Of a stretch of 64,000 bases of DNA, positions 1 to 64,000 are shown piece after piece. Positions within the stretch are counted from its first letter, which is position 1. Every line of letters starts with the position of its first letter. The stretch comes from an uncultured bacterium. Its GTDB lineage: Bacteria; Patescibacteriota; Gracilibacteria; Absconditabacterales; Absconditicoccaceae. The stretch lies in NCBI GenBank assembly GCA_947169045.1, contig CAMVOC010000002.1, forward strand, positions 17,762-81,761. The letters are read 5' to 3'. The notes below the pieces were generated by a model. That model worked only from the letters and a program-made list of their open reading frames with translations. It searched no databases and was not told the origin of the DNA. Both the position numbers and the translations under genes were made by a program.

Positions 1-2
1 CT

Positions 3-1004
3 ATCGGAGAACCTTCTACTCAGCTTACTCTCGACACCTTCCACTCTGGAGGAGTTGCTGGACAAGGAGAAATTGCAACAGGTATCGACAGAATTAAGCA
101 ACTTTTCGAGGTTAGACCTCCAAAGAATCCAGCTATCGTTGCGCCATTTGATGGAACGATTGACTTTGAAGAGACTCCAGAAGGAGGAAAATTCTGACTC
201 ATTAGAATTACTTCTGACATCCAAGAAAAAGAATACAAAATTAAGGATGGATACACCATAAAAGTCAAAGAAGGGCAAATGTTAGCAAAAGGAGCTACCT
301 ACGCCGCAAAAGCCAAAGCTACCAAAGCTACAAAGACTAAAGAGAAAGAAAAAGCTACAACAAAAGCTGAATCTCAACTCAAAGTGACAGAAACAGGAAA
401 AGTACTCAAAATCACGAAAGACAAAATGATTTTGGGAGTACAAGAAGTCTACTCAAAATCATTGTATGGACTCCTTCCAAAGAAAAACAGATCAGGAGAA
501 AAAGTGCTCAAAGGAGAAATTCTCACGACAGGTGCCTTGGATATTATGGAATACAAGAATATCGTTGGGGATTTACAAGCTCAAAGATATATCATTGCAG
601 AAGCAAAGAAAGTGTATGCAGAGCAAGGACAAGATCTCAACGACAAGCATATGGAAATCGTCGTAAAACAGCTCTTCTCAAAAGTGTTCATAGAAGACTC
701 TGGAGATTCAAGCTTCATTCCTGGAACTTACGTTAAATACGAAGATTTCATCAAAAAGAATCAAGAGCTTTCTCTCCAAAATAAGAACCCTGCAAAGGGA
801 AAAAGAATGGCTCTCGGATTGACAACAATTGCTAAAGAAACTGATTCTTGGCTTTCTGCTGCGTCATTCCAAGAAATGATTCGTGTAATGGTAGGAGCAT
901 CACTACGTGGAGCTATCGACAACCTCGCCGATCTTAAATCTAATGTAATCATCGGAAGATTACTTCCTATCGGAGAAAATTACAGAAATATGCACGGATA
1001 CTAG
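3..1004 (+). CDS. rpoC: DNA-directed RNA polymerase beta' subunit, C-terminal part (5' end lies outside the window)
   Basis: Frame 3 is open from the window edge. TFHSGGVAG and the C-terminal SWLSAASFQEMIRVMVGASLRGAIDNLADLKSNVIIGRLLP are typical RpoC. One in-frame TGA (195-197) is read as Gly. TAG stop at 1002-1004. Confidence 0.93.
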
Positions 1005-1063
1005 ACCTCTCTTTTGCAAAAAATGTAAGATTTCCAACCAAGATAAAACAGTATCAACGTAAA

Positions 1064-1098
1064 TAAAAAAACTGACTCCAAAAAAAGTCAGTTTTTTT
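1064..1098 (+). terminator. Rho-independent terminator after rpoC
   Basis: Stem ACTGACT (1071-1077) / AGTCAGT (1086-1092), followed by a T-run. Confidence 0.7.
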
Positions 1099-1163
1099 GC
1101 TTTTTTATCCTTTTTTACGTATAATTAAAAGGCAAAGATATTTTTACTTACACGAGCAAACAT

Positions 1164-2684
1164 ATGCCAAAAGATTTAGAGGTACTACCTAGCGAACAAA
1201 CGAAGATAGACCCTAATCTACTCAAAGATGATAATCCTACAATAGGAAAGAAACCGAGAGAAGAAGAAAGTACTACATTCATTAGCTCCTATGTAAGAGG
1301 TTTTGTTATTGGTTCAATTATTACCGTAATAAATATTTTACTCATTGGAGTAATTTTTTCCTATCACATTTATATTACACAAACGGTAAAAGTGCATGTA
1401 GACGATATGTTTGTAAATTTTGTACCAAAATATCAAGGATACCTCCATGATATCACCTCAATGCTAGGAATGAATAAAGAGGCACAATACCTCTCTCTTC
1501 CTATCACTTCCATGAAAGAAATCGGAAATCTCAATAGAATTATCTCAACCCCAGATCTAACCTACGCACAAAAAAAGCAAATACTGAGCGACAAAATCGC
1601 ACCAATCCCTAATGGAATTATGCAAACAATCAACGAAATCGAACAACTTAAGGGAGATATCGCAAAATATGGATTTTTACCTTTAGAAATTAGAGAAATA
1701 TTGGAAAATGAGCTAGCAATTTCATCTATCCAAAGGTCGTTAAATTCGCTAGAAATTATCAAATTTACCGCAGCCCTCAAAGTATTTTCATTTCAAGATA
1801 CCACAGCCACTCTCATTGGAAATATGATAAATATGGGAGGGAATGCTACAACTGAGTTATTAACCGAGTTAGCAAACAGAGGTGAAAAAGATGTAAACGC
1901 CTACGTAAATATGTGTTACCTAAACCCTTTTGAAACCGCACCAGAATGTGCCAACATTCAAGATGTAAACCACTTTTATCAATACATCCTCAAAGATGAC
2001 GATTTTAATATCGATTCTTTTAAATTGGTAATGGGAGCTATCGAAAAAGTGCTTGAGCAAAACGAAATTCCTTCTTTCTCTATCATTTTTAATAATTTTA
2101 ACGCACTACAACAATCCATCAATTTCAATGTAGAAATCAATACCACGCCAAGCGACGAACAAAGATTAGTTCTCAGAGGAATTCAGAATCCACAAGTATT
2201 CATTCTCACCAGTCTGATTAACCTACTGAAACAATCTATCTTTATCATCGGAACAGAAATTGATACGAAAACCCTAGATATCTCAAAAAGGAAAATTACA
2301 ATCGATAATATCAACTATATCGTCAACACTTCATCAAAACAATTTAACCTCCCTATCCAAAAAAATATGGAAAGAGAGATCTTTGATTACACTGATCTCA
2401 ATGAGCTTATCAGAGAAACATTAGAAGATGAAATCGCTAATTGAGAAGCACAAGAAGAATTGATTAACGATTTAACAAATGAAATCTTAGAGAATCAAAA
2501 TGCTGACAATCAACCTGAAGAAACCATAAATGAAGAAGAATCTACACCAGCACCAGACATAACAAATGAAGGATCCTCAACAAATCAAGAAATAAACGAA
2601 TCCAACCAACAAATAACTTGAGAAAACAGTACAGAATCAGAAACTCTAGAACCGAATACAAATAACGAAGAACAAGCATTTTAA
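1164..2684 (+). CDS. Hypothetical membrane-anchored protein (506 aa)
   Basis: ATG at 1164. Track ORF 1164..2444 continues through TGA at 2442 and 2619 to TAA at 2682-2684 (checked codon by codon). One N-terminal TM helix (FVIGSIITVINILLIGVIFSY) and an acidic Asn/Glu-rich tail. No domain recognised. Confidence 0.75.
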
Positions 2685-2702
2685 CTACTAATTCTTATCT
2701 CT

Positions 2703-4364
2703 ATGCCAACTACAACGCCAACAACACCTATCACCGAAGAGAAGAAAACTGACGAAAAAAAATCAGGTTTTTCTCTAGATATAAAGGCGTTACTAGCCAA
2801 AATAACAGGTAAAAAAGCTGATGCAGACAACGATAAAGGGAAGAACAAAAAACCTCAGCTTTCCTTACAACAAGTAATGACCAAAAAAAATTCCATCATT
2901 GTACAAGTAATTGCAGGAATTACATTTTTGGCAGCAGTAGGATTAGGATATTATACATACAATGAACATAACGAAATCAATGCTCAAGCCGCTAATCTTA
3001 ACCTCCTCAGTAATTTTTGAGACGTCTCTATAAATCAAGCGCAAATAACAGCATTTTGAGATTATATCCAAGACAATATCAGTAGTATTTCGCACCTCCT
3101 AGCAGTAAAAGACGCCGTTGAGGACAAACTTGAACCTTACCAAAAGCTCTTCGAGACACAATCTAGTTACTACAATTTATTTTTAAGAAATATCTATTTA
3201 CCAAGCCTTAATATCCGAAAAGATCCTTATACTCAAATTGTAGATACAAGCATCATCGGACAAAAATATCTAGAAAAAGATAAATTTCAAGACCTCTACC
3301 TCATTCAATACCGAAGTAATTTCTTTAGTAATGTAGGAGAAAACGCTGAATACAACGAAATTTCAGAAATTAATCTAGGGGAAATGGAAGATACCGATCC
3401 AGAACACTTCATCATCCCTGTAACTATCAAGTTTGTCTCACCAAATAAACGTTCTTTCTTACTTTTAGTAAATAAGCTATCCATCACTTCCAATATCACG
3501 AATGTATCTCTTCTCAACGAGTTTTTCTTTTATTTAGTGAAAAATATTGAAGAGCTCAAAGCCGACGAGATAAAAATCGAAAGAGAAAAATACATCGCGA
3601 AATATTTCCCTGACAAAATCAAAGATACAAAAATAACAGAAGAAGAAGAAACAGAAAGCTGATCATGAGAAGACGAGGATACTATCCCAGAGGAAACCAT
3701 CATCGGATATACACTTCGTGAACGAATGGAAGGAACCGGAGAGATTTCACTCCTCGACGCTGAAGTAATTAACGCAACAATTATCCAATCTACAAACTGC
3801 GAAACGTTAGATGCCTTATGTCTCTTTCGTTTTAGAGAAAAATATAGAGAATTGCCTTATCTAGCCTATACCATAGGAATGCCAATGAATCCAGGGCAAG
3901 AAGAAAATAGAGTAACATATTTCAAAGATTTTATCTCTTCTCTTGCTCCAATTATTGCAGTTAAAGCCTTTAATTTCGAGAAAGAAAAAAGTAACAGCAT
4001 TCTCGATACAAACGCACAAACCTACAGAGGATCTATCAGTTTCAACGTGTATGGAAGAAGCGTATCTGACAGTGATAGAGACGAAATCGCCCAAATCCTC
4101 GGAAATGAATGCTTTGGACGTAAAGGACAAGCAGAAAACGCACCAAGTATCAGTACAGAGGAAGCAATTCGTCGTGTAGAAGAAAATCTTATGAAAATCG
4201 GAGATAATCTTCAATCTAGTGATGTTGTTAATAATTTAGAAGAGCTCAAAAAGATTTTCGAGACAATACAAAGAGATTTCGGAAAAATGAATAATTATCA
4301 TAAAGTCATCAAAATCTTTGAAATCCATAGAATGCTCAAAAATGCCAACCTTTGTTACTCATAA
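2703..4364 (+). CDS. Hypothetical membrane-anchored protein (553 aa), possibly a PilO-like assembly component
   Basis: Track ORFs 2703..3020, 3384..3662 and 3726..4364 share one frame, joined by TGA at 3018, 3057, 3660 and 3666. No TAA/TAG in between. Lys-rich N-terminus followed by a TM helix (IIVQVIAGITFLAAVGLGYY). Confidence 0.75.
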
Positions 4365-4806
4365 TCTCACTCCAGAACTCATACAAACGGCAAAGAACTA
4401 TTTCCTTACCCAAGGAAGAAGTGATTTTTTACAAAAGCCACCTCAAAGTATCTGCTCTCGCTATCTCATAGCACAAAAAATAAAAAGCATACCAGAAGAT
4501 AATACTTTCAAACACGGCGATCTTCGATATTCTGCATCCCATTCCGGCAATCTTATTGTCATTGCTTTTGATACCAAAAAAATCGCAATCGACATCGAGA
4601 AAATAAAATCAAAACCGACAGAATATTATCACGAACGAACAGCAAAAGAGGCTCTCATCAAATATCTAAATCTCCCACTAGACGAACACGAAAACATACA
4701 AGTTAATGCATACAAAGGCACAACTTGCACGCTTGAATACAAAAAAGCAACGTTTCAAGCAAAAACATTCGTAAAACAAGGATATGTACGGGCAATTCTC
4801 AACTAA
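4342..4806 (+). CDS. 4'-phosphopantetheinyl transferase-like protein (short, Sfp type)
   Basis: YSASHSGNLIVIAF..KIAIDIEKI and ERTAKEALIKY resemble PPTase motifs (SHSG..A, xIDIE, KEAxxK). ATG 4342 lies inside track ORF 4318..4806 and overlaps the 3' end of the upstream gene. Confidence 0.5.
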   Translation: MPTFVTHNLTPELIQTAKNYFLTQGRSDFLQKPPQSICSRYLIAQKIKSIPEDNTFKHGDLRYSASHSGNLIVIAFDTKKIAIDIEKIKSKPTEYYHERTAKEALIKYLNLPLDEHENIQVNAYKGTTCTLEYKKATFQAKTFVKQGYVRAILN

Positions 4807-4819
4807 TGACTGACGCCAA

Positions 4820-7108
4820 CTACTTCTTTTTCACTCCAATAATCTCTAAAACATCCGCTAATTTCAAATCGCTAGCATCTTTTCAACCTTTTGGAATCTT
4901 ATAATTTTTCTTACCATATTTCACATAAGGTCCATAAGGTCAATTGAGAACCTGAATAGTCTCTTTTTTGTAAGTAAATTCATTAATATGTTTATTTGCT
5001 TCAGCTTTCTTTTTCTCCTCAATAAGCTGAATCGCCTGTTCATACGTAATAGATCGCAAATCAAATTCTGCATCCTTTTTGATGGAAGCAAAAAGATTAT
5101 TCCATTTTACATAAGATCCAAAACGACCCGAATTGGCCTGTACTGGTTTTCCTTCATACTCCCCCAATTCACGAGGCAACGAAAACGCCGACAAGGCATC
5201 CTCTAACGTAATAGTTTCAATATTCAATCCCGCAGGAATATTAGCAAATTTTTTCTCCTGATCATCTGCTGTTCCCATCTGTAACAACGGTCCATATGCC
5301 CCAATCCTTGCAATAATCGGCTTTCCAGTTTTAGGATCGGTTCCAATTTCTCTCTCAGTATTCATTCTCGCAATATCTACCGTCTGTTCTATCAAACCAT
5401 GAAAAGAAGAATAAAAATGCTGAATCATATCTTGCCATTTAAGCTTTCCTTCAGCGACTACATCAAATTCCTCTTCCACATTTGCAGTAAATTTATAATC
5501 CATAATCTCCGGAAAATACTTCACAAGGAAATCCGTGACTGCCATTCAAACATCAGTAGGAAACAGCTTTTTCTTTTCTGCTCCATAATTTTGCTTATGT
5601 TCAGAGGAAATAATATCCCCCTTCATCAAAGTAATTTCTCTAAAAATCCTCTGCTTTCATGGGCGATCCTCCAGTACCACATATCACCTCTTTTGAATAG
5701 TAGAAATAATCGAAACATACGTCGAAGGACGACCAATTCCCTTATTTTCCAACTCTTTTACGAGACTTGCTTCCGTATAACGAGGCTTGTGATTAGAAAA
5801 TTTCTCCGTAGCAACAATCTTATCAGCAAATAAAGATTCTCCAGTCTCCAATTTCGGCAACATACCCTTTGTCAACTCGTCCTCTGGTTCTTCATCGCTA
5901 CTTTCAAAATATAATTTCAAAAATCCATCAAATTTCACCACCTCACCTTCTGCCTTAAACAAACGCTTATCCTCACTCGAAGCTATTTTCACAAGGGTTT
6001 TTTCAATTTCTGCAGGGGACATCTGGCTCGCAACCGTCCTTTTCCAAATCAATTCATACAGTTTTTTTTCATTAGCATCCGTTCACGCACTACGATGCTC
6101 AAAATGTGTCGGTCTAATACATTCATGAGCTTCCTGTGCACCTTTAGATTTTGTCGTATAATGAGTAGGTTTAGAGTATTCTTTCCCGTACTCTTTGATA
6201 ATTTCCTCCTGGGCCGCTTTAATAGCAAAATCAGAGAGATTTACACTATCCGTCCTCATATAGGTAATCAATCCCGCTTCATAGAGTTTTTGAGCAACTT
6301 GCATCGTCCTCGCCACAGGGAAACCTAATTTACGAGAAGCCTCCTGTTGTAAGGTAGAAGTAGTAAAAGGCGCAGAAGGAGACTTTTTACCTGGATTTAC
6401 CTCCAAAGAAGAGACAGAAAAATCTGAATGTTTCAAAGTTTCAAAGAGTTTTTCAACATCTTCTGGCGTTTTAAGTTCCTTTTCCAATGTCGCAGAAAAA
6501 GGTTTTTTAGCAGCTCCAATGAAAGTCCCAACTACTTTAAACGAACTTACTGCTTCATGTTTCTGAATCTCTCTTTCACGATCAACAAGTAAACGCACCG
6601 CAACAGACTGAACACGACCAGCAGAAAGTCAGGTTTTTATCTTTTTCCAAAGTACAGGAGAAAGCTCAAATCCCACCAAACGATCAAGCACACGACGAGC
6701 CTGTTGAGCATCTACCAAATTCATATCTATCGTCCTTGGATTTTCCACCGAATGTTTAATCGCCTTTTCCGTAATTTCATGAAAAACGATTCTCGGAGTA
6801 GTCTTAATATCCAATCCTAATTGATTAGCTACATGCCACCCAATAGCTTCCCCTTCACGATCCTCATCGGTTGCAATCCATACTTTTGCACCTTTAGCAA
6901 GTTTTTTCAAATCAGCAATAACTTTCTTTTTTTCAGGAGAAACCACATATTCAGGGATAAATCCATGTTCAATATCCACTCCCATACCTTTAGTTGGAAG
7001 GTCTACTACATGACCATAAGACGCTTGCACTTCATAATTATTCCCAAGAAACTTTTTAATCGTTTTAGATTTCGCAGGAGACTCTACAATTACAAGATTA
7101 TCCGCCAT
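4820..7108 (-). CDS. topA: DNA topoisomerase I
   Basis: Track ORFs 4940..5545, 5684..6052, 6083..6598 and 6629..7108 share one frame and are separated only by TGA. Motifs: [35 protein letters not shown]. Reading through TGA 4940 adds [19 protein letters not shown] up to TAG at 4820-4822. Confidence 0.95.
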
Positions 7109-7187
7109 AATAAAATTTGAAAAATTAAAAGTACGAGATATTACGAAACAGTATCTCTTTTAGAGAGAAAAAAGCAAGAGAAAATCG

Positions 7188-8882
7188 TTATTGGATCAAT
7201 TTAGAAGGATAATTTTGATTGATAACAACCAATGATGAACTATAGAAACTTGGATCATCTACGCTATTACAAGGCGTTCCATCTAATCCTTTCCTTGAAG
7301 AAGATCCTTTATGTCCTCTTTCACATTGCCAAGTAAAAATTTCCTGCAAAGAAACCTGACTTCCAGACAACTCTGCTCAATTATACCTAATACCCAAATT
7401 ATTCACTTGATTAACCCTCATCATCGTTAAATCATCTATCGCATCCTCAATAGAATTCAACGAAGTAAACTTTCCATGAATAAAGAGTTTATGAGGAACT
7501 TTTACTCCAGAATATCAGCTTCACCACAAAAGTCCGTTAACAATAAATGTTCCCTTCAAAAACGTTCCACTAGAAACTCACGAGAAAACTGAAGGATTTC
7601 CTTGAACATCAAAAGAATGTAGTCCATACGTAAAGGATGATTGTTCCAAAACAAGATTTCCTTTATCAATAAAAACATCCAAAGGTCACCTATTCGACGA
7701 ACGAGCAAGATACTCTTCAGAAATAACTACATTTACTCCACTGACAATCAACGTCTTGCCTTCATAATTAGAAGCATTAGCAGTAGTAATCCTAACATCT
7801 GGGAATGTTCTATCGACACACTCTATTCCATCTCTGGAAGTATTCCACTTATCACGACAAAGTTCAGTTGCTCTCTGCCTTGCTGCATTAATCAATGTCG
7901 CATTATTAACATTCAAAGTAGAAAACAATTGAGATCTAGAATCCTTATCCAAAGAAGCACCTTGACGAACGATTCCCACAATTCCTAAAATTCTAATCAA
8001 CCATGAAAAATCCGCCCCTTGGAAAAGAGCTCCCACCTTACACTCCAATTTACCTGACAATGCTCAAGTTCCAACAAGCAAATCTACATCAGGATTATAT
8101 TGCTCATCATAGGCAGGATTTGGAGCAATAACATCTTGCACCCCCTCATTAAAAGCTGAAATAACATCCATAATATCACCTGGATCTCCCGTCTCTTTAG
8201 GTCGACACCCCACAAACCCAATTCCTCATACGGAATGATCATACATCAACCCCACAGGGAATTGCATTCACGGATACTCTGGAAATTCCAGACGCATTAA
8301 AGAGAGCGAAAGAGACGAATCAGCAATTGGTTCATTAGTCCCTCACGTAACAAAAGTCCCCGTATATTGCACTCCTGCAGAAAGAGCATAATCTACTCCA
8401 CTATAGGTATGATGCACATAGGAATATAAAGCATTTTCTTCATAATCACTCGGATTATACAATGAAAAACAATTGGTATATACTGCAGACTCAGGATCAA
8501 ACTCCAAATCAGGATCTCCTGCAAAATACGTTTCATACGTACCCGTATCTAATGGCCAAAGTCTTTCACCTCTTCCTTCAGAATAATAAAATCCCCTCAA
8601 TTGAATACCACAAAGTTTTGAAACATTTCAACCCGTAATAACCGGGTAATCAGAAGGAGCAAAAGAAATACTATCAGTTTCTAAATCTCTAAACAAAAAA
8701 GCTCCAGGATAATAATTTCCTGCAACCTTAAAAGCAATTGGAGAGAACATATTTGCCCAAACAGTAGAATCCAATCCATCAGGGAAAATCTCACTATTCA
8801 ACGTAAAAGACAAACCTGCAGAGCTTACCGCACTAAACACAAAGAAGTAGCCAAGAAGCAAGAGAAAAGAAATTTTACGCAT
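7188..8882 (-). CDS. Hypothetical secreted protein (564 aa)
   Basis: Track ORFs 7188..7370, 7686..8060, 8343..8600 and 8628..8882 share one frame. The gaps contain only TGA (checked). Signal peptide MRKISFLLLLGYFFVFSAVSSA. TAA stop at 7188-7190. Confidence 0.8.
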
Positions 8883-9084
8883 CCGTTTTTGTTTGGAGAA
8901 ATAAAACCCTACTTAATACTACTGATTTCTAAACAATTTGTCAAATTTTTCAGCATTTTCACCTCATTTTTCATCTCTTTTAAGATCCCTTTCCATAAGA
9001 TAAAAAAATCTGAAAGAAGACCAAGGGAAAATTCACTGGAAAAAGGGAGAAAAATCCATACAAATACTCTATTCATACAAAAAA

Positions 9085-9156
9085 GCTCCTGTAGTTCAAT
9101 GGATAGAATAGGCCCGTCCTAAGGGTTAGATGCTGGTTCGATTCCGGCCAGGAGTA
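9085..9156 (+). tRNA. tRNA-Arg (anticodon CCT, reads AGG)
   Basis: Cloverleaf by hand. Acceptor stem GCTCCTG/CAGGAGT (G-U closing pair). D arm GTTC..GAAT. Anticodon stem GGCCC/GGGTT with loop G-T-CCT-A-A. T arm GCTGG-TTCGATT-CCGGC. Discriminator A. No encoded CCA. Confidence 0.85.
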
Positions 9157-9240
9157 CATATACATCGCACAAATTACAAATTCTCTAGGAGAATATTCAC
9201 ATAATCAGCCTTCTCAACCTTTATTAAATAAAATCCAAAA

Positions 9241-10143
9241 ATGATTCTCCTCATCACGTGTATTCTTTGACTCATATTCGGATCCTTCGGTTCCGTTATT
9301 TTTTTTAGACTCGGAGATCTCCCTAACCGGAAAGTCCTTAAATCTTTCCTCATTGGACGTTCCGAATGCCAATACTGTCACCATACGCTCCATCGGAAAG
9401 ACCTTTTCCCTATCGTAAGTTTTGCAGTACAGAGAGGAAAATGTCGCTATTGTAAAGGAAAACTTTCTCGACGATATCCCGCTATTGAACTCTGAAGTAT
9501 GCTCATTTTTGTACTTATCCCTCTGATTGCCAACCACGGATCACTAGCAATTCCTACACAGCAACTAGGAATTATCGTTCTTCTTACATTTTCACTCCGA
9601 TTAACGTTTCTCATTGCTCTATATGATTTTTACAGATATGAACTACATTCTACAGCAACCCTACTCTTATTTATACTTTCTTGCTGGTTAAATTATCAAG
9701 TCTCAACTCCTCTTCTCCTACGAATACAAAGCATAGGTCTTTTTTTTGGAATTTTCCTCGCAATTTACTTTGTATCCAAACTCCGAATTTATCTCAAATA
9801 CCACAAAAACTCTGAAGGTTTCGGATTTTGAGATGTGCTATTTACCGGTATCATCGGAAGTTTCTTCCCCGTATTTTTCACCGACCTTGAATCACGAGAT
9901 TGAGCAATCATTTTATGCCTTTTCGTCATCATTTCATGCATTATCGGAATACTTATCTATGCTCTCTCATTTGTCAAGTTTTTCAAGCAACATCTCATCA
10001 AATCACAAAAAAAATCTGACCTTCCCATCACAAAAATAGTAAAAACAACGCCTATTCCATTCATTCCAGCAATGGCTATCAGCTTTTTATTACTTCTCAT
10101 CTGCAGAAATTACCTCTTGACTTTGATGAAATTTTATTTATAA
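9241..10143 (+). CDS. pilD: Prepilin peptidase / N-methyltransferase (A24 family)
   Basis: ATG at 9241. N-terminus GLIFGSFGSVIFFRL. Zn-finger pairs CQYC and CRYC. YPAIEL. Catalytic GFGF-[TGA=G]-DV at 9829-9831. Continues through TGA at 9829 and 9901 to TAA at 10141-10143. Track ORF 9499..9831 is an internal fragment. Confidence 0.9.
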
Positions 10144-10207
10144 TAAAAGAACGGACACTCATAATAAATATAAGTAGTATAAATAATTAAACGTTAAACA
10201 TCCTTAG

Positions 10208-10237
10208 AATAGGATAAGTTTGCTTATCCTATTTTTT
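10208..10237 (+). terminator. Rho-independent terminator after pilD
   Basis: Stem AATAGGATAAG / CTTATCCTATT with a TTTG loop, followed by a T-run. Confidence 0.75.
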
Positions 10238-10328
10238 ATAAACTCCAAAAGTTTATACTTGAAAAGGGCGTCATAATTCATATCATTTGATAGAGATAAC
10301 ATATCTTTTACTTTTTCACACACTGCAA

Positions 10329-11168
10329 ATGTCACTACTCAACCAACTCACTTCCGATTATACACAAGCCATGAAAGACAGAGCAGAAACCAAAAAAATC
10401 GCTCTCAATTTCGTCCTTGCCCAGGCGAAACAAAAAAGAATCGATACACAAAAAGAACTTACTGACGACGATATCATTGCTCTTCTCAAAAAAGAAATCA
10501 AATCCATCAATGAAGCAATCTCATTTTTAGAAAAAGCAGGAAACAAAGCTGACGAAATTGCCATTGAACGTGAAAAAATACAAATTTTCCAATCATACCT
10601 GCCTGCAATGTTAGACAAAGAGCAGACAAAAAAGCTGATTGAAACCTTAATTGCTCAACTACATATCACCGATCTCAAAACTCAAAGAGGAATACTTATG
10701 AAAGAGCTCATGGGAAGCCACAAAAGCGAAATCGACAGCAACCTCGTAAACGAGCTCATCGCTACGCGAGACTCACAAACCACTTCTCCAGACCAAGGAT
10801 CAGAGGAAAAATCTCAAACAGGAGAGGGAGTTATTACCGTTCTTATCAAAGACTCAACAGGGAAAGAAGTCGGATCTTTCCAAGTAAAAAATGACGAAAA
10901 TGCCTCACAATCCATCCAAGAACTAGCCGCAATGCACGGAATCGAAATCCCTCTTGCATGCGGAGGTGGAGTTTGCGGAGTTTGCCTGTGCAAAGTAGAA
11001 TCTGGAGGTGAAGCTGTCCAATCAGATAAAATTACTGCTCCAGCAATTTCTCTCCCTCAAGACGCCAATGGAAATCCTGCAGAAATCCTCGCCTGCGTAG
11101 CAGGGATCAAAACTGAAGCTCTAAAAAAAGGAGGAAATACAACAATCGTCCTCCAAAAGGCCTATTAA
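10329..11168 (+). CDS. YqeY/GatB-like domain fused to a plant-type [2Fe-2S] ferredoxin domain
   Basis: The N-terminal ~150 aa (LTSDYTQAMKDR...LLKKEIK...YLP) look like YqeY. The C-terminus carries C-x4-C-x2-C (ACGGGVCGVCLC) and a distal ILAC cysteine. ATG at 10329 lies inside track ORF 10287..11168. Confidence 0.7.
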   Translation: MSLLNQLTSDYTQAMKDRAETKKIALNFVLAQAKQKRIDTQKELTDDDIIALLKKEIKSINEAISFLEKAGNKADEIAIEREKIQIFQSYLPAMLDKEQTKKLIETLIAQLHITDLKTQRGILMKELMGSHKSEIDSNLVNELIATRDSQTTSPDQGSEEKSQTGEGVITVLIKDSTGKEVGSFQVKNDENASQSIQELAAMHGIEIPLACGGGVCGVCLCKVESGGEAVQSDKITAPAISLPQDANGNPAEILACVAGIKTEALKKGGNTTIVLQKAY

Positions 11169-11278
11169 AACGAAAGGAGAAAAACACGTAGAAAAACCAG
11201 CATTCTCAATAGCAGAAAGAGAACAGTGCTTTTACGACCCAAGAAATTAGTAATCATTACCTATTAATACGTAGCTCT

Positions 11279-11857
11279 ATGGTTATCGACTTTGAAAAAC
11301 AATTCAAACTACTCCTCATCCAGCAAGATGAGCCTACTTTCAACGACTTTTACCTCCAAACTGTCGATATTTTTTACCGTTATCTCAGAGTAAATTACAA
11401 TCTTACAGACGTCGATATGCAAGACATTGTTGCTGATTTTTACGTGAAATGCCGAAATGGAATGCCAAAATTCACGGTAGATTCCAATTTTAGCGGATAT
11501 ATTTGGACAATTTTTAAAAACACGCTCAAAGACTTCTGGAAAAAGAAAGAAATGATTCCATTTAGTAGCATCTGAGCCGATGAAGACAAGCAAGAAGAGA
11601 AAAAAGCTGATTTCGAAGAAAGTCTCATTGAACCCGAAGATATCCTCCAAACTCTCGATAATGAATACACCTTTGAGCAAATCCATACTGCTATGCAAAA
11701 ACTCGATGAAGCTAGTCAAGAAGTAATATTTCTCAGATTTATAGAAGAAAAAGACTACGCAGAAATTGCAAAAATCCAATCACTTTCTCAGGAAGCCATC
11801 AGACAAAAATGTAGCAGAGGGCTAAAACTCCTTAAACAGCTTCTAAACGCCAATTAA
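11279..11857 (+). CDS. RNA polymerase sigma factor, sigma-70/ECF-like
   Basis: Track ORF 11279..11575 continues through TGA to TAA at 11855-11857. Region-2-like DIVADFYVK. Region 4 HTH EVIFLRFIEEKDYAEIAKIQSLSQEAIRQKCSRGLKLLK. Confidence 0.75.
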
Positions 11858-12073
11858 AAACGCTTTAATTATTTTGTCAACGTGGAAATCGAGCATATCA
11901 TCCCTTAAATAACGAAAAACACTAGACGAGAAGCCAGATTTTTATTTCTTTTCAAGAAGAGCAAAAAAGGGCGCTTTGTATGCAAAAAAGCTTGAAATCA
12001 GCTACATATTCACTAGGATAGTTGACGTACACATAACTGATGTACGCTTTTATTTATTTATTAGTACGTACTA

Positions 12074-12349
12074 ATGAGTAAGACTAATCTTATCGCTTCT
12101 TTGGCAGAAGAACTTGGAGTTTCTAAAAAACTCGCTGCTGAATTAGTAAACGCTTTCCTTGAAACTGTTGTTGAAGGAGTTAAAAAGCAAGGTGAAGTAA
12201 GAATCCAAGGATTCGGAACCTTCAAAGCTTCTAAAAGAAAAGCTAGAGAAGGAGTTAATCCTCAAAATCCTTCTCAGAAGATCAAGATTCCTGCTATGAA
12301 AGTTGTTACCTTCAAAGCTGGATCTGAATTCAAAGCTGCTGTTAAATAA
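12074..12349 (+). CDS. hup: DNA-binding protein HU
   Basis: 91 aa. Contains GFGTFKASKRKAREGVNPQNPSQKIKIPAMKVVTFKAG, the typical HU/IHF beta-arm. Confidence 0.92.
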   Translation: MSKTNLIASLAEELGVSKKLAAELVNAFLETVVEGVKKQGEVRIQGFGTFKASKRKAREGVNPQNPSQKIKIPAMKVVTFKAGSEFKAAVK

Positions 12350-12372
12350 TTTTATCACCAGCCAAAAAGAAA

Positions 12373-12399
12373 ATCATCCCTTCACGGGATGATTTTTTA
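12373..12399 (+). terminator. Rho-independent terminator after hup
   Basis: Stem ATCATCCC / GGGATGAT with a TTCAC loop, followed by a T-run. Confidence 0.8.
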
Positions 12400-12439
12400 T
12401 AATTCAAAACTCAATTTCTACGAAATACTACTACATCAC

Positions 12440-13426
12440 TTAAAATTGTTCAAGACAAATGCTTTCACATTTATTTCTTTCATATCCAAACGTTAAATTT
12501 TGCCAACCGGTAAGACCTCCGTGAGAATCATCCCCATAACATCCACAAATACAGGTAACACCATCACCTCTAACCACAGGAGTAATCAATCCTGCATTTT
12601 CAGCAGTACATGCCACAATATCTCCTGCAATTCTAACAGCTCCATAAGAATCTAATTTAGCTTGAGGAGTCGTAGTATTGACTCAAATCCCACGTTGAAC
12701 ATTAGCATAAAAAACTCCACTTTCCTGAGGCTTAAAATTAAAACCACTATGGTCAGACCAAGCAAATACTCCATCAAGATCTCAGGAAATACTGGTATTG
12801 GTCCCAGCAATAAAATTACGTTCTCCTCCCATAATAAGATTATTTTTCATTCCCAAGATAAAATTAGTAGATCCTCCTACGAGAGCATTCTGCTGTCCTC
12901 CTCAAATCATACCTATTGGAGTTGAATCAATAACATTTCTATCTCCACCACCAATCACAGCACCTGTACTCAGTGATAAGATCTGATTAGCTAATCCTCC
13001 TAAAATCAAAGAATAAGCAGCTTTTGCCACATTAGATTCTCCTCCAATAATCAAAGCATAAGCATCTTCGACATCAGCAACATTTCCACTACCTCCTGCG
13101 ACCAGACTTCCCGTAGCAACCCCAGCAAGTTTTGCTCCAGCTGCCACATCACCAGAAATCACCAAAGTACGACGATCAAACCCATCAACACGAGGGACAA
13201 CCTTCCAATGAGAAAGAGGATCTTCAGTTTCTTCTGAACCAACAATAGTCAATCCTGTTAAAACAATAACTTTAGGCGAAATAAATTTACCTGTAGGTGC
13301 ACTATCCAAAAATCAAAAATTAAAACAAGTACTACCCGCAGGACATTCTTCTTGTGCCTGCACTAACAGCATTCATCAAAAGAACAAGAAAGCTGAAGCA
13401 AGTGTCAGAATCCAAGATTTTTTCAT
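12440..13426 (-). CDS. Secreted repeat protein (328 aa) with GG-x-x-N head-like repeats and a Cys-rich C-terminus
   Basis: ATG at 13424-13426, signal peptide MKKSWILTLASAFLFF. Track ORF 12902..13309 extends both ways through TGA only (every codon from 12440 to 12902 checked). Repeats such as IIGGESNVAKAAYSLILGG and LVGGSTNFILG. C-terminal CICGC...CESIC. TAA at 12440-12442. Confidence 0.8.
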
Positions 13427-13529
13427 AGTCATGTGGAGGTAAGAGAATAAAAGCTTCCCTCTAAGGATACTGATTTTACAAAAAAAAGGAAAAAACTCCC
13501 CATTAACAAGAGAAAATCACTTGACTTTT

Positions 13530-14093
13530 TTAATTTTTCGAATATAATAAAAGATTATGAAGTAATTTCTCCCAATCCACACATGTTCTAAGCGTTTCCA
13601 GCGCTTTTTTTTGATCAAAATGCTGGGTTTCTTCCCAACTACTATCTACCGGAACTTTCACATAGACGCGAGGGATTTGCAGTTCCTGACAGACATATTC
13701 AATTCCATAGCTTTCCATATCAAAAATCACAGGTTCTCACTCATAATTCTGCTGAAACGCGATATCATCACAAGAAACACAAGAAACAAAAGGAAAAAGC
13801 TGACAAATAATAGGGACAATTTGCTCTTTAGAATGTAAAAAGTACCTAAGTTTGGCAATTTGCACGCACGGTTCTGTCGCTCAACGATGTCCACACACTC
13901 AAATATTTAGCACCAAAAAAGGCGTATCACGCTCCTCTAACAGTTTTTTCGTCAGATGAAACATGGACGCAAAATTACCAATTCAAAGACAAAAATATTC
14001 AATCTCCAACTTTTGTTTTAAGTGCAGATGTTTAATCTCTTCTTTTACAACATTCAATTCTCACCTCGTAGCACAACACACCAAAATTTTCAT
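13530..14093 (-). CDS. Nucleoside phosphorylase/nucleosidase family protein (PNP_UDP_1-like)
   Basis: ATG at 14091-14093. One frame with five internal TGA (checked). G-IGNFA and DMESYGIEYVC motifs. TAA at 13530-13532. Confidence 0.65.
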
Positions 14094-14225
14094 CAATAAC
14101 CTTGAAAAAAAATAAAACATCGATAGAGTAACACTTCAAACATCAAGCGCCAAAAAAAGCCATCAACAAATGATCTATAAAATTTTTTCAATCGAAAATA
14201 TAGTTTTTACCTGCAAAAAAACAAG

Positions 14226-14747
14226 ATGAACATCGTCATTTTAGAAAATATACGCTCTGCTTACAATGTAGGGAATGTCGTCAGAACCGCTGATGCACTC
14301 GGTCGAGACGTACGAATCACAGGATACACCCCTTCCCCATTGGAACATCCGAAAGTTAAAAAAACTTCATTATGAGCAGAAGAAAGCGTGCGTCTCGAGC
14401 AATTTAATTTCACTGCCGATGCAATCCAAGCACTAAAAGACAGAGCACGTACAGGCCCAGAAAAACGAGGATGATATACCATCATCGCAGCAGAGCTCAC
14501 TCCCGATGCTATCAATCTAGAAGAGTTTTCGCACACTCTCAAACAAACCACCGCCAACGAACCGTCTAAAGAGAAAAAAGTGGCCATTGTTTTTGGAAAC
14601 GAAGTCGAAGGAGTATTACCTTCAACCCTCAATCTCGTAGATCATATCGTACAAATTCCTATGCAAGGAATCAAAGAATCTCTCAATATCGGACAATCTG
14701 CTGCAATTTTTATGCGAGAATTAGGGAAAACCTGAAGCAAAACATAA
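14226..14747 (+). CDS. SpoU/TrmH-family RNA 2'-O-methyltransferase
   Basis: MNIVILENIRSAYNVGNVVRTADALG and VAIVFGNEVEGV...IPMQGIKESLNIGQSAAIF are SpoU motifs. Three internal TGA. No track ORF exists on this strand; only an antisense one is listed. Confidence 0.85.
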
Positions 14748-14857
14748 CGACCTATCTTGCAACCTAAAATTTTCCAAAAAATCCCTAGTATTTACCTCGA
14801 AAAACAATATACTATCAAGAAATCCAGTTTTTTATTCTCTTTTTTTTGAAAAAACGT

Positions 14858-16996
14858 ATGGCAACTTCAAGACATCAATTTACTGAGGTTCAGCAAACTT
14901 TTGACCGAGCAGGGAAAAAAATCTGATTCGACCAAGGAAAACTCGCAATGCAAGCGGATGCTTCTATTACCGTTGCGTTTGAAGATACTGCAGTACTATT
15001 TTCTACAGTAGTAGCAAAAGAACCTAAAAGTCTCGACCAAGACTTTCTTCCACTCATGGTAGACATCAGAGAAAGCTTTTCAGCAGCAGGAAGAATTGGA
15101 GGAGCTGCATATCGCAGACGCGAAGGTCGCCCTTCAGATCAGGCAATTCTCAATGCCAGACTTACTGATAGAGCCATCAGACCAATGTTCCCAAAAGGAA
15201 TGATTAATGACGTAGTAATTACCGCAACGCCTATGGCATTAGATCCTAGGTATCCTCTAGGAGTAAGTTGTATCATTGGATCAAGTATTTCCGTAATGGC
15301 TTCCGGATTACCTTTCGACGGGCCAGTAGGAGCCGCTCAAATTGCTTATGTAGACGGAGAATTTATCGTAAATCCAACACATGAACAGTTAGACAAAGCT
15401 GAATTAAACCTTTTGGTAGCTGGTAAAAAAGATTCAATCAATATGATTGAAGACGAAAGCAATGAAGTTCCTCCTGAATTAATGAAAAAAGCTTTTGAGC
15501 TCGGACAAGCAGAAATCAATCGCTGTTGCGAATTCCAATTAGAATATCTCAAGCAACTGAATATCACTCCAAAAGAAGTTGTTTTCAATAAACCTTCTCC
15601 AGAACTTGAAGAAACAATACGTACATATCTGGGAGAAGATAAACTCGAAGCAATGATGGGAAATGCAAAAGTCAGCTTTAATGACTTATATTACGTATAT
15701 GAAAAGGATCTTCTAGAACACTTCAAAGCAGAAATCGAAGACGAAGAAAATCTAGAATTTTCTGTTTCCAAAGTCAAAATGGCATTTTTCAATACGACAA
15801 AATATTTTATCAGAGGAAGAACGCTAAATACCGGAAAAAGAGTAGACAATAGGACACAACTAGACATTCGTCCTCTGTACTGCGAAGCTGGACTCTTCGA
15901 AAGAACACACGGTACTGGTTTATTTTGGAGAGGTGATACCCAAGTACTTTCTACCGTTACCTTAGGAGGACCAACTGAATACCTCATCCTTGACGATATG
16001 GAAAACGACGACATAAAACAAAGATACATTCATCACTACAATTTCCCTCCATTCTCTACAGGAGAAGCAAAAGCTATGAGAGGGACAGGAAGAAGAGAAA
16101 TCTGACACGGAAGATTGGCAGAAAAAGCACTCGAAAGAATGATTCCAGAAAAATCTGTATTCCCTTACACCATCAGAGTAGTTTCAGAATGTCTTAGTTC
16201 TGGAGGTTCTACATCAATGGGATCTGTATGTGGATCTACACTTTCTCTCATGGACGCTGGAGTACCAATCAAAAAACCCGTTGCAGGAATTGCTATGGGA
16301 CTATTCACTGAGCATGATGAAGCAGGAAATATCAGTAAACACCTCGTACTCAACGACCTTATGGGGACTGAGGATTTCATTGGAGATATGGATTTTAAAG
16401 TAGCAGGAACGAGAGATGGAATCACTGCAATCCAACTCGACACGAAACTTAAAGGAATTCCGCTTTCTATCGTATTTGAAACGATTGACCAAGCATTTGG
16501 AGGATACAACGAAATTATGGACGTAATGCTAGAAGCGCTTCCTGCAGCCAGACCTCAAGTAGGAAAATACGCACCAAAAATTGAAGTATTCACCATCAAT
16601 CCTGAGAAAATCAAGGAAGTAATCGGTAAATGATGAGATATCATCAATAAAATCATCGAAGAAAACGACAACATTAAAATAGACTTTGAAGAAGACGGAA
16701 CCTGCTATCTTACGCATCAAAACAAAGAAGTAATTGATAGAGTAAAAGCAATTATTCTAGAAATCGCAACAGATTTAGAAGTCTGACAAGAATTCGAAGG
16801 AGAAATCAGCAGAATAGAAGATTCTTACATGTTTATCCGCCTTCCAAAAGGAAAATCAGGATTCTTACACGTAACCAACCTCTTAAATAGGACTTCTTGA
16901 CCACTAACTAACTCATTCAAAATAGGTCAAAAGCTGAAAGTTATAATCTCTAAGATTGACGCAACAGGAAAAATAGCAGTAAAACAAATCGGATAA
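14858..16996 (+). CDS. pnp: Polyribonucleotide nucleotidyltransferase (PNPase)
   Basis: Track ORFs 14948..16105 and 16115..16633 share one frame. GRREI-[TGA]-HGRLAEKAL (16103-16105) matches the invariant REIGHG. The KH motif VIGK-[TGA][TGA]-D corresponds to GKGG (16631-16636). S1 domain, then TAA at 16994-16996. Confidence 0.96.
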
Positions 16997-17035
16997 CATT
17001 GCTAAAAAAGAAGTCAACAAACGTTGAAATCAAGC

Positions 17036-17066
17036 AAAAAGCTCAAGGAACCACTTGAGCTTTTTC
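17036..17066. terminator. Bidirectional terminator between convergent pnp and map
   Basis: AAAAAGCTCAAGG-AACC-ACTTGAGCTTTTT. The stem is flanked by an A-run on one side and a T-run on the other. Confidence 0.75.
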
Positions 17067-17078
17067 AAATAATGCTAT

Positions 17079-17861
17079 TTACACAAATTCTCTTATTCCA
17101 CTTAAAATCTCATATCCCTCCTGAGTAATCAGCAACATATACTCCCATTGTGCACCAACATCTCCATGATCAGTATACAAAGCCTCCTCTCAAGGATTCT
17201 GATAAAAATCCGTCGACATTAACGCAGTAATCGGTTCAAAACATAAAACCATACCAGGCTTATAAAAAGTTTTTTTAAGATCAGGATGCGGATAATTAAA
17301 AACATAAGGACGCTCATGAACTGCATTCCCCACTCCATGCCCCGTCAAATCTTTAATCACTTTATACCCTGCTTCTTTAACCACTTGGCTCACTGTACTT
17401 CCATAAGCAAACATATTTTGATGCGGACGAATTGTTTGAATCCCTACTTCCAAAGACTCTTTAGTCACTCTAATCAAATCATACGCCCTTGGATTTGCTA
17501 ATTCTCACCCAATCACCACAGAAATCGCCGAATCCGAAATACCTCCCTGATACACCAATCCTGCATCTATTTTCAACAAATCCCCATTTTTCAAAATCGT
17601 TGCATCTGGCTCTCCATGGACGACACAATCATTAATCGAAAGGCAAAGATTTGCAGGATATCCATCATATCCCTTAAAAGCACCTTTCAAATGATGCTGC
17701 TGAATAAAATGCTCAGCAACAAACTCCAATTCTATCGTAGCAACTCACACTTTTGCCTTTTCTCTAAGCAATAAAAGCAATTCATTAAGATATTTCCCCG
17801 ATTCACGAATATTAGCTATTTGCTGAGCTGTTTTAATCGTTCCTTGGACAATATGAGCCAT
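17079..17861 (-). CDS. map: Methionine aminopeptidase, type I
   Basis: Track ORFs 17190..17477 and 17505..17729, plus extensions, share one frame (gaps checked). Motifs: NDCVVHG, DAGLVYQGGISD, GHGVGNAVHE, EPI. ATG at 17859-17861, TAA at 17079-17081. Confidence 0.93.
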
Positions 17862-17904
17862 CGTACAATACACAAAACAAAAAAATAAAAAGAATATCTA
17901 TCAA

Positions 17905-18390
17905 TTAAAGCATCATAAGGACAACATACACAATCCCCAATCACGCTACCGCATATCCAATTCCACCAAAAATATCAATAACAAAATGTTTTTTTAACTT
18001 CACCCTAGAAATCATAACCAACACCGCCATCACTCCATAAAAACAAAAAACAGGAATAAAATACGGACTCTCCCAAAAAGCAACTGCTCACAACGTCCAA
18101 ATAACCACCACCGTAATAGTATGCATACTCGGAAAACTTCCTGCCATCAATTTTTTACGCCGATTTCCTAATTCCATCGGTACTGGACGATGCTTAAAAA
18201 AAACTAATTTAGTAAAACCTGCCAATCCCAATGGAAGCAGAAAACAACACGCTACTATGATAAATAACACCAAAAAAGCCCTAACATCTCAGTCCCACAA
18301 ACATGCTCAAAGAATTACCAAATATGGTATCATCAACACAGGAGCATAATAACTTCAAAACCTTGTAATAATCCTCCAAAACCTCTGCAT
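17905..18390 (-). CDS. PAP2-family phosphatase (undecaprenyl-diphosphatase-like)
   Basis: KHRPVP, SFPSMHT and SRVKLKKHFVIDI match the KxxxxxxRP / PSGH / SRxxxxxHxxxD signature. The start at 18390 is the first ATG in the extended frame. Confidence 0.75.
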
Positions 18391-18451
18391 AGAAAAAGAT
18401 GTTACGCTTAAACAGATAAAAAATTTTCTCCATCATCACGAACAAATCGTC

Positions 18452-18781
18452 CTAATCCAGAATCATTACTTCCTCCTCCAGAATGATTTTTTGATCAAAA
18501 CCTCAGAGTTCCTGTCTCTTTTTTGTCTTGATCATACGAACACGATCGACAGGAATATCATAATATTCCATCAATTGTTCTACGACTTCATGAAGATCAG
18601 CAAGTTTTTCAGCTTTCTCATCACGATTAGTCGCATTAAGGAATCCTTTAACATCTCCAAAAAATGTAGTGAGAAGATGTTGATGTACCTCGTGAGTCTC
18701 CGCAGGACGATAAGAGCATTTTCTACCCTTAGCCATCAGTTGAGAAGGTAATAAATCTCTGACGAGTTTGTTGTGTTGCAT
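18452..18781 (-). CDS. MazG-like / PRA-PH-like nucleoside triphosphate pyrophosphohydrolase
   Basis: MQHNKLVRDLLP...EKLADLHEVVEQL...KRQEL-[TGA]-GFDQKIIL resembles the KLVRDKIP...EELADxxEV...RGGF family. TAG at 18452-18454. Confidence 0.65.
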
Positions 18782-18846
18782 GGTGGTACGGGTGAGCAAA
18801 TAAAAGATTTGCGTTTTCTACTGGACCATTTGACGAACATTTGATA

Positions 18847-20079
<1,233 letters not shown>

Positions 20080-20200
20080 ACATACGACAAAAAAACATAA
20101 AAAGTTGACAAAAAAATAACGTTTATTACGAGAAATGCAAGAGAATTTACAAATTTTTCGCCTTGACTTCTTGAGGTATTCTTCGTACAATTCATACTAA

Positions 20201-20956
20201 ATGCACCATAAAAACAGCAATACAAAAAGCTGAAATCCTGCACCTTTAGCCTATAATCAAAATTCTTTATCCATGCATGTTTGAATTATCTTAGATGGGA
20301 ACCGCCGTCGAGCAAAACAGAGAAATCTTCCTAGCATCCAAGGGCATCTTGCCGGAGCAGAAAGACTCGAAAGTACCATCAAATACGGCTTCGAAAAAGG
20401 CATAGACATTATCACCGTCTACGGCTTCTCGACTGAAAATCGAAACAGAGACCCTTCAGAAGTCGAAGGGCTTATGAAAATCTTTCTCGATTATCTCAGC
20501 GCGATGATTCCCAGATTGGAAAATCAAGAAATCAAAGTTAATATTCTAGGGGACAAATCAGCTTTTTCTCCTGATTTACAGCACATTATGCAGCAATTAG
20601 AAGATTCAACAGCAAAAAAAAGCTGACATATTTTCAATCTTTGCCTCAATTACGGAGGAAGAACAGAATTACTCCAAGCAATGCAACGCCTCGCCAACGA
20701 AGTCCAAAAAGGAAACCTACAACCCACCGACATCAATGAGACACTGATCTCAAACTATCTGTACACCAAAGGACAACCTGATCCCGACCTAATCATCAGA
20801 ACCAGCGGAGAAAATAGACTTTCAGGATTTTTAACGTGGCAATCAACATATGCAGAGCTCATCTTTACAAAAACGCTTCGACCCGATTTTTCAGAAGAAG
20901 TATTCGATGAATGTTTAACAGAATACGAAAAAAGACACAGAAGATTCGGAAAATAA
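20201..20956 (+). CDS. uppS: Undecaprenyl diphosphate synthase (cis-prenyltransferase)
   Basis: HV-G-IILDGNRR, YGFSTEN, LNYGGR, RTSGENRLSGFLTWQSTYAELIF, RRFG. The three canonical Trp positions are CGA codons. Start is ATG 20201 (alternative ATG at 20273). Confidence 0.9.
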
Positions 20957-21038
20957 TATGCAGAAACCACACAAAAAATGACAGGACATCAATGCTATAT
21001 TATAACACAAAAATGGCAAAAAGTCAAGAGATTTATTT

Positions 21039-21069
21039 CCGCATTTCTTAGGCAGAATTGCGGTTTTTT
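21039..21069 (+). terminator. Rho-independent terminator after uppS
   Basis: Stem CCGCATTTCT / AGAATTGCGG (one mismatch) with a TAGGC loop, then TTTTTT. Confidence 0.7.
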
Positions 21070-21119
21070 ACAAAAAGACGTATCATTAGATAAAGACTTT
21101 TTTATCTTTTTGTAAGAAC

Positions 21120-24100
21120 ATGAGTAACGCTACTCCAAATACTCCAAATGTATGAGCAGAAAAGCAGAAAAAAAACAATAGACACCTCAATTTTCGCAAT
21201 GAACTTGTAGAAGCTCTTTTAAAAAAATCCGAAAAAATTTCTTTCGAAGAGTGGCTTACTGACGTAGAAAACGGGATAAAAGAAGAACAAAAAAATAAAG
21301 AAGAACTAAATGAAATACAAGCCAACGATTCCTTCGAAATCCTCAAAATCATCGAAAATCAAGGGATAGAAACTACGTTTCAAGATATTGCTAATGAAAA
21401 ACTTTCTCTTCATCAGCTCATAACAGGGAAAGAAATCTACAGTGCAGAAGCGCTTTCTACTCGTTTACAGCACCTAAAAAATACAGGAGGAGACATCGAC
21501 CGTGCCATCGCTGAAAAGTTCCGAGAAAAGTTTTTTTTGAAACTTCCAGAGGCATATAAAGCCAAAGCAAGAGACGAAATTCGCAGATCTAAACCTCTCG
21601 CTGAAACCATCAACGACATAGATTTTTTCCTAAAAAAATATCCAAATCTCACAATAAATCCAAGTGAGATTACTCTTTCTAACGGAGAAATTCTCAATCT
21701 TCCTCCGCTACAACCAACAGCCAAAAAAATCAAAGAATCTCCTTCCAACAAACGAGACACCAACACAAAAAAGCTCTTCAACACACTACTATTTCATCAA
21801 GAGATAGGGGCCATCAGAGAATTGATGGATTATACCAAACTCATGGAAAAAAATTTCACCGAAGCAATAAAAGGAAAATTAAAAACAGAAAATGTAGATG
21901 AATTATCGACAATAACCGGCATACCAAAAGAGGTTTTACAAGGACTCATCGATATCCAAGCATTACCAAACGGAGAAAAATTTCAGATTTCTTTTCCTGA
22001 TGGGACAAGAATAACAGGAGAAAAAGCTGACAATATACAAGTGATTGACCTGCCAAATAGCGACTTTTCTGCAGAGGAGAACCGTCAAAAAATAAAAATG
22101 ATGTTCCCTCCAAGGAAAAACGACCCTAAAAAAATCGAAATTAAAAACGTCGGGGACCTCATTGTCCTCCGGATGATAATCAAACGAAATTGAGAAAGTT
22201 CACCAATAAATACTATCATTTCAGACGAAAAAAACACTGAAGAAACTCTATGAAAAAAAGACGAAAAAAATACTGAAGAAACCGTCGAAACTAAAACCGA
22301 AAAAAAAGAAAAAATAGAAACCGAAAGAGACATTCGACAAGAGCGAAAAGACGTTCGACAAGGGAAAATTAAAGGATACTCCTTCAAGCAAAGCAAAGGA
22401 GAAGAGATTCCTGGATTTATACCAGGGACAGTCCTTGCAATCAAAGAAAAAAGTATCATGCCTCCAAAAGATAAAGGAGATGCACGAGTGTACCTAAAAA
22501 TTACCAAAATCCATAAAGAAAACGGTTGTTTTGAAGCTGAAATTTATGGATGAGAAAGGAGTGATCCTGTATTTGAAGGAGCAACAAAGACCGTTCATAT
22601 AGAAAATATCATGAAGATGAGTAACGAGCTCTACAAATTCCCAGACCCTAATAGACAAGACGAAACTGGTTCTTCAATCATGCAAAAACTCAAAAGCGCA
22701 GGATTTAAAGATATGAACCAATTTAACGATATAAAACGAGATAAAAAAGACTGATTCGTTAAGGAAAAAATAAGCGGAAAACAAGAGCCCATAACACAAG
22801 TAATAGGGGAAGAACAGACTATTTACGATATCAAACACAACCCTCACACCCATACCTATGACGTATCCTGTGACTTCATAAAACTAGATTGAAAAAAATA
22901 CTCCAGAAAGATGGATTATCTAGCATTTTGTATGTTTATGAGAGAAAAAGCCCTCACTCCATACACAAAAACCGAGATGGAAATAGAGAAAAAAAATGCT
23001 GAATACCAAAAACCAAAAATGGTCAACCAGAAAAAACTAGGACGAACATTCCTTTCCATCTACGGACTCAAAGAAATAATTAAAGGAAACCGAAAAAAAT
23101 TAATGACAGAAAGAATCAAGAAAAACGAACAAGCACAAATAGATGCAGCAAACGAATGGCTAATGAATAGTGGATTACTCAATGTCATTGGGAAAATTCC
23201 TCTAGCAGGCATGGCAGGAGCAGTACAACAGATACAACAAGAACGATATGACAAAAGAGAAGATAAACGTCGAGCAAACATAGAAAAATACCTCAAAAAA
23301 TTCGACACTTCAGATTTTGGTGATATTTTTGATCAAAAATATGGACACAATATTCTAGGAATGAGTATGCAAGACTTCGCAAAAAGCGATAAAACCTTAG
23401 AAGGAGAAGATCTTTACAAAGGAGCAGCATTACTCCTTGCAATGGCAAAGAAAGGAAAATCAATTTACCGTGGAATCCCAGAATTAAAAGGAACTGGACA
23501 TTGGGTAAAAAAGCTATTATGACCTGCATATCATGCACATTTTATCCAAATGAGAGACCAATATCTCAGAGATGGAACATTACGTGAAAACAAAAAGAAT
23601 TACAATAGCGACCTCATAAAACTAGAAATGGAATATATCATCAAAAATATTCAATGAAACCCTAATGGTAAATTCGGATTATTTGGTAGTATCGACGACA
23701 GAGGGATCCTCGATAAAGAAAGTACCATCCAAAGAGAAATCGATAATCCAGCAAGACAAAGATTAGGAACTAAATTTGCTGAGGAGCTCGACAACAGAAC
23801 GAAAGATTTGAATACAAAAGACAATATTGGCGATGAATACAGAAAAATGGGGAATTACACATGGGAACAAGCGGTAAGCGATTTTGGAAAATTAAAAGAT
23901 GGAAGAACACAAATCAGTATTGCTGCTGTACTAAAAATGGGAGATTTAATAACCAGCGCAAATCCTGAACAAATCAGCACGCTCAAAAGATGTATGTTAA
24001 CACTCTTACTAAGCGGAATCCTCACCACTGACCTCGATGGAAACGGAAGAAAGCTGATCTATCAACTATGTAAAAAGCTGAATTTCCCAGTAGGATATCT

Positions 24101-25286
24101 AGCAAGGGATAATGAATATGCAAAGAAATTACGTACATTCCTCCAAGAAGCAACACATGGAGAATTTGAAAAAACCTGCAAAGTCGGTGATAAACCATAC
24201 AAATTTGATGATTTCTTCCCAACAGGATTCCCAAGCGACAAACAGCCAGCTCCTAACTACAAAAATCTCATATCTTGAGTAGAAAAATGGCGAAACCAAA
24301 AGGAAAATAGAGAAGCTCTAGAGAAATTTTCTCATGAGACGCTCGTTGCCAAAAACCGAAATGAAAATGCATATCTCAAAGAATTTAAAGATAAAGTCCT
24401 GGATACTGACCCAGAGGGATTAGGAGGAGAACGAGAAGGAAATGATGTGATTTCTCTGTGTGCAAGACTTGATTCAAACATCAATATTATTGCAAAAAAT
24501 ACCAGATATGACAACGAAGAATTTGAAGGAAAAGATGAAGATCAAAAAAATATGAAAGCAGAATTTTGGAAAAATATCAATAAAGAATTAGATGCAACAA
24601 AAAATAACGCAACACCAGAAAAAGTAACCTACATTGCGAGAGGATTTTGCAATTTATTTTCAAATAAAGGATTCTGAAAAAGCAGCTTACCAACATTTGT
24701 AGAAAGAATTAGCATCGCCAATCAATACTACACAAACCCAAATATGCAAAGCGAAAAAGCAAATACAATAACAACAATCAACAAAGATGAAATAGAATTA
24801 GGAAGAATCGGAGAAGACGACATAAAAAAGTTATTACGACGATCTACAGTCGGGGAAATTTTAAGTAGAGGTAATGGAAATCCTCCAACAGAAATGATGG
24901 ATGGGCTAACAAAATTTTACGAGTTTTTCCGAAAGAATTTGGAGACCTTAGCTTCAGACTCAGTAATCAAGGAAGCCTTTTGACTAAACAGTAAAAATAT
25001 CGAAGGAGAATATCCAAAAAAATTAGCCAACCGAAAAATATATCAAAAAACCATTAAAAACAATCCAACCATTGAAGAACTCCTCAATAACGATATCGAT
25101 ATTGACGACCTAGCAGAGTTTTCACAAGAGAACCTACAAACCAAAAAAGATAAAGAAATGAAAAGGAAAGAAAAACGAGTCTTTGAAACGAGAACTATCA
25201 ACAAAGAATTATTCGACACAGAAAGAATTTGTATGAGTAGAGGAAAACATATCAAAATCCCACCAGAATACCGCCTCTCTATCTAA
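21120..25286 (+). CDS. Very large hypothetical protein (1388 aa), no recognisable domain
   Basis: Track ORFs 21537.., 22911.., 23808.., 24447.. and 24744.. are all in frame 3. All six gaps were checked codon by codon and contain only TGA. ATG at 21120, TAA at 25284-25286. Lys/Glu-rich, with no signal peptide or TM helix seen. Confidence 0.85.
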
Positions 25287-25297
25287 GTAAAACGAAA

Positions 25298-26281
25298 TTA
25301 CAAGGCAAGACCTACTTTTTTATACACCTCACGCATCTTTTGCTCCGCAAGTGCACCTACCACTTTTGCATTTTTCTCCAATAAATCAATAATTTCTGCA
25401 TCACTAATAGAATAATACCTTTCCTGTAACGGCTTGAGATACGCCCACATCTTTTCAAAAGCATAATCTTTCGCCTCTTTATACGAATATCCACCTGCTA
25501 AAAACTTCTCTCTCAATGCAACATCCTCCTCTGGAGTCAAGAAAAACTTCACAATATTATACACATGATTTTCATCAGGATTTTTTGGCTCTTCAACCGT
25601 TTTCATATCAGTAGAAATCTGCTTAACTTTTTTCAAAAGCGTTTTTTCATCATCCAATAACCCAATATAATTATTGTAGGATTTAGACATTTTACGTCCA
25701 TCTAAACCAATAATTGTCGCTGACCCCTCAGGGATAAAAGGCTCCGGAAGCACGAAAGTCTCTCCAAATTGACGATTAAATTTTCCAGCAATATCCCTCG
25801 CATATTCCACATGTTGCTTTTGATCCTTCCCAACCGGTACCAAATTCGCATCATACAGCAAAATATCTGACGCCATCAAAATCGGATAACAAAACGTCCC
25901 AACGCTCACTTCTCCAGCCTTTCCCTTAGCTAAAGCATCCTTATAACTATGCATCCTTTCCATCGTCCCCATAATCGTCAGACACGTCAAAACCCAGTTC
26001 AATTGAGCATGTCCAGGAATATCCGCAGGATTATAAATATACACACGGCTCGTATCAACTCCCAACGCCTTATACAGCTTCAAGATTGTTAAACTATAAT
26101 TCCTAAGCGTGGTTGCGTCGTGAATAACCGTCAAACCATGCATATTAGCTAAAAAGAGAAAAAAATCTGCTTCTTTTTCCTGTTTTGTCAGTTCCACAAA
26201 CGGACGAATCGCACCAAAAAGATTTCCGAGATGCAATTGTTCTCCTGTCGGTTTTAATCAGGTAAGTATTCTTTTTTTCAT
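25298..26281 (-). CDS. trpS: Tryptophanyl-tRNA synthetase
   Basis: MKKRILT-[TGA]-LKPTGEQLHLGNLFG (the GxxPTG and HLGN class I motifs) and KMSKS. ATG at 26279-26281. Confidence 0.95.
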
Positions 26282-26331
26282 CATATACTACTATGGAATA
26301 ATAAAAAGATTTCAATGATACAACATCTCAC

Positions 26332-28242
26332 TTATTTCACCCAAAACCACGTTGTCGCTACTTCATCTTTGGATAAATAATATGATTCACCACTGGTAAA
26401 CCTAAAACTTCCTTCCGTCAACGATCCATTCGTTAACGTAAAATTCACTCTTCCAACGCGTTCACCAGATGCCAAATCATACAGTTCACCATACCAAACG
26501 AAACTATTATCTCCGACATTAAACTGCGTAATAGACAGCTTTTTAATCTGATATCTCGTACCAAACAGTTCAAAATATCCAACTTTAAACGCCGAATTAT
26601 TCAGGGCCAAGACATCTACATACACTTTCGCAACTTTTTGACTAGACCCTTCAGCACTCACCTCTTCCATTGTCTTCACAATTTCATCTGGCAAATGCAC
26701 ATCATTAAGATTAAGGAACATCGTCAACCTCGTTTTGAGACGATAAAAGAAAATCGCCACTTCATACCTAGCAATTGGAGACGAGAAAGTCACGGTATCT
26801 TGCGGAGAAATCAAACTTAAATCAATTGCCTTCTGATAATATTCTACCCATCGTGGAGTCTTGCTCTCATCCAAAGCTCTACCCTCAACTAAACGCACGA
26901 GCATCGCAATAAATTCAGCTTTTGATACCGTCTGACGTGGATTAAATTTTCCATTCGAACCGTTCATCACCCCATAAAGACAAACATTATGAATAGCAGA
27001 AAAAAAAACTGAGCTCTCAGGGACGTCTGAAAACGTACAAGCGCTTTCATTTCTCACCGTCGTAAGGTCTACAGCTTCAGCAAAGGCGGATAACATTTTC
27101 GCCATCTGTTCACGCGTTACCGTCTCAAAAGGCATAAACGCTAGCACCTCATTATAGCTGGTAATACCTTTATCATACATCCACTTCACCGCCTCATGGA
27201 ACTCCGGATCATCCACTAGCGCCTGATTCCCAGCAATCAAACTCAGATCCAGACCCCCATCCCCCAATGCTACCGATCCTGTCTGACAAGTAGCACCTGA
27301 AGAGCAGAGAGCTTCATCAGGATTCTGTTGATCCCAAGTCGTTTGAACCTGCTGAAGCAAAGCATTCAAATCACCTTTTAATTTAGATAATTGCAATTCA
27401 CGATTACTAGATCCATCAGGGTTAATAATCAGATTTTTAAACCTATAAATAAGTAACGCCGTTTGCTCCCTCGTTAATGGCAAATCGATACGTGATAAAT
27501 TAGTATCATTTGTTACTTCCAAATATTTCATCTTCACGTAATATTCAATCCATCGCGGAGTCGACTGTTCATTGGACATCTTACCTTCAAGCATTCTCGT
27601 CAATACAGCCAAGATCTGTCCTTTCGTCAACGTATCATGAGGCATATACGCATGAGTTTTATCATTTCCTCTAAAGATTCCCCACGTACACACCTGAGTA
27701 ATCCAATCTGCAAGCGTAGGATCAAAAAGATCTTCATCCACAAAATGACAATCTAAAGCTGACTCAACCACAGGAAATTGCAATGTTTCAAACAGCTTTC
27801 CAATCAATTTTGCAGCTTCTTCTCTCGTTACATAATCTTTTGGACGATAATCTGCAACCACATCATATTTGGTAAGACCATTCGAATACATCCAATAAAT
27901 TGCTTCTTCCAATTCACTTCCCGTCCCCAGAGACGCTAATGCCGTCCCACGATAGAACGAATCACTAGAAGTCGTCTCAGTAGTAGTATCTAACGTTTCA
28001 AGTCCAGAACCGTCAACAGCAGCATTTTCATCAGAAGCATCTGCATCTCCCTGCTCAGCATCCTGCGAGAAATACTCCCCAACATTTTCCACAAAAATCC
28101 TCTCTTCTCAAGAAAGAATATACACCTGCTTATCAAGCAAATTCACCTGCACTTCATACTCCGCAAATCAAAAAGAACATAAGAAACAAAAAGCTGAAAT
28201 CCCAAGCAAAGAAGCCAAAGAAATCACAGAAGTACGCATCAT
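26332..28242 (-). CDS. Cell-surface protein with four SLH-like domains (636 aa)
   Basis: Signal peptide MMRTSVISLASLLGISAFCFLC. Repeated SLH-like units: AIYWMYSNGLT..YVTREEAAKL, FVDEDL..ADWITQVCTWGIFRGN, AVKWMYDKGIT..TVTREQMAKM, FSDVPESSVFFSAIHNVCLYGVMNG. Beta-rich C-terminus. Confidence 0.8.
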
Positions 28243-28497
28243 GTTATATGATATAAGAGAAAATAAAGAAAGGTTCACCGAATATTTTTTTTATAAATTT
28301 ACAGCTATTTTGCAAGGGGAAGTACCTCTAGAGACTCCATACCATATTTAAGGTTAATTTAAGGTAAAAAAGCTATACTACGATATTCCATCAAGATTTC
28401 CATAATAAAGTCAATATATTTTCCGGATATTCAGCATTCAATATCTTACTTTTACCCTGCATCAAAACAAAAGTCAAGCTTTTCTTCATCTCAGCTC

Positions 28498-28525
28498 TTG
28501 CAAAATAAAGCAGGATTGATATACG
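28498..28525 (+). promoter_or_regulatory. Putative sigma-70 promoter of pilin gene 1
   Basis: TTGCAA (28498-28503), 16 nt spacer, TATACG (28520-28525). The homologous position in copy 2 reads TATATA. Confidence 0.5.
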
Positions 28526-28565
28526 AAGGGTATCTTTTTTTTATTTTATTTATTCTTTTTTCTAC

Positions 28566-29177
28566 ATGAAAAAAACCAACTTTAAGGCTTTCACGCTAGT
28601 AGAAATGCTTATCGTGATCGTCATCATTGGTATCTTGATCGCTGCTTTGCTTCCTAGACTACAAGGAGCACAGGCTATGGCTCGTGATACTGCTAGACAG
28701 ACTGCTCTTACTACTATCGGTACAGCTATCGCTGCTTACAACCTCCAAGTAGGTAACTGGCCTTGGTCAGGAACTCTACAAAGTTCAAACAATGCTGTAG
28801 GAGTTCAAAAGATCTGTGATAAATTAAGAACTCAAGGAATTATCAGTGATTGTCCTATGGATAGAGCTAGAGACTCTATAGTATCAGGTCTTACTAGTAC
28901 TCAGATCACAGGAGGAGACTTTGCATATGTAGTTCTTCCAAAAAATGACAGAGACAACAACGGATTTATCTTGATGGCTGCAACAGAAATGCCAGGTTCT
29001 TCTAACTGGGTAGTATGTGCAGACGGTACAGGAAAAATCAACGCAGGTGATGATATGAAAAACCTTCAACCTTGTAGTGAAGTAACTCTTAATCCAAATG
29101 GTACATGTACTTTCAAAGCTGGAGGAACATGTGTTGCAAAGAGTCAAGCTGAACTTAGATATGTATATCAATATTAG
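28566..29177 (+). CDS. Type IV pilin / pseudopilin, paralog 1 (203 aa)
   Basis: MKKTNFKA-FTLVEMLIVIVIIGILIAALLP is a class III signal peptide, with Glu at +5 and a hydrophobic helix. C-terminal Cys pairs. Confidence 0.92.
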   Translation: MKKTNFKAFTLVEMLIVIVIIGILIAALLPRLQGAQAMARDTARQTALTTIGTAIAAYNLQVGNWPWSGTLQSSNNAVGVQKICDKLRTQGIISDCPMDRARDSIVSGLTSTQITGGDFAYVVLPKNDRDNNGFILMAATEMPGSSNWVVCADGTGKINAGDDMKNLQPCSEVTLNPNGTCTFKAGGTCVAKSQAELRYVYQY

Positions 29178-29202
29178 TTCAACGTGTTAACTCATCCAAA
29201 AA

Positions 29203-29238
29203 AGAGCTATCCCAAAGCTAAGGGATCGCTCTTTTTTT
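29203..29238 (+). terminator. Rho-independent terminator after pilin 1
   Basis: Stem AGAGCTATCCC / GGGATCGCTCT followed by a T-run. Confidence 0.75.
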
Positions 29239-29427
29239 ACACAAAAAAATAAGAAATAAAAAATCATTACAAAATTTAAGGTTAATTTAAGGTACAAAGA
29301 GTACACTAAGAAATTCACATCAAAATTATTCTAAAATAAAGTCAATATACTTGCAAAATAATCAATATTCAACGTTATACGTTTATTCCATATCGAGATA
29401 AAGTCAATTTTTTTTTCATGTCATCTC

Positions 29428-29455
29428 TTGCAAAATAAAGCGAAACTTTTATATA
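29428..29455 (+). promoter_or_regulatory. Putative sigma-70 promoter of pilin gene 2
   Basis: TTGCAA (29428-29433), 16 nt spacer, TATATA (29450-29455). A T9 tract (29408-29416) lies just upstream. Confidence 0.55.
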
Positions 29456-29493
29456 GGAAGTATCCTTTTTATTTTATTTATTCTTTTTTCTAC

Positions 29494-30111
29494 ATGAAAA
29501 AAACCAACTTTAAGGCTTTCACGCTAGTAGAAATGCTTATCGTGATCGTCATCATTGGTATCTTGATCGCTGCTTTGCTTCCTAGACTACAAGGAGCACA
29601 GGCTATGGCTCGTGATACTGCTAGACAGACTGCTCTTACTACTATCGGTACAGCTATCGCTGCTTACAACCTCCAAGTAGGTAACTGGCCTTGGTCAGGA
29701 TCTTTGGACACTACTAACGGTAACGCATCTACAGGAGTTCAAAAGATCTGTGATAAATTAAGAACTCAAGGAATTATCAGTGACTGTCCTGTAGATAGAG
29801 CTAGAGATTCTGTAGTATCAGGTCTTGCTGAAACAGTTATTACTGGAGGAGATTTTGCATACGTAGTACTTGCAAAGAACGACAGGAAAAACAATGGATT
29901 TATGCTTATGGCTGCGACAGAAATGCCAGGTTCTTCTAACTGGGTAGTATGTCCTGAAGGTGGAGGTGTAGTAGCTAAAAACGCTGACATGAAAGACCTT
30001 CAACCTTGTAGTGAAGTACAACTAATACCAGGTGATACATGTAGTTTTAAAACTGGAGGAACATGTGTTGCAAGCAGTCAATCACAACTTAGATATGTTT
30101 ATCAATACTAG
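29494..30111 (+). CDS. Type IV pilin / pseudopilin, paralog 2 (205 aa)
   Basis: True start is MKKTNFKAFTLVEML at ATG 29494, inside track ORF 29428..30111. The first 69 residues are identical to paralog 1. Confidence 0.92.
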   Translation: MKKTNFKAFTLVEMLIVIVIIGILIAALLPRLQGAQAMARDTARQTALTTIGTAIAAYNLQVGNWPWSGSLDTTNGNASTGVQKICDKLRTQGIISDCPVDRARDSVVSGLAETVITGGDFAYVVLAKNDRKNNGFMLMAATEMPGSSNWVVCPEGGGVVAKNADMKDLQPCSEVQLIPGDTCSFKTGGTCVASSQSQLRYVYQY

Positions 30112-30133
30112 TTCAACAGGTTACTTACTTACC

Positions 30134-30162
30134 AAAAACTCCCCTCTCGGGGAGTTTTTTTA
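30134..30162 (+). terminator. Rho-independent terminator after pilin 2
   Basis: AAAAACTCCCC-TCTC-GGGGAGTTTTTTT. Confidence 0.85.
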
Positions 30163-30236
30163 ATCAATAAACCAATTGAAAAAACACAGCAATTCTCTAC
30201 AATACCCAACAGTTTTATCTATCACATCGACACATT

Positions 30237-32135
30237 ATGAAAAAATCGCTTATGCAATTTATTTGCTTCTTCATACTACTCACCGGAGCATTACGATTTT
30301 TACAATCCACCTCCACCCATCAGCAAACCGATACTGAAGGTCAAACGATAGAAGAAATTGCCAAAGAAGAAGATACAAGCCTCAGTAAACGATTATCTCT
30401 CTATCAGATGGGGAAATTCGAAAAAGTAGTCATAGAAAACGGAGTCGATCTCAAAGGATTTCAATTTATCACGACAGGGATAAGTCAGAATTTTTTCTCT
30501 CTTAACCAAGAATCTCGTCACTACAACCTCATCACCGCAAAAAAACCCGTAGACACCACTATTTCTGAACTTGGAATCTCGTTAACAGGAAACACCATCG
30601 TCTCTGCAGAATACGTAGAAAAAGGCTTACTAAGGAGCTTTATAGAAAATTTCTGAGGAATTATCCTTTTACTCCTCCTACTCACCTTCGGAATGAAATT
30701 CATGATGGGACGCGGAAATGGTGCAGGGGGGCTCCTCAATATCAAAGTAGGGAAAAAGCCGACAAAAGACACCAAAAAAACCAAATTCACAGACATTGCA
30801 GGAATGGAAGAAGTCAAACAAGAACTTATGGAAGTTGTGGATTACCTCAAAAACCCAGACAAATACAAAAAAGTCGGAGCTAGACATCCAAAAGGAGTAC
30901 TTCTCTATGGAGAACCAGGTTCTGGAAAGACCTTACTCGCCCGTGCTGTAGCTGGAGAATCTGAAGTGCTATTTTTGAATGTTTCTGGATCAGAATTTAT
31001 GGAAATGCTCGTAGGAATGGGAGCTGCAAAAGTGAGAACCCTTTTCAAACAAGCAAAAGACGCAGGGAAAGCCATCATTTTCATCGACGAAATCGATGCC
31101 ATTGGACGTAAAAGAGGGGCAGGACATAACGGAGCAAACCAAGAACAAGAACAAACACTCAACCAGATTTTGACGGAAATGGATGGATTTGATAACGATA
31201 CCAATATTATCGTTATGGCCGCGACCAACAGACCAGACATTCTCGACCCTGCACTCCTCAGAGCAGGAAGATTTGACAGAAAAATCTACGTAACCACACC
31301 AACTGCAGAGGAAAGAACTGCAATCTTTGAATACTACCTCAAAGGAAAGAAAATCTCTCCAAAAGTAAAAATCGAATCATTAACCAAAAGAACAAGCGGA
31401 TTAGTAGGTGCCGACATCGAAAACATCGTCAACGAAGCCAGCCTCAAAATCGCAAAAGACGGACGCGAAATCCTAGAAGTAGAAGATTTTGAATACGCAC
31501 TCGAGAAAGTCATTATGGGACCAGAAAAAAAAGTAAAAGGAATCCAAGAAAAAGAAAAAAAGCTGACAGCCTTTCACGAACTCGGACACGCATTATTGGC
31601 TCATCTTCAAGACGAAGCCGACCCTGTAGAGAAAATTTCTATCGTCAGAAGAGGACACGCCCTCGGAGTAACACGAACTACTCCAACCGAAGACAAAAAC
31701 CTCTATTCAAAGCAATATTTACTCTCCGAACTTTCCGTAATGCTTGCAGGACGTGCTGCTGAAGAAATATTTTTCGGACCTGAAGAAATTACCACCGGAG
31801 CAGCAAACGATTTCGAAAGAGCAACACAAACTGTTAGAAATATCCTCACCAAATTTGGAATGGATGAAGAACTTGGAATGGTCGTTTACAAAGAGGATCC
31901 TGATTTCCCTCTCCTAAAACCGTACAGTGAAGAAACCGCTCAAAAAATTGATAGAAAAATCAAAGAATATCTCGATAATGCCTACCAAATTTCCAAAAAA
32001 ACTATCACAAAGCATAAAAAGCTGATTGAAAAAATTGCAGCCATCCTCGTCGAAAAAGAATTTATTACCGGAGAAGAATTTGCTGAAATAGTTAATACGT
32101 TCGTTGTTGAAAACGAAGCAAAAAAATCTGATTAA
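30237..32135 (+). CDS. ftsH: ATP-dependent zinc metalloprotease FtsH
   Basis: Track ORFs 30237..30656 and 30693..32135 share one frame, joined by TGA at 30654. Walker A GEPGSGKT. IIFIDEIDA. SRH. HELGHAL zinc motif. Confidence 0.96.
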
Positions 32136-32155
32136 AAAGATGGAAATCCCCCAGA

Positions 32156-33079
32156 TTAACTAAAAAGTATTTGCTCAAAATTTTTAGCTGAAGCAACTCT
32201 TTTTGGCGATTTTGGAAATCCTGGAGCCTCATATTTAACGAGAAAGGCATTGGTTGCATCATCAACCGTAGTAGCCCTTAATACTCAACGTAATGCTCAA
32301 ATCCTATTACCTGCTTTCACTCCATTTTTAGGTAAATTATGCTCATTCAATTCATGAATCATAAAATCTACTTGAGTAGCTAAATCAATAGGAGCAAGCC
32401 TTTTCTCATCTTCCGGCGTTTTACCAGCAAATTTATATAACTGTTTTCTCCTCGTTCCTGTCCACTGTGCAAGGCCAAAAGCTCTATTATTCAGACTTGT
32501 AGAATCTAATCCTGATTCATGTTGCAGGTTTCCAAGAATCCCTGCCACTTGAAAATCTTTAATACCAGGGAATGCCTGCCTTAATTTATTAGAGATAAAC
32601 TTTGCATTCTGAGATCGCGTTAAAAAGTCCAATTTAGACTTAGCCGATTCCTTTTTTTCCACTTTCTTCAAATCAGCATGAAGGTCAAGCTTTTGCTTTT
32701 TAGGAGCAGCAGCTAAATGCTTCTCATGAGTTTCTGGCTTCTTACGAGAATTTTCAGCGAGTTGATTAAAAGATTTTTTAAGCTGTCCAACAGTATGCTC
32801 GATTTTCTTTCAAGCTTTCGTAGAAAGCAATGATGAAGCCAATGTTTTCAATTCAGCCTGGATTCACTTGGTCACACGCTGTATTTCTATCTCTTTTAAA
32901 TGCAATAACGAAGTATCTTCTTTCTTCTCTTTATGTAAAAAGGTGAAAGAGAAAGAAGGCTGTTCCCTTTTGGAGATAAAAGATTCAGACATTGACATCA
33001 CGATAATGAAAAAAGTAAAAGATACAATATAATAATAAAGATATCTTCCCCATCCGTCAATTAGTCCCCAAAAGATCAA
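32156..33079 (-). CDS. Membrane-anchored peptidoglycan hydrolase-like protein (phage tail lysozyme-type domain)
   Basis: Track ORFs 32297..32671 and 32864..33079 share one frame (gap checked), extending to TAA at 32156-32158. VAGILGNLQHESGLD...FGLAQWTGTRRKQL resembles the phage-tail-lysozyme family. N-terminal TM helix. The start codon is uncertain (TTG at 33077-33079). Confidence 0.65.
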
Positions 33080-33269
33080 TCAGCTTAATCTTGACTTTTT
33101 ACCTTTTTGACAACCTTTTTCCTATTGATAATACATCAACAATCCGTAACAATGAAATATTATGGTTTCTCTCCTTTGATCATTCATTTGAGTACTTCTT
33201 CTCTGATATCTTCGAATTCGATTCGTTCAGCATCTTTTTTTGCAAAACAAAAAACATTTTTCCATCAAA

Positions 33270-34019
33270 ATGGGGATTCTGAGCGTCATTTTAGTAGGAA
33301 GTCTCTATGGATTTGGAGCTCTCCTTGACCATCGAGGAATCAGCGCCGCAAGTGGACTTTCACGAATAGGAAGTTTTATCCTGTATCTTAGTCTGCTTTT
33401 TCTTTTCCTGATGTTTCGAAATAGACAATGGAAAAGTAAACAAACGCGATTTCTAGCGCTCATTCGAATCCTCCTCCTCGCGATCGTAGGCATCTTCGGT
33501 CTCCATTACGGAATCCAAAGCATCTTACTCCTGCTCGTTGCTGCCTACGTTGAAGAATTTCTCAAAATCACCGCAGCACAAACACAATCAGATACAACGC
33601 ATTTCAATTCAGATATTCTCACCTTTGCTCTCCTGATCGCCTTGGGATTCAGTATCGTAGAAAATCTTCTGTACATAGGGCTCAATTTTTCTAGTGGAGA
33701 AGCGGGAGGATTTGGTTTATTCGTAGGGCGTTGAATTTTTGCCTCTGGAGTACATATCTTAGCCACAGGAGTCATCGCATTACTCCTCTTCAAGCTCTAT
33801 CAAAGCACACAAATGTTTGCACATAAAAGCGGAATAGCATGAACCGGTAAAATTCTTGCGCGCGTAATCTTAGGAATGCTTGCAGGAGTAGGGTTACACT
33901 TTGGATATAACTTTTGCATTGCTCAAGGATGGACACGAGTATATGGAATCGTCGTAATTGGAGGATTCTTTTTGCTCAGTTATCTGCTTTTTTTATCTGA
34001 TAGACTATACCAAGACTAG
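33270..34019 (+). CDS. prsW: PrsW-family intramembrane metalloprotease
   Basis: Polytopic. Motifs VEEFLK, GFSIVENLLY and GVHILATG. ATG at 33270. TAG at 34017-34019 abuts the atpA start codon. Confidence 0.8.
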
Positions 34020-35549
34020 ATGCCTGCATCTCCTCTCCTCGAAAAAATTACAAAAAAAATAGAAAAAGCTGACTTATCAGGCGGTTTTTCCAAAGCAGGA
34101 ACTATTATCGAACTTCGTGATGGAATCGCAATGATTCAGTGATTAGCGAATATTGCTTTTAACGAAATTGTAGAATTCCCCAAAAATATCCTGGGAGTAG
34201 TCTTAGATCTCTCTGCAAAGACCACAGGAGTACTCATTTTAGGAGACGCATCTCAACTTGCTTTAGGAGATCGCGTGATTCCCACAGGGAAAGTATTGAG
34301 TATCCCCGTTGGAGAAGCATATATCGGACGCGTAGTAGATGGATTTACAAAACCAATAGACGGGAAATGAGAAATCGTAGCTTCTAACCGAGGATTAGTA
34401 GAAGCGCTTGCCCCAAAAGTAATGGATCGTCAAGAAGTCACGCAACCTGTAAAAACCGGAATTGTGGCACTCGATTCCATGATTCCTATTGGACACGGAC
34501 AAAGAGAATTAATCATTGGAGACCGCCAAACAGGGAAAACCACCCTCGCTCTAGACATCCTCATTAATCAAGCCAAAGAGCAGGAAGACGTCATCGGAAT
34601 CTACGTAAACATTGGACAAAAAAACGCCAGTGCAAAACACCTGGTAAAAACTCTCAAAGAGCACCACGCAATGGATCAAACAATTGTAGTAAACGCTGCT
34701 GCCTCAGATAGTGCCGCAATGCAATATCTAGCTCCCTACGTAGGATGTACGTTAGCAGAATATTTTATGCACCAAGGGAAAAAAGTAATTATTGTCTATG
34801 ATGACCTAACAAAACACGCAATTGCTTATCGTGAAATTTCACTCCTACTACATCGTCCACCAAGTCGTGAAGCCTATCCAGGAGACATCTTTTATCTGCA
34901 TTCTCGCCTACTAGAAAGAGCCGCACAGCTCAATAAACAGTTAGGAGGAGGGGCAATTACCGCCCTCCCCATCGTCGAAACCTTAGAAGGAGATATTTCT
35001 GCCTACATCCCAACTAATATCATTTCCATCACCGACGGACAAATTTACCTCAACGAAGACCTCTTTCATGAAGGAACAAGACCCGCAATTGACGTAGGAT
35101 TATCTGTTTCCCGTGTAGGATCTACCGCGCAAACTGCATTAATGAAAAAAGTGACAGGAAAACTAAGAATTCAATTGGCAAGTTTTCGTGAATTAGCGAG
35201 TTTTCTCCAATTTGGATCAGAAGTAAACGAAGAAACCGCCATAAAAATTAAGAAAGGACAGATTCTCACAGAACTTTTTAAGCAATCTCAACACGACTTA
35301 CTCTCTCCAAGCCAAGAAATCGTCCTATTATACGCATGAATTAACGATTATTTAATAGACTTCCCCCTCAGTGACATTCCAGCCATCAAACAATCACTAT
35401 TTCTCAAGCTAGAGCAACAATACAGTGACCTAAAAATTTCCTTAGAACAGGACGAAATTTTCAATACAGAACTAGAAAAACAGATTATAAAGCTGATTAA
35501 AGAAGTTTTAAAAGAGTTTCCCTTGCTTTTTCCTTGAAAATCAGTATAG
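34020..35549 (+). CDS. atpA: F-type ATP synthase alpha subunit (orphan copy, no neighbouring atp genes)
   Basis: [40 protein letters not shown]-[TGA]. The N-terminal 134 codons (34020-34421) and a C-terminal extension join track ORF 34422..35339 across TGA. TAG at 35547-35549. Confidence 0.93.
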
Positions 35550-35666
35550 ATAGAGCTATCATTCTTCACTCTATTTTTCTCCCTCAATCGAGGAAGAACC
35601 TCAAAAATAGAGAAGTTTGCAAACCGTCATTCATAATATCTTTTATTTATTATTCCAGTTCTCATT

Positions 35667-35843
35667 ATGGCAAAAAAGAAAAAAGGTGGAGTAATTAAAG
35701 TAGCTATGGTCTGTGCAGATTGTAAAGCTACCAACTATTACACTTCTATCAACAAAGCAATAAGACCAAAGCTCACCATCAAAAAGTACTGCAAACACTG
35801 CAAAAAAGCTGTACAACACAATTCTAGAGAAAAATTAAAGTAA
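35667..35843 (+). CDS. rpmG: 50S ribosomal protein L33
   Basis: 58 aa, below the track cutoff. Sequence: MAKKKKGGVIKVAMVCADCKATNYYTSINK...KKYCKHCKKAVQH, with two CxxC pairs. Confidence 0.88.
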   Translation: MAKKKKGGVIKVAMVCADCKATNYYTSINKAIRPKLTIKKYCKHCKKAVQHNSREKLK

Positions 35844-35888
35844 TTTTTCATACGTTTTACACATTTTTATCTTATTGTATCATTCTCA

Positions 35889-36188
35889 ATGTTAACAATT
35901 AGACTTTCCAGACATGGAAGATCCAAAAGACCCTTTTACAGAGTAGTGCTCACCGAGCATACAAAGCCTGCAAAAAGCGGATATATGCAAGTTTTAGGTT
36001 CTTTCGATCCTCTCAAGCATACGTTTGAAGCAGATATCGAAACGATCAAAACATTAATCAAAAACGGTGCTAAACCAAGCGAAAGGATGGCAAAACTATT
36101 ATACCAAGCTACTAAAGACGAAACTTTCCAGAAATTTTTTGTAGAAAGAGAAAGAAAAGGAGTTACCAAGAAAGAAAAGAAAGACTAA
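35889..36188 (+). CDS. rpsP: 30S ribosomal protein S16
   Basis: MLTIRLSRHGRSKRPFYRVVL...GSFDP is the typical S16 N-terminus. Confidence 0.93.
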   Translation: MLTIRLSRHGRSKRPFYRVVLTEHTKPAKSGYMQVLGSFDPLKHTFEADIETIKTLIKNGAKPSERMAKLLYQATKDETFQKFFVERERKGVTKKEKKD

Positions 36189-36219
36189 ATAAAACCTTTT
36201 ACTTAGTATCTTTTCTAAC

Positions 36220-36645
36220 ATGCCAGAAACCTTCAATCATATGTTTGATAAACCTGAAGATGTTATCCTTTTCGTATTGGCTGTCGCAGTATTAATTGTA
36301 TTTGCAGGATGTATCTATGCATTCTTTCGCGCAATCTTCTTCTTCATCTTTTCCAAAGGAGACGATTCAACCATAAAAAAAGCCCGAAATAGTATTAGAT
36401 ACATGGTAATTGGACTATTTCTTGTCATTATGCTATTATTCGTAGGACCTCAAATCCTCAGATTATTCAGACTACAAAATTATCAAGAATATACTGCAAA
36501 AAATGTCTTCGTCAAAATAGGAACAGTAATTACAGGAATCGGAGAAATCATCGGAATCATCGTAAGGGATTATCCAACGACCACAGGAATTGGATTAGAC
36601 GACAATCCTTCGTGGGATACAACATCAGTAAGTTATCAATTATAA
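36220..36645 (+). CDS. Hypothetical small membrane protein (141 aa)
   Basis: Intact standard-code ORF with two or three TM helices. No motif recognised. Confidence 0.6.
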   Translation: MPETFNHMFDKPEDVILFVLAVAVLIVFAGCIYAFFRAIFFFIFSKGDDSTIKKARNSIRYMVIGLFLVIMLLFVGPQILRLFRLQNYQEYTAKNVFVKIGTVITGIGEIIGIIVRDYPTTTGIGLDDNPSWDTTSVSYQL

Positions 36646-36671
36646 AAAAGACGTCCTTGTGACGTTTTTTT
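36644..36671 (+). terminator. Rho-independent terminator
   Basis: AAAAAAGACGTC-CTTGT-GACGTTTTTTT. Confidence 0.7.
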
Positions 36672-36753
36672 ACATCTCAGTCAGCTTTTTATACGTATGA
36701 TTTAACCTTGATAATAATAAGTGATACAACTTACTTATTTTTAATACCAACAA

Positions 36754-38085
36754 ATGAAAATACAATTATCCGAACATTTCAATTATAAAAAACTCCTAAC
36801 CTTCACAGCTCCTACAATAATTATGATGCTCTTTAATTCTATCTACTGAGTAGTAGATGGTTTTTTTGTATCAAATTACGTCTGAAAAGATGCATTCACA
36901 GCTGTAAATTTAACCTTTCCTGTGATTATGATCATCGCATCAATTGGGTTTATGGTAGGAAACGGAGGAAGCGCCTTGATTTCAAAAACACTTTGAGAAA
37001 AGAACATAGAATGAGCTAAAAAATATTTCTCAATGCTTGTATATTTCCTAATTATCTGCTGAATAATCGTAAGTATCGCCTGATTCTTCTTGATCGAGCC
37101 TATCATGACGATGTTAAAAGCGTCAGGAGACGTTTTAAGTAACTGTATTATCTATGGAAGAGTGCTATTCTTGTCATTGGTCTTTTTTATGCTTCAGCAC
37201 GTATTTCAGAACTTTTTTATAGTAAACGAGAGGCCTGATTTATGACTAAAAGTGGCAGTCATCATGTGAATCATGAATATTCTCCTAGATTATATTCTGA
37301 TTTATATATTAAAGTTATGAATTTTATGAGCTGCATTAGCCACCGCAGTAGCCCAATTCTTAGGAGCAACGATCCCATTGATCTACTTCATAACGAGTAA
37401 AACATCGAAATTAAAATTTGTAAAAACAAGACTAGAAGTATTACCTATCATAAAAAGCTGTATCAATGGAAGCAGTGAAATGCTGACTACGTTCTCTATG
37501 TCATTACTCAACATTTTATTCAATTACCAACTCATTAAATTTTTCGGCAATGACTGAGTTGTCGCCTATGGAATTATTATGTACGTAGGTTTTATCTTCA
37601 CGGGAATGTATTTAGGATATTCATTCGGAGTAACGCCTATCGTAGGATATAATTATTGAGCAAAAAATGCTAAAGAATTAAAAAATATCTTATTCAAAAG
37701 TAGTCAGATTTTATTTCTAGCTGCGATTATCCTGAGTTGCTCTGCTGAGATTTTTTCAGGATTTCTTGCAAAAATCTTCGTGAGCTATGATGCTAATTTA
37801 TTAGCATTTACAACCAAAGCCATCAGACTCTACGCTTTAGGATATATTGTACAATGGATAAATATCTTCTGATCAGCTTTCTTTACTGGTTTAAACAACT
37901 GAGTAGTATCAGCAACCATTTCATTTTTGAGAATGTTTGTATTCCAAATCATTATGATCTTTGCTATTCCCTATATATTTGGTAGTGAGTGGATTTGGGT
38001 ATCCACAACTTGTGCAGAGGTGCTTTGAGCTTGTGTGACTATCAGTTTCTTGATCGGAATGAGAAAGAAGTATGGGTATGTGTAG
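36754..38085 (+). CDS. MATE-family multidrug/oligosaccharidyl-lipid efflux transporter
   Basis: 444 codons with no TAA/TAG but 15 in-frame TGA (all codons checked). About 12 TM helices. N-terminal APTIIMMLFNSIY-G-VVDGFFV is typical of MATE. Because of the TGA density, the track shows no ORF on this strand at all. Confidence 0.85.
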
Positions 38086-38091
38086 ATTTTT

Positions 38092-38127
38092 GAAATTCTC
38101 CGAATTAAGGGGAACTTCTATTTTTTT
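38092..38127 (+). terminator. Rho-independent terminator after the MATE gene
   Basis: Stem GAAATTCTCC / GGGGAACTTC (8 of 10 paired) followed by T7. Confidence 0.6.
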
Positions 38128-38198
38128 AAAAAAGCAATAAAAGATCTATTTTATAATATCTTACTTGATTTTTTAATAAAGATTTCTATTATGAAATC

Positions 38199-38349
38199 GC
38201 AGATAATCAAGTAAAAAAGTATTTGGTCAAACCAAACGCTATTTTTTAACCAAGAAATTAAGCATCCTATTGATGGTTAATCTTGGTTGAGAGAAACTCG
38301 TTTTTGATCAAATACTTGATTATCTGCACCCATCATTAGGGTGCTTTTT
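38199..38349 (+). ncRNA. Candidate structured RNA / attenuator: long imperfect hairpin plus intrinsic terminator
   Basis: Perfect 15-nt arms GCAGATAATCAAGTA (38199-38213) and TACTTGATTATCTGC (38313-38327). The pairing extends through GTATTTGGTCAAA / TTTGATCAAATAC. Inner hairpin TTAACCAAGA / TCTTGGTTGA. Then GCACCC-ATCATTA-GGGTGC-TTTTT (38326-38349). Confidence 0.45.
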
Positions 38350-38364
38350 ATAACACAAAAAGTC

Positions 38365-38393
38365 CTTAATGCTTTTACATCACAAGCATTAAG
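38365..38393 (+). promoter_or_regulatory. Hairpin ending 1 nt before the methyltransferase start codon
   Basis: Perfect 10-bp stem CTTAATGCTT (38365-38374) / AAGCATTAAG (38384-38393). ATG at 38395. Confidence 0.5.
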
Positions 38394-38394
38394 C

Positions 38395-39258
38395 ATGAAT
38401 TACAAGCCGTTTGTAAAACGGGTCTGATGAAAAAGACAGTTATTAGAACAATTTAAAAACTTATATCCCAAAGATTTCAACGAATATTATGAACCATTCG
38501 TATGAGGGTGAGCGGTATTCTTCGATCTCAGGATCAATTTCTGATCGAAGTTTACAGCTCGCCTTTTTGATTTAAACGAAGAATTAGTAGTTACATATAA
38601 TATTGTGAAAAATGACACAGATAAGCTAATCCACTTATTAAAAATTTTTCAAAATAAACATTCAAAAGATTTTTTTATAGAAATTAGAAGCCGAGATAAA
38701 AATGCAAATTTCAAAAATGAAAAATCAAAAATAGAAAGAGCTGCAAGATTTATTTACCTTAACAGAACCTGCTTTAACTGAATGTACAGAGTAAATTCAA
38801 AATGAGAGTTCAATGTTCCATTTTGAAAATACTCTAATCCGAAAATTTGTGATGAAGAATGACTTTATTTAGCTAAAGAAGCATTACAAAATACTACAAT
38901 AGAAAATGCAGATTTTTCAATAGTAGAGAGACAAGCTAAAAAATGAGATTTTGTATATTTTGATCCTCCTTACGATGTTTTAACTGATACAGCGAATTTT
39001 ACAGATTATAATAAATGATGATTTGGTAGAGATGAGCAGGCAAGATTATTTAATACTTTTGATAAATTGAATAAAAAATGCTGTTATACAATGCTTTCAA
39101 ATCACAACACTCCATTTATTCGTGATTTATATAGGAGTTATAGAAAAGAAATAGTTTTAGCAAAAAGAATGATAAATTCAAATGCAACTAAAAGATGAGC
39201 GATTGAAGAAATCGTAGTTTTAAATTATCAAAATTTAAATGAAAAAGATAAAAAATAA
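38395..39258 (+). CDS. Dam-like (D12 class, alpha group) N6-adenine DNA methyltransferase
   Basis: MNYKPFVK-[CGG]-V-[TGA][TGA]-KRQLL (KWAGGK motif). EPFV-G-G-G-AVF. FIYLNRTCFN-G-MYRVN. FNVPF-G-KY. FDPPY (38962-38973). 13 in-frame TGA (all codons checked). TAA at 39256-39258. Confidence 0.9.
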
Positions 39259-40519
39259 CGATATAGCATGGGAAATATTATTTGATAGATTTAAAATTTT
39301 AGAACAGATAGAAAAAAATTGAATTTTTCAAATTACAGCAGATCAGATAAAAGAAGAAAGAGAACCAAGGTTAATGACAAAATTTGATCATGCTGATGAT
39401 TTACCAAAAATTTTTAAGAAAAACCATATTTCAATATTACCAATAAATCGTTGAACATATGTATTATGAAAGTTTTCAACCCATGAAAATATAAAATATG
39501 ATGAAAATATACCATTTCATAAAATAAATTTAAGACCAGACCTTGAAAGTTTAAATGTAAAAGATTTATTTTCAGAAGCTGTAGCATTAAATTATGCTCT
39601 TGCGACAGGTATGTTGAGAGAGATTGTTGGAGAAGATTGTGAATTAACCGTATCGTGAAAAATGTCCTCATCAAAATTTGAATTTAATGTACAAGATTCA
39701 ATTTATGAAAAAAAATATTTGATTGAGGTTGATAAAGCTCAAGTAGAAATTGATTGATGATATGAATCTACAAATAAATTAATGATTATTGAAGCTAAAA
39801 AATGAAAGTGTGATGATTTTATTATTAGACAATTGTATTATCCATATAGATTACGAAAAGAAAAAATAGATAAGGAAATCGTCCCAGTGTTTATGACAAT
39901 ATCTAATGGAATTTTTAGTTTTTTTATTTTTAAATTTGAAAACAAAAGTGATTATAATTCGATACGTTTAATAAAGCAAGTTAATTATGCAGTTGATTTT
40001 GAACCGATAACAAAAGATGATATAAATTATATAGTTAATAATATAAAGATTATAGATGAGCCAAGAGTTCCTTTTCCACAAGCAAATGATTTTGAAAAAT
40101 GTATCAATATTTTGGAAATATTAAAAAGTTGAGAAAAAACAAAAGATGAAATTAAAGATGAGTATAATTTTGTTATAAGGCAATCTCATTATTATGTTGA
40201 TGCTGATAAATATTTATGATTAGTTCAAGACAATAAGAGAACAGTTTACCTTACAAAATTATGAAAAAAAATAATTTCAAGTCCAAGAAAAGAGAGAAAT
40301 TTATTATTAATAAAACAGATATTTTCTCATAAAATTTTTATGGAAGCTTATAAATATAAAACCAAAAAATGAAAAATTAATAAAAACACCTTAGTAAATA
40401 TGATGAAATCTTGTGATTTATATAATATATGATCTGATGTAACATTTGGTAGAAGAGCATCAACAATTACTTGACGATTAAAATGGATTGATAAAACAAT
40501 AAACGAAAAAGAACTATAA
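39239..40519 (+). CDS. Putative type II restriction endonuclease, PD-(D/E)XK fold (426 aa)
   Basis: ATG 39239 overlaps the methyltransferase 3' end by 20 nt. 13 in-frame TGA and no TAA/TAG (all codons checked). VEID-GG-YESTNKLMIIEAKK fits D-x13-E-x-K. The C-terminal ~130 aa look like a helical/wHTH domain. No family name could be assigned from memory. Confidence 0.6.
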
Positions 40520-40588
40520 CATTTTTTCATTTAAACCTCTACTCCACACAATAACATCTTCCATCAATAAACAGCTCCACAAACCAAA

Positions 40589-40617
40589 CAAAAAAAGCCA
40601 CAACTCCCGTCGTGGCT
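40589..40617 (-). terminator. Rho-independent terminator after obg
   Basis: On the minus strand: AGCCAC-GACGGGAGTT-GTGGCT followed by a T-run. Confidence 0.65.
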
Positions 40618-40636
40618 ATCTATACCACAGCTCATC

Positions 40637-42118
40637 CTAATACACAATATATCTATCATCCAATCCCTCATAATAACTCTTAATTTTCAGCACGTCTCCC
40701 TTTCTCATCCCTTCCGCTTCTAATAACTCAATAAACCCTTTCTGCTGAAGTTGCTTCCAAAACCACATTTCAGCCTCATCATTTCCCCATGGAGTAATGA
40801 AAACCAGCCTACAAACCTCAGGATTTTGAACTAAATACACATTGAGATAAGTTGAAGTAACCTCATCCAAATAATCATGCTCAATCAGCCAAGGCTTCTC
40901 TTCTTCTGTCACATCTACAATCATATCTTCCTCATCAGCTTCAACAGGCAAAATCGGCTCAACATCCGGCATCTCTTGAGCTGGGAGCCTTTGCAAAAGA
41001 CGAGCTAAAGCTTGTTTCCACGCTTCTATTCCCTGCATTGTACCTGCAGAAGTAACAAAAAGATTATTCCTGATCAAATCTTCAGAAAGCTTAGCATACT
41101 GATGCTCTTCTAAAAAGAGAGAAAATCTGGCTACAAACTGCTTTTTGTACTCCTCCAAGACTTCATCATCATTAACCAAGTCGCACTTATTAAGGACAAA
41201 AAGAATCTTTTTGGAAATGAGTAATTCATCATTTGCATACACATTAAAAGCAATCAGATTTTCTTCCTGTTCAAAAGCAAAGTAATACTCTCCTTCATCA
41301 TCCAAAATCTTCTCCTCAATATACTCTTTAATCTCATCAAAAAGTTCCAAAGTCTCTCAAATCCCCTTATCATACCTAGATAAATCTGCAACCATAGCGA
41401 AAAGCCTCGCTTTCAGGACATGACGCAAAAAATCATTACCAAGACCTTTCCCATCAGAAGCCCCTTTAATCAATCCAGGAATATCTACCATATTAAACCT
41501 AAAATCCCCAACCGTAACAGACCCCAAATTAGGAATCAACGTCGTAAAAGGATAATCCGCAACCTTCGCTTTCGTCGAAGAAACACAGTTAATCAAAGAA
41601 GACTTTCCAACACTAGGATTTCCTATCAGTCCAACGTCTCCCAAGAGTTGAAGCTCTAAAATTAATTCTTTTTTATGACCAGGTTCTCAAAGGAGAAAAA
41701 AATTCGGGAATTGACGAACGGAATCCTTGAAATGAATGTTTCCCTTTCCACCAGAACCTCCTGGAAGTGCAGTCCATTCCTCGCCATCACGAGTAAAATG
41801 ATGTAATACCTTTCCAGTATCAGCATCTTTCACCAGTGTCTCTACTGGAACCGTTAAAATCAGATCCTCAGCATCTGCACCATATTGATCCTTCGTCCTA
41901 CCACTCTCGCCATTATCAGCTTTATAATTCTTTTTATACTTAAATTCTAGCAAAGTATCTTCATCCTTACTTGCCTGAAAAACAATGGAGCCACCACGAC
42001 CTCCATCTCCTCCATTAGGTCATCCACGAGGGATACCAGGAGCTCTGTATCCACTGGCAATTCCATTTCCTCATTTACCAGATTCTACCGTAATTTTAAC
42101 TTCATCATAAAATTGCAT
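40637..42118 (-). CDS. obg: GTPase Obg/CgtA with C-terminal OCT domain
   Basis: Track ORFs 40637..41350, 41357..41644 and 41687..41953, plus the N-terminus, share one frame (gaps checked). Motifs: GK-G-GNG, GGDGGRGGS, GNPSVGKSS, DIPGLI, NKCD. Confidence 0.95.
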
Positions 42119-42165
42119 ACCTCCTATATAGTAATCTCCATATAAAAATCTAGAGCATTTTTCTG

Positions 42166-44376
42166 TTAACTACCCTTGTTGCCCTTCTTGCGTGCCAGCG
42201 AAGCTAAAAACGCATCCATTTGTTTAAAATTATCAAAAGTGGAAACCCAAAACGTCAAATGATGCAACAAAAATTTATCCAATACAATTCATAAATTAAT
42301 ATTTTTCTCATTACGAAGCACTTCTAGCTGTTTTTCTTTATACTGACTATCCCATCCCGAAGACAATTCTGTAGCTTTCTGGCTTTCTCACTCATAATCT
42401 GTTTGTGCCAGGACATTATTATCCAGCTTAGCAATAAGCGATTGAATCACGACATTAGCATCGATTGACTGCCAAGTTAATAATCACTGAGCATCAGAAG
42501 AGTCCTCCTTGCTGGTTGAAGAATCTTGATTGGTAGATTTCACACTCGAATCCACAGTAAAGACAAACATATCCGAGAAATTAATGTTTTTCGTCGTGCT
42601 ATCCAGCATTTCTTTCTGTTTAGTCCAAGTTCAAAGTTCTCAGCTCTTATCTAACGCATCCAATACTCCATACACCTCAGAAATAATCTTCTCAAAACTA
42701 TACACAATAATTCCATTGGCATCAAAAAAGTGATTCGTAGTTGGAACTGCACAATATTTAATCCTCAAAATTGGTCAAAGTTCAGGATCAGTTTCTGGGT
42801 TTCGCAAAGGGGAATCCCGCATATTACAAGTACATGTTATCTTACAAGCTAATTCCTCATCAATCCTCAAATCATCACATTTTGCAAGACACTTTTTCGC
42901 TTCTTCAAGATTTTCCTGCTCTGCAGGCGAACGAATAGAAGAAACTTTTGCCAAGGCAGAACCCGCCGTTCAAAATTTATCCTGAAATTCAAACAAAAAG
43001 GTTCCATTTTCGGCAAACGTATACGTAGTCGAACCGTGATTATTGGTAACTACCACATCAGCATGATTAAAACTAATCGTTGCATCCACTGTTCCTGTCG
43101 TAGTTCTAGCTGGAGTATAGGTAATCGTCGCTTTAATCCTTCCAACCGTAGCAGTCGTTGGTTTGGTGGTATTCAACACATCGACCTGAGGCTCAGTAGC
43201 TAAAACATCCTGTACATACTGGAGAAAATCTGCGACTCCCACCTCATCCAAAGAAAGATCTCCTCATCACGACACCGTAGTTGATGAATCTTGATCAGTT
43301 TCATCCTCATCTTCATCCTCAGCACAAGGATCTTTACCAATATCAGACACTTGATCATCACCAAAAGAAGAAGGCTGACCTCCTTCTTGTGCGTCTAAAA
43401 ACGTAGTAAACTCGTCATCTCGTCCAAGTCAATTTCGTCATTCTGCAGCATCACCGCTCGAAAATGAAGTTGATGAAGTATTGTTATCCCCATCCCCTTT
43501 CGCATTCGATTCTAATGAATTCGTACCGCCATCAGAAGCCGAATTTTGAGATGTTTTATCCCCTTTATCTCAATCTTGTCCTTGTCCTCTAAAGATTGGC
43601 ATTTTATAGTATGCGATGACAAAGGATTCCTTAATATCTTCAAAAAAGACTTTAGCTAGCACATTAAGATCAAAAAGCAGATCAAAAGGAGAATCTTCCT
43701 CTGCATAAGCAGAGCTCCAATTCCAAAATTTATCCTGTCCAAGTTGAGCATTTTGTACTTGTTGGAGACGAGAAGTCTGCTGAATACCCACATTATACCA
43801 GTTATTAAATTTATCCCTACAGTCCGTCATCACATCTCCACGGAAAATAGTTCCCGTACCAGAACCAGGGTAATAACACCGATTAAAAGCTTTACAAGCA
43901 GTTTCTGCAGATGTTCTATTTTCCTTGAAGTCTATAGCATGAAAGGTATTCCTAGAAACCTGTAACGCCATATTGCTACGAAAATCATTATTAAAATAAT
44001 ACAAAATCGCAGTAATATCATCATTACTCAGAAAGCACTGTTGCAACGCTAGCTGATCCTGAATCATCTGAATCCCCCCAAGCGCAATATCTATATCAGC
44101 ATTTTCTATCTCTTGAACAATATCACTAAAAGGATTTTCTGGGAAATGCACATCATACACGCGGTCTAATCACTGGTTCTGTTTGGCTCTTTTGCTATCC
44201 AACGTATGCATCAACCATCTCGAAATAGCCAAATCTATCGTCAATTCCCCTTTCTCCCAAGTACTACCAATCGTACCAAAACCCAAAGAAACAGAAGCAG
44301 CAAAAACACCCCAACTCGTGAGGACTATCCCAGCACTAATACTCAAGATAAGTTTTTTAATTCGCTGCCTGTGCAT
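42166..44376 (-). CDS. Hypothetical secreted protein C (736 aa) with acidic linker, Ig-like beta domain and Cys-rich modules
   Basis: Track ORFs 44170..44376, 43570..44160 and 42970..43251, plus 42166-42969, share one frame. All gaps were checked and hold only TGA. N-terminal anchor ILSISAGIVLTSWGVFAASVSLG. TAA at 42166-42168. Confidence 0.8.
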
Positions 44377-45529
44377 TTCTCAATTTTTCATATAAAGCAT
44401 AAAAAGGAGACAAGAGTTTGCTTGCATCATCTCTCAGTCGTAGCAACGCCTCTTGATACCAAGCTAAACCAACATGGACAGGATAAGAAGCCGAGAATTC
44501 CTGCCATTCACGCAAAGCTGTTTGTAACGCCTGTTTTAATTCTTGCCTTTGTTGTTGCATCACACTCAATTCTAAAGCATATTGATCTGCAAGAGTTTTA
44601 TCTGTATCCTCTTTAGATATCGCCTTAGACTCTGCCTGTGTAGCCAGCCATTGTGTGTACACATCTACAAATACACTATAAACCAGATATTCATTCGTAA
44701 TAAAAGAAACAAAATCCTGATCCATTTTCCCTGCTCATGTTCCAATCCAATTAGGAAGAGGATAATTAGCATTTTGCGTCTCTTGAGGGACTTTAAGTTT
44801 TTTAACCTTTTCCAGACGTTCCTTCATCTCTTCCTGATTATCAGTCAACATCTCTTTAGTATCTTCATACAGTTCTGAAACACCATAGAGCTTAGAATCG
44901 ATCGGCACCGAAAAATACGTTTTAAAGAAATCCTTGAACCTCGTATCTTCATCCGGAAAATTCTTTGGATCTAACACGTCCAAACTACTCGCCCATTTTA
45001 TAACAAAAACTTCATTCATCAAAACAGTAAAAATATTTCAAGCAAGATGAGCGACATCGCAATTATTCGTTTGTTCTCCAACCTTACACGAATCTTTTTT
45101 TTGAAAAGCAATAAAATCCCAAGCCTCCTCAGTGAACGAATCAAACCAGGATTTCTCTTTTCGCTCCCAGTCTTCTCGAAACTTATCCTGAAACAACAAA
45201 CCTACACCATCAACCTCCTCTCCCCACCGAGACGTACATAACGCCAAAACAAATAAAGAGTTTTTGAAATCCCAACGAGCATTTTCTCCTGAAAACACAA
45301 GAGCATTTTCTTCTGAAAGAGCTCCACTACAATACTTAGATACAAAGTCTTTTTTTGAGCTAGTAGTAGAAAGAGAACTATACACATTCCCCAATTGCGT
45401 CGCAAACCCTGGCCCCTCTTCTGCAAAAACACTGCCTCAAATAAAGCAAAAAGAAAATAATATCGCTACCACACACATCAAAAAACCACCTAGCACCTTT
45501 CATCATGTAGAAGGAAACGTAGTCCTCAT
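44357..45529 (-). CDS. Hypothetical secreted protein B (about 390 aa)
   Basis: Track ORFs 45038..45394, 44735..45022 and 44357..44725 share one frame. The upstream extension gives MRTTFPSTGGKVLGGFLMCVVAILFSFCFIGGSVFA, a signal peptide. The start could instead be ATG 45566-45568. Overlaps gene C by 20 nt. Confidence 0.72.
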
Positions 45530-45597
45530 AGCAACAAATCTGTGATAAAATAAATTTTTATAGTTCATAACCGATAATCAAATAAATAAAGGGTATA

Positions 45598-47190
45598 TTA
45601 ACATTTCACATTACAAGCATCATTTCACTTATTACTAGCCTGATACTTACAAATCTCTACCAGCTTTTGACACATACCAGACTGTTTGTTTTTGATTAAC
45701 TCATCAAGCTGATGTATCTGATCTACTATCGCATGGAAAAGCGGAGTTTGTACCGAGGTATCCACTGCTATACTCATTTCTTTCGTCTGACGAGCCAATT
45801 CATCCGCATCATTCACAGAGACAATGAGTTGTTGCTGTAAACCGTCTTTAAAATCTTTCGAATATTCTATACCAAACTGTTGTAGATACTGACGTCTCTC
45901 TTCAGGAGACAACTGACTAAACAATACATCTGCTCATTTAACATCATTATTCATCTCTCTCAAGAAATTCCATCAATCTTCTACACCAGCGATAAATTCA
46001 CTAATTCCAGACGACGAAGTCTCAACGACAGAAGAAACTCTTTTTTTAGTATCATTTCGAGCCTTTTTCCAGCCTCACAAAGGAGTAATTAACGATCTCA
46101 AACCTCCAAGCTCACGAGTTGTCATTTGTGTTGTATCGATTCCATATACTGTTCTTAATTGTTGTAACTCTACATCTGTAAAATACACATTTCCACCCAA
46201 AAATCCTAAAGGTCAAAGCGTATCCCACCCAAGTTCTCATCTCTTACCTCACAAAATCGCATACATCAATCTCTTCGTCGCAGAACTAATCGTCTGCCAA
46301 GACTTAGTTGCAGCAGTTCAAATCTGAGAAATCTTTCCTAAATCTCTCAAGGTTTGCTTTCGAAAATTATTACAAGACTGATACAATCCCAGCGTACTAA
46401 GACCTCCCCATAAGAAACTATAATCATCATCAATTTGTTGTATCCATTCAGGATCAAATCCCGCATTAAATAACGCATTAAAATCTCATTTCAAAACATA
46501 ACTTCCACCCCAAGTAACAAACTTTTTCATAGAAGCGTTCATCCTAATCAATGCGGACAAAATACCAAGATAAGACACATTATGAGTCTCTTGAACACCC
46601 GTAAATAAGCCCAAATCCTGATATTTCTTAACCACAGTATACAATTTTTCTGGATTTTCTAAGTTAGCCATGATACGCGTCTGTTTTCAGAGATAATAAG
46701 AAATCTGCATCAACTTAGTCTCTATCTCTAATAATGTCTTATAATCACGCACCATCGGCCTATCCTCAAAAAGTAGTCTAAGACCATCCAAATTACTCCC
46801 TATCACCGACAGAGCCGACAATCAAACGAGCACCGCAGTCGTAGTCGAGGACTGAAGAACTCTTAAAACGTTATTGTACAAAGTAGTTAAAATAACATCT
46901 ACAACAGCATTCTTAGTTTCTGGATGAAGATCCAAGACTTTTGAAGTAAAAAGCCCGAGAGGATTGACCGTTACATTAAACAGCTTCTCTCCCAAGACTC
47001 CACCAAGCAAAGTTTGAGCCATCTCTGCCTGAAAATCAAAATACAGTTGCATGGCAGGAGTAGGTCAATGACACACATCAGGAGCATCAGCACTGACATC
47101 TGCAGCATCAACAACAGAAAAAAAAGGCTGAATCAATCAACAGAACAAGACACACAATAAAAATACTGATTTTGTAAGAGATTTTTTCAT
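45598..47190 (-). CDS. Hypothetical secreted protein A (530 aa)
   Basis: ATG at 47188-47190, signal peptide MKKSLTKSVFLLCVLFC. Track ORFs 46822..47052, 46486..46671 and 45625..45924 are joined only by TGA (every gap codon checked). Cys-rich C-terminal tail. TAA at 45598-45600. Confidence 0.8.
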
Positions 47191-47255
47191 CTTTTAAGTA
47201 TAAACGTTTTGTAAAAAAATCACAATCTCAGCAATACAAAGCCAAAAAAAATCTA

Positions 47256-47283
47256 TTGACTTTTTATTTTTTTGAATTATAAT
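47256..47283 (+). promoter_or_regulatory. Putative sigma-70 promoter of nrnA
   Basis: TTGACT (47256-47261), 16 nt spacer, TATAAT (47278-47283). Confidence 0.6.
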
Positions 47284-47408
47284 AAAGAATACTCTGACGA
47301 AAAAATAAAAGGTTCTTGTACTGGATTTCGTGAGGAAAATTGGTAAGATAAACAGATACTCAAAAAGACCGCCTAATCGATCAGTTTACTACATAACATC
47401 ATAACATA

Positions 47409-48422
47409 ATGCCTCTTTCCCAAACGATCAAAACCAAACTTGAAACCGCACAAACTATCGCTCTTTTTTGACATGAAAACATAGATGGAGACGCCCTCGG
47501 AAGTATGTATGGACTCTGACTCCAGCTAGAAAAGCTAGGAAAAAAAATCTGATATTTCACTCCTGATCAGCCTTCTCCTCTCTTTAGTTTTTTGGATATT
47601 TCTACACTCCAAACCACATTTGACTACGGGAAATACGATCTAATCGTCCTCCTAGATATGAATCACCCTCTCAGAATGAAAAAATTCTACAAAGATCACG
47701 AAGAATACTTTGATCAAGCGGAAACAATCATCATTGATCATCACCTTCCAGAGCCAATACCAGCACTGTCTCACGCAACAATATTTGCCGACCATACAGC
47801 AATTGCAGCTTGTGAACTCGTATATGAACTCACTACAGCTCGACGAAAAGAAAAAAATCTGATGGATGAACGCATTGCGACCTTCCTATACATGGGAATG
47901 ACTAGTGATTCAGGGAACTTCCGTCACGACGAGGCATACCAAACGACCAGACTAATGGAAAACGCCCTCTGAGCTATCAAACAGGGAGCCAACAAACAAG
48001 CAGTAATCAACAACTTATTCCGCAATAAATCATATGAAGACCTAGCATTTATGCAACACATCCTCGCCAGAATGCAAAAACAAGAAGACATTTGCTATTC
48101 ACGATATACCAAAGCAGAACTAGCAGACTCTTGACTACATCGCGACAGCGCAGATTATGCTCTGTATCTCATGGTCGATGTCAGGACTGCACAACTCATC
48201 ATCCTCGGCAAAGAAACCGACGAAGGAATCAGAATCTCTTTCAGAGGGAAAGGGAAATACAACACACGTGAACTTGCAGCCCATTTCGGAGGAGGTGGAC
48301 ATTTCAATGCCTCAGGATGCACCATTCCTTCCTCTGGGAATATGCAACAAGATATGGAAGTTTTCATCAAACAAATACAAACAATACTCCCTACAGTCAC
48401 AACTCCCATAGCACAATCCTAG
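47409..48422 (+). CDS. nrnA: DHH-family phosphoesterase (NrnA-like oligoribonuclease / pAp phosphatase)
   Basis: G-HENIDGDALGS, IIIDHH, and GGGGHFNASG in the DHHA1 domain. Track ORFs 47592..47972 and 48171..48422 share one frame. Confidence 0.88.
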
Positions 48423-48444
48423 TTTTATCTCTGCATTTCTTGAA

Positions 48445-49806
48445 ATGAAACGACTTAGAATTCTACATCCTTTCTTTCATTTCCTCATTATTCTCTTCGT
48501 CTTTTTCCTGACGTACAAATTGAGACTTCGAGGAGATTTTTTCCGTGATGTCCCATTCATCAACATCCAAGAACTTCAGATTTTTGCGCTTTGTTCTGCC
48601 CTTATTTTCGTAACGCGAGGACGAATCAAAAAACTCTACCAACTCACAACCCTCTCCGAAACGACCATTAGAATCCTTCCAAAAGTACGAAGTTATCGAT
48701 TTATTTCTATGACATTTATTTCTTACTTCGGACAAGGGTTCTTATTTATGCGAGGAGTATCCAGATTTGTCATCATTTCTGCAGGAATTATCAGCTTTAT
48801 TTTACTGTTTTTCTTCGACCAATTACGAAATTTCATAGATTTTAAATTACAGCAAAAAGCAGGGAAAAAAATTCTGATTATCTCCAATAACCTCATAGAC
48901 AACGTAGAAATCCTCCAAACCATCAAGCAAAACTTCTCTTTCCCGACAGAATTTGCACAATATCAAGACATCGACAGTATCCAGCTTACCAATTACGCAA
49001 TCACCGTAGCTATAGGAACTTTTGAAAGAAACGATTTACAAGCCCTCTTCGAAAAAGTAAGATTCAACCCTACAAGATTTTTCCATATTTCAGAAGGGTA
49101 TTTCCTAGAAGACGTCGTCTACATCCCAGAGAAACTCGACAGTATCATCGCTATGGAGTACAAACATTCCAAATTAGACGGACGATCTCTCGTTATCAAA
49201 AGACTTTGCGACATTTTTGGATCCATCTTCGGAATTATTATTGGACTAATTCCTATGCTGATTATCGCAATACTTATCAAAATAGACAGTCCAGGACCAG
49301 TAATTTATTCTTCCAAAAGAGTTTGAAAAGGCGGAAAACTCTTCACGTTTTATAAATTCCGTACTATGTACACAGATTGCTGTACAGGAGTTGGAAATTC
49401 GAAGGCTGACAAGCTCTATCAAGACCTGATAAATTCCAGCAAAAATACCAGAGATAAAATTATGCCAAAAATCCAAAATGATCCAAGAGTAACCAAATTA
49501 GGAAGAATTTTACGTAAAACTTCTCTAGACGAACTGCCTCAATTATTTCAAGTATTAGTCGGTTCAATGTCTCTAGTAGGACCACGCCCTCATTTGCCAA
49601 ATGAAGTCGAAAAATACGAACCACGAATGAGGAGAGTATTGAGTATTAAACCAGGAATTACCGGATATGCACAGGTATTTGGAAGAGATAGCCTACCATT
49701 TGAAGAGGAAGCAAAACTCGATCTCCACTACATTCAGAATCGATCTATTTTTATGGATATTTACGTAATTTTTGCTACATTTTGAGTCGTATTCAAATGA
49801 AGATAA
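48445..49806 (+). CDS. Polyprenyl-phosphate sugar phosphotransferase (bacterial sugar transferase family, WbaP/EpsL-like)
   Basis: Several N-terminal TM helices. KFRTM, DELPQL, LVGPRP, KPGITGYAQV. Track ORFs 48445..49326 and 49366..49785 share one frame. TAA at 49804-49806. Confidence 0.9.
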
Positions 49807-50843
49807 ATGCGCACCTCGCTATCAAAGGAAAAAAAATACTAATTATCGGCAACCGAAGTTACAAAAACCTAGGTGATGAGCTGATTGTTTTATGAACAAC
49901 AAAAACGCTCCTACAACAAAAAGACCCAAAAGAATGCCCAGAAATTACCATCTCTTGTTTCAATCCTCAACGACTAAAAAAGTTCTTTTCACAGTTTTTC
50001 ACCACGAACGAACTGAGCAAAATTACATTCATTCATGAGCTCCCCAAAGGGGTAAGATCAGCCTTTTATTGGCTTAAAAATTGAGGAATCAAAGAGCTAA
50101 AACAATTCTGGCAAACAGATACAATCATCCTATGAGGAGGAGAGATCCTGACTGAAGAAAGTCCTAGTGCATATCGATATCGACTCGTCAGTATGCGACC
50201 ATTTTTAGTCGCTAAATGCTTCCACAAAAAAAAATATCTATACATTATGGGAGGCGTCCAAACTCCAGCAAGTCCACGCAAACTAAAACTTCTAAAATTC
50301 CTCCTAAATCGCACTACACACCTATATCTTCGTGACACCCAATCCGTCAACGAAATAAAAAAACTAGGCTACCAAAATGCTGAATTTTTCATGGATACGA
50401 GTTATTTTGCCTATGACTGGACTGAGAAGACACAGCAATCCACCAAAGACAAGTACATCATCGTAAACCTCAATAAAAACGGAGAACAGTTTATAGAAAG
50501 CCTCATCTCCGACATTTCTAAATATCTAAAACAAGGATACACTGTCTATTACGTCCCCGTTGCAAAAGGAGCAAATCAATATTACCAAGACATCCACTAC
50601 AAAAAAATACTAGAAAAAAAGCTGAATCATCATCTCGAAACACTAGATCGAGAGGAAGATTTCAACCATTTCGTACAACTACTTAAAGGAGCAGAAATCG
50701 TCATAAGTACGAGGCTACATTTATTTCTTATTGCTTCATTTCTTAGAATTCCGACAAAAGTATATCCATACCAAAAAAAGATTGTAAAGATGAAGGAGCT
50801 TATTTCATCCCTGCCAATATCCCGCTCCACAACCCTTGAATAA
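49797..50843 (+). CDS. Polysaccharide pyruvyl transferase (CsaB-like)
   Basis: ATG 49797 overlaps the upstream gene by 10 nt. ILIIGNRSYKNLGDELI, IL-G-GGEIL, STRLHLFLIA. Track ORF 50193..50843 is the C-terminal part. Confidence 0.75.
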
Positions 50844-51723
50844 TCTGCCATTTTCACTTTCCTCAGAATCTCAAAGCCTTCAGACTAAGCCACACAATAC
50901 ACCCAGGCAACCCTACCAAATAAAACTGCACTTTGTTCCAAAAAGTTGCATGTTTTTTTAAAAAGAAAAACCAATTTCTTGCTTTTTGACGAGCTTGTTC
51001 ATAAGTTCCAATCCACGCCTGTTGTAAAATGGTCTTCTCCCTTTCATAATGTCTCACTGGCAAATCCAAAAAAGAAAAAAATCTGACTCCTTTTTCTCGT
51101 AATGATAAGGTAAAATCTAAATCCTCTGCAATCCGCGCAATTTCTTCATCATATCCCATCTGTTTAAAAAGCTTTGCATCACCTAACAATCAATTCCCAC
51201 TAAACATGCGAATCTCACATGAGGAATGATTCTCAGCACGACAAACAATAGCTCTATTCTGCCAAAAATCCCACTTCAAAAAACCTCTATTTTGAATCTC
51301 TCAGGTCTCACGATACTGTAACGTCGAACAAATCACAACTTCAGTTCAGCATTCTTTTTTCTTTTGTTCATAATGCTCAACAGCTTGTTGTAAATAATCA
51401 GTATAAAAGCCATTATCATCATCAAAAAGCTGAATAAGTTTCCCATGTGCCTGCTTTATTCAAATATTTCTAACATAACTTGCTCATCAAGAATGTTTTC
51501 CTGCAAAAACCAAGTGAAAACGCCCAAAAAACTGTTTTTCCCACGTGTGTAATTTCGCATCTAAAGCATCCAGTATCGCATGCTCCTCCTGATCCACGAC
51601 CAATACTACCTCAAAATCTTGAAAAGTCTGTTGCTCCAAGCAACGAAAAATCCTCTCCAAATGCGGAATACTCGCCTCATTTCCTCTAGTTCCAAAAACG
51701 ACTGAAACTTGCATAATCCTCAA
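50800..51723 (-). CDS. Family 2 glycosyltransferase
   Basis: Track ORFs 51487..51723 and 50863..51189 share one frame (gap checked). SVVFGTRGNE, VVLVVDQEE, G-G-ASYVRNIG, FDDDN. Read-through of TGA at 50863 and 50854 reaches TAA at 50800-50802. Confidence 0.8.
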
Positions 51724-51905
51724 AATACTATCTAAATTTGTACTAAAATTTTATCTCTTTTTATGTATTCACCTTCCACTTGCAATCACAAAAAAAATAA
51801 CTAATAATCAAATATTTAAAGTCAATACATATCTACATGTCTTGAACCCTTCTTCTCATTCTAGTCATTGGACTACTTTTTATTTCATTATGTATTGTTA
51901 TTACT

Positions 51906-52346
51906 ATGGAAACAAAAAAAACACTTCGCAAAGAGTCTCAAAAAAACACCTTTTTGAGATTGTATTTACTCATTATCTCTATCATTGCAATTGGAGGAGC
52001 TACAATCAGTTTAGGATTCTTTATCTATCCTACTGTGCAAAAAGCCATTATAACCGACGAAGAATATGCAATCAACAACTGGCAATACTCTCAATGCGAA
52101 GAATCAAACTATAAAAACATACCCGTAGCTGTAAACGAAATTGATACCACATATGAGACAGAAGAAGTAATTCCAACCGACGAAGAGATCAAAGAATGCC
52201 AACAAAAGGCCATTGAAAAGCTAAAAATCCAAAGAAATTTCGAGTATAAAGACACCATTACTGTTGCGCTTTCTCGATTCCTGTTATTCACGATCCTTTT
52301 CGCAACACACTTTCCTTTCTTTATCAAACAAAATAAAGAAAAATAA
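51906..52346 (+). CDS. Hypothetical two-TM membrane protein (146 aa)
   Basis: Intact ORF with TM helices at both ends and an acidic loop containing Cys residues. Confidence 0.55.
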   Translation: METKKTLRKESQKNTFLRLYLLIISIIAIGGATISLGFFIYPTVQKAIITDEEYAINNWQYSQCEESNYKNIPVAVNEIDTTYETEEVIPTDEEIKECQQKAIEKLKIQRNFEYKDTITVALSRFLLFTILFATHFPFFIKQNKEK

Positions 52347-52378
52347 TATAGAATACTTAGTAACTAACCAATATTTTC

Positions 52379-53302
52379 ATGCTTCTTTATGTAGAAAAAA
52401 AAGCCAAAAATTATCCCCTTGCTCAAGAAATTCTACATACTTTTCCAAAGGTAAATATCATAGAAATTCAGCATTATAAAGATCTTTTCGATAAAACGAT
52501 CGGAGATTTTCCAATAGAAAAATGCATAATCCTCGCAAAACAAGAATCTATCAGTATTCTACCCACACCGCCGAATTACGGCTTCCCAAACAGCAAATCA
52601 TTTTTCTTTAAACCTAGTATCAATTGCGTATTCAACTGCACCTACTGCTATCTGAAAACGATGTTTAAAAACCGTTTTCCTGTCATTTTCGTCAATTATG
52701 AAGACATGAAAGAAGCCATTCAAACCAAAATACAAACAGAAAGAAAAAGCTGATACACAAAACAACTTACCTTCTACGCAAGTAATTATTCCGACTTACG
52801 AGCTATCGAATCCTTTACGCATTTCCATCAAGAATTTATCCCATTCTTCGAACAATTTGACAACGTCGTAATGGAAACAAGGACAAAATCTGCAACAATC
52901 AACCTACTCACCACGCCCAAAAATAAAAGCAGGAAATCAAGCATTTCACCTCGCAATACAGAGCTTGCTTTCTCACTTTCACCAGCATCTATTGCTGAAA
53001 AATACGAACCTAATACCGCTTCTCTCCAGCAAAAACTCCAAATTATTAAGCAACTGCTTAATCAAGGATACCGCGTAGGACTCAGATTTCTTCCTCTGAT
53101 CCCCGTCGAAAATTACCTCATAATCTACCAAGAACTCATCGATCAAGTGAAAGACTCCATCGACATCAACAAAATCGCCTCCATAGGAATTGCCCCTCTC
53201 ATCGAAAATAAAGAAGAAAGAAATGCTGACATCCTAACTCCATTTGAATTGCTATTTAAAAAAAACTTCCCAAATGCTAATCTGTTTCGAGATTATCAAT
53301 AA
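52379..53302 (+). CDS. Radical SAM protein, spore-photoproduct-lyase-like (SplB family)
   Basis: CVFNCTYC gives the CxxxCxxC cluster motif. Track ORFs 52379..52753 and 52871..53302 share one frame across TGA at 52751. Confidence 0.7.
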
Positions 53303-53339
53303 TTGAGAAGTTCATAAGGCAAGCATAACGTATCTAATC

Positions 53340-53585
53340 TTACAAAGAAAAACTACTAGCACCTAAAGAGAGCCTATCAAAAAGAGGCAAATATACTCCT
53401 CCACCAAAATATCTTTGCAGAGAGATCCAGATTCCAACCAAAATTGCCAACACTAAAACCACTAAAATCACTTTAATAGTTTTTTTTGAAGTCACTAAAC
53501 TAGAGATAACCGTACCTGCAACAGTTCCTGTAATAGCTACAATAATAGACTGCACTTCTGGAGAAAGATTTCGAAATCGAGACAT
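53340..53585 (-). CDS. Hypothetical small membrane protein (81 aa)
   Basis: Two TM helices. Its ATG (53583-53585) overlaps the dedA stop as TAATG, which suggests translational coupling. Confidence 0.55.
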   Translation of the reverse strand: MSRFRNLSPEVQSIIVAITGTVAGTVISSLVTSKKTIKVILVVLVLAILVGIWISLQRYFGGGVYLPLFDRLSLGASSFSL

Positions 53586-54238
53586 TATTTTTGCGTTTTA
53601 CTAGATAAAAAGGATTTAATTCATCAAACAATCACAGGAATCACTGAAATAAAAATGATTCACAAGACAACAAAAGTAAAATTTTTCTGAACCACTTCAA
53701 TATTCCCAAAGAAATATCCCACCCAAGTAAATAAAGACACTCGTACAAATCCTCCAACAAAATTATAAGCAATAAATTTTCTATATTTCATCTTTCCAAC
53801 CCCTGCTACAAAAGGAGCAAACGTACGAACAATAGGGACAAAACGAGCATAAATAATCGTCATAGCTCCATATTTATCATAAAAGGATTCCGTTTTTTCT
53901 AAATATTGAGGTTTAAAAATTCTTGGATATTTTTGAAAAGCTTTTTTTCAAAGAAATTTACCAATATGATAATTGGCAGTATCTCCCAAAATCGCAGCCG
54001 CACACAGCAATCCTCGTAAACAAAAAATATTTAAAGGGTTATCCAAAGCCGCGAAAGCCCCTGCAGCAAAAACAAGAGAATCTCATGGCAAAAAAGGCAT
54101 TACCACAACTCACGTCTCAATAAAAATAACCACAAATAAAATTCCATAGGTTAAAAGCCCATATTCAGAGATAAACTGACCAATATGCTGATCAATATGC
54201 AAGACAAAATCAATAAGGAACTTAATACCTTCCAACAT
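53585..54238 (-). CDS. dedA: DedA-family membrane protein
   Basis: [11 protein letters not shown]..., [33 protein letters not shown]. Track ORFs 54110..54298 and 53660..53863 share one frame (gap checked). TAA at 53585-53587. Confidence 0.88.
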
Positions 54239-54263
54239 TCCAACAAAGGACAAAGAAATAAAA

Positions 54264-54908
54264 TTACTCTTCATACTCTTCAAAATCAGTAGAGACATCT
54301 GACTTTTCCGAAAGATAATCTCTAATAACTTCTCCTAACGCATCAATAATAACTTCCATATTTTTAGCATCACCTTTCAAATCCTCTTCTATTTTTTGCT
54401 GTTGAGCCTCCATATGAGCATTCTTAAAAGCCAAAAGTTTCGTCACGTCTTTTTTTGGATGAGAAACATCATGGAAAAAAAAGCTAGCATCAGTACTTCA
54501 AACCTGAATTAATAGATCTCCTTTTCCAAATATTCTATCTCGCAAAGAATTCTGAGTATAAGAAATCGCATTAATTTTAGACCAATCCAATACCTGCGTG
54601 CGATATTCCAGTATTCCATCCCACAAAAACACCGTCAAATTATCCTTAGAAAGTAATAAGCAATCCAAATAAAGATTTAAAAAGCTGACTACCCAGCATC
54701 CAAAGAGTAATAATGCTAACACTCCAGCAACTCGTTCCACATAGCTAGCAGGGTCATACTGATGCCAAACCGCATATCCTACATAAATAACAAAAAGAAG
54801 AATGCTATAGAGCACCACTCCTCTCAAAAAGACAAAAGGGCTGTGACCTAGCATTTCTTCTACTTTTGAAATATCGACATATCTCTGGATAAGATACTTT
54901 CTCAACAT
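54264..54908 (-). CDS. Membrane protein with bacterial PH-like (YdbS/DUF304-type) domain
   Basis: Track ORFs 54498..54917 and 54264..54446 share one frame across TGA at 54498. Two TM helices are followed by LTVFLWDGILEYRTQVLDWSKINAISY...FGKGDLLIQV. Confidence 0.65.
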
Positions 54909-54931
54909 ATCACCCAAAAAGAGGAATAAAT

Positions 54932-55159
54932 CTATTTCCCTTGTACTGCCTGCATTCTCTTCTGCTTTTCAAGAAATTGTTCCATTCTTCCTTTAATAAC
55001 TTTCTTAACTTCCTTATTTTGATTAAAAGCAGGATGACACTGATAACAAGTTTCCACCTTAATAGGACCAGGAACTGTCGCATTAACCTTAAAAGCTGCA
55101 CCGCAAATACAGTTTACGTCAACTTCTTTGTAATAGGAAGCATGAATTCCTTTCTTCAT
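54932..55159 (-). CDS. rpmE: 50S ribosomal protein L31
   Basis: MKKGIHASYYKEVDVNCICGAAFKVNATV...CYQCHPAFN. Confidence 0.9.
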   Translation of the reverse strand: MKKGIHASYYKEVDVNCICGAAFKVNATVPGPIKVETCYQCHPAFNQNKEVKKVIKGRMEQFLEKQKRMQAVQGK

Positions 55160-55282
55160 CTGATAACTTTTAGAATAAATAAAGATAACCGTGGTAAATT
55201 TAAGTATAAAGAAAAGCTCTTTATTTTCAAGGTATTTTCAAAGGAAAATATTTTAACAATTAGAAAATCTGATATCAAAAGC

Positions 55283-55774
55283 CTAGAGATTAGCTAATTC
55301 TCCATACAAAGCAGTAATTTGTGCTTCAATTTCTGCTCTTTTCTGAGCCAAAATCTCTTCTTGAGTAAGTTCTTGAGCTCCAGAAAGAGCTACAGACTGA
55401 CATTTTGCGTCAATTCTTGTAATCAAAGCCTCCTTCAAATCAGCGATATCTCTCCTAATATCCACTAAATTTGGTTGATCAAGAGTTTCAGAAAGCTGTT
55501 CAGATGATACCCCTGTAGTAGTCATCACATCTGTCTCACCCATAACTGGTTCAATTTCACGAACAACATCTACAGTATCACACGTTGCAATTCCTGCCTC
55601 TCTTCCTTCAGAAAATCCTTGTGCGCGAAAATACTCCTGTACCTGAGCTGGCACCCAACGAACAAGATATTGCTGAGAAAATACTGGCGACATAATATCT
55701 CCAAACCCAGAGATAAAAAGGAAAACGAACGCAGCAAAAATCCAGAAAATTGTTGTTCGAAGAAAAGTTTTCAT
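55283..55774 (-). CDS. Hypothetical membrane-anchored/secreted protein (163 aa)
   Basis: Intact ORF. N-terminal TM helix TTIFWIFAAFVFLFISGF. C-terminal coiled-coil-like region. Confidence 0.6.
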   Translation of the reverse strand: MKTFLRTTIFWIFAAFVFLFISGFGDIMSPVFSQQYLVRWVPAQVQEYFRAQGFSEGREAGIATCDTVDVVREIEPVMGETDVMTTTGVSSEQLSETLDQPNLVDIRRDIADLKEALITRIDAKCQSVALSGAQELTQEEILAQKRAEIEAQITALYGELANL

Positions 55775-55857
55775 TATGGTATAGTAATAAAAAAATAAAA
55801 AGAACTAACAAAGAACTTACCTAAAGCACACAAGAAATCAAGAGGAAACACCTTGAC

Positions 55858-56004
55858 TTATTTCTCTCCTCTACTAAACAAATGATAAACGATAAGCAAA
55901 GGAGCAACAAAAATCTTCTTAAACGTCGGCTGCGTCCAAAAAAGAGCAGGGAAATCTTTAAAAAGAGAAGTAAAAAGCTGATCAAGTTTTTTCATGATTT
56001 TCAT
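55858..56004 (-). CDS. Possible small membrane protein (48 aa)
   Basis: MKIMKKLDQLFTSLFKDFPALFWTQPTFKKIFVAPLLIVYHLFSRGEK. Below the track cutoff. It fills an otherwise empty gap in a same-strand operon. Confidence 0.3.
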   Translation of the reverse strand: MKIMKKLDQLFTSLFKDFPALFWTQPTFKKIFVAPLLIVYHLFSRGEK

Positions 56005-56065
56005 ATCCTCATATAAACAAAATTACCACCAAAAGCAAGACTTTTCACCTATATCTATCTAGCCA

Positions 56066-56398
56066 TTAAAGTTTTTTCTCTAAAGCATCATAATGTTGAT
56101 ACATTTTCTGTACACTATTTTCCAAGAAATAATAATGGAAAAGGTAAGGAACTAACAAACACGCCAAAAGAATAAAAAGCAAAAGTAAAAAAAGATTAAA
56201 AGTCGGATACAAAATAAAAGAGACAGACACTCCTATTGTTAAAAGAGAAATACTCATCGTTACAATAAGATGAATCAATCTCTCATGTTGAAAAAACTGA
56301 ATATGAACCAAAACCGCATCAAGCGTCTTCTGACTGACTTTTTTTTCTTTTTCTAAATGTTCAAGCATTTGAAGATACGATGTAATAGCTTTAGTCAT
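56066..56398 (-). CDS. Hypothetical membrane protein (110 aa)
   Basis: Intact ORF with two TM helices. Confidence 0.55.
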   Translation of the reverse strand: MTKAITSYLQMLEHLEKEKKVSQKTLDAVLVHIQFFQHERLIHLIVTMSISLLTIGVSVSFILYPTFNLFLLLLFILLACLLVPYLFHYYFLENSVQKMYQHYDALEKKL

Positions 56399-56414
56399 AT
56401 GATAAAAAGAGTAA

Positions 56415-57965
56415 TTAAAAAACTTGTAACCTTATTCTTGATTTTATCGCAGGAATCGACTGATACCAAAATGGTGAGACTTTAATATCTACGCTTCCCA
56501 CCTCTGCATATTCTGAAGAAATCAGTCTCCTTGCTTCATCAACAGACAATCCTGAAATTAAATTTTTCAAAGAAACCAAAAGACGATTACCATCTTGAGC
56601 AAAATCATATCCTTGTAAAACATCAATTTTAGTAGTAATAATATACACATCTCCTTGTTGCCTATAAGCTCCCGTATTTGAAGAAGAAGTGTCCTTAATA
56701 AACGAAAGACTTCAGGTATCCACAGATAAAAATTTCTGCTGTGATGAAGAATGTTCATCCAAATAAGTATGAAACGCAGCGAGAAGATCCTTTCACAAAA
56801 CATAATGAAACGTATAAGTTACATAAGCAGAACCTTTAATTAAAGAGGCATCTGCACCTGTCTGTCGATCTCCCGTAATTGAAGTAAAAGTCGTACGAAT
56901 CAAAGAATCAAAAGGCAAAAGAATTCCATCCTGAATTCAAAGATTTTTTGCAACAACATCAAGTTTCTGGTGATAAGCTTGCTCCACCAGTTTCCCAGTA
57001 AGAGCTGCAATATCCTCTTGAGTCACGGATCCTACCGATGTTGTAGATCCTCCATAAAATTCCCCTACACTTACCCCTCGAAGTTGTTTAAATGAAGCCG
57101 ATTCTTCCAAATTCCTTATCCACATACGAGTTCACTCTCAAACATTTCCTCTAATTCCTACCACTTCTCCATTCATATCTTTATCCATCGCCTGCACCAT
57201 TATTTCTGTAACGGAAGGATTTTCTCTACTTCCTGTCGCTACTTCAAACCCATTCAACGCCCTAAAAATAACTCCATCTTCCGTAACAAATTGAGTATTC
57301 GCAACTAATGAATACGAGATTGGCAACGTATTAAACACCTGAATTTTTCATTTTGCAGGATTAATAAAATATTGCAAATTCGCCACAGAAATCGTCAAAT
57401 CATACTTATAATCCAATGAAGCTGTGTAATAAGGAATACTTAAAAACCTAGTATCTTGCACATACTCCGTATTTTCATGAGGATAATAGCGAAAATTATA
57501 AATAACCTGTTCTCTTTCTTCTGCCGGATATAAATACACAACAGCACTCGGGAAAATCAAAGAAACAAAAGCAAAAAGGAAAACCACTCCCACCAAAACC
57601 TCTAATCCAATCATCAATCCAAACAAATATTTTTTCGTCTCATACGCATGCAAATGAAACTTTTTAATATCAAACAAAAAAAGAGAGACAATACTGAAAA
57701 GCTTTTCAATATTCCTTTGCTTAATCACTTCCACTTGCAACCCTACTTGACGATAATATTCCTGACTTTGGTTATTTTTTGCAGAAAAAACCGCTTGTAG
57801 AGAGCGATCCTCTACAATTTCTTTCAACTGTTTTCCTCGCCATAAATTATCAAATAAAGGATGTTCTGGTTCTATAAAAATCTCCACTTCTCTTCACTTA
57901 GACACCTTTTCCAAAGTGGTAAAAATCTTATAGATACTATCCATTTTTGTAAAATAGAGTTTCAT
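56415..57965 (-). CDS. Hypothetical membrane-anchored protein (516 aa), weak baseplate-J-like stretch
   Basis: Track ORFs 57348..57887, 57138..57338, 56937..57125 and 56415..56648 share one frame (gaps checked). The N-terminus extends through TGA 57894 to ATG 57963-57965. One TM helix. ANTQFVTEDGVIFRALNGFEV...VQAMDKDMNGEVVGIRGNV-G-EGT is reminiscent of Baseplate_J. Confidence 0.7.
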
Positions 57966-58030
57966 TGTTCCCCCACTATAGGAAAAGTCTCTCAAAAATC
58001 CAGTCTATTTCTTTTCAATAAATAACAACA

Positions 58031-59599
58031 CTAAGGATGACTTTTTACGAACTGCCAATATCCTCGAATTCCTAACCCCACAAAAATTACCACCAAAAGA
58101 TACTGTTCAAACTGTCATTGAGCAACAATGGAGATAGACCACTGATTTCCTACGTTTGCAAACCAAAAAATGAGCGACATTAAAAGTTTTACAGGAACAA
58201 AAACAAAAGAAAAAGCTGAAAACAACAACGAAACAGCACCCATTACCGTAATAATTGGCACCAACGGAACAATGAAAAAATTTAAAAGAATGCCTACCAA
58301 ATTTACTCAATTCATAAAAAAGAGTAAAACAGGCGCCGTTCCTAAACTAGCTCAAAGAGTCGCCAATACCGTCGTCCTAATTCCTTCCCAAAAATGAGAA
58401 TCAGCTTTTTTCTTTTTTTGTCCAAGAGAAGTACGAGAGTCAGCTTTCAATCTCCTCTTTTCATCCCGTTTTCCAACTAACACAATTCCAATAATAGCAC
58501 CAAAACTGAGTAATAAGCCAACATCATACACTAAAGCGAAAGGGTTAAGAAAAAGCAATCCTATCAACGAATATCTCATCAAACGCCAAATGGAAATTTC
58601 TCTTCCTCGAAATAGTGCCATCAACGTCAATCCTCCCATAATCGCAGCTCTCACAACACTAGAATCCCCACCACAAAGCAAAGCATACAGCGAAATCATG
58701 ACAATAATCAAGCCATTTCTAATCTTTACCGGCACCCACATCAACAAAAAATTAAGCAAAACGACCACCATCGCAATATTTCCCCCACTAACAGCAATAA
58801 TATGTACCGTCCCACTCGCCACAAAAGAATCATAAAGTTCAGGAGGTAATAAGGATTTATCCCCTATCAAAAGTCATAACAAAAGCCCAGCATATGCCGT
58901 ACTACCATACACTGACTCCACAAAGCTCTGTAATTTTGCACGCAAAGAATCAATCCATCCTAACGTAAAATTCACGCTTGTTTTCCCCATCATAGTAGCT
59001 CTTCCTCCTTCACGCGTTACCAATAAACTATTTTTCTCATACAAAGATCCATCTATGCGCTTCATAAATAACCATTTATCATAATTGAACTGATATTGCC
59101 AAAATTCTGGCTTCCATATCCTCATTTCTCCAAGTCCAAAAACTTTTTCATCATTTCTTTCAGAAACCGAAGCAGACAAAAAAAGCTGATCTCCCAAATG
59201 ATGTGCTTGATTTGACGTGAGTCTCCAAATCTTCCCTTGCTCATCTTGTACCAGATACGTTTGCCATTTTTGTGTATCTACCACCTGCACAAATCCGTTA
59301 AAGGATTTCCATTTTGCAAGGTCTGCTCACATTTCTTGCTGTTGCACCTGATGACCTCCACGCATCCAAACATGAACCTGCACAACACCAAAAGCCAAAA
59401 AAACGCTCAAAGTAACCAGCAAAATCGTTCTAAAGCATCCCCTTACCAAAGAAAAATTTCAACGATATGAAATAAAAAATCTAACCAAAACAATAACACT
59501 CAAAAGCACAATCAAACCACAAGAAATCAAAAGGCTAACCTTCCGATCAAGCCACATCGTATTTACAGCAATTGAGAGCAAAAAAGCCAAAAATCACAT
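58031..59599 (-). CDS. comEC: DNA internalisation competence protein ComEC/Rec2 (no beta-lactamase domain)
   Basis: Track ORFs 58874..59290, 58352..58870 and 58115..58300 share one frame (gaps checked). GTVHIIAVSGGNIAMV is the competence-domain motif. Polytopic. The second codon is TGA. TAG at 58031-58033. Confidence 0.85.
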
Positions 59600-59640
59600 C
59601 TCTACGGCAAAAAAACAAAAAAATTCTTATAATAATTTTC

Positions 59641-59668
59641 TTGACAAGCACAAGAGAAAAAATATATT
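59641..59668 (+). promoter_or_regulatory. Putative sigma-70 promoter, probably producing a leaderless transcript
   Basis: TTGACA (59641-59646), 16 nt spacer, TATATT (59663-59668). The ATG of the next gene lies at 59675. Confidence 0.55.
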
Positions 59669-59674
59669 TTTACT

Positions 59675-60502
59675 ATGAAAAAATTTCTCTATGTTAGCAT
59701 CCTGCTTTTTCTTTCTGCTTGTTTAGGAATTTGAGACAAAAAAGACACTCCCATTATTTCCTCAGAACAACCAGTCATAAACGCAGAAAGTAAAGCAAGC
59801 ACCAAATGAAAACAAAACTTTGCCATTATTCCACATTTTATGCTTAATGCTGCAAAAGTAGACGAATTCTATCAATTACTCAAATCTACACGATATCCAG
59901 ACTGATCTCCTGAGACAATCATCGTCATTTCCCCAAACCACTTTAATACAAAGTCAAAAAAGCCTCAAACCATCTGCAAAAAATCAGAAATAACATTCCA
60001 CAACAACACCTATACACTTTCTCCCTTCCCAGAAACAGATTGCTCTGAAAACATTTTCTATTCCTTCGGAAACCTCATAACCACTCAAGAACATGGGATA
60101 GGAGAGCAACTTCAACGAATCCATAAATATTTCCCAAATGCCAATATCATTCCACTTATTCTCCCAACGCATCTACAGCCAGACACTCAAACAAACAACT
60201 TTTTCTCCAGCGAATCCACCCTCATAATCGCTTCAATCGATTTTTCGCATTATCAACCAGAATCCACCGCCCTAACGAATGATCAAAACACAATCAAGCT
60301 CCTCACCAGTCAACATTGAACCCGAAATGAATTCAGATCTCTCGATGTAGATTGTCCTGCCTGTCTCTACCTCATCGATCAACTCGCCCAAAAAGCGAAT
60401 CTTTTACCAAATATTCGACGAAGAGACAGTTCTTCTACGATTCTTTGAAAGGATATGCAAGAAGAGAATACCTCTAGAGTATTCATATGGTATCAATTAT
60501 AA
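59675..60502 (+). CDS. Memo-like (AmmeMemoRadiSam system protein B family) lipoprotein
   Basis: Lipobox LLFLSAC. IIPHFM, ISPNH, QEHGIGEQL, ASIDFSHY. Five in-frame TGA (all codons checked). No track ORF exists on this strand. Confidence 0.7.
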
Positions 60503-60579
60503 TGCTCATTCCTGAATTTTTCCTTGAAAACTACCAAACAATCAATAATAAATTAGTAATTTATAACTCATAAATAACC

Positions 60580-61383
60580 ATGCCTACAGAACTTTCAGAA
60601 CAACAAACTCCTTCCTTCGAACAATTTGCCAACCGCGACGAAAGCGGGAATATCTTCCGATGGGCTTCAGATTTTTTGCTGATGCTCTGATATTCAGAAT
60701 TAAAAGAACAAAAAAAGCTGATCGACAAAACGATAAAAGCACTCCTCAACCTAGAGATAGACCTCTACGATAACCTCCAAAAAACAGAAAGCGGAGGCAG
60801 AATAGACTACAAAATGTCACGTTATGCCTGCTATCTCATGGCAATGAATGGGAACCCCAACATTCGCCAAGTAGCACTTGCACAAGATTATTTCGCACAG
60901 CAAACCAGAAAAACAGAATTACTCTCACAAGATCCAGATCGTCTCGCCATCAGAAACGAGATTTCCGAAGGAAACAAAACTCTCTCTAAAACAGTCGCTC
61001 GCCACGGAGTTTTTGATTATGGAAGATTTAATGTCGCAGGATACGAAGGAATGTACAATATGACAAACCAAGACCTAGCCGAACGCAGAAATATCAATAA
61101 AGAAAAGCTATTGGAATATATGGGACGTACCGAGCTTGCAGCCAATCTCTTCCGTATCACACAAACTGAAGAAAGAATTAAAAACCAAAACTTACATGGA
61201 CAAGCGCAACTTGAAGATGCACATCGCCAAGTAGGGAAAGAAGTGAGAGCTTTCGTGCAAATCAATACAGGAGACACTCCAGAAAATTTAAAAATTGAAA
61301 TGCCTCTCAACGAGATGAAAAGAGAGTTAAAAGACGCAAGGAAGGCACTAACAGATAACGAAGCTCCCACTGATTCGATTTAA
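60580..61383 (+). CDS. dinD: DNA damage-inducible protein D
   Basis: ATG at 60580. The N-terminus joins track ORF 60814..61383 across TGA. SRYACYLMAMNGNPNIRQVALAQDYFAQQTRKTELL closely matches the DinD core. Confidence 0.85.
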
Positions 61384-61507
61384 TCTTGATTTTCTGCAAA
61401 ACATCGATACAGTAATCTCAACCTACACAACGCAACAATCATTGCAAGGAAGCCTCAATCAAAACAACGTATTTTTTTGAGTTTTTACATGTTTCTCAGC
61501 ATCTTTG

Positions 61508-62719
61508 ATGAAAAAAATCAGACTTTTCCTAACTTTTTCTTTTTTTCTGGCTTCATGCATCCTTTTATCTGCATGTCAAAAGACCGAACTTACGGCTGAA
61601 GAACTGCAAAAATCTTTCCATCAAGCAAACCAATCACGACTAGAAAATATAACAAAAACCCTTACTCCATTCTCTACCGAACAAACTCCTACACTTCATT
61701 CCGTTTCCCAGACAATTTTTTCTTTTCCAGAAAGTTCACTCAAAGGAGGTGGAATACTCAATATCCAAAAAATCATTAGCAATCAGAAAGAAAAAGCTGA
61801 CATCACACTAGACGTAGATCGACAAAGTACTGACAAAAAAATAAACAAAGAAGAAAAGTCACTCTCTCTCGCAATAGAAACGCTTTCTGCAAACCAAAAC
61901 ATGTATGGTCAAATTCACGACTTTGACATTTTCCTTTGAGAAGGGAATTATCAAGCTATGACACTGAATCTTGTCCTTAAACAAATCAAAGACAAACGAA
62001 TCGATCTCTCTTCCAACCAAAGCATAGAGATCTCCATTTTCAATACCCCAAGATATGATGAAATTGCACAAATCATCACTTCACTCTTTTTCACGGATTT
62101 CTCTCCGCAGCGAAAGAAAACCAAAAACGATACCTACCGTTGAGAAATTCTCGAGCTCCCTACAACCTACACACTTCAAATGCAAGAAATTATGCGCCTG
62201 TTAGCACCTTTCGGCATCTATATTGACCAGTCAGAATTTGTTTGGGCTCCAGAGATGGACAATGAAATCTTACTTTCCCCAAAAGGAAAAGAAATCAGAC
62301 TAACATTCAAAAGTTACAATCAATTCATTCCTGTCACATTACTGCTCACAAAAGAGCAATTAGAAATACACATCAGTGTTGTCTCTTCTGAAGACGAAAC
62401 ATACCCAACATTATCCCTAACACTCAGCCCAAAAAATGCAAAGACCTATACCTTTACAGGAGAATTAAGAAAACTACATAATTCTCCAAAAGAACCTCCA
62501 GAACGGACAATTAACGGAAAATTCCAACTCGCAGAAAAAAATGGAATACTCAATACCACCTACAATATCTTAATGCAAATCACTTCGCTGGCTTTAGCAG
62601 ATGATCAAAAATTAAACATTGCCATCCAATGAACAGAGACACTCCAAGCTACTTGAGCAGACAATATCGATCTCAACGAGCCAACAGAAACTATCCCTTT
62701 AGACAATTTATTTAATTAA
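61508..62719 (+). CDS. Hypothetical lipoprotein (403 aa)
   Basis: Lipobox ILLSAC. Track ORFs 61505.., 61958.. and 62180.. share one frame, joined by TGA. TAA at 62717-62719. Confidence 0.75.
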
Positions 62720-62723
62720 ACCA

Positions 62724-64000
62724 ATGACAACAAACTTTTCAGCAAATACTTTAGGAACATCGTCAGAATCAAATACCCAGAATTCTGCACATACCATCCT
62801 AAAAGTCAGCTTTTTTATCCTGGGAGCCATGTTAGTGCTATTTTTTTCTGCAAGTATGGTTTCAGGATTCAAAGAAATCTGGACTTCTCTAAAAGAAAAA
62901 GGCATTGCAATCGTTACAAAAACAGTGGGGACTGAAATGAAAAAAGACGAAAACGGGAATGTTAACGTTCTACTCTTGTGATATGGAGGGAATGGACACG
63001 ATGGAGGGTTCTTGACGGATTCTATCATCATCGCAAGCCGAAACCCTGAAGTTGGAACGGTCTCTATGTTTAGCATTCCAAGAGATCTCCGAGTAAAATA
63101 CACAACAGGAGGATACGGACGTATAAATGCCAGTTTCTATCTGCTCTTAAAACAAAATAACGATGATCGAGAACTCGCAACGAGTTGAGCAAGGGCTGAA
63201 TTCTGAAAAATGCTTGGATTAGATATTCCATATTATGCGACCATTGATTTCACCGCCTTTAAAGGACTAGTTGATGCTGTAGGAGGAATAGATATCGTCG
63301 TACCAGAAACCATTCACGACACAACATATCCAAATGATGCAAACAGATGATACATTACCTTCCATATCGACGCATGAGAACAGCATTTAGACGGTGCAAC
63401 AGCATTAAAATACGCTCGTTCCCGTCATTCAACATCAGACTTTTCTCGCTCTTTAAGACAGCAAATAATTCTTAAAGGAATAAAAGAAAAACTGGTTAAT
63501 TCAGGATTCTCTACTTCGACTGCATTAGAATTATATGATGTATATGCACAATACATAAAAACGAATATTGCTTCTCAAGAACTCCTTTGGGCTAGTCAAT
63601 TTATCAAAAACATTGGAGAATTCTCAAGCTTTGGATTTACTACAAACTGTAGCTTTCAAAACTTTCTCAGAATGGTACCAGCATGCTTTCTGTATTACCC
63701 AAGCAGAGAACTATTTTGAGGAGCAAGTGTAATGCTACCAATGGACGCAACACCAAAAGATATCCAACACTATGAAGATATGCAAAAGTTTACGCAATTC
63801 ATCACGAGCCATCCTCAAATGATCAAAGAAAAAACAAGTATCTCTGTCGTAAGCGCTATCGACAGCCAGCTTGCAAAAGACCACAGAATGGGAAATACAA
63901 AATTTAACGATCAACTAGCCGTAAAACTCAAAAGATATTGATTTAATGTGATAGACAGTATGATTCGAGCTGACCCTATGGAATATTCTACTGTTTCTGT
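62724..64000 (+). CDS. LytR-CpsA-Psr (LCP) family cell-wall polymer ligase (3' end lies outside the window)
   Basis: TM anchor. LLL-G-YGGNGHDGGFLTDSIIIAS, SIPRDL, RINASF, HLDGATALKYARSRH. Track ORFs 62724..62981 and 63732..63941 share one frame. Confidence 0.88.

Follow-up and report, generated by a model that had tools for sequence, protein, structure and literature searches.

The sequence analysed here, hereafter called the window, is a stretch of 64,000 nucleotides from the genome of an uncultured Absconditabacterales bacterium, the nearest relatives of which carry the names SR1 or Absconditabacteria. When TGA was treated as a sense codon, 58 non-overlapping ORFs were obtained, covering 92% of the 64,000 nt. 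Pfam matches supported the names pnp, topA, atpA, trpS, Dam, DedA/VTT and PilD, as well as map, serS, uppS, ftsH, obg and comEC. The features considered below are the following (TGA counts are in frame).

1..64000, no strand: whole window, Absconditabacterales (SR1) genome, 58 ORFs with TGA as sense
4820..7108, minus strand: topA, 7 TGA
9241..10143, plus strand: PilD prepilin peptidase, 4 TGA
14846..16996, plus strand: pnp (PNPase), 6 TGA
17079..17873, minus strand: map (methionine aminopeptidase), 3 TGA
18847..20190, minus strand: serS, 5 TGA
25298..26284, minus strand: trpS, 1 TGA (26258-26260)
30237..32135, plus strand: ftsH, 1 TGA against 49 GGN
34020..35549, plus strand: atpA (F1 alpha), 4 TGA
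36754..40519, plus strand: low-GC island (GC about 0.30) of MATE and restriction-modification type: MATE transporter, Dam methyltransferase, DUF6996/6997/7226 protein
38287..39258, plus strand: Dam methyltransferase, DpnM-like (GATC-type D12), 15 TGA against 2 GGN
40637..42118, minus strand: obg, 4 TGA
53585..54298, minus strand: DedA/VTT-domain protein, 6 TGA
58031..59599, minus strand: comEC (Competence domain), 7 TGA

Translation table 11 splits the named genes of the window into pieces, and table 25 joins the pieces into one ORF each; the fragments are thus an artefact of table 11, as the earlier note on this DNA had proposed. In-frame TGA was present in 45 of the 58 window ORFs (228 codons), the other 13 having none, and the rate of in-frame TGA was 13 per 1,000 codons, or 20% of all glycine codons. 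Across the whole genome, ORF coverage rose from 52.0% with table 11 to 89.8% with table 25, with 3,405 in-frame TGA codons. Off-frame TAA or TAG occurred in the window at about 4% per codon, so that a frame of 716 codons free of both is unexpected at random. All genes end with TAA or TAG, a correct observation of the earlier note that nevertheless follows by construction once TGA is taken as sense; independent support for TGA as a sense codon comes instead from the absence of RF2 (see below) and from the even spread of TGA along the ORFs, which was uniform over ORF deciles with no excess in the last.

Residues aligned with TGA and codon exchange among relatives

The residue at each TGA was assessed by masking the codon as X in alignments to solved structures and to standard-code orthologues. 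The ten positions at which the earlier note had placed TGA glycines all proved to hold TGA, or TGATGA, in frame with the genes it had named. In PNPase, the TGA of the REI-G-HG motif (16103-16105) aligned with G in every solved structure (5/5) and every standard-code orthologue (12/12), and the TGATGA of the KH-domain GG (16631-16636) with G,G in 5/5 structures and with G in 9/12 and 12/12 orthologues, respectively. A further TGA in the S1 domain is also at an invariant glycine. In the solved structures, four of the six pnp TGA codons therefore face an invariant G and none faces W, the other two being at variable columns. In topA, the TGA at 6629-6631 corresponded to Gly in 9/9 standard-code orthologues. 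The four Dam sites (GGK, 38425-38430; FVGGGA, 38503-38505 and 38509-38511) were G both in DpnM and in Escherichia coli Dam (4/4), and DpnM, the structure of which is solved, had G at 9 of 12 aligned Dam TGA codons.

The description of these glycines as invariant was slightly overstated for three of the sites. The atpA TGA (34368-34370) was G in 5/5 solved F1-alpha chains and K in the single F-type relative aligned; the TrpRS column was G in 7/8 standard-code orthologues and A in 1/8; and the TGA of LP-G-D in the DedA protein (54083-54085) was G in a close standard-code orthologue and, of two distant paralogues, in one. For PilD, support is at motif level only, the TGA at 9829-9831 being followed by the Asp of a GxGD-like motif: the placement of GFGF-x-D was ambiguous against six distant standard-code orthologues (MAFFT and local alignments), and a PDB search with PilD returned no match. 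The Peptidase_A24 match of this protein passed when TGA was read as G and was lost when it was read as W. In serS, Gly was the most frequent residue at each of the five aligned TGA columns (8/8, 6/8, 4/8, 5/8 and 4/8), and three of the obg TGA codons were Gly in 7/7 orthologues, the fourth falling in a variable or gapped region.

Taken over eight window genes, the alignments to standard-code orthologues gave G for 63 of the 88 residues aligned, not counting 4 gap cells, and W for none. When all codons were tallied in the genes of the window itself, TGA gave G at 0.56 and only CGA departed from the standard code. In about 20 related genomes, with topA and pnp columns anchored by tblastn, 556 TGA cells gave Gly at 0.62 and W at 0.0%; for GGN codons, the Gly fraction was 0.56-0.64. 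About 40% of TGA sites are at variable columns and are uninformative on the residue. Separately, Walker-A motifs of the genome's own proteins showed the expected Gly enrichment, a motif count that is uninformative for TGA.

Codon exchange pointed in the same direction. Among relatives, the sum of TGA and GGN in topA was about 49-56 per gene while TGA itself ranged from 2 to 43, and the TGG count stayed at 1-6 in full-length copies. Window TGA codons were opposite TGA in 31% and GGN in 46% of cases in relatives, and TGG was not among the eight commonest codons listed at these positions. Reading TGA as W instead of G lowered Pfam scores by about 98 bits in total, with two domains lost.

tRNA(UCA), release factors and alternative readings of TGA

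The earlier note had suggested searching the genome for a tRNA-Gly(UCA) and for prfB. A tRNA(UCA) of normal size (74 nt) was found at C7:54068-54141. It carries G1:C72, C2:G71, G3:C70 and U73, as in bacterial tRNA-Gly, which are the glycine criteria used for tRNA(UCA) in published work (PMC8629427), and it keeps C35; A36 stands in place of the glycine identity element C36. Its identity was 63% to tRNA-Gly(UCC) versus 41% to tRNA-Trp, and its anticodon and acceptor features are common to 17 relatives. The acceptor stem has 7 bp and there is no long extra arm. A gene for a dimeric-type GlyRS was found at C2:4907-6286, and we infer from the other identity elements, together with published work on SR1, that this enzyme probably charges tRNA(UCA). 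RF1 (prfA) is encoded at C5:76858-77874, with a score of 450 bits, above the cut-off. It is the single class-I release factor of the genome and scores below the prfB cut-off; no RF2 gene was found in this 873-kb assembly, which is 93.5% complete.

The distribution of these features was then compared across 31 genomes, comprising 19 of the window's family and 12 from other families of the class. The family showed in-frame TGA in 19/19 genomes, tRNA(UCA) in 18/19 and prfB in 0/19; the pattern was reversed in the 12 other genomes, prfB being present in 12/12. In-frame TGA, tRNA(UCA) and RF2 loss thus clearly go together across the 31 genomes.

This distribution bears on the possibility that TGA has two meanings, Gly in most genes and stop in some, either because the unassembled 6.5% of the genome encodes an RF2 or because context decides. 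The incomplete assembly, the 13 window ORFs without TGA and the near avoidance of TGA in ftsH would be compatible with it. However, the absence of prfB from every family genome, set against its presence in every genome outside the family, and the lack of a TGA excess in the last ORF decile make a dual meaning very unlikely. A screen of the genome for gene runs free of both TGA and CGR, moreover, detected a single short one, made up of 4 small ORFs at C10:14243-16765 and thus outside the window.

The earlier note had ruled out table 4, used by Mycoplasmatales and some insect endosymbionts, in which TGA is tryptophan, and our data bear this out. TGA is clearly sense here, and a small low-GC genome without RF2 would fit such a code; yet W was opposite TGA in 0 of 92 cells of the orthologue alignments (including the 4 gaps) as well as in none of those of topA and pnp, and TGA of relatives swaps with GGN, not TGG. 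The U73 and GCG acceptor stem of tRNA(UCA) also differ from the A1:U72 and G73 of the genome's tRNA-Trp, Pfam scores fall when TGA is W, and the proteome would contain 1.95% Trp. On the alignments, table 4 is hardly credible and can be considered already refuted.

A true stop, with the fragments being pseudogenes, programmed read-through or selenocysteine sites, has a negligible probability and is likewise refuted by these data: ARAGORN does label tRNA(UCA) "SeC", from its anticodon, but selenocysteine recoding involves rare UGA codons where Cys or Sec is aligned, together with a tRNA-Sec that has a long arm and an acceptor stem of 8 bp, unlike this tRNA, the aligned residues are Gly and not Cys or Sec, essential genes are affected, the TGA positions are kept or swapped with GGN in relatives, and reading through the thousands of in-frame TGA codons raises coding density from 52% to 90%.

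Four independent lines, namely residue alignments, codon exchange, tRNA identity elements and release-factor content, thus support TGA as Gly and exclude Trp, and UGA almost certainly acts as an ordinary glycine codon in this Absconditabacterales (candidate division SR1) genome, as the earlier note had claimed. The results that the note had named as speaking against its reading did not occur: TGA columns show no Trp, RF2 is absent and a tRNA(UCA) exists. In the corresponding scheme, GlyRS would load tRNA(UCA) with glycine and, with RF2 gone and no competition left, every UGA would be decoded as Gly, while RF1 would terminate translation at UAA and UAG.

CGA and CGG codons and comparison with known codes

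A second departure from the standard code concerns CGA and CGG, for which W was aligned at 0.33-0.56 and R was never the main residue; all 61 remaining codons were standard. The window's own genes contributed six CGA columns, at which W stood at 0.42, F at 0.19 and R was absent, and family-wide alignments of topA and pnp gave 61 CGA and 10 CGG cells, with W as the top residue. Window TGG codons were opposite CGA in 25% and CGG in 8% of cases in relatives. Reading CGA and CGG as W changed Pfam scores by a net +27 bits, of which UppS gave 21. The genome encodes a tRNA(UCG) and a tRNA(CCG) that share 59-62% identity with tRNA-Trp(CCA) versus 38-48% with tRNA-Arg genes. Both have G73, A/G1:U72 and, read by eye, U at position 20, hence no A20, and a separate tRNA-Arg(GCG) serves CGU and CGC. 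CGA is used at 64 per 10,000 ORF codons, about level with UGG at 65, and the window has 125 CGA and 18 CGG codons. CGA and CGG therefore behave as Trp codons in the genome and the family, judging from alignments and tRNA genes, and table 25 is incomplete for them; the Trp-like tRNA(UCG) and tRNA(CCG) would read these codons as Trp. A shift from UGG to CGA/CGG as an escape from wobble reading by tRNA-Gly(UCA) was also considered. This idea found no support: among 38 loci of relatives, the shares of TGA and of CGR were negatively correlated (rho -0.44) and both followed GC.

The recoding itself is already known. For table 25, the code of Candidate Division SR1 and Gracilibacteria, PMC8629427 cites Campbell et al. 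(2013) and Rinke et al. (2013); UGA as Gly has been in print since 2013. The present genome shares with it UGA as Gly, a glycine-type tRNA(UCA), the loss of RF2, the retention of RF1 and the use of UAA and UAG as stops; it is also small and low in GC, with relatives named SR1. Unlike in table 25, where CGA and CGG are arginine, these two codons behave as tryptophan here, so that the match to table 25 asserted in the earlier note stands for TGA and not for the whole code. The code of Absconditabacteria determined with Codetta, UGA=Gly and CGA/CGG=Trp (Shulgina and Eddy 2021, eLife 10:e71402, PMC8629427), is closer: all three reassignments, the Trp-like tRNA(UCG) and tRNA(CCG) and the tRNA-Arg(GCG) are shared, and the GC content of 0.36 lies inside the published Absconditabacteria range of 0.26-0.38 (PMC8629427). 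The code of this genome is table 25 with two sense codons reassigned, a combination published in 2021. CGA use is 64 per 10,000 here versus less than 37 in six species of PMC8629427, a comparison of all ORF codons with aligned Pfam columns. Table 4 (Mycoplasma/Spiroplasma) has in common a sense UGA, the loss of RF2 and a tRNA with anticodon UCA, but it differs in the amino acid, which is Gly here, and in that our tRNA(UCA) has glycine and not tryptophan identity elements.

The window is hence one more clean example of a published code, to which the three-way co-distribution across 31 genomes is added, and its main value is for annotation. The standard table loses or fragments half of the genome's coding sequence, and table 4 would turn every UGA into Trp. 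Gene re-calling with table 25, which the earlier note had advised, gives the right ORFs but leaves CGA and CGG, about 0.7% of codons, as Arg, often at conserved tryptophans; in the window, 143 codons are concerned. UGA=Gly and CGA/CGG=Trp are combined in none of the NCBI tables examined (numbers up to 33), so that gene callers and public records will keep mistranslating such genomes.

Uneven use of TGA and low-GC islands

The use of TGA was highly uneven. Among genomes of one GTDB genus, TGA made up 4% to 86% of the topA glycine codons, and within the genome its share of Gly codons ranged from about 0-2% (ftsH, pilins) to 76-100% (low-GC islands). TGA is the main Gly codon of the island at 36754-40519, with TGA/GGN counts of 15/22 for the MATE transporter, 15/2 for Dam and 13/4 for the DUF6996/6997/7226 protein. 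Of 30 relatives, only 2 had homologues of the island Dam, with 42-53% identity, so that no donor can be named. Such islands may have been acquired recently from low-GC SR1 donors or from the phages of such donors, and the parity of CGA with UGG as a Trp codon may reflect a later stage of the second reassignment than the six published species show; we propose this combined reading tentatively, giving it slightly less than even weight. If it is true, the island transfers would imply a mobile gene pool confined to organisms with the same code and traceable by its TGA share. At the lower end of the range, the TGA share of ftsH was significantly low (P about 2e-4).

UGA as a sense codon for glycine

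With table 11, in which TGA is a stop, the window breaks into a patchwork of short ORFs; table 25, in which UGA is glycine, joins the same frames into long genes. The earlier note had described the break-up as a stop-codon artefact. Under table 25, a greedy non-overlapping set comprised 58 ORFs and covered 92% of the window; in-frame TGA occurred in 45 of these ORFs (228 codons in total). At all ten coordinates listed in that note, the named gene carries TGA or TGATGA in frame, and its gene names were backed by Pfam (PNPase, TopA, F1-alpha, TrpRS, the Dam-type methyltransferase with its D12 domain, DedA/VTT, prepilin peptidase, SerRS, Map, Obg, FtsH and ComEC). Pfam also identified UppS. Across the genome assembly (13 contigs totalling 873 kb, 93.5% complete), ORFs of 100 aa or more covered 89.8% of the sequence with TGA as sense versus 52.0% with TGA as stop. 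In-frame TGA was counted 3405 times genome-wide (13.1 per 1000 codons), evenly across ORF deciles and with no pile-up toward 3' ends. Off-frame TAA and TAG occurred at about 4% per codon; therefore, 700-codon frames lacking both cannot be due to chance.

UGA was shown to be a sense codon equivalent to the four standard glycine codons (GGN). In topA, the sum of TGA and GGN stayed near 49-56 per gene across relatives, though TGA alone varied from 2 to 43; TGG was constant at 1-6 in full-length copies. Codon exchange between the genome and its relatives defined three synonymous sets: {TGA, GGN}, {TGG, CGA, CGG} and {CGT, CGC, AGA, AGG}.

TGA was masked as X, and the alignments are therefore unbiased as to the residue. 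Compared with solved structures, four of the six TGA codons of PNPase fell at glycines that all five structures share (REI-G-HG, two KH-motif glycines and one S1-domain glycine), the other two fell in variable columns, and none fell at Trp. The AtpA site was Gly in 5/5 F1-alpha chains. The window methyltransferase was closest to DpnM, in which 9 of 12 aligned TGA positions are Gly, those of GGK and FVGGGA among them. At the motif sites E. coli Dam concurs. In a 64-codon tally over ten window genes, TGA aligned with G at a frequency of 0.56, and all other codons were standard except CGA, CGG having no aligned column. A tally of topA and pnp in about 20 recoded relatives gave 556 TGA cells with G at 0.62, indistinguishable from GGA, GGT, GGC and GGG (0.56-0.64).

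Reading UGA as tryptophan (table 4) had been rejected in the earlier note in favor of glycine, and this choice holds. Thirty TGA sites in eight window genes, aligned with orthologues that use the standard code and come from other families in the class, gave 92 cells (88 residues and 4 gaps), 63 of them G and none W. With TGA translated as Trp instead of Gly, eight proteins lost about 98 bits of Pfam score in total (39 in Dam alone), and the KH and Peptidase_A24 matches disappeared. The earlier note is a correct reading of a phenomenon already known: UGA as glycine was published in 2013, and the additional Trp codons in 2021 (PMC8629427). The practical consequence is correct annotation.

Decoding apparatus and distribution

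The same note had proposed to look for a tRNA-Gly(UCA) and for the absence of RF2; a Gly-type tRNA(UCA) and the absence of RF2 were both observed. At C7:54068-54141 (contig C7 of the assembly), ARAGORN detected a tRNA of 74 nt whose anticodon is UCA and which it labelled "SeC" because of that anticodon only. This tRNA folds into a normal cloverleaf with G1:C72, C2:G71, G3:C70 and discriminator U73, as in the tRNA-Gly(UCC) of this genome and unlike its tRNA-Trp(CCA), which has A1:U72 and G73. These are the elements used as glycine-identity criteria by Shulgina and Eddy (PMC8629427). The UCA anticodon and U73 are kept in 17 relatives, in which the acceptor stem differs at few positions and most pairs are intact. 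The genome encodes a GlyRS of the dimeric type, which would charge tRNA(UCA) with glycine despite A36. The 93.5% complete assembly encodes one class-I release factor, of prfA type (450 and 442 bits, above the prfA cut-offs; 266 bits, below the prfB cut-off of 370), with a P-x-T type motif, PET; prfB is absent, which would leave UGA without a termination factor.

ARAGORN found 34 tRNA genes genome-wide, with tRNA-Gly(UCC) as the sole conventional Gly tRNA. It detected no tRNA gene for four amino acids, Ala, Val, Asn and Cys; these gaps probably reflect contig ends missing from the 93.5% complete sequence.

Traits in 31 genomes (19 of the window's family, Absconditicoccaceae, and 12 of other families in the class)
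In-frame TGA in topA: window's family, 19/19; other families, 0/12
tRNA(UCA): window's family, 18/19; other families, 0/12
prfB above cut-off: window's family, 0/19; other families, 12/12

Among named genomes, those with the closest PNPase loci are "Candidate division SR1 bacterium MS502-49" and MAGs named Candidatus Absconditabacteria or Absconditabacterales. In-frame TGA in pnp also occurs in several MAGs that public records place in "Candidatus Peribacteria" (loci L064, L070-L075, L077 and L079). These MAGs group with SR1, and the taxonomic label in their records looks wrong.

CGA and CGG codons

The window contains 125 CGA and 18 CGG codons (143 in total), for example in uppS (20201-20956) and dedA (53585-54298). 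They never aligned with Arg, and aligned instead with Trp or with aromatic and hydrophobic residues. At topA columns with Trp invariant in standard-code orthologues, TGG is found in this genome and CGA or CGG in relatives. Reading both as Trp gave a net Pfam gain of 27 bits, 21 of them from UppS. Two Trp-like tRNAs, tRNA(UCG) and tRNA(CCG), carry the matching anticodons; their genes lie at C6:29982-30054 and C2:85844-85915. They share 59-62% identity with tRNA-Trp and have G73, A/G1:U72 and U20, unlike Arg tRNAs. Judged from alignments and tRNA features, CGA and CGG behave here as Trp codons, not Arg codons. Together with UGA as Gly, this reading is the code that Shulgina and Eddy (2021) published for Absconditabacteria (PMC8629427). 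The match to table 25 claimed earlier thus stands for UGA and fails as a full code, since CGA and CGG are read as Trp. Genome-wide, CGA (64 per 10,000 codons) is about as frequent as TGG (65); it is higher than in the Absconditabacteria of PMC8629427 (under 37), though the measures differ.

Uneven TGA use and other window genes

TGA makes up 20% of Gly codons genome-wide, and its uneven use may merit a separate look: the share is close to zero in ftsH and the pilin genes and rises to 76-100% in low-GC islands such as the restriction-modification island at 36754-40519. By gene, TGA share and GC are inversely correlated (r = -0.70). A low-GC island (GC about 0.30) lies within the window.

Genes of the island at 36754-40519
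MATE transporter: TGA 41% of Gly codons
DpnM-like GATC-type methyltransferase: TGA 88% of Gly codons
DUF6996/DUF6997/DUF7226 protein: TGA 76% of Gly codons

The DUF6996/DUF6997/DUF7226 ORF overlaps the 3' end of the methyltransferase gene and encodes a probable restriction enzyme. Homologues of the methyltransferase were found in only 2 of 30 relatives. Further islands outside the window (C1:15.8-33.3 kb, C7:14.4-29.2 kb and C4:83.6-86.8 kb; GC 0.23-0.30) have TGA at 70-100% of Gly codons. Within one GTDB genus (topA loci L003-L032), the topA TGA share tracks GC, from 4% (locus GC 0.37) to 86% (locus GC 0.28), and TGA is the main topA glycine codon in low-GC members.

ftsH (30237-32135) has one TGA among 50 Gly codons (P about 2e-4), and two tandem pilin-like genes with an N_methyl motif (28566-29177 and 29428-30111) have no TGA, CGA or CGG; reassigned codons may be avoided in highly expressed genes. 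Outside the window, C10:14243-16765 is the sole run of four consecutive ORFs without TGA, CGA and CGG (548 codons, about 11 expected).

Translation with table 25 gave no Pfam match for several large ORFs (1388, 754, 530, 506, 553 and 564 aa); ORFs without a match lie at:

21120-25286
42166-47190
1164-4364
7188-8882

A phage-tail-lysozyme domain (PF18013) is encoded at 32156-33079, an SLH domain lies in a 648-aa protein (26332-28278), and sugar transferase, pyruvyl transferase and GT2 genes occupy 48445-51723. Together, these genes hint at a shared role in the cell envelope or in S-layer anchoring.

What the first reader, a model, noticed from the sequence alone, without database searches (positions are those of the whole stretch)
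9394..63092. Second recoding: CGA and CGG sit at invariant tryptophan positions (apparent Arg->Trp sense-codon reassignment)
UppS has CGA at all three canonical Trp positions: DGNRR-[CGA]-AK for GRWA (20309-20311), STEN-[CGA]-NR for ENW (20441-20443), and L-[CGA]-PDF for LWPDF (20879-20881). The sugar transferase has YEP-[CGA]-MRRVLSIKPGITG (49624-49626) and IQN-[CGA]-SIFMD for NWS (49741-49743). Dam has K-[CGG]-VGGK for KWAGGK (38419-38421). PilD has LH-[CGG]-KDLFP for the W-x-N-I-P position (9394-9396). PNPase has D-[CGA]-AGK for DWAGR as in Bacillus (14906-14908). FtsH has GVT-[CGA]-TTP at an aromatic position (31674-31676). DinD has IF-[CGA]-WAS (60658-60660). LCP has SIPRDL-[CGA]-V (63090-63092). 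In PrsW, a CGA lies in the middle of a TM helix, LALI-[CGA]-ILLLAIV (33465-33467). In contrast, every invariant arginine I checked uses CGT, CGC, AGA or AGG. These include AtpA GDRQTGKT and [11 protein letters not shown], TopA SAGRVQS and YMRTDS, Obg GGRGG, and LCP PRD. TGG is still used for Trp as well. From memory, a computational screen of genetic codes reported CGA/CGG->Trp in an Absconditabacterales clade. This window looks like a member of that clade or a relative. The change alters the predicted sequence of most proteins here.
Basis: partly seen in the sequence, partly recalled or inferred. Interest (0 to 1): 0.85.

Follow-up and report, generated by a model that had tools for sequence, protein, structure and literature searches.

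The report
CGA and CGG read as tryptophan
This stretch of an uncultivated SR1/Absconditabacteria-type bacterium uses the arginine codons CGA and CGG for tryptophan (and TGA for glycine); this rare bacterial genetic-code change was already reported for this group in 2021, and standard annotation still mistranslates it.

Summary
Shulgina & Eddy 2021 predicted CGA and CGG→Trp in Absconditabacteria, and a 2026 preprint re-identified it.

All 12 cited codons are at the stated coordinates and in frame. UppS (3 sites), Dam, the transferase NWS site and PNPase lie on Trp or aromatic columns of standard-code homologues.

In 120 SR1-type orthologues of the sugar transferase, six CGA columns are pure W/R mixtures. 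Arg-codon columns there are R/K/Q; 19 of 20 have no W.

At codon level in relatives, window CGA/CGG pairs with CGA/CGG (42) or TGG (22) and once with another Arg codon. The 524 aligned CGT/CGC/AGA/AGG positions never pair with CGA, CGG or TGG.

About 4.1 kb beyond the window, the same species encodes a tRNA(CCG) with Trp-type features: A1:U72, G73, no A20, and a body 63% identical to E. coli tRNA-Trp. A tRNA(UCG), needed for CGA, was not found.

Two of the 12 sites do not support the claim. LCP aligns to R/K and the DinD site is uninformative.

One pattern I did not see in the papers read: the choice between TGG and CGA follows strand composition (p = 1e-16 in the window, 7e-18 in relatives).

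The parts
20309..20311 (+). CGA, UppS aa37 (DGNRR-X-AK)
   Evidence: W in 5/5 solved UppS structures. W in 3/3 standard-code loci. CGA in relative L088.
20441..20443 (+). CGA, UppS aa81 (STEN-X-NR)
   Evidence: W in 5/5 structures. W in 3/3 standard-code loci. CGA in L088.
20879..20881 (+). CGA, UppS aa227 (L-X-PDF)
   Evidence: W in 5/5 structures. W in 3/3 standard-code loci. CGG in L088.
38419..38421 (+). CGG, Dam/D12 methylase aa45 (VK-X-V-TGA-TGA-K)
   Evidence: Aligns to KW(T/A)GGK in DpnM and E. coli Dam. The two following Gly are TGA codons.
49741..49743 (+). CGA, sugar transferase aa433 (IQN-X-S)
   Evidence: W in WbaP structures. W70/R48 in 120 SR1-type orthologues. TGG in L085.
49624..49626 (+). 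CGA, sugar transferase aa394 (YEP-X-MRR)
   Evidence: W95/R24 in SR1-type orthologues. TGG in L085. E in WbaP, so it is conserved only within the clade.
48688..48699 (+). Two CGA codons, sugar transferase aa82 and aa85 (48688-48690 and 48697-48699)
   Evidence: Columns are pure W/R mixtures: W80/R40 and W91/R29, with no K.
48826..48828 (+). CGA, sugar transferase aa128
   Evidence: W83/R37 in relatives. TGG in L085.
49183..49185 (+). CGA, sugar transferase aa247
   Evidence: W79/R41 in relatives.
14906..14908 (+). CGA, PNPase aa21 (FD-X-AGK)
   Evidence: EWAGR in two solved PNPases and Y in the E. coli and Coxiella enzymes. CGA in L088.
31674..31676 (+). CGA, FtsH aa480 (GVT-X-TTP)
   Evidence: L in Thermotoga FtsH. 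Q in one standard-code locus. TGG in close relative L088.
9394..9396 (+). CGG, PilD aa52 (LH-X-KDLFP)
   Evidence: Column in 148 representatives is A48/W28/F12/P11/R8. Compatible with Trp, not decisive.
9469..9474 (+). CGA-CGA, PilD aa77-78 (KLS-X-X-YP)
   Evidence: aa77 column is W29/L17/I15/R14. aa78 column is Q45/R34/L18 with no W, so it is ambiguous.
33465..33467 (+). CGA in PrsW transmembrane helix, aa102 (LALI-X-ILLL)
   Evidence: CGA in L088. The neighbouring CGA at aa96 (33447-33449) is TGG in L088. The context is hydrophobic.
14715..14717 (+). CGA, SpoU methyltransferase aa164 (AAIFM-X-E)
   Evidence: Aligns to F/Y/W/F in four solved SpoU-family structures.
18160..18162 (-). CGG, PAP2 protein aa77
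   Evidence: TGG in L088.
42817..42819 (-). CGG, g37 aa538
   Evidence: TGG in L085.
63090..63092 (+). CGA, LCP aa130 (SIPRDL-X-V).
   Evidence: Aligns to R in TagV and K in Lmo1026. No relatives' DNA was obtained for this gene.
60658..60660 (+). CGA, DinD homologue aa27 (IF-X-WAS).
   Evidence: The BLASTP alignment to E. coli DinD starts at the next residue, a TGG-encoded W. The DinD family match is E = 7e-51.
25298..26284 (-). TrpRS gene (g23), the enzyme that must charge the CGR-reading tRNAs
   Evidence: Matches the trpS equivalog at 268.8 bits against a cutoff of 176.75. Orthologues are named tryptophan--tRNA ligase by NCBI. It carries clade-specific substitutions at near-invariant columns.
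9085..9157 (+). tRNA-Arg(CCU), the only tRNA in the window. A canonical Arg-type contrast.
   Evidence: ARAGORN and Rfam. It has the D-loop TGGATAG (A20), G1:C72 and A73.
34518..34886 (+). AtpA invariant Arg motifs GDRQTGKT and [11 protein letters not shown]. Control sites.
   Evidence: These Arg residues are encoded by CGC, CGT and CGT.

Best explanation
The organism is an uncultivated SR1/Absconditabacteria-type bacterium that also reads TGA as glycine. It decodes CGA and CGG as tryptophan, not arginine. Arginine is encoded only by CGT, CGC, AGA and AGG.

Shown for CGG: the same species carries a tRNA with anticodon CCG whose body and identity elements are tryptophan-type. It has A1:U72 and G73, and lacks the arginine determinant A20. 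Its anticodon differs from CCA only at position 36. The inference is that the window's TrpRS charges it with Trp.

Inferred for CGA: this codon is about ten times commoner than CGG, so it must be read by a U34 tRNA(UCG) of the same kind. Such a tRNA is reported for most Absconditabacterales, but I did not find it in the 84 kb of this species that I could reach.

TGG and CGA therefore behave as synonymous codons. Strand-specific mutational bias decides which is used: CGA on C/A-rich coding strands and TGG on G/T-rich ones.
For: 1. Standard-code homologues. UppS 3/3 sites are W in 5/5 structures. Dam is W. WbaP NWS is W. PNPase is W/Y. SpoU is F/Y/W/F. In standard-code loci, CGA aligns to W 10/19 and R 0/19, while AGA, AGG and CGT align mostly to R and TGA to G 86/106.

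2. 120 SR1-type orthologues of g42. Six CGA columns contain only W and R (W70-95, R24-48). The Arg-codon columns are R/K/Q; 19 of the 20 contain no W, the exception being the variable CGT column at aa34 (W45/P42/S25).

3. Codon-level comparison in 13 relatives' loci. Window CGA/CGG (79 alignments, 57 sites) pairs with CGA/CGG 42, TGG 22, other Arg codons 1, Lys 3. Window TGG (126) pairs with TGG 55 and CGA/CGG 22. Window CGT/CGC/AGA/AGG (524) pairs with CGA/CGG 0 and TGG 0. Fisher p = 6e-63 on the smaller set.

4. Internal consistency. The TGG-only Trp content would be 0.31% in + genes against 1.26% in - genes. With CGA/CGG counted as Trp it is 1.22% against 1.69%.

5. tRNA(CCG). It lies at L094/L095 14352-14423, about 4.1 kb past the window end, in contigs 99.6-99.7% identical to the window. 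Rfam scores it as tRNA at 69.5 bits and it folds as a cloverleaf. It has A1:U72, G73, U20 and a 5-bp anticodon stem. It is 63% identical to verified E. coli tRNA-Trp, against 45-46% to three Arg tRNAs, all of which carry A20 and G1:C72.

6. Literature. CGA and CGG→Trp was inferred for all 10 Absconditabacterales species analysed, with tRNA(UCG) and tRNA(CCG) present in most (PMC8629427). It was re-identified by a second method (bioRxiv 10.64898/2026.04.02.715157).
Against: - No peptide-level or aminoacylation evidence exists, here or in the papers found.
- tRNA(UCG) was not located.
- CGG evidence is thin. There are 12 codons, of which 3 are clearly Trp-like (Dam; TGG in relatives at g18 and g37), one pairs with AAG, and two PilD columns are weak or gappy.
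- A few CGA sites align to R, K or Q in homologues: LCP aa130, PilD aa78, and g22 aa642, g22 aa1271 and g37 aa23 in relatives.
- The tRNA(CCG) retains C35 and G36, which are ArgRS determinants in E. coli (my own knowledge). Some Arg mischarging therefore cannot be excluded.
Confidence: 0.92

Rival explanations
1. Decoding is ambiguous. CGA/CGG are read mostly as Trp, but a meaningful fraction is read as Arg. This could be because the Trp-type tRNAs keep the ArgRS determinants C35/G36, or because an Arg-type tRNA(UCG) coexists elsewhere in the genome.
For: A handful of CGA sites align to R, K or Q columns: LCP aa130 and PilD aa78. Four relatives' pairings are to AGA, AAA or AAG. The tRNA(UCG) was never seen, so its identity is unknown. 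Shulgina & Eddy explicitly note that ambiguity cannot be excluded without experiment.
Against: CGA sits at catalytically or structurally invariant Trp positions in essential enzymes (UppS x3) and inside a transmembrane helix, where frequent Arg insertion would be costly. It is as common as TGG: 129 versus 129 outside the low-GC island. The tRNA(CCG) lacks A20, the main Arg determinant.
Confidence: 0.07
2. Only CGA is firmly reassigned. CGG is too rare to be assigned with confidence and could be Arg, unassigned or mixed in this species.
For: There are only 12 CGG codons in credible genes. One CGG pairs with AAG in a relative. PilD aa30 is gappy with K/R/W. In the 2021 screen several Absconditabacterales had CGG = '?' and one was inferred as Arg.
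Against: Dam K-CGG-VGGK is an invariant W. Two CGG sites pair with TGG in relatives. UppS aa227 is CGA here and CGG in L088. The cognate tRNA(CCG) of this species is Trp-type.
Confidence: 0.05
3. The code is standard table 25 (CGN = Arg), and the lineage has simply replaced many Trp residues with Arg.
For: None beyond the few R/K-aligned sites.
Against: Window CGA/CGG interchanges with TGG 22 times and with other Arg codons once. True Arg codons never interchange with CGA, CGG or TGG across 524 alignments. W-to-R replacement at UppS, Dam and WbaP invariant Trp positions using exclusively CGA/CGG codons is not credible. It would also leave + strand genes with 0.31% Trp.
Confidence: 0.01

Closest known systems
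Absconditabacteria (SR1) genetic code: UGA→Gly plus CGA and CGG→Trp (Shulgina & Eddy 2021, eLife, PMC8629427)
   Same: It has the same three codon changes and low GC (0.366, against the reported 0.26-0.38). AGA is the main Arg codon. A tRNA(CCG) with G73 and no A20 is present. The nearest homologues are named SR1 or Absconditabacteria.
   Different: CGA is as frequent as TGG here (63 versus 70 per 10,000 codons). The paper reports CGA below 37 per 10,000 in aligned Pfam domains and describes an early, not-yet-rebounded stage. The two measures are not strictly comparable. The strand dependence of TGG versus CGA use is not mentioned in the papers I read. The tRNA(UCG) was not found here.
CGG→Trp in Anaerococcus and in RFN20 Bacilli/Onthovivens (same paper; PMC13092985)
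   Same: An arginine CGN codon is captured by tryptophan in a low-GC genome through a dedicated tRNA(CCG) with Trp identity.
   Different: In those clades CGA stays Arg, is read by tRNA-Arg(ICG), and tRNA(UCG) is absent. Here CGA is the main reassigned codon and UGA is also recoded.
UGA→Trp in Mycoplasmatales and insect endosymbionts (table 4)
   Same: It works alike. Trp gains a second codon through a Trp-type tRNA whose anticodon differs from CCA by one base (UCA there, CCG here), in AT-rich reduced genomes. The anticodon comparison rests on my own knowledge together.
   Different: There a stop codon is captured, and the change is at anticodon position 34. Here sense codons are captured and the change is at position 36, plus position 34 for the presumed UCG tRNA.
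AGG→Met in Enterosoma (same paper)
   Same: It is a bacterial sense-codon reassignment of an Arg codon that has become a major codon for the new amino acid.
   Different: The amino acid differs. The mechanism proposed there is a change in charging of an Arg tRNA. Here the tRNA body is Trp-like.

Membership tests
Absconditabacterales code (UGA=Gly; CGA, CGG=Trp) | UGA is a sense codon for glycine | tested here: met
   There are 223 in-frame TGA codons. ORF coverage is 93% only with TAA/TAG as stops. TGA aligns to G 86/106 in standard-code homologues. Dam GG in KWxGGK is TGA-TGA.
Absconditabacterales code (UGA=Gly; CGA, CGG=Trp) | CGA falls on conserved Trp columns, not Arg columns | tested here: met
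   The codon matrix is (p = 6e-63). Exceptions are LCP aa130 and PilD aa78.
Absconditabacterales code (UGA=Gly; CGA, CGG=Trp) | CGG falls on conserved Trp columns | tested here: met
   Dam is W. Two CGG sites pair with TGG in relatives. The sample is small: 12 codons and about 6 informative sites.
Absconditabacterales code (UGA=Gly; CGA, CGG=Trp) | tRNA(CCG) with Trp identity (G73, no A20; A1:U72 as support) | tested here: met
   Found in the same species 4.1 kb outside the window (L094/L095 14352-14423). It has A1:U72, G73 and U20, and is 63% identical to E. coli tRNA-Trp.
Absconditabacterales code (UGA=Gly; CGA, CGG=Trp) | tRNA(UCG) with Trp identity | tested here: inconclusive
   It is not present in the window plus 9.7 kb upstream and 10 kb downstream, nor in 13 relatives' loci. 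The metagenome pattern scan returned only ordinary Arg-type tRNA(UCG). The rest of the genome is out of reach.
Absconditabacterales code (UGA=Gly; CGA, CGG=Trp) | No tRNA-Arg(ACG); CGU/CGC read by tRNA-Arg(GCG) | not testable with these tools
   This needs the whole genome. Only a relative's tRNA-Arg(GCG) was seen (L007).
Absconditabacterales code (UGA=Gly; CGA, CGG=Trp) | Placement in the order Absconditabacterales | tested here: inconclusive
   The best TrpRS and transferase hits (57-86% identical) are named Absconditabacteria, SR1 or Absconditicoccaceae. No phylogeny was built, and NCBI labels the MAG only as 'bacterium'.
Absconditabacterales code (UGA=Gly; CGA, CGG=Trp) | Trp actually inserted at CGA/CGG (peptide evidence) | not testable with these tools
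   No experimental confirmation was found in the library.
Standard table 25 (UGA=Gly only) | All six Arg codons interchange with one another and sit on Arg columns | tested here: not met
   CGA/CGG never pair with CGT, CGC, AGA or AGG positions (0/524) and pair once in the other direction (1/79).
CGG-only→Trp codes (Anaerococcus, RFN20) | CGA remains Arg | tested here: not met
   CGA is the main Trp-column codon here.

The most novel reading that the evidence does not exclude
The reassigned codon is no longer a rare, recently captured codon. In this lineage and its relatives CGA has become the majority Trp codon in genes whose coding strand is C/A-rich, while TGG dominates on the other strand. 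Replication-strand mutational bias would then be what drives the rebound of a reassigned sense codon. TrpRS may have co-evolved to accept anticodons differing at positions 34 and 36, through clade-specific changes at otherwise near-invariant columns. If that pattern is unreported, it offers a natural read-out of the neutral codon-capture stage.
Probability: 0.4. Interest if true: 0.5.

Novelty: already known. Interest (0 to 1): 0.3.

Why it matters
Sense-codon reassignments in bacteria are very rare, and this one changes the predicted sequence of most proteins of the organism. In this window alone 133 residues are affected, many of them invariant catalytic or structural tryptophans.

Public resources still mistranslate them. 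The species' NCBI MAG is labelled 'bacterium' and yields TGA-truncated products. Database proteins of relatives carry R where W belongs. That degrades homology searches, structure prediction and any functional inference for SR1 proteins.

The in-window TrpRS and the adjacent Trp-type tRNA(CCG) give concrete reagents for the missing experimental proof.

Tried and rejected
- A concatenated 2,608-aa query to the big protein database returned only 3 multidomain hits and wasted one search.
Table-11 fragments work.
- The GTDB genome scan anchored on TrpRS gave only 7 relatives, with no synteny beyond one neighbouring gene.
- The metagenome scan with the fast-evolving 1388-aa ORF g22 found nothing.
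- Look-ups around TrpRS and the transferase in relatives with long contigs (GCA_028708205.1, RAAC1 CP006913) found no tRNA(UCG), tRNA(CCG) or tRNA-Trp.
- An ARAGORN panel from all fetched loci contained no tRNA-Trp, so it could not type the tRNA. I used verified E. coli references instead.
- Rejected: W-to-R substitution under the standard code, and readings of CGA as Phe, Leu or Tyr. The synonymous interchange is specifically with TGG.

Full report
**Observation.** The window has 36.6% G+C. With TAA/TAG as the only stops, 58 ORFs cover 93% of it. Under table 11 the ORFs are fragmented. Six ORFs look spurious, leaving 52 credible genes with 19,100 codons: CGA 121, CGG 12, TGG 134, CGT 155, CGC 51, AGA 334, AGG 98, TGA 223.

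Pfam and NCBIfam confirm the gene identities: PilD, PNPase, UppS, FtsH, PrsW, Dam, Bac_transf sugar transferase, LCP, AtpA, Obg, TopA and a DinD homologue. The invariant arginines of AtpA, TopA, Obg and LCP are encoded by CGC, CGT, AGG and AGA.

**Standard-code homologues.**
- UppS: all three CGA codons align to Trp in 5 of 5 solved structures and in 3 of 3 standard-code genomic homologues.
- Dam: K-CGG-V-TGA-TGA-K aligns to KW(T/A)GGK in DpnM and E. coli Dam.
- Sugar transferase: N-CGA-S is NWS in WbaP, while YEP-CGA-M aligns to E there.
- PNPase: D-CGA-AGK is EWAGR in two structures and Y in two others.
- FtsH: GVT-CGA-T aligns to L.
- SpoU: the four CGA codons align to V/V/A/V, a gap or L, a gap or N/T, and F/Y/W/F.
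- PilD (148 representatives): aa52 (CGG) is A48/W28/F12, aa77 (CGA) is W29/L17/I15 and aa78 (CGA) is Q45/R34/L18. The four true Arg codons in the same segment sit on R-topped columns (R 64-127).
- About 1.2 Mb of standard-code flanks fetched for another purpose: CGA aligns to W 10/19 and R 0/19, AGA to R 135/218, AGG to R 230/296 and TGA to G 86/106.

**Within-clade protein columns.** The 120 best database homologues of the sugar transferase are full-length SR1/Absconditabacteria-type proteins, 53-73% identical. Their database translations render CGA/CGG as R. Six window CGA columns (aa82, 85, 128, 247, 394, 433) contain only W and R, with W 70-95 and R 24-48 and no Lys. Four others are I/L/F columns in membrane segments and one (aa29) is a W/R/aromatic mixture. 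Columns under AGA, CGT, CGC and AGG are R/K/Q; 19 of the 20 contain no W, the exception being the variable CGT column at aa34 (W45/P42/S25). A W/R mixture with nothing else is what synonymous TGG and CGA/CGG use looks like when mistranslated.

**Codon-level comparison.** I fetched DNA of relatives. These include L088, with TrpRS 86% identical and synteny from Obg to PNPase, and L085, with the transferase 75% identical. Over 13 relatives' loci:

| Window codon class | Alignments | Relatives: CGA/CGG | TGG | Other Arg codons | Lys | Other |
|---|---|---|---|---|---|---|
| CGA/CGG (57 distinct sites) | 79 | 42 | 22 | 1 | 3 | 11 |
| TGG | 126 | 22 | 55 | 2 | 2 | 45 |
| CGT/CGC/AGA/AGG | 524 | 0 | 0 | 340 | 85 | 99 |

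On the smaller earlier set Fisher p = 6e-63. UppS aa37, 81 and 227 are CGA, CGA and CGG in L088. CGA/CGG and TGG therefore form one synonymous class that is disjoint from the four remaining Arg codons.

**Internal evidence and strand bias.** Plus-strand genes have TGG 36 and CGA+CGG 107. Minus-strand genes have TGG 102 and CGA+CGG 35 (Fisher p = 1e-16). GC skew at fourfold sites is -0.45 in + genes and +0.54 in - genes. Counting only TGG, Trp content would be 0.31% against 1.26%. Counting CGA/CGG as Trp it is 1.22% against 1.69%.

The same dependence holds over 12 relatives' loci. Genes with G-rich coding strands have TGG 195 and CGR 88. Genes with C-rich coding strands have TGG 178 and CGR 306 (p = 7e-18). 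I read this as strand mutational bias choosing between two synonymous codons. That is an inference.

**tRNA and synthetase.** The window holds one tRNA, a canonical tRNA-Arg(CCU). The window is 100% identical to ENA contig ERZ14209546 NODE_256 over the 11 kb compared.

Using a table-11 ORF fragment near the right edge as a look-up handle, I obtained 10 kb beyond the window from contigs that are 99.6-99.7% identical to it. One of them belongs to NCBI MAG GCA_017612895.1. About 4.1 kb past the window end lies a tRNA with anticodon CCG, identical in two assemblies. Rfam scores it at 69.5 bits and it folds as a cloverleaf.

It has A1:U72, G73, D-loop AAUGGUA (U20), a 5-bp anticodon stem and loop CU-CCG-AA. 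I aligned it with E. coli tRNA-Trp and tRNA-Arg(CCG), both verified against annotated genomes, the window's tRNA-Arg(CCU) and a relative's tRNA-Arg(GCG). It shares the U20 D-loop, A1:U72, the anticodon stem and the T-arm with tRNA-Trp (63% identity). All three Arg tRNAs carry A20 and G1:C72 and are only 45-46% identical to it. These are the criteria Shulgina & Eddy used for Trp identity.

A tRNA(UCG), needed for CGA, was not found in anything I could reach.

The window also encodes TrpRS, which passes the trpS equivalog cutoff. Compared with 67 standard-code TrpRS, 105 SR1-type enzymes carry fixed differences at near-invariant columns: QS→PA at 86-87, E→Q at 94, F→L at 210, G→K at 269 and R→Q at 287. 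Whether these relax anticodon recognition is speculation.

**Exceptions.** LCP SIPRDL-CGA-V aligns to R in TagV and K in Lmo1026. PilD aa78 sits on a Q/R column. The DinD CGA is outside the alignable block. Four pairings in poorly conserved proteins are to AGA, AAA or AAG. These do not outweigh the bulk pattern, but they keep low-level ambiguity open.

**Literature and novelty.** Shulgina & Eddy (eLife 2021, PMC8629427) predicted CGA and CGG→Trp in Absconditabacteria. [quoted passage not shown] A 2026 preprint re-identified the reassignment with a different algorithm. A 2026 NAR paper treats it as established and notes that their tRNA(CCG) genes have 5-bp anticodon stems, as this one does. No experimental confirmation was found.

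The finding is therefore correct but already known. The window adds a further species, a concrete Trp-type tRNA(CCG) next to a TrpRS-bearing locus, parity of CGA with TGG, and the strand dependence.

Noticed in passing
whole window; relatives L005-L011, L085, L088, L090-L093: The choice between TGG and CGA/CGG depends strongly on strand and tracks a very strong GC skew at fourfold sites (-0.45 versus +0.54). In + genes 75% of Trp-class codons are CGA/CGG. In - genes the figure is 26%. The same pattern holds in relatives (p = 7e-18). It is not mentioned in the papers I read.
   Followed up: yes
window 25298-26284 (-): TrpRS is encoded in the window. SR1-type TrpRS differ from 67 standard-code TrpRS at near-invariant columns: 86-87 QS→PA, 94 E→Q, 210 F→L, 269 G→K and 287 R→Q. 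These may be adaptations to CCG and UCG anticodons.
   Followed up: partly
window 36754-40519 (+): This is a low-GC island (0.30) with reversed GC skew. It holds MatE, a DpnM-like Dam methylase and a DUF6996/DUF6997/DUF7226 protein that may be its restriction partner. TGA makes up 61% of Gly codons here, against 15% elsewhere. That suggests acquisition from another TGA=Gly lineage with much heavier TGA use.
   Followed up: partly
L094/L095 14352-14423 (about 4.1 kb beyond window position 64000): A Trp-type tRNA(CCG) sits between a phosphoribosyltransferase-like gene and a Mur ligase gene. It has no encoded CCA.
   Followed up: yes
public records of this species (ERZ14209546 NODE_256; GCA_017612895.1): Gene calls on record are table-11 fragments cut at every TGA. 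NCBI labels the MAG only as 'bacterium' and lists a 312-aa TrpRS. Database proteins of relatives carry R at Trp columns.
   Followed up: partly
window 63090-63092 and 9472-9474: Two CGA codons (LCP aa130, PilD aa78) sit on columns where standard-code homologues have R, K or Q. They may be positions where an ancestral Arg became Trp through the reassignment, or signs of residual ambiguity.
   Followed up: partly
window 1-1004 (+) and L001 1-9722: The window starts inside rpoC. Upstream of rpoC lie dnaG on the opposite strand, then murB and dnaK fragments, with no rpoB. The usual rpoB-rpoC linkage is therefore absent.
   Followed up: no
window 28566-30111 (+): There are two tandem paralogous type IV pilin-like genes with near-identical N-terminal methylation motifs and N-terminal halves. 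PilD (9241-10143) is elsewhere in the window.
   Followed up: no
window 44431-45597: This ~1.1 kb stretch between two minus-strand genes has only implausible ORFs (g38, g39) and no Rfam match.
   Followed up: partly
window 21120-25286 (+): A 1388-aa lineage-specific ORF (g22) has no Pfam match and carries 21 CGA/CGG codons. It is only ~50% identical in the relative whose TrpRS is 86% identical.
   Followed up: partly
L011 61-1208: In one relative, eight tRNA genes (Glu, Asp, Thr, Asn, Leu, Gln, Met, Gln) are packed directly beside TrpRS and cut by the contig end. A sister assembly (L090) breaks at the same place.
   Followed up: partly
L097-L176 (JGI metagenome contigs): The 80 contigs returned by the tRNA pattern scan carry 966 predicted tRNA genes in total, so many are dense tRNA arrays. 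They are unrelated to SR1.
   Followed up: no

Follow-up and report, generated by a model that had tools for sequence, protein, structure and literature searches.

Probable recurrent gene conversion between two tandem type IV pilin genes in an Absconditabacteria (SR1) bacterium

The genome of an uncultured Absconditabacteria (SR1) bacterium carries two adjacent genes, here called A1 and A2, each of which appears to be a functional gene for a major type IV pilin with a transcription unit of its own. Their 5' parts are identical at every nucleotide, synonymous positions included, and their 3' parts, which encode the globular heads of the pilins, have diverged. The most probable explanation for this combination of a homogenized 5' tract with diverging heads, and one that we consider likely to be correct, is recurrent gene conversion between functional tandem pilins. 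The evidence comes from the window (the whole stretch of 64,000 nt that was analyzed), from the rest of the genome, and from public assemblies of near-identical strains and of related species.

The pilin genes and their putative transcription units

A1 (28566-29177, plus strand) is an open reading frame for a prepilin of 203 amino acids that starts with MKKTNFKA/FTLVEM, in which the slash marks the cleavage site. A2 (29494-30111, plus strand), recognized by its open reading frame, a match to PF07963, and protein alignment, encodes 205 amino acids and is 83% identical to A1 in the aligned proteins. The distance from start codon to start codon is 928 bp, and the two genes are complete direct repeats; thus, the open reading frames and their spacing agree with a sequence-only reading of this DNA, which had described two complete tandem pilin genes 928 bp apart. 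A1 and A2 are the only copies of this pilin in the whole genome. The locus is flanked by genes for a tRNA synthetase, an SLH protein, and FtsH. In this genome TGA specifies glycine, but the glycine codons of the pilins are GGA and GGT only, with TGA at 0 of 37 positions versus 20% genome-wide, a codon bias which suggests that A1 and A2 are highly expressed.

Several features identify the products as type IV pilins. The N_methyl family PF07963 matches with 30.6 bits (A1) and 30.5 bits (A2) against a cut-off of 21.2, and TIGR02532 matches with 25.3 bits against a cut-off of 16.3. The leader is short and basic, and Phe+1 and Glu+5 are present. At -1, where Gly is usual, the residue is Ala; this Ala is kept across the genus, and Gly is found in other genera of the family. 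An AlphaFold model of A1 (pLDDT 91.9) contains a helix from residue 11 to 62 and a beta-sheet head with five strands. The best PDB fold matches of A1 are weak (E 2e-3, TM about 0.5), but all are type IV pilins: TcpA, CofA, and other T4b pilins, the gonococcal pilin, Thermus PilA4, and C. difficile PilA1. Two more specific identities were rejected, ComGC (NF040999, 43 bits versus a cut-off of 75) and the pseudopilin GspG (TIGR01710, 44.2 bits versus 88.85), the match being limited in both cases to the N-terminal helix. That A1 and A2 are major rather than minor subunits is indicated indirectly by their codon bias, by their own strong terminators, and by their membership in the largest homologue family in relatives.

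The genome also encodes components with which such pilins would work. The sequence-only reading had placed pilD and comEC in the window, and Pfam searches with TGA as a sense codon (glycine) confirm both: the prepilin peptidase PilD lies at 9241-10143 on the plus strand (PF06750 and PF01478), and the DNA-uptake channel ComEC at 58031-59599 on the minus strand (PF03772, E 2.6e-45). In the genome as a whole, PF00437 has two full-length (PilB) and two PilT-like matches, PF00482 (PilC) is found at two loci, and contigs C3 and C5 harbor two PilB/PilC clusters that include minor pilins of their own. These machinery clusters contain neither A1 nor A2. RecA is encoded as well.

Each gene is preceded by a putative promoter on the plus strand. 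The candidate A1 promoter (28473-28525) comprises the element GTCAAG (28473-28478), a -35 box TTGCAA (28498-28503), a 16-nt spacer, and a -10 box TATACG (28520-28525). That of A2 (29403-29455) comprises GTCAAT (29403-29408), a T9 run, TTGCAA (29428-29433), a spacer of the same 16 nt, and TATATA (29450-29455). These sites are absent from the output of a generic sigma-70 scan. Their assignment is based on conservation across species, since five other species of the genus have TTGCAA or TTGTAA 61-72 nt before the pilin ATG and keep the GTCAA element. Downstream of A1, an intrinsic terminator on the plus strand (29198-29237) is predicted from a hairpin of -20.4 kcal/mol (z -5.3) followed by a U-run; that of A2 (30134-30159, plus strand) has a hairpin of -18.6 kcal/mol (z -4.9), also followed by a U-run, and the two terminators are non-homologous. 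The earlier claim that each gene has a promoter and a terminator of its own thus stands for the terminators, and for the promoters it becomes a prediction from conservation within the genus.

Farther upstream, a TTTAAGGTTAATTTAAGGTA doublet (28347-28366, plus strand) followed by TATACT is located about 200 nt 5' of A1, and a second copy (29275-29294, plus strand) is located 5' of A2. These two exact copies in the window compare with 0.02 expected. Genome-wide there are only four sites similar to the doublet, two of which directly precede a -10-like box, and the doublet is possibly a distal promoter or a regulator site. A structured regulatory 5' leader was considered and rejected, as the RNA structure is not significant (z +0.17).

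The 5' tract in paralogs, species, and strains

The first copy of the exact repeat, read here as a gene-conversion tract, extends from 28538 to 28772 and the second from 29466 to 29700, both on the plus strand. Each is 235 nt long and consists of 28 nt of leader and codons 1-69, which encode the leader peptide, the PilD cleavage site, and the long N-terminal helix. The identity of the 5' UTR and codons 1-69 that was seen by eye is therefore real, and the tract is slightly longer than was first reported. Its boundaries, at 28538 and 28772, are sharp. On the 5' side, 28329-28537 and 29257-29465 are 72.8% identical, with indels; on the 3' side, the second halves of the genes are 79.8% identical in nucleotides (dS 0.43, dN/dS 0.44), and the DNA beyond the stop codons is unrelated (39% identity). 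Synonymous differences between A1 and A2 number 0 at 51 sites in the 5' part, versus a pS of 0.33 in the 3' part (P about 1.6e-9).

The helix is under extreme constraint as a protein: it is invariant in all strain alleles, and a comparison of three species shows near-identity over the first 58 residues. However, purifying selection does not explain the identity of the tract, because synonymous sites vary between species and between strains and haplotypes match across paralogs. Between species of the genus, the same 38 codons differ at 14-29 of 114 nt (12-25%), and all of these differences are synonymous, with no amino-acid change. In contrast, the same 114 nt show no difference between the paralogs of this genome, and again none between those of a second species.

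The same relationship is seen among near-identical strains, which were compared in public assemblies (contigs including L043-L063). In strain L043, whose flanks are 99.2-99.8% identical, the sole change in the tract is a synonymous C-to-T at 28659, and it is present in both copies. In all, the public contigs hold seven tract haplotypes. These are synonymous variants, of which both paralogs usually carry the same one in flanks that are about 99.5% identical; the pairs H0/H0, H1/H1, and H3/H3, the last found in L056, are identical within a contig. In L047, the variant 28628C is phased to both copies within one contig assembled at k=141. In addition, two megahit contigs, likewise at k=141, are closed loops with a period of 928 whose tract haplotypes differ from that of the window; consequently, the tracts must be identical in those other samples. 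Thus, the paralogs are closer to each other than to their orthologs at synonymous sites, with sharp boundaries, and new variants turn up in both copies within a lineage (L043, L056, L047), which is the signature of concerted evolution. The ongoing gene conversion that had been suggested from the sequence alone is borne out by this contrast between species and paralogs, by the strain variants on both copies, and by the k=141 loops.

It might be argued that all of this is an artifact, the assembler having merged similar 5' regions or strain variants, and that neither the exact identity nor the shared haplotypes and apparent recombinant contigs have a biological origin. The window is from a metagenome assembly, a tract of 235 nt exceeds usual k-mers and may collapse to one consensus, SPAdes-type scaffolds reuse a single repeat edge, and the exact identity in the window, like the haplotypes shared in long scaffolds, may reflect such collapse. 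Furthermore, in two megahit contigs of near-identical strains that span both genes (L051 and L057), the tracts differ at 5 synonymous sites, and the topologies of L052, L059, and L048 are those expected from a mis-traversed tandem cycle. If so, however, the closed k=141 loops in two other samples would be unexpected, since they need identical tracts, as would the phasing of 28628C to both copies in one k=141 contig. Even five differences in the 5' part, if assumed, are far fewer than in the 3' half (P = 1.3e-4). An exact tract of 131 nt is also present between the pilin copies of a second species of the genus, SR1 bacterium MS502-49, from a different assembly project, and the species-versus-paralog contrast would hold even if the identity were not exact. 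An assembly artifact is consequently an unlikely explanation.

Elsewhere in the family, the tandem pilin pairs of two genomes (G016 and G017) are without homogenization and that of a third (G030) is partially homogenized (about 97% over the first 100 nt), indicating that homogenization is lineage-specific. Closer relatives have one pilin copy or differently arranged copies, and the A1/A2 pair is itself species-specific.

Diverged heads and competing explanations

The 3' half of A1 (28773-29177, plus strand), which encodes the globular head, has a strain diversity (pi) of 0.015. The corresponding part of A2 (29701-30111, plus strand) varies more among strains than any other segment of the locus (pi 0.032, 25 segregating sites). 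In the flanks pi is 0.004-0.005, and the pilin segments thus have 3-9 times the diversity of the flanks. The variable loops of the A1 head are residues 70-78, 110-113, 152-162, 174-185, and 192-196; the conserved blocks that had been noted between variable ones, GVQKICDKLRTQGIISDCP, MAATEMPGSSNWVVC, and LQPCSEV, are indeed found in both proteins. Surface exposure of the variable blocks had also been proposed. Most of the changes do fall in three predicted loops of the confident AlphaFold model, but variable residues show no significant enrichment in loops (odds ratio 2.1, p = 0.11), and the model lends exposure weak support.

Mosaicism of the heads was rejected as a conclusion from the window alone: the nucleotide-identical blocks in the 3' halves are short, and purifying selection suffices to account for them. 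Each identical block has ~10 synonymous sites, from which a rough estimate gives P about 0.02 before multiple testing. The strain alleles provide the better evidence. A2 alleles fall into two classes, one with an A1-like tract; one A1 allele, whose sole basis is a single short contig (L044), has an A2 loop block; and a third allele, about 25% divergent, lies inside flanks that are 97-99.5% identical. The mosaic 3' halves of the sequence-only reading are thus upheld by alleles with tracts resembling the other paralog, and the case for 3' mosaicism appears convincing only when these are taken together with the window.

Mosaic alleles are also what would be seen if the pilin underwent programmed, high-frequency variation, with Neisseria-like cassette donation, a Moraxella-like inversion, or deletion and re-duplication between the direct repeats switching the head in a clonal population. 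In MS502-49, a full pilin gene is accompanied by a second copy that is inverted and truncated at its 5' end; the two have the 131-nt exact tract in common as an inverted repeat, and recombination there would carry the promoter and codons 1-17 to the other head. In addition, some contigs (L045, L052, L059) have a single gene between the flanks seen in the window, and L048 has the reciprocal junction. However, the single-copy contigs may be assembly artifacts, and the window itself lacks the usual apparatus. Both of its genes have a start codon, a terminator, and an inferred promoter, and a promoterless, 5'-truncated silent cassette was not found there. No G4/C4 pattern occurs within 27900-30300, and the T9, T8, T6, and T5 homopolymer runs are constant in every strain contig that covers them. 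A search for an invertase among the flanking genes and the other window open reading frames scanned found none, and no recombinase was found between the inverted repeats of MS502-49. Another genome of the comparison, G005, has a truncated copy, which was rejected as a donor cassette: the copy consists of part of a pilin joined to the end of a membrane open reading frame, it contains no exact tract, and even in the most conserved 5' stretch its identity to the full gene is about 85%. Thus, a programmed switch in the window is not supported, and we regard it as improbable.

A different possibility is a division of labor, in which each pilin serves one of the two type IV pilus (T4P) machineries encoded in the genome. 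The two PilB/PilC clusters, with their own minor pilins (C3, C5), would allow this, and TM7x has two T4P systems with separate major pilins (10.1101/2024.11.25.624915). Nevertheless, the identical leader and assembly helix argue for a single common machinery, neither pilin gene is within a machinery cluster, and the paralogs are 83% identical and species-specific, with relatives having one copy or rearranged copies. The chance that this explanation holds is judged to be small. Finally, a single recent partial duplication or one-off conversion, followed by purifying selection only and with no continuing exchange, would draw on the extreme protein-level constraint on the N-terminal helix, but is very unlikely given that synonymous sites vary across species and strains yet co-vary between paralogs, that at least three homogenized haplotype pairs at ~99.5% flank identity imply several events in a very short time, and that a second species of the genus acquired the pattern independently, as did, in part, a member of another family.

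Recurrent gene conversion is thus the preferred model. In this model, the pair would originate when an ~0.9-kb unit, made up of a promoter and its gene, was duplicated in tandem. The copies would then recombine homologously, presumably by RecA-dependent non-reciprocal gene conversion, which would repeatedly overwrite the ~235-nt tract, from just past the predicted transcription start to codon 69. The helix encoded by the tract would form the filament core, and the shared leader and helix would make both pilins interchangeable for the same processing and assembly machinery. The globular heads would be left to diverge, mainly in loops, while shorter conversion patches, along with the replacement of alleles among strains, would shuffle them further. 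Both genes are presumably expressed, the two pilins may co-assemble or be used alternatively, and the benefit may lie in host binding, phage evasion, or DNA uptake. The receptor switching, antigenic variation, and pilus-dependent DNA uptake suggested in the sequence-only reading may be among the consequences.

Related systems and implications

Aspects of this locus recall well-known pilin systems. At Neisseria pilE/pilS, sequence is moved by RecA-type non-reciprocal transfer from promoterless silent cassettes, with a G4 element, and the gene has a conserved 5' part and mosaic 3' parts. The SR1 locus is similar in the transfer of sequence between paralogs, in the conserved 5' and mosaic 3' parts, and in the presence of RecA in the genome; it is unlike Neisseria in that the window has neither silent cassettes nor G4, and in that the conserved 5' part is itself homogenized between two complete genes. 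In Moraxella bovis and M. lacunata tfpQ/tfpI, two heads have one 5' coding segment in common, and it is at this segment that the Piv invertase recombines the DNA. This geometry resembles that of MS502-49, with its inverted, 5'-truncated second copy, but the copies in the window are direct and complete, and a Piv-like invertase was not found.

In Streptococcus sanguinis, the major pilin genes adjoin, and two pilins co-assemble in one filament. As at the SR1 locus, there are several major pilin genes (PilA1/PilA2/PilA3, alias PilE1/PilE2) with the same helix and diverged heads; PilA1 and PilA3 are identical over residues 1-53, and their globular parts have diverged (PMC11121087). However, the S. 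sanguinis genes are inside the pil operon, whereas the SR1 genes are separate units away from the machinery loci, in an SR1 bacterium that reads TGA as glycine, and nucleotide-level concerted evolution across strains is documented here. Legionella pneumophila PilA1/PilA2 are two related major pilins encoded at one locus and are reported to differ in their roles in piliation; the text consulted claims neither the 5' nucleotide homogenization nor the strain mosaicism found for the SR1 pair. In the reduced CPR episymbionts Saccharibacteria TM7x (10.1101/2024.11.25.624915) and Vampirococcus lugosii (PMC8080830), T4P are regarded as mediating host attachment and, with ComEC, DNA uptake. The studies of these two describe distinct pilins for each system and no tandem 5'-identical pair such as that of SR1. 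A literature search on pilin hypervariability in Patescibacteria returned nothing relevant.

A more speculative idea, which at present seems doubtful, is that the homogenized tract, beyond being a by-product of duplication, acts generally in this SR1 genus as a recombination handle by which pilin heads are swapped. If so, direct repeats such as those of the window would allow expansion and contraction of the array and the formation of chimeric heads, and inverted repeats such as those of MS502-49 would let the promoter and the first 17 codons flip between heads without a dedicated invertase. The tract, together with conserved flanks and ComEC/T4P uptake, would also permit the capture of foreign heads, and the third allele, with its ~25% divergence inside near-identical flanks, would be an example of a captured head. 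An uncultured episymbiont lineage would then have a pilin variation system, possibly one that tracks host or phage specificity.

Paralogous pilins with a common helix, and gene conversion between pilin genes, are textbook; what is new here is a clear case in the SR1 lineage. Such repeats are broken up or collapsed when metagenomes are assembled from short reads. Type IV pili are the leading candidates for the structures with which CPR episymbionts locate a host, keep hold of it, and feed on it. The locus separates a fixed part of the pilin, the leader and core helix, from a free part, three or four loops of the head, and strains that are otherwise near-identical differ more here than in any other stretch. 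Its variable regions are therefore candidates for determinants of host or phage specificity, and they could be used as a strain marker.

The pilin pair and its surroundings

The window is part of a genome of 873 kb in 13 contigs. Its long reading frames depend on TGA being read as sense, which gives 83 frames of at least 150 codons, compared with 44 under the standard code. Its relatives carry the label candidate division SR1 (e.g., "SR1 bacterium MS502-49"), and in one of them the pilin motif IIGIL has TGA as the codon for its invariant glycine. Given these findings, the organism is an Absconditabacteria-type bacterium using code 25. In alignment A3, many database homologues of the pilins show W at an expected glycine, as in AQWRARD and WWSNW; these are evidently TGA codons translated as Trp, an error that distorts alignments of the family.

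The tandem genes A1 (28566-29177, plus strand, 203 aa) and A2 (29494-30111, plus strand, 205 aa) lie between a gene for an SLH-domain protein (26332-28278, minus strand), on the A1 side, and ftsH (30237-32135), on the A2 side. Both proteins start MKKTNFKA/FTLVEM, exceed the curated cut-offs for the prepilin N-terminal methylation motif, and have all six cysteines in common. A confident AlphaFold model of A1, built with 112 homologues (pLDDT 91.9), predicts a helix at residues 11-62 and a five-stranded head, and its top matches in the PDB are type IV pilins throughout, but weak; the ComGC and GspG family models score under their cut-offs, with the match restricted to the helix. In one A1-type allele, P0126 (strain contig L049, 3001-3612), Gly replaces Cys151, one of the six otherwise conserved cysteines; the change may be genuine or may reflect an error in sequencing. 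A1 and A2 are the only major-pilin-type genes in the genome, which also encodes RecA, PilD, and two PilT-like ATPases, along with two loci for PilB and PilC that include minor pilins of their own. The sequence-only reading had placed both pilD and comEC inside the window, and both are present, comEC on the minus strand.

It had also described two units 928 bp apart, each with its own promoter and terminator. The spacing is borne out, and strong hairpins (z -5.3 for A1 and -4.9 for A2) provide each gene with a terminator. The promoters remain putative, because a generic promoter scan did not list them. TTGCAA, 16 nt, and TATAnn are found in both, with GTCAAG or GTCAAT preceding the TTGCAA box at each gene. 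Five other species of the genus retain the GTCAA element upstream of their pilin genes, along with TTGCAA or TTGTAA at a distance of 61-72 nt from the ATG. The T-rich leaders (28526-28565 and 29456-29493) show no significant RNA fold (z +0.17), and nothing resembling a Shine-Dalgarno sequence lies close to the ATG. A doublet, TTTAAGG-N4-TTTAAGG, occurs at only four sites genome-wide, two of them upstream of the pilin genes (28347-28366 and 29275-29294). The other two (contig C4 at about 89093 and contig C5 at about 39786, both minus strand) are each followed immediately by a TATAMT box. A membrane-protein gene begins 20 nt downstream of one; after the other come a short hairpin and a T-run but no ORF, possibly a small RNA. 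In other species, the doublet is not a conserved feature of the DNA ahead of pilin genes. None of the 37 glycine codons of A1 and A2 is TGA, versus 20% genome-wide, and pilin homologues of related genomes contain up to 16 TGA codons. This absence fits high expression, and highly expressed genes of this strain may avoid the reassigned codon.

Homogenization of the 5' tract

The identity claimed for the 5' halves is exact: 28538-28772 equals 29466-29700 over 235 nt, comprising 28 nt of leader and codons 1-69. Identity is 72.8%, with indels, upstream of this tract and 79.8% in the 3' halves downstream of it, and beyond the stop codons the sequences are unrelated. The 5' identity exceeds what selection on the protein would maintain. 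In the 5' part, 0 of 51 synonymous sites differ between A1 and A2, whereas the 3' halves have a dS of 0.43 and a dN of 0.19 (omega 0.44; P about 1.6e-9 for the 5' part vs the 3' halves). If the window tracts are supposed to differ at five nucleotides, the contrast with the 3' half persists (P = 1.3e-4). Furthermore, 38 helix codons that specify the same residues in different species of the genus differ between those species at 14-29 of 114 nucleotides, yet show no differences between the paralogs of this genome, nor between those of SR1 MS502-49, which are nonetheless about 25% different from the tract of this genome. It follows that synonymous sites can vary freely and that, lineage by lineage, the paralogs are kept similar.

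Alleles of the two genes were found on 21 public-assembly contigs from at least 19 samples. The window and five long contigs have the order SLH, A1, A2, ftsH, and the flanks of these five are 99.2-99.8% identical to those of the window. Nucleotide diversity is 0.004-0.005 in the flanks and rises to 0.015 in the 3' half of A1 and 0.032 in that of A2. Seven tract haplotypes, synonymous throughout, are carried by the A1- and A2-type alleles; an eighth, on contig L045, has a single amino-acid replacement (N64K) among its differences. Four contigs have the same haplotype on both paralogs: variant-free in the window and L058, 28659T in L043, and 28697G/28712C/28715A in L056. In the megahit contigs L051 and L057, the paralog tracts differ at five sites.

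Identical pairs alone are not proof of homogenization, because SPAdes-type scaffolds can collapse a 235-nt repeat. However, two contigs assembled by megahit at k=141 form closed loops (prefix equal to suffix, with a period of 928 nt), and such closure means that the A1 and A2 tracts must share all interior k-mers. The haplotypes of these loop contigs differ from that of the window, and one loop has 28628C in phase with both copies. Homogenised pairs are thus real, the haplotype varies by strain, and some strains are now non-homogenised. This pattern is the signature of recurrent gene conversion, and the earlier proposal that the 5' half undergoes conversion is upheld by the shared strain haplotypes, the k=141 loops, and the synonymous contrast between species and paralogs.

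Divergence and mosaicism of the heads

The 3' halves had been called mosaic. In the window alone, this could be explained by purifying selection, since the blocks of identical nucleotides (GVQKICDKLRTQGIIS, for example) are short enough to arise in that way; once strain alleles are added, the mosaicism is clear. One A2 allele class (four contigs, two assemblers) is A1-like at 11 of 16 variable sites around residues 174-185. An A1 allele has loop 152-166 of that A2 class, less certainly because it is known from a single short contig. On L045 (ERZ27297831 k141_1147825), the interval from the SLH gene to ftsH holds a single pilin gene, a third allele named P0003 (206 aa). Identity to A1 or A2 is 74-76% in its 3' half, compared with 97-99.5% in the flanks, and the sequence upstream of it turns from A1-type to A2-type exactly at the TTGCAAAATAAAGC box (the -35 box). 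On contigs L052 and L059, where no A1 gene is present, the A1 upstream region is joined to an A2 head, and L048 has the reciprocal junction. These junctions are expected products of unequal recombination between direct repeats, but equally of assembler mis-traversal of the tandem cycle, and consequently are not counted as evidence.

A surface position for the variable blocks is weakly upheld. The residues that distinguish A1 from A2 are concentrated at 70-78, 110-113, 152-162, 174-185, and 192-196, and in the AlphaFold model, residues 70-78 form a low-confidence loop right after the helix, with a two-residue indel, and residues 152-162 a long inter-strand loop; helix 80-89 and two long strands are conserved. 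Windowed dN/dS is about 1 in loops versus 0.07-0.27 in the sheet. However, the loop enrichment of differences is not significant (odds ratio 2.1, p = 0.11).

Switching, precedents, and a model

A programmed pilin switch is not supported for the window, because no promoterless pilin cassette was found in the genome, the locus has no G4 element or adjoining recombinase gene, and homopolymer runs do not differ in length among the strain contigs covering them. It is unlikely, too, that the homogenised 5' tract is a general recombination handle for swapping pilin heads in this SR1 genus, an idea kept alive by the arrangement in MS502-49. There (contig L033, BNUE01000012.1), a full gene (3819-4499, minus strand) is accompanied by an inverted, 5'-truncated copy (5973-6644, plus strand) without promoter, start codon, leader, or first 17 codons. 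The copies have in common a 131-nt exact inverted repeat, from codon 18, and their heads are highly diverged; recombination at the repeat would place the other head behind the promoter and codons 1-17, switching the expressed head. Between the repeats lie only degraded S51 peptidase and AbiEii toxin genes, and no recombinase. In another relative (G005, contig C2; L042 about 4380-5228), a small membrane-protein ORF, possibly of DUF805 type by its appearance, continues in frame into a pilin head that lacks the N-terminal FTLVE; this head has no exact tract in common with the full-length G005 pilin.

Neisseria provides a classical example of gene conversion among copies of a pilin gene, and two pilins co-assemble in Streptococcus sanguinis. 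Like Neisseria, this genome has gene conversion between pilin copies, and like S. sanguinis and Legionella, it encodes related major pilins together; in S. sanguinis, residues 1-53 are identical (PMC11121087). No published account of pilin gene conversion in Absconditabacteria was found; this is a known process now seen in that group, with clean multi-strain evidence.

Taken together, these results lead to a model in which A1 and A2 would each be expressed from their own putative promoter, and recombination would keep the two pilins alike in leader, cleavage site, and core helix, hence interchangeable to a single machinery, leaving the head loops free to diverge and be exchanged. The two pilins might be assembled together, as in S. 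sanguinis, or might serve in alternation. Type IV pili mediate host binding in related episymbionts, where they are also a proposed partner of ComEC in DNA uptake (10.1101/2024.11.25.624915; PMC8080830). Varied head loops would plausibly alter host or phage recognition.

Follow-up and report, generated by a model that had tools for sequence, protein, structure and literature searches.

The interval between the rpsP/pilin-like gene pair and obg in an Absconditabacterales (SR1) genome is, with high probability, a variable slot holding two accessory modules with separate histories: a MATE efflux transporter gene and a restriction-modification (R-M) cassette, the latter acquired recently from a low-GC sub-clade of the same genus. 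The studied genome (G000) is a metagenome assembly of 13 contigs, and all coordinates are those of the window, the whole 64-kb stretch of DNA that was analyzed.

The slot is framed by conserved flanks. On the left, rpsP (35889..36188, plus strand; Pfam Ribosomal_S16, E = 7e-13) encodes ribosomal protein S16 and is syntenic in the closest species, G004, and in the Logan contig L183. It is followed by the gene of a 141-residue pilin-like membrane protein (36220..36645, plus strand), which gives weak matches to T4SS_pilin and Mbov_0395 pilin-like families and shares 91% amino acid identity with its G004 counterpart. This is the last left-side gene in common with G004, as DNA homology stops at 36646 and picks up again at 40638, on the side of the obg GTPase gene (40637..42118, minus strand; Pfam GTP1_OBG, E = 2.5e-51; 84% amino acid identity to G004), the conserved right flank. 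Two hairpins that had been read as terminators bracketing an island were recovered by a terminator scan, one at 36651..36665 (unstranded, with A/T runs on both sides) and one at 40596..40617 (minus strand, 9-bp stem and T run); they belong to the flanking genes, as terminators of the rpsP/pilin-like unit and of obg, and do not delimit an island. Domain matches confirmed the gene identities proposed at the outset, namely S16, MatE, a D12/Dam methyltransferase, a REase_II-type nuclease and Obg.

The original prediction described one AT-rich island of 3.8 kb at 36700-40530. The overall GC content of this segment is 28.1%, in a genome of 36.5% GC (1-kb windows: mean 36.5%, sd 3.6), and it is not uniform. 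The MATE gene, at 33.5% GC, falls at the 14th percentile of 1-kb windows and is unremarkable; the intergenic stretch 38086-38394 and the methyltransferase gene have 27% each and the nuclease gene 23%, and the R-M pair jointly, at 25.0%, lies in the lowest 1.2% of 1-kb windows. The true low-GC segment extends from ~38.1 to 40.5 kb (~2.4 kb) and comprises the leader, the methyltransferase and the nuclease. AT-richness was thus correctly seen for this part, and the idea of a single 3.8-kb unit did not survive: MATE has near-normal GC, is present in a 99%-identical strain that lacks the R-M cassette, and has its own homology breakpoints (36700-38095 for the MATE module, 38155-40526 for the R-M cassette). 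The idea of inserted DNA held up on two other counts, since neither GC nor codon usage proved uniform when computed, and gene order is not conserved among relatives.

Comparison with the nearest relatives illustrates how the contents of the slot vary. L183 (run SRR12529211) matches G000 at 98.97% identity across 34897-38085, up to the MATE stop codon, where the two part. Past this point, it has a GC content of 23.9% and carries a 151-aa ORF and a different D12 methyltransferase on the opposite strand; a match to this downstream DNA was found nowhere in G000, and the contig ends before the right-hand junction. G004 is the one relative with rpsP near obg, in the order obg, a gene for a 218-aa SAM methyltransferase, the pilin-like gene and rpsP, and has neither MATE nor R-M genes at this site. 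It was rejected as an exact empty site, for the 774-bp interval codes for the 218-aa SAM methyltransferase, which is missing from G000.

The R-M cassette (module 2; 38155..40526, plus strand, as delimited by blastn homology to L052 and L053) consists of the leader, the M gene and the R gene. The M gene (38395..39258, plus strand) encodes a 287-residue Dam-family (D12 class) N6-adenine DNA methyltransferase (PF02086, E = 2.6e-66; TIGR00571, 287.8 bits, cut-off 114.85; PADLOC MTase_II, E = 4e-96), the translation of which contains EPFVGGGAV and YFDPPYD, the SAM-binding and catalytic DPPY motifs. The R gene (39239..40519, plus strand) overlaps the M gene by 20 nt and encodes a 426-residue type II restriction endonuclease of DUF6996-DUF6997-DUF7226 composition, matched over its full length by PADLOC REase_II PDLC03513 (E = 1e-87). 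The nuclease combines a PD-(D/E)XK core with a C-terminal winged helix, and D172, E185 and K187 are invariant across 68 sequences. Sequence search found no relative in the PDB; a fold search with the AlphaFold model (pLDDT 93.7) gave domain-level matches only, the best being partial ones to a Cas4-family nuclease and MarR-type winged-helix proteins, with a probability of 0.97 for the core against the Cas4-family PD-(D/E)XK nuclease. M lies directly 5' of R in recoded hosts and in at least 20 standard-code viral/prophage loci. Judged by its sequence, with a motif-bearing methyltransferase, an adjoining nuclease with a catalytic motif and a pairing kept across hosts, the cassette is a predicted type II R-M system, in which the methyltransferase would mark the cell's own DNA and the nuclease would cut unmarked incoming DNA. 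Dam-family (D12, TIGR00571) methyltransferases pair with GATC-type nucleases such as DpnII and MboI; GATC in G000 is mildly depleted (observed/expected 0.67), which is only suggestive as regards specificity.

Both modules are written in the recoded dialect of the host. In orthologue alignments with congeners, TGA pairs with GGN, and CGA and CGG pair with TGG 77 and 8 times, respectively, Arg codons not being among the common partners listed. The tRNA(UCA) is closest to tRNA-Gly, and tRNA(UCG) and tRNA(CCG) are 59-62% identical to tRNA-Trp, as compared with 38-48% to Arg tRNAs. Alignments and tRNAs alike indicate that in G000 UGA codes for Gly and CGA/CGG for Trp; table 25 with the reassignment of CGA/CGG to Trp has already been reported for Absconditabacterales (PMC13092985). 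Within the cassette, TGA falls in Gly-majority columns at 11 of 13 positions in the methyltransferase and at 10 of 13 in the nuclease. The CGG noticed earlier at the Dam KW position (38419-38421, residue 9) aligns with W in all 24 standard-code homologues, and both CGA codons of the nuclease occupy W columns (97 of 101 and 101 of 101 homologues). TGA had been called the dominant glycine codon in all three genes, and the in-frame counts (15 in MATE, 13 in each R-M gene) were exact. Dominance is confined to the R-M genes, where TGA makes up 13/15 Gly codons of the methyltransferase (87%) and 13/17 of the nuclease (76%), ranking them at the 99th and 97th percentiles of G000 genes by TGA fraction; in MATE, TGA (15/37, 41%) is tied with GGA. 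Genome-wide, TGA accounts for 19% of Gly codons in G000, and the TGA-rich-glycine pattern marks ~9% of its genes.

The relationships of the cassette depart from those of its host. A single blastn segment of 2376 columns at 86.4% identity links it to L052 and L053, beginning and ending at the cassette limits; the DNA to either side is unrelated. L052 comes from a low-GC congener, and protein identity between G000 and this host amounts to 91% for M and 81% for R, against 83% for GroEL, about 55-64% for GatB and a median of 68% (12 genes) for the same pair; GatB of the L052 host is 91-93% identical to that of the low-GC congeners G003, G005, G006 and G008. None of the 40 sampled relatives, nine congeners among them, has the nuclease, and recoded hosts carry the cassette in differing chromosomal contexts. 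Among 5.8 billion proteins, the nuclease has its 21 nearest homologues in P0001-P0020 and P0025; in all of them TGA occupies conserved Gly columns, and in many of them conserved Trp columns are filled by R. Standard-code hosts made up all of the best 80 matches in a scan of named genomes, recoded genes likely being broken at TGA. These comparisons support a horizontal acquisition of the R-M genes from a source that used the same dialect. The proposal that the donor must share the UGA=Gly, CGR=Trp code is upheld as to the dialect of the source and not as to its necessity. The direction and date of the transfer are presumptive because the nearest sampled copy is only 86% identical in DNA and is not the donor itself. 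A recent horizontal transfer from within the genus, out of a TGA-rich sub-clade of low GC content (about 30%), would explain both the low GC of the cassette and its TGA-dominated Gly codons.

Mobility functions were sought in and around the segment. Integrase and transposase domains are absent from 36.2-40.6 kb, and flanking direct or inverted repeats amount to short AT-rich matches at chance level, in agreement with what had been noted originally. Nor is there a tRNA in or beside the region (C2:54.4-58.3 kb), the nearest on contig C2 being at 26846 and 85844. An integrase-mediated genomic island was rejected as an explanation, there being no integrase/recombinase domain, adjoining tRNA or flanking direct repeats. 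Insertion instead probably proceeded by DNA uptake and recombination into the terminator-flanked intergenic slot, the contents of which would then have been exchanged between strains via the conserved flanks.

Delivery of the cassette on a code-25 phage or plasmid, instead of directly from the chromosome of a related cell, is a further possibility that we regard as unlikely. Code 25 is the rule in phages predicted for Absconditabacteria, being used by most of them and by all prophages (PMC10746230), and R-M pairs of this family occur on viral/prophage contigs of standard-code hosts. However, a search of 2.9 million viral contigs, with single proteins and an alignment of the recoded clade as queries, found no close relative of the cassette: the best match reached 47% identity, and in-frame TGA was lacking in every viral match. 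Moreover, the stretch 36.6-40.6 kb is devoid of phage, plasmid and integrase genes, and all six recoded contexts examined are chromosomal, with GatB, GroEL, TopA, Mur ligase, trigger factor and Pth as neighbours. A phage or plasmid source, among those proposed originally, was not found.

Vertical inheritance with repeated loss, whereby MATE and the R-M genes are ancestral and were lost in G004 and other congeners, is already disfavoured and appears very improbable; so does its corollary that low GC and high TGA stem from weak expression or a family-wide AT bias and not from foreign origin. Within G000, TGA fraction does fall as gene GC rises (r = -0.67), and R-M genes of this family in standard-code viral/prophage contigs are 5-15 GC points below their flanks, so that composition alone does not identify a donor. 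Against this stand the identity of the M protein to its congener copy, higher than that of GroEL and GatB, the different genomic context in the L052 host, the sharp ends of DNA homology at the cassette limits, the other cargo that the near-identical strain L183 has from the MATE stop codon onward, and the lack of the nuclease in every relative sampled. As for an assembly or binning artefact that misjoined a low-GC segment from another organism of the metagenome, which a 13-contig metagenome assembly and strain variation at this very point, a kind of site where assemblers err, might invite, it is hardly credible, as the segment lies well inside a contig of 123 kb, both its flanks are syntenic to G004, two false joins would be needed with no shared repeat at the junctions, and the segment is in the host's own rare double dialect.

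Next to the horizontally acquired cassette, the MATE transporter (443 residues; 36754..38085, plus strand; Pfam MatE, E = 1.6e-41) constitutes module 1. The DNA it has in common with low-GC congeners spans about 36700-38095, and its identity to G005, G006 and G008 is 83-87% in amino acids and 78-81% in nucleotides, in genomes that share a median orthologue identity of 55-58% with G000; among 24-25 orthologues, it ranks first or second in similarity (vs G005 and G008). It is absent from G004. A terminator scan placed a weak terminator-like hairpin with a T run after the gene (38096..38114, plus strand), without homology to L052 and outside the R-M cassette. From these alignments MATE appears to be a separate, older module, likewise closest to low-GC congeners, which would have arrived earlier from the same donor pool and drifted partially toward host composition.

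The R-M cassette also carries a leader of ~240 nt, 5' of the M gene. A putative promoter, found by consensus scan only and conserved in sequence in L052, consists of TTGATT and TATTAT with a 16-nt spacer (38165..38192, plus strand). Downstream, an inverted repeat and folding define a long imperfect hairpin with perfect 15-nt outer arms (38199..38327, plus strand), the left arm of which is overlapped by a 7-codon mini-ORF (38191-38214). It is followed by a terminator-like hairpin upstream of the M gene, GCACCC...GGGTGC plus T5, identical in L052 (38326..38344, plus strand; terminator scan), and by a third hairpin, predicted by folding, that stops one base short of the M start codon (38365..38393, plus strand) and could hide the ribosome-binding region. 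The 211 nt that include all three hairpins (38190-38400) fold with -71.1 kcal/mol (z = -9.2). At paired positions of these hairpins, 8 of 8 substitutions between L052 and G000 preserve pairing, two being compensatory and six single-sided changes to or from G-U, pairs that are possible in the plus-strand RNA only. Its probable role is to control when, or how strongly, the genes are expressed. An Rfam scan of 35.5-41.0 kb (E <= 1) returned one chance-level match only; the leader is therefore not a known riboswitch or RNA family. With nhmmer, run on the other recoded R-M loci and the whole G000 genome, it was found only in L052 and L053. The long hairpin was considered as an integron attC site and discarded: it is complete, lies 5' of the genes, and has no recombinase nearby.

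The phylogeny of both families bears on how a changed code affects gene exchange. With TGA-derived positions masked, 22 recoded nucleases form one clade (SH-aLRT 100) versus 99 standard-code ones, and 46 recoded MATE proteins form one clade versus 71; each recoded clade was drawn from the 120 nearest database matches, so that more distant recoded members, which would represent further imports, lie outside this view. The standard-code sister groups are at 47-49% identity for the nuclease and 56-59% for MATE, mostly of the same 443-aa length, which implies past imports and shows that import is possible. The original prediction held that a standard-code cassette would be untranslatable here. For import this does not hold: genes from standard-code donors contain no TGA in frame and are therefore readable by a UGA=Gly cell, misreading being limited to TGA stops and to CGA/CGG codons meant for Arg. 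Export of TGA-laden genes to standard-code hosts, on the other hand, would be blocked. The barrier thus appears asymmetric, open inward and closed outward, with these bacteria swapping genes mainly among themselves; the code would act as a one-way valve, through which standard-code genes enter, gain TGA and CGA/CGG, and then work only in the recoded pool.

A further reading, offered tentatively, is that the code is a ratchet maintaining a closed one-way gene pool, with rare entry, lock-in and circulation among recoded lineages only. Perhaps there was a single detectable import per family, for the two families, from AT-rich standard-code bacteria. Lock-in by single-base synonymous changes (GGA to TGA; TGG to CGG, then CGA) is conceivable to a similar degree, as is carriage of the locked-in genes on cassettes with their own regulatory RNA leader. 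The code of SR1/Gracilibacteria was reportedly put forward by Campbell in 2013 as a means of genetic isolation. The present data resemble that hypothesis in fitting a one-way isolation, with recoded clades that contain no standard-code member, and differ from it in the imports from standard-code lineages, which make the barrier asymmetric and not total. The hypothesis is cited and discussed in PMC8080830; in line with such imports, Vampirococcus reportedly has 126 HGT-derived genes.

Arguments about whether code change isolates a lineage genetically have until now drawn chiefly on principle and on engineered strains. The locus described here offers a natural, concrete and sharply bounded example, a defence cassette that seems to have passed from one deep branch of a recoded genus to another. 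The codon habits of the donor (TGA-rich glycine) can serve as a tracer of transfers inside the recoded pool, and the same pattern in ~9% of G000 genes makes a systematic test feasible. If a genome-wide count bore the ratchet reading out, with imports far below those of standard-code CPR controls and no exports at all, this would be the first quantitative measurement of a natural genetic-code firewall.

The element itself is of a known kind, a strain-variable R-M slot filled by ordinary gene transfer, and serves as a useful case study. Its methyltransferase shares with the Dam-family enzymes paired with DpnII/MboI nucleases an N-terminal KW-GGK motif as well as FxGxG and DPPY, and its score is far above the dam subfamily cut-off; unlike in those pairs, the partner nuclease belongs to the structurally unsolved DUF6996/DUF6997/DUF7226 family (PDLC03513). 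In many bacteria, type II R-M cassettes act as mobile accessory genes in strain-variable chromosomal slots, or defence hot spots. The present cassette agrees with these in its overlapping M-then-R operon, a composition AT-richer than the host, a patchy distribution in close relatives, the lack of an integrase, and its replacement in the near-identical strain L183 by another methyltransferase. It differs in that a conserved, highly structured ~240-nt leader replaces the controller (C) protein, and in being written with UGA=Gly and CGA/CGG=Trp, so that it would be functional only in recoded hosts.

Comparative sequence analysis points to a genuine type II restriction-modification (R-M) cassette at 38155–40526, recently acquired in a strain-variable slot of the host genome (G000, Absconditabacterales). 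This genome (873 kb, 13 contigs) has a GC content of 36.5%, with a standard deviation of 3.6 points among 1-kb windows. Translated with table 25, the region encodes, in order, rpsP, a 141-aa pilin-like protein, a MATE exporter (36754–38085), a Dam-family D12 methyltransferase (M, 38395–39258), a 426-aa DUF6996-DUF6997-DUF7226 protein, the nuclease (R, 39239–40519), and, convergent on the minus strand, obg (40637–42118). The original prediction treated 36700–40530 as one low-GC island of 3.8 kb, but GC is uneven: 33.5% in the MATE gene (14th percentile), 27% in both the intergenic region (38086–38394) and the methyltransferase gene, 23% in the nuclease gene and 39% in obg. Since 500-bp windows are near 39% again from ~40500, the strongly AT-rich segment measures only ~2.4 kb. 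Codon usage, once computed, is not uniform either. The TGA counts first reported for MATE (15), methyltransferase (13) and nuclease (13) are exact, but TGA is the dominant glycine codon in the methyltransferase (87%) and nuclease (76%) and not in MATE (41%; genome-wide 19%); the two R-M genes are outliers at the 99th and 97th percentile of TGA fraction within G000. Both hairpins described as bracketing terminators are present, but they belong to the pilin-like gene and to obg.

The cassette is written in the dialect of its host, with UGA read as Gly and CGA/CGG as Trp, as had been proposed. In codon-by-codon alignments of G000 genes with congener orthologues, CGA is partnered by TGG 77 times, CGA 25 times and CGG 4 times, Arg codons (AGA, AGG, CGT, CGC) not being among its common partners; CGG stands opposite TGG eight times, TGA opposite GGN, while CGT, CGC, AGA and AGG swap with one another and with Lys codons. 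The tRNA(UCG) and tRNA(CCG) are 59–62% identical to tRNA-Trp versus 38–48% to Arg tRNAs, and the nearest relative of tRNA(UCA) is tRNA-Gly. Conserved Trp columns agree: both CGA codons in the nuclease gene correspond to Trp in 97/101 and 101/101 standard-code homologues, and the CGG noted at the Dam KW position (38419) does so in 24/24 Dam homologues. The dialect is not new, this double reassignment having been described previously for Absconditabacterales (PMC13092985).

Nuclease homologues were found in none of 40 sampled relatives, nine congeners among them, and the methyltransferase has distant homologues only, in three of the 40. In a search of 5.8 billion proteins, W appears at conserved Gly columns in all of the 21 closest nuclease clusters (P0001–P0020 and P0025; 49–78% identity), because the gene caller reads TGA as Trp, and R appears at conserved Trp columns in many of them; matches under ~49% identity use the standard code. 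The best match, P0001, resides on a chromosomal 107-kb contig (L052, GC 30.5%) amid housekeeping genes. This contig shares a single DNA homology segment with the window (86.4%), which corresponds to 38155–40526: it starts 240 nt ahead of the M start and extends 7 nt past the R stop, with no relationship between the flanks on either side. Amino-acid identity between the two hosts is 91% for M, 81% for R, 83% for GroEL, 55% for GatB and 68% as the median of 12 genes, and the GatB of the L052 host is 91–93% identical to that of the low-GC congeners G003, G005, G006 and G008 versus 64% to that of G000. These affinities indicate that the cassette crossed between two deep sub-clades of one genus. 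Its codon pattern follows from the low-GC sub-clade, which uses TGA for most glycines (obg contains 30–34 TGA there versus 4 in G000). By sequence comparison, the cassette and MATE both appear to derive from this low-GC recoded branch. The same R-M pair also occurs in two species of a recoded lineage with 35% GC (L172, L173, L176 and L177), flanked by topA and a Mur ligase gene; there the leader is absent (21-nt gap), TGA codons are far fewer and the pair looks vertically kept.

Along its entire length, the nuclease matches the PADLOC REase_II model (E = 1e-87). Its confident AlphaFold model (pLDDT 93.7) has no close relative among solved structures; it resembles a Cas4-type PD-(D/E)XK nuclease in its core and MarR-type winged helices at its C-terminus, and residues D172, E185 and K187 are invariant. 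GATC is mildly depleted in G000 (observed/expected 0.67), as the third most under-represented 4-base palindrome behind GGCC and GCGC.

A 240-nt leader moves with the cassette, and its conservation exceeds that of the coding sequence. Reading in the 5′-to-3′ direction, a promoter-like site and a 7-codon mini-ORF come first, then a 129-nt hairpin whose 15-nt outer arms are perfect, next a terminator-like hairpin with T5 after it, and finally a hairpin ending one base ahead of the M start codon. A 211-nt stretch has a predicted folding energy of −71 kcal/mol (z = −9.2), and 8/8 substitutions at paired positions relative to L052 preserve pairing (two compensatory, six single-sided to or from G-U), the G-U pairs being possible in plus-strand RNA only. 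Drawn from two sequences, this conservation of pairing is suggestive only. An Rfam search of the leader returned no family match, and we infer a putative RNA-based control of M and R expression. TACTTGATT, which makes up the core of the long hairpin's right arm, has a third copy at 38161–38169 (in the stretch 38153–38222), inside the promoter-like site or just ahead of it. This copy might form an alternative structure by pairing with the left arm; alternatively, all three copies may be candidate protein-binding sites.

The insertion site varies between strains and species. A separately assembled contig of a 99%-identical strain (L183, from another run, SRR12529211) is 98.97% identical to 34897–38085, a stretch running from the atpA 3′ end through rpsP and the pilin-like gene to MATE, and departs from G000 directly past the MATE stop codon. 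The 1 kb that follows (3204–4207 of L183; GC 23.9%, TGA-rich) matches nothing in the whole G000 genome. It carries two reading frames with in-frame TGA: a 151-aa ORF that matched no family and a minus-strand ORF for the C-terminal part of a D12 type II methyltransferase distinct from M (best PADLOC model PDLC03257); the contig stops short of the right junction. The representative of the closest species (G004, obg 84% identical) has the order obg, 218-aa class I SAM-dependent methyltransferase, pilin-like gene, rpsP, with neither MATE nor R-M. This methyltransferase (4115–4771 of contig L021, host-like GC of 35%) lies 12 nt past the obg stop and has no homologue in G000. This intergenic slot has therefore been seen in three distinct states, and gene order differs again in the other congeners, whose obg neighbours are unrelated. 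The stand-alone ATP synthase alpha-subunit gene atpA (34020–35549), present in L183, is missing at the equivalent locus of G004, whose DNA homology to the window skips 34016–35512 (from 34015 to ~35513; L021 6028 to 5956); the sole other atpA homologue in G000, on contig C1, is 25% identical.

MATE is a separate module and an older acquisition than the R-M cassette. It is common to G000 and L183, and its GC is near the host's. DNA homology to the low-GC congeners covers ~36700–38095 only, and the protein is 83–87% identical to those of G005, G006 and G008, against a median orthologue identity of 55–58%, ranking first or second among the 24–25 orthologues compared. In those congeners, MATE has 29.5–30% GC and 22–28 TGA among 36–38 Gly codons; with TGA at 15 of 37, the G000 gene looks partly drifted towards host composition. 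A large protein database contains ~50 recoded MATE clusters (64–96% identity), followed by standard-code proteins (P0168–P0240; 56–59%), almost all likewise exactly 443 aa long. One standard-code MATE (L178 4001–5332, GCA_948660835.1) is translatable with table 11, stops at TAA and has surroundings of 24% GC that are Firmicutes-like as judged from adjoining genes alone. The pattern suggests an inter-phylum import of MATE into the recoded genus.

A search of the region for a vehicle found neither integrase nor transposase and no flanking repeat that was convincing, bearing out what had been noted by inspection; it found no tRNA either. Relatives of the R-M genes on viral contigs are all standard-code (≤47% identity), with no recoded copy, and the recoded contexts examined are chromosomal (6/6). 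The R-M genes lie 5–15 GC points under their surroundings in standard-code viral and prophage loci too, so low GC is partly a family trait and does not alone identify the donor. A contig of 27% GC assigned to the bin of a recoded congener (L061, G009:C46:1-10000) has hardly any in-frame TGA, equal coding density under codes 11 and 25 (0.81 and 0.82) and a Dam methyltransferase reading KWAGGK by direct translation; it could represent either contamination of the bin or a code-11-compatible phage or element such as those described previously (PMC10746230). Within G000, 56 of 625 scored genes (~9%) fall below 32% GC, and TGA makes up 61–78% of their glycines versus 12–16% in core genes. They gather in a few islands (C1:15–35 kb; C7:14–29 and 36.8–40.3 kb; C4:82.9–86.8 kb; C5:36–39.8 kb; C8:15.5–16.8 kb), and those sampled include genes for polysaccharide synthesis (a GT2 glycosyltransferase and a sugar epimerase) and defence-type genes (an AAA_21/SMC-like ATPase and an N6_Mtase). 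The R-M cassette belongs to this low-GC, TGA-rich accessory class, and the islands were probably drawn from the same low-GC recoded donor pool.

According to the original prediction, this host could not translate a cassette written in the standard code. This is incorrect for import, because a standard-code gene has no in-frame TGA and a UGA=Gly cell can read it; the nuclease and MATE, moreover, have standard-code neighbours in trees each built from the 120 nearest matches with TGA-derived positions masked. A single clade (SH-aLRT 100) unites all 22 recoded nucleases, with 99 standard-code sequences outside it, and another unites all 46 recoded MATE proteins, with 71 outside; each clade adjoins standard-code sequences, and neither contains a standard-code member among these matches. 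The pattern fits import followed by lock-in, and further imports may lie among more distant members. An imported gene would be misread only at TGA stops (read through) and at CGA/CGG arginines; GGA-to-TGA changes, and TGG-to-CGG changes continuing to CGA, would then leave it dead outside recoded hosts. This aspect of the code barrier merits systematic follow-up, although the idea is not new: many genes derived from horizontal transfer have been described in Vampirococcus, and isolation has been discussed in both directions (PMC8080830). The cassette itself is an element of a familiar type, written in an unusual code.

Follow-up and report, generated by a model that had tools for sequence, protein, structure and literature searches.

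A lineage-restricted leader RNA with competing terminator and antiterminator helices, a probable transcription attenuator, upstream of a methyltransferase-nuclease operon in a UGA-recoded bacterium

The window, i.e., the whole stretch of 64,000 nucleotides that was analysed (G000:C2:17762-81761), belongs to an 873-kb genome in 13 contigs. Translation with table 11 resulted in fragmented genes, whereas reading TGA as a sense codon gave whole ones, and conserved motifs required TGA to stand for glycine (code 25). With this code, the GKGGNG and PRGGPNGGDGG motifs appeared in Obg and the VGGKRQLL and FVGGGAVF motifs in a DNA methyltransferase. The locus under study starts with a MATE exporter gene (36754-38085, PF01554), the 5' neighbour of the leader described here. 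Downstream of the leader, on the plus strand, lies the gene of a Dam-family N6-adenine DNA methyltransferase (38395-39258, code 25; PF02086, E = 2.6e-66; TIGR00571, E = 9e-86), predicted to be the first gene under the control of the leader. It is overlapped by 20 nt by a plus-strand gene encoding a 426-aa protein presumed to be a restriction endonuclease (39239-40519), for which Pfam matches revealed three domains of unknown function (DUF6996, DUF6997 and DUF7226). The Obg gene (40637-42118) is located 3' of this operon on the opposite strand. The operon has a G+C content of 27% in comparison with about 37% in the surroundings; its methyltransferase gene comes first and no C-protein gene is present.

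No homologue of the presumed nuclease was found in 60 related genomes, and a pattern scan of the genome contigs was also empty, so restriction-modification islands could not be compared via the nuclease. In three congeners (L197-L199), an orthologue of the MATE protein with 83-87% identity was identified, followed by different genes. Neither the leader nor restriction-modification genes were present at this syntenic junction in the three genomes; the best match there reached 19 bits, and only a genus-typical promoter and an unrelated terminator were in common. Judged by this conservation, the MATE gene is regarded as native and the low-G+C insertion would therefore begin after it. The region from position 38086, 3' of the MATE gene, appears to be a variable hotspot, at which the leader and the operon were probably gained together. 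The source of the leader is not traceable, as every copy has a rod sequence of its own. Directly after the MATE stop codon, a terminator-like hairpin was observed (38096-38127; TTCTCC-GAATTAA-GGGGAA followed by a T-rich run), which probably ends the MATE transcript ahead of the leader promoter.

The element itself occupies positions 38199-38349, with promoter-like -35 and -10 sequences in front of it. A promoter scan of the plus strand indicated TTGATT (38165-38170) and TATTAT (38187-38192) separated by a 16-nt spacer, and the predicted transcription start is G38199, the first base of a long RNA rod. The rod, of about 51 bp in the window, is made of a 5' arm (38199-38259), which includes a U6 run (38242-38247), and a 3' arm (38277-38327), whose final GC provides an alternative outer pair of the terminator stem. 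An apical box, AAGCAUCCUAUUGAUGG (38260-38276), forms the loop of the rod. The outermost 15-nt arms (38199-38213 and 38313-38327) were 100% complementary, as reported in the initial annotation, and the inner hairpin AACCAAGA/TCTTGGTT described there was present as well. A third copy of TACTTGATT does lie at 38162-38170, but its proposed role as an alternative pairing partner was abandoned, since it corresponds to the -35 region common to other copies of the element.

The rod is followed by an intrinsic terminator (38326-38349, plus strand; GCACCC-AUCAUUA-GGGUGC and U5) with a short stem of 4-6 bp. The terminator scan, which detected three terminator-like sites against 0.3 expected, recovered the annotated hairpin at 38326-38344 together with its T-run. 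The ATG of the methyltransferase gene is located at +46 from the U-tract. On the plus strand, no promoter-like site was detected by the promoter scan between the terminator and the ATG (38350-38394), and inspection of the window by eye revealed no convincing candidate within the rod for a second promoter from which transcripts would lack the 5' arm. This interval contains a perfect 10-bp hairpin (38365-38374/38384-38393, plus strand) ending 1 nt before ATG 38395, as annotated; its region, however, folded only marginally better than chance (z = -1.7, with 11 of 200 shuffles as good). The hairpin may dampen methyltransferase translation. As a feature of the whole family it was rejected, being absent from the other copies, including those preceding Dam homologues.

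Every feature listed in the initial annotation was thus recovered at its given position. Folding of the leader yielded a minimum free energy (MFE) of -80.8 kcal/mol relative to -41.1 +/- 4.2 kcal/mol for shuffled sequences (z = -9.5, none of 200 shuffles as good). A repeat finder additionally revealed a 17-nt complementarity of 88% between the apical box (38260-38276) and positions 38330-38346, overlooked in the initial annotation. The latter segment comprises the last CC of the terminator 5' arm, the terminator loop, the 3' arm and the first two U residues. This complementarity, in which the box would provide the 5' strand and the terminator segment the 3' strand of an antiterminator (plus strand), is the key and most informative feature of the leader.

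The search for related elements started with BLAST of the leader against 60 relatives, which gave collinear partial matches in genomes of the same genus. A covariance model (R1) seeded from eight copies and run on the 141 genomes of the family identified 26 full-length copies in 12 genomes, with up to eight copies per genome (8 in G007). The second model (R2), built from these 26 copies, was run on the 401 genomes of the class; its matches were confined to one family and 11 copies were added. Altogether, at least 37 copies supported by covariance models were found in 17 genomes of 7 genera, all from a single taxonomic family of tiny UGA-recoded (SR1-type) bacteria, these counts being lower bounds owing to the strict filters and the few candidates scored per genome. 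A loose signature pattern was also run over all GTDB species, which does not amount to a census, and gave mostly chance matches among those listed; of 80 listed loci from other phyla, R2 accepted two, both from SR1-type MAGs. In a MAFFT alignment of the initial 12 copies, the basal stem was wrongly placed for four sequences, and a model-based alignment was used instead.

In the 873-kb genome of the window, no further copy was detected by BLAST or a 15-mer search, although an nhmmer profile identified one diverged copy on contig C8 (E = 0.029), which the covariance models had missed. The C8 copy (about 16750-16900, minus strand) possesses a rod, the box ACGCAUCUUGGUAUGUGG and the terminator GCACUC...GGGUGCGUUUUUU, and a gene for a signal-peptide protein starts at +27. 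In G007, a single secreted-protein gene is preceded by two copies in tandem (L047, G007:C22, 1501-1634 and 1746-1909, minus strand), and a tmRNA gene is found immediately upstream of them (L047 2123-2509); the copies in L043 and L058 have tRNA genes in their vicinity. Such proximity of some copies to tRNA or tmRNA genes would fit insertion hotspots. Scanning of positions 37500-39000 against Rfam 15 at E <= 10, the check suggested in the initial annotation, gave only chance-level matches far below the gathering scores and no family match in the window, and for 20 other copies only neighbouring tRNA and tmRNA genes passed the gathering threshold. In the literature, no description of such a leader motif was found. 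On these comparisons, the element represents an undescribed, lineage-restricted leader RNA family of about 150 nt.

All copies followed a common plan comprising a -35-like box, a TAnnnT -10 box, the rod, the apical box, the terminator and a co-oriented gene. The -35-like sequence (TTGATT, TTGCAA or TTGAAA), located 34 nt before the rod base, and the TAnnnT -10 box were present in 26 of 26 aligned copies and in the 11 later ones. The rods were 40-57 bp (125-150 nt) long and varied in sequence with the pairing kept, every copy folding individually into a rod. The apical box AAGCAYCYUAG...GG and the terminator CACCC-loop-GGGUGC-U5 were conserved.

A small open reading frame was not part of this plan. 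In the window, a 7-codon mini-ORF (MKSQIIK, plus strand, ATG 38191 to TAA 38212-38214) exists as annotated and overlaps the left arm of the rod, which raised the idea of a leader-peptide attenuator, where a ribosome on the mini-ORF would choose the structure; the antiterminator could in principle be released by a ribosome occupying the 5' arm. Its ATG, however, shares bases with the -10 box, ahead of the predicted start site, and among the 26 copies no conserved small ORF was found, nine having no ATG in the region and the others showing scattered positions and lengths. The mini-ORF was therefore judged spurious. Leader-peptide control is largely refuted by the comparative sequence data and we give it next to no chance.

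In the 26-row model alignment, the basal 12 pairs of the rod were paired in 96-100% of cases, and 11 of these 12 showed double-sided compensatory changes. No shuffle out of 500 was as good, and pairing fell to 30-52% when the partner was displaced by 1-3 columns, although the alignment, having been fitted to the rod base, is biased towards it. The antiterminator helix is absent from the model, so its pairing was not fitted. For this helix (columns 98-107/247-256), 96% pairing and five covarying pairs were observed, matched by none of 500 shuffles. Column 250, which belongs to the 3' arm of the terminator, covaried with box column 104 (CG 14, UG 6, AU 5, none unpaired) and also with column 236 in the terminator 5' arm (CG 18, AU 3, GU 1). 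The terminator was present in all copies. That one column should track two alternative partners is, at the level of the alignment, the signature of competing helices. Part of the covariation in the antiterminator stem comes from one sub-lineage of elements (the UAUGGUG variants) and may therefore reflect few independent events.

Because of indels, column-wise counts underestimate the pairing of the variable part of the box, and per-copy duplex energies were added. In every copy, a box-terminator duplex of 15-19 bp with an energy of -21 to -35 kcal/mol could be formed. Compensated variants were noticed, such as AAACAC with GGGUGU in L054, AAUACCC with GGGUAUU in L066 and ACGCA with UGCGU in the C8 copy. 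Pairing with the terminator loop involves the variable 3' part of the box, which is not the same in different copies of one genome. When boxes were compared with all terminators, the own terminator ranked first for 20 of 26 copies overall and, within genomes, for 8/8, 5/6, 3/3 and 2/2; the mean duplex energy was -24.7 kcal/mol for own pairs vs. -17.2 kcal/mol for foreign ones. Each box matched its own terminator best, which argues that the pairing is intramolecular.

The two strands of the element were not equivalent. The sense rod was more stable than its reverse complement in 26 of 26 copies (-43.5 vs. -34.2 kcal/mol, Wilcoxon p = 8e-6); per rod, it contained 4.3 G·U pairs and the reverse complement 1.4. 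A run of at least five U residues occurred in the 5' arm of 23 of 26 copies, whereas an A-run in the 3' arm was found in two of 26. A DNA palindrome, a MITE or a recombination site would not give such strand asymmetry, and the asymmetric G·U stability in all 26 copies indicates that selection acts on RNA. These data bear on the MITE proposed as an alternative in the initial annotation and, more broadly, on a DNA-level origin, according to which the element would be a MITE-like palindromic repeat, a recombination/inversion site or a cruciform whose RNA folding is incidental. An imperfect palindrome of about 130 nt, multi-copy in some genomes (up to 8, G007), resembles Correia/ERIC-type elements; the neighbouring genes (surface, glycosylation and restriction-modification functions) belong to classes that are often phase-variable, some copies adjoin tRNA or tmRNA genes and the location of the window copy is a variable hotspot. 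However, apart from the G·U and U-run asymmetries, what is common to the copies is structure and not sequence, with compensatory changes in 11 of 12 basal pairs, and the orientation to the gene was fixed in 37 of 37 copies. The genome of the window contains only one close and one diverged copy, the genome-wide BLASTN search for dispersed copies having found none, and no transposase, target-site duplication or flanking direct repeats were noticed during a non-systematic look at the alignments. As to inversion, the promoter lies outside the repeats, and the segment separating the box from the terminator spans 53 bp, which is very short for recombinase-mediated inversion. A DNA-level element is thus considered highly unlikely, and the MITE reading was dropped.

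In all 37 copies, a co-oriented ORF followed the U-tract at a distance of 14-304 nt (median 32). In 18 of 37, the ORF started no more than 30 nt from the U-tract, which leaves no space for a separate promoter, and in 13 of the first 26 copies, the U-tract was only 14-22 nt from the ATG. The genes behind the leader encoded DNA methyltransferases in nine of 37 cases (three Dam, one Eco57I-like, one EcoRI-like, one N6_Mtase and three N6_N4_Mtase), two SNF2 helicases, one NERD protein, five glycosyltransferases, one hexapeptide acyltransferase and nineteen secreted, membrane or orphan proteins. In 25 of 37 copies, the gene behind the leader had no relation to DNA defence. The five glycosyltransferase-linked copies had spacers of 92-304 nt with a promoter-like conserved block, and these five genes may be independent of read-through. 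The block, AAATAAAGGCAGCTTGTAACnAAATACAnATATATC, lies 20-70 nt after the U-tract, before the glycosyltransferase genes, in three genomes of two genera (L046, L010 and L034 in G009, L037 in G133 and L055 in G134), and might act as an additional promoter or as an element particular to these operons.

The initial annotation also proposed that the leader could set the order of methyltransferase and nuclease synthesis in a new host without a C-protein. Such a device would delay or limit the nuclease relative to the methyltransferase and replace a C-protein. The window operon, with its methyltransferase gene in first place and no C-protein gene, would suit such a timing device, as would the nine copies found in front of DNA methyltransferase genes, two of which encode Dam homologues of another genus. 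The leader precedes both genes of the operon, however, and cannot by itself order the methyltransferase before the nuclease. In G133 and G134, Dam homologues with 65% identity to the window enzyme are preceded by the leader in a different operon, which lacks the window nuclease; the same leader before Dam in another operon indicates that it is not tied to one cassette or to restriction-modification. In these loci (L190 2720-4016 and L191 2946-4224, coordinates on the reverse-complemented loci), the Dam gene is followed by a gene of about 180 aa and one of about 250 aa, which looks like a different restriction-modification cassette. With the same leader placed before glycosyltransferases, secreted proteins, helicases and unrelated methyltransferases, the 25 copies before the non-defence genes listed above speak strongly against this proposal, which we find hardly credible. 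From the gene content across copies, the leader is better described as a family-wide device for accessory defence, surface-protein and glycosylation genes.

The element could alternatively be an independent small-RNA gene, the rod RNA of about 150 nt being functional itself, e.g., as a dsRNA-like decoy or a regulator. The match between the box and the terminator loop would then be a tertiary kissing contact or a protection of the 3' end, with any read-through incidental. The unit indeed stands on its own in having both a promoter-like box and a terminator, thermodynamics strongly favours the terminated form and no sensor was found in the copies; moreover, the most variable and best-covarying part of the box is the one pairing with the terminator loop, as in kissing complexes. 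Such a gene would not, however, be expected immediately upstream of a co-oriented gene in 37 of 37 copies, within 30 nt of the start codon in 18 of them, or as two tandem copies before one gene. In addition, the box follows sequence changes of the terminator 3' arm and its pairing extends into the U-tract (L054, L066 and the C8 copy), neither of which a loop-loop kiss needs. A small-RNA gene is accordingly regarded as unlikely.

We therefore favour the reading that positions 38199-38349 probably constitute a cis-acting transcription attenuator in the 5' leader of the methyltransferase-nuclease operon. A G+C-rich hairpin with a U-tract lies in the 5' leader, co-oriented and upstream of the gene, and an alternative helix that uses one terminator arm is supported by covariation. 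An antiterminator-type attenuator had been offered in the initial annotation next to an sRNA gene, and it is this suggestion that the conserved, covarying terminator/antiterminator pair, the promoter of its own and the position directly before a gene bear out; as a whole, the earlier interpretation was partly supported.

The energetics of the two states were compared in silico. The rod with the terminator was 5-22 kcal/mol (mean 12 kcal/mol) more stable than the best antiterminator fold, which suggests termination as the default. Blocking of the 5' arm flipped the MFE structure to the antiterminator in 26 of 26 copies, mostly when 60-90% of the arm was blocked, the window copy requiring 55 of 60 nt. 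The gap between the rod 3' arm and the target of the box was 0-2 nt, and a conserved U-run was present 9-27 nt 5' of the box in most copies.

According to the proposed mechanism, the promoter belonging to the leader (38165-38192) would start transcription at the rod base; the rod would form once its 3' arm had been transcribed, its base abutting the intrinsic terminator. The default product would be a terminated RNA of about 150 nt, with little expression of the operon. The 17-nt box in the apical loop could pair with the terminator loop, the 3' arm and the first U residues to give an antiterminator, whereas an intact rod would hold the box at the far end of a helix of about 50 bp, out of reach of its target. 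From this anatomy and the gap of 0-2 nt, the box is expected to be blocked as long as the rod is intact, the geometry of the rod making it an anti-antiterminator. Were the 5' arm held single-stranded, the box would take the terminator half and RNA polymerase would read into the gene. The putative switch would thus have three parts, the 5' arm as an anti-antiterminator, the box as the antiterminator strand and the terminator as the output. A candidate moment for the decision is a pause at the conserved U-run, giving a factor time to act; NusG-dependent pausing occurs in riboswitch leaders. Because the rod is far more stable than the antiterminator fold, switching would require an active factor, for which an RNA-binding protein, a helicase or a chaperone may be considered. 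Neither a conserved pocket or leader ORF nor a known protein-binding motif was found in the copies.

A wider proposal is made tentatively, as one that we doubt somewhat more than we trust. The leaders might form a new class of attenuators, in which a rod of arbitrary sequence serves as a topological anti-antiterminator and each loop carries a private code, and one trans factor opening or holding the 5' arm could link defence, surface and glycosylation genes into a lineage-wide regulon in SR1-type episymbionts.

Bacteria of the SR1/Gracilibacteria type cannot be cultured alone and, to our knowledge, almost nothing is known about gene regulation in these UGA-recoded, host-dependent organisms. 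One SR1-type family would possess, in this leader, a well-supported structured regulatory RNA of its own, and one type of switch would join DNA defence, surface and glycosylation, the functions likeliest to matter in host contact and under phage pressure. Its design, with the antiterminator strand displayed on the tip of a rod of about 50 bp, would be unusual. The element is short and modular enough for study in vitro or in a laboratory strain, and the covariance model can be used in annotation to mark the starts of accessory transcription units in these genomes. The family-wide view also corrects the notion of the leader as a special restriction-modification device.

The leader shares with classical attenuators (riboswitch platforms, T-box, PyrR- and TRAP-type leaders) the location in a 5' leader directly upstream of the regulated gene, the intrinsic terminator, a mutually exclusive antiterminator using the 3' half of the terminator and a third structure that decides between them. 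In contrast to these systems, it has no Rfam match, conserved ligand pocket, specifier/T-box sequence, leader peptide or known protein-binding repeat. Regarding the T-box in particular, no Rfam T-box match was obtained, and the T-box-like UAGGGUG belongs to the terminator 3' arm, not to an antiterminator bulge. The deciding structure here is a rod of 40-57 bp of non-conserved sequence, which is not paired with the antiterminator strand but would keep that strand away by presenting it in the apical loop.

Correia/CREE elements of Neisseria, ERIC sequences and other MITEs are likewise intergenic imperfect palindromes of about 130-150 nt, multi-copy in some genomes and co-transcribed. Compared with them, the copies of the leader are alike in structure only, possess their own promoter and terminator, keep a fixed orientation and bear G·U evidence for selection on RNA, and no terminal-repeat or target-duplication signature of MITEs was noticed. 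Restriction-modification systems are known to be regulated by C-proteins and by antisense RNAs (EcoRI, Eco29kI). Like a regulator of this kind, the leader is located upstream of a restriction-modification operon and probably limits its expression. The leader is neither a protein nor an antisense RNA, it is not specific to restriction-modification systems and it cannot alone order the methyltransferase before the nuclease. Finally, the ops/RfaH, EAR, LoaP- and UpxY-dependent leaders are similar in being 5' leaders near glycosyltransferase, surface-protein and horizontally acquired genes. Whereas those elements recruit a factor that makes polymerase resist downstream terminators, the leader described here would carry an internal terminator together with a built-in antiterminator.
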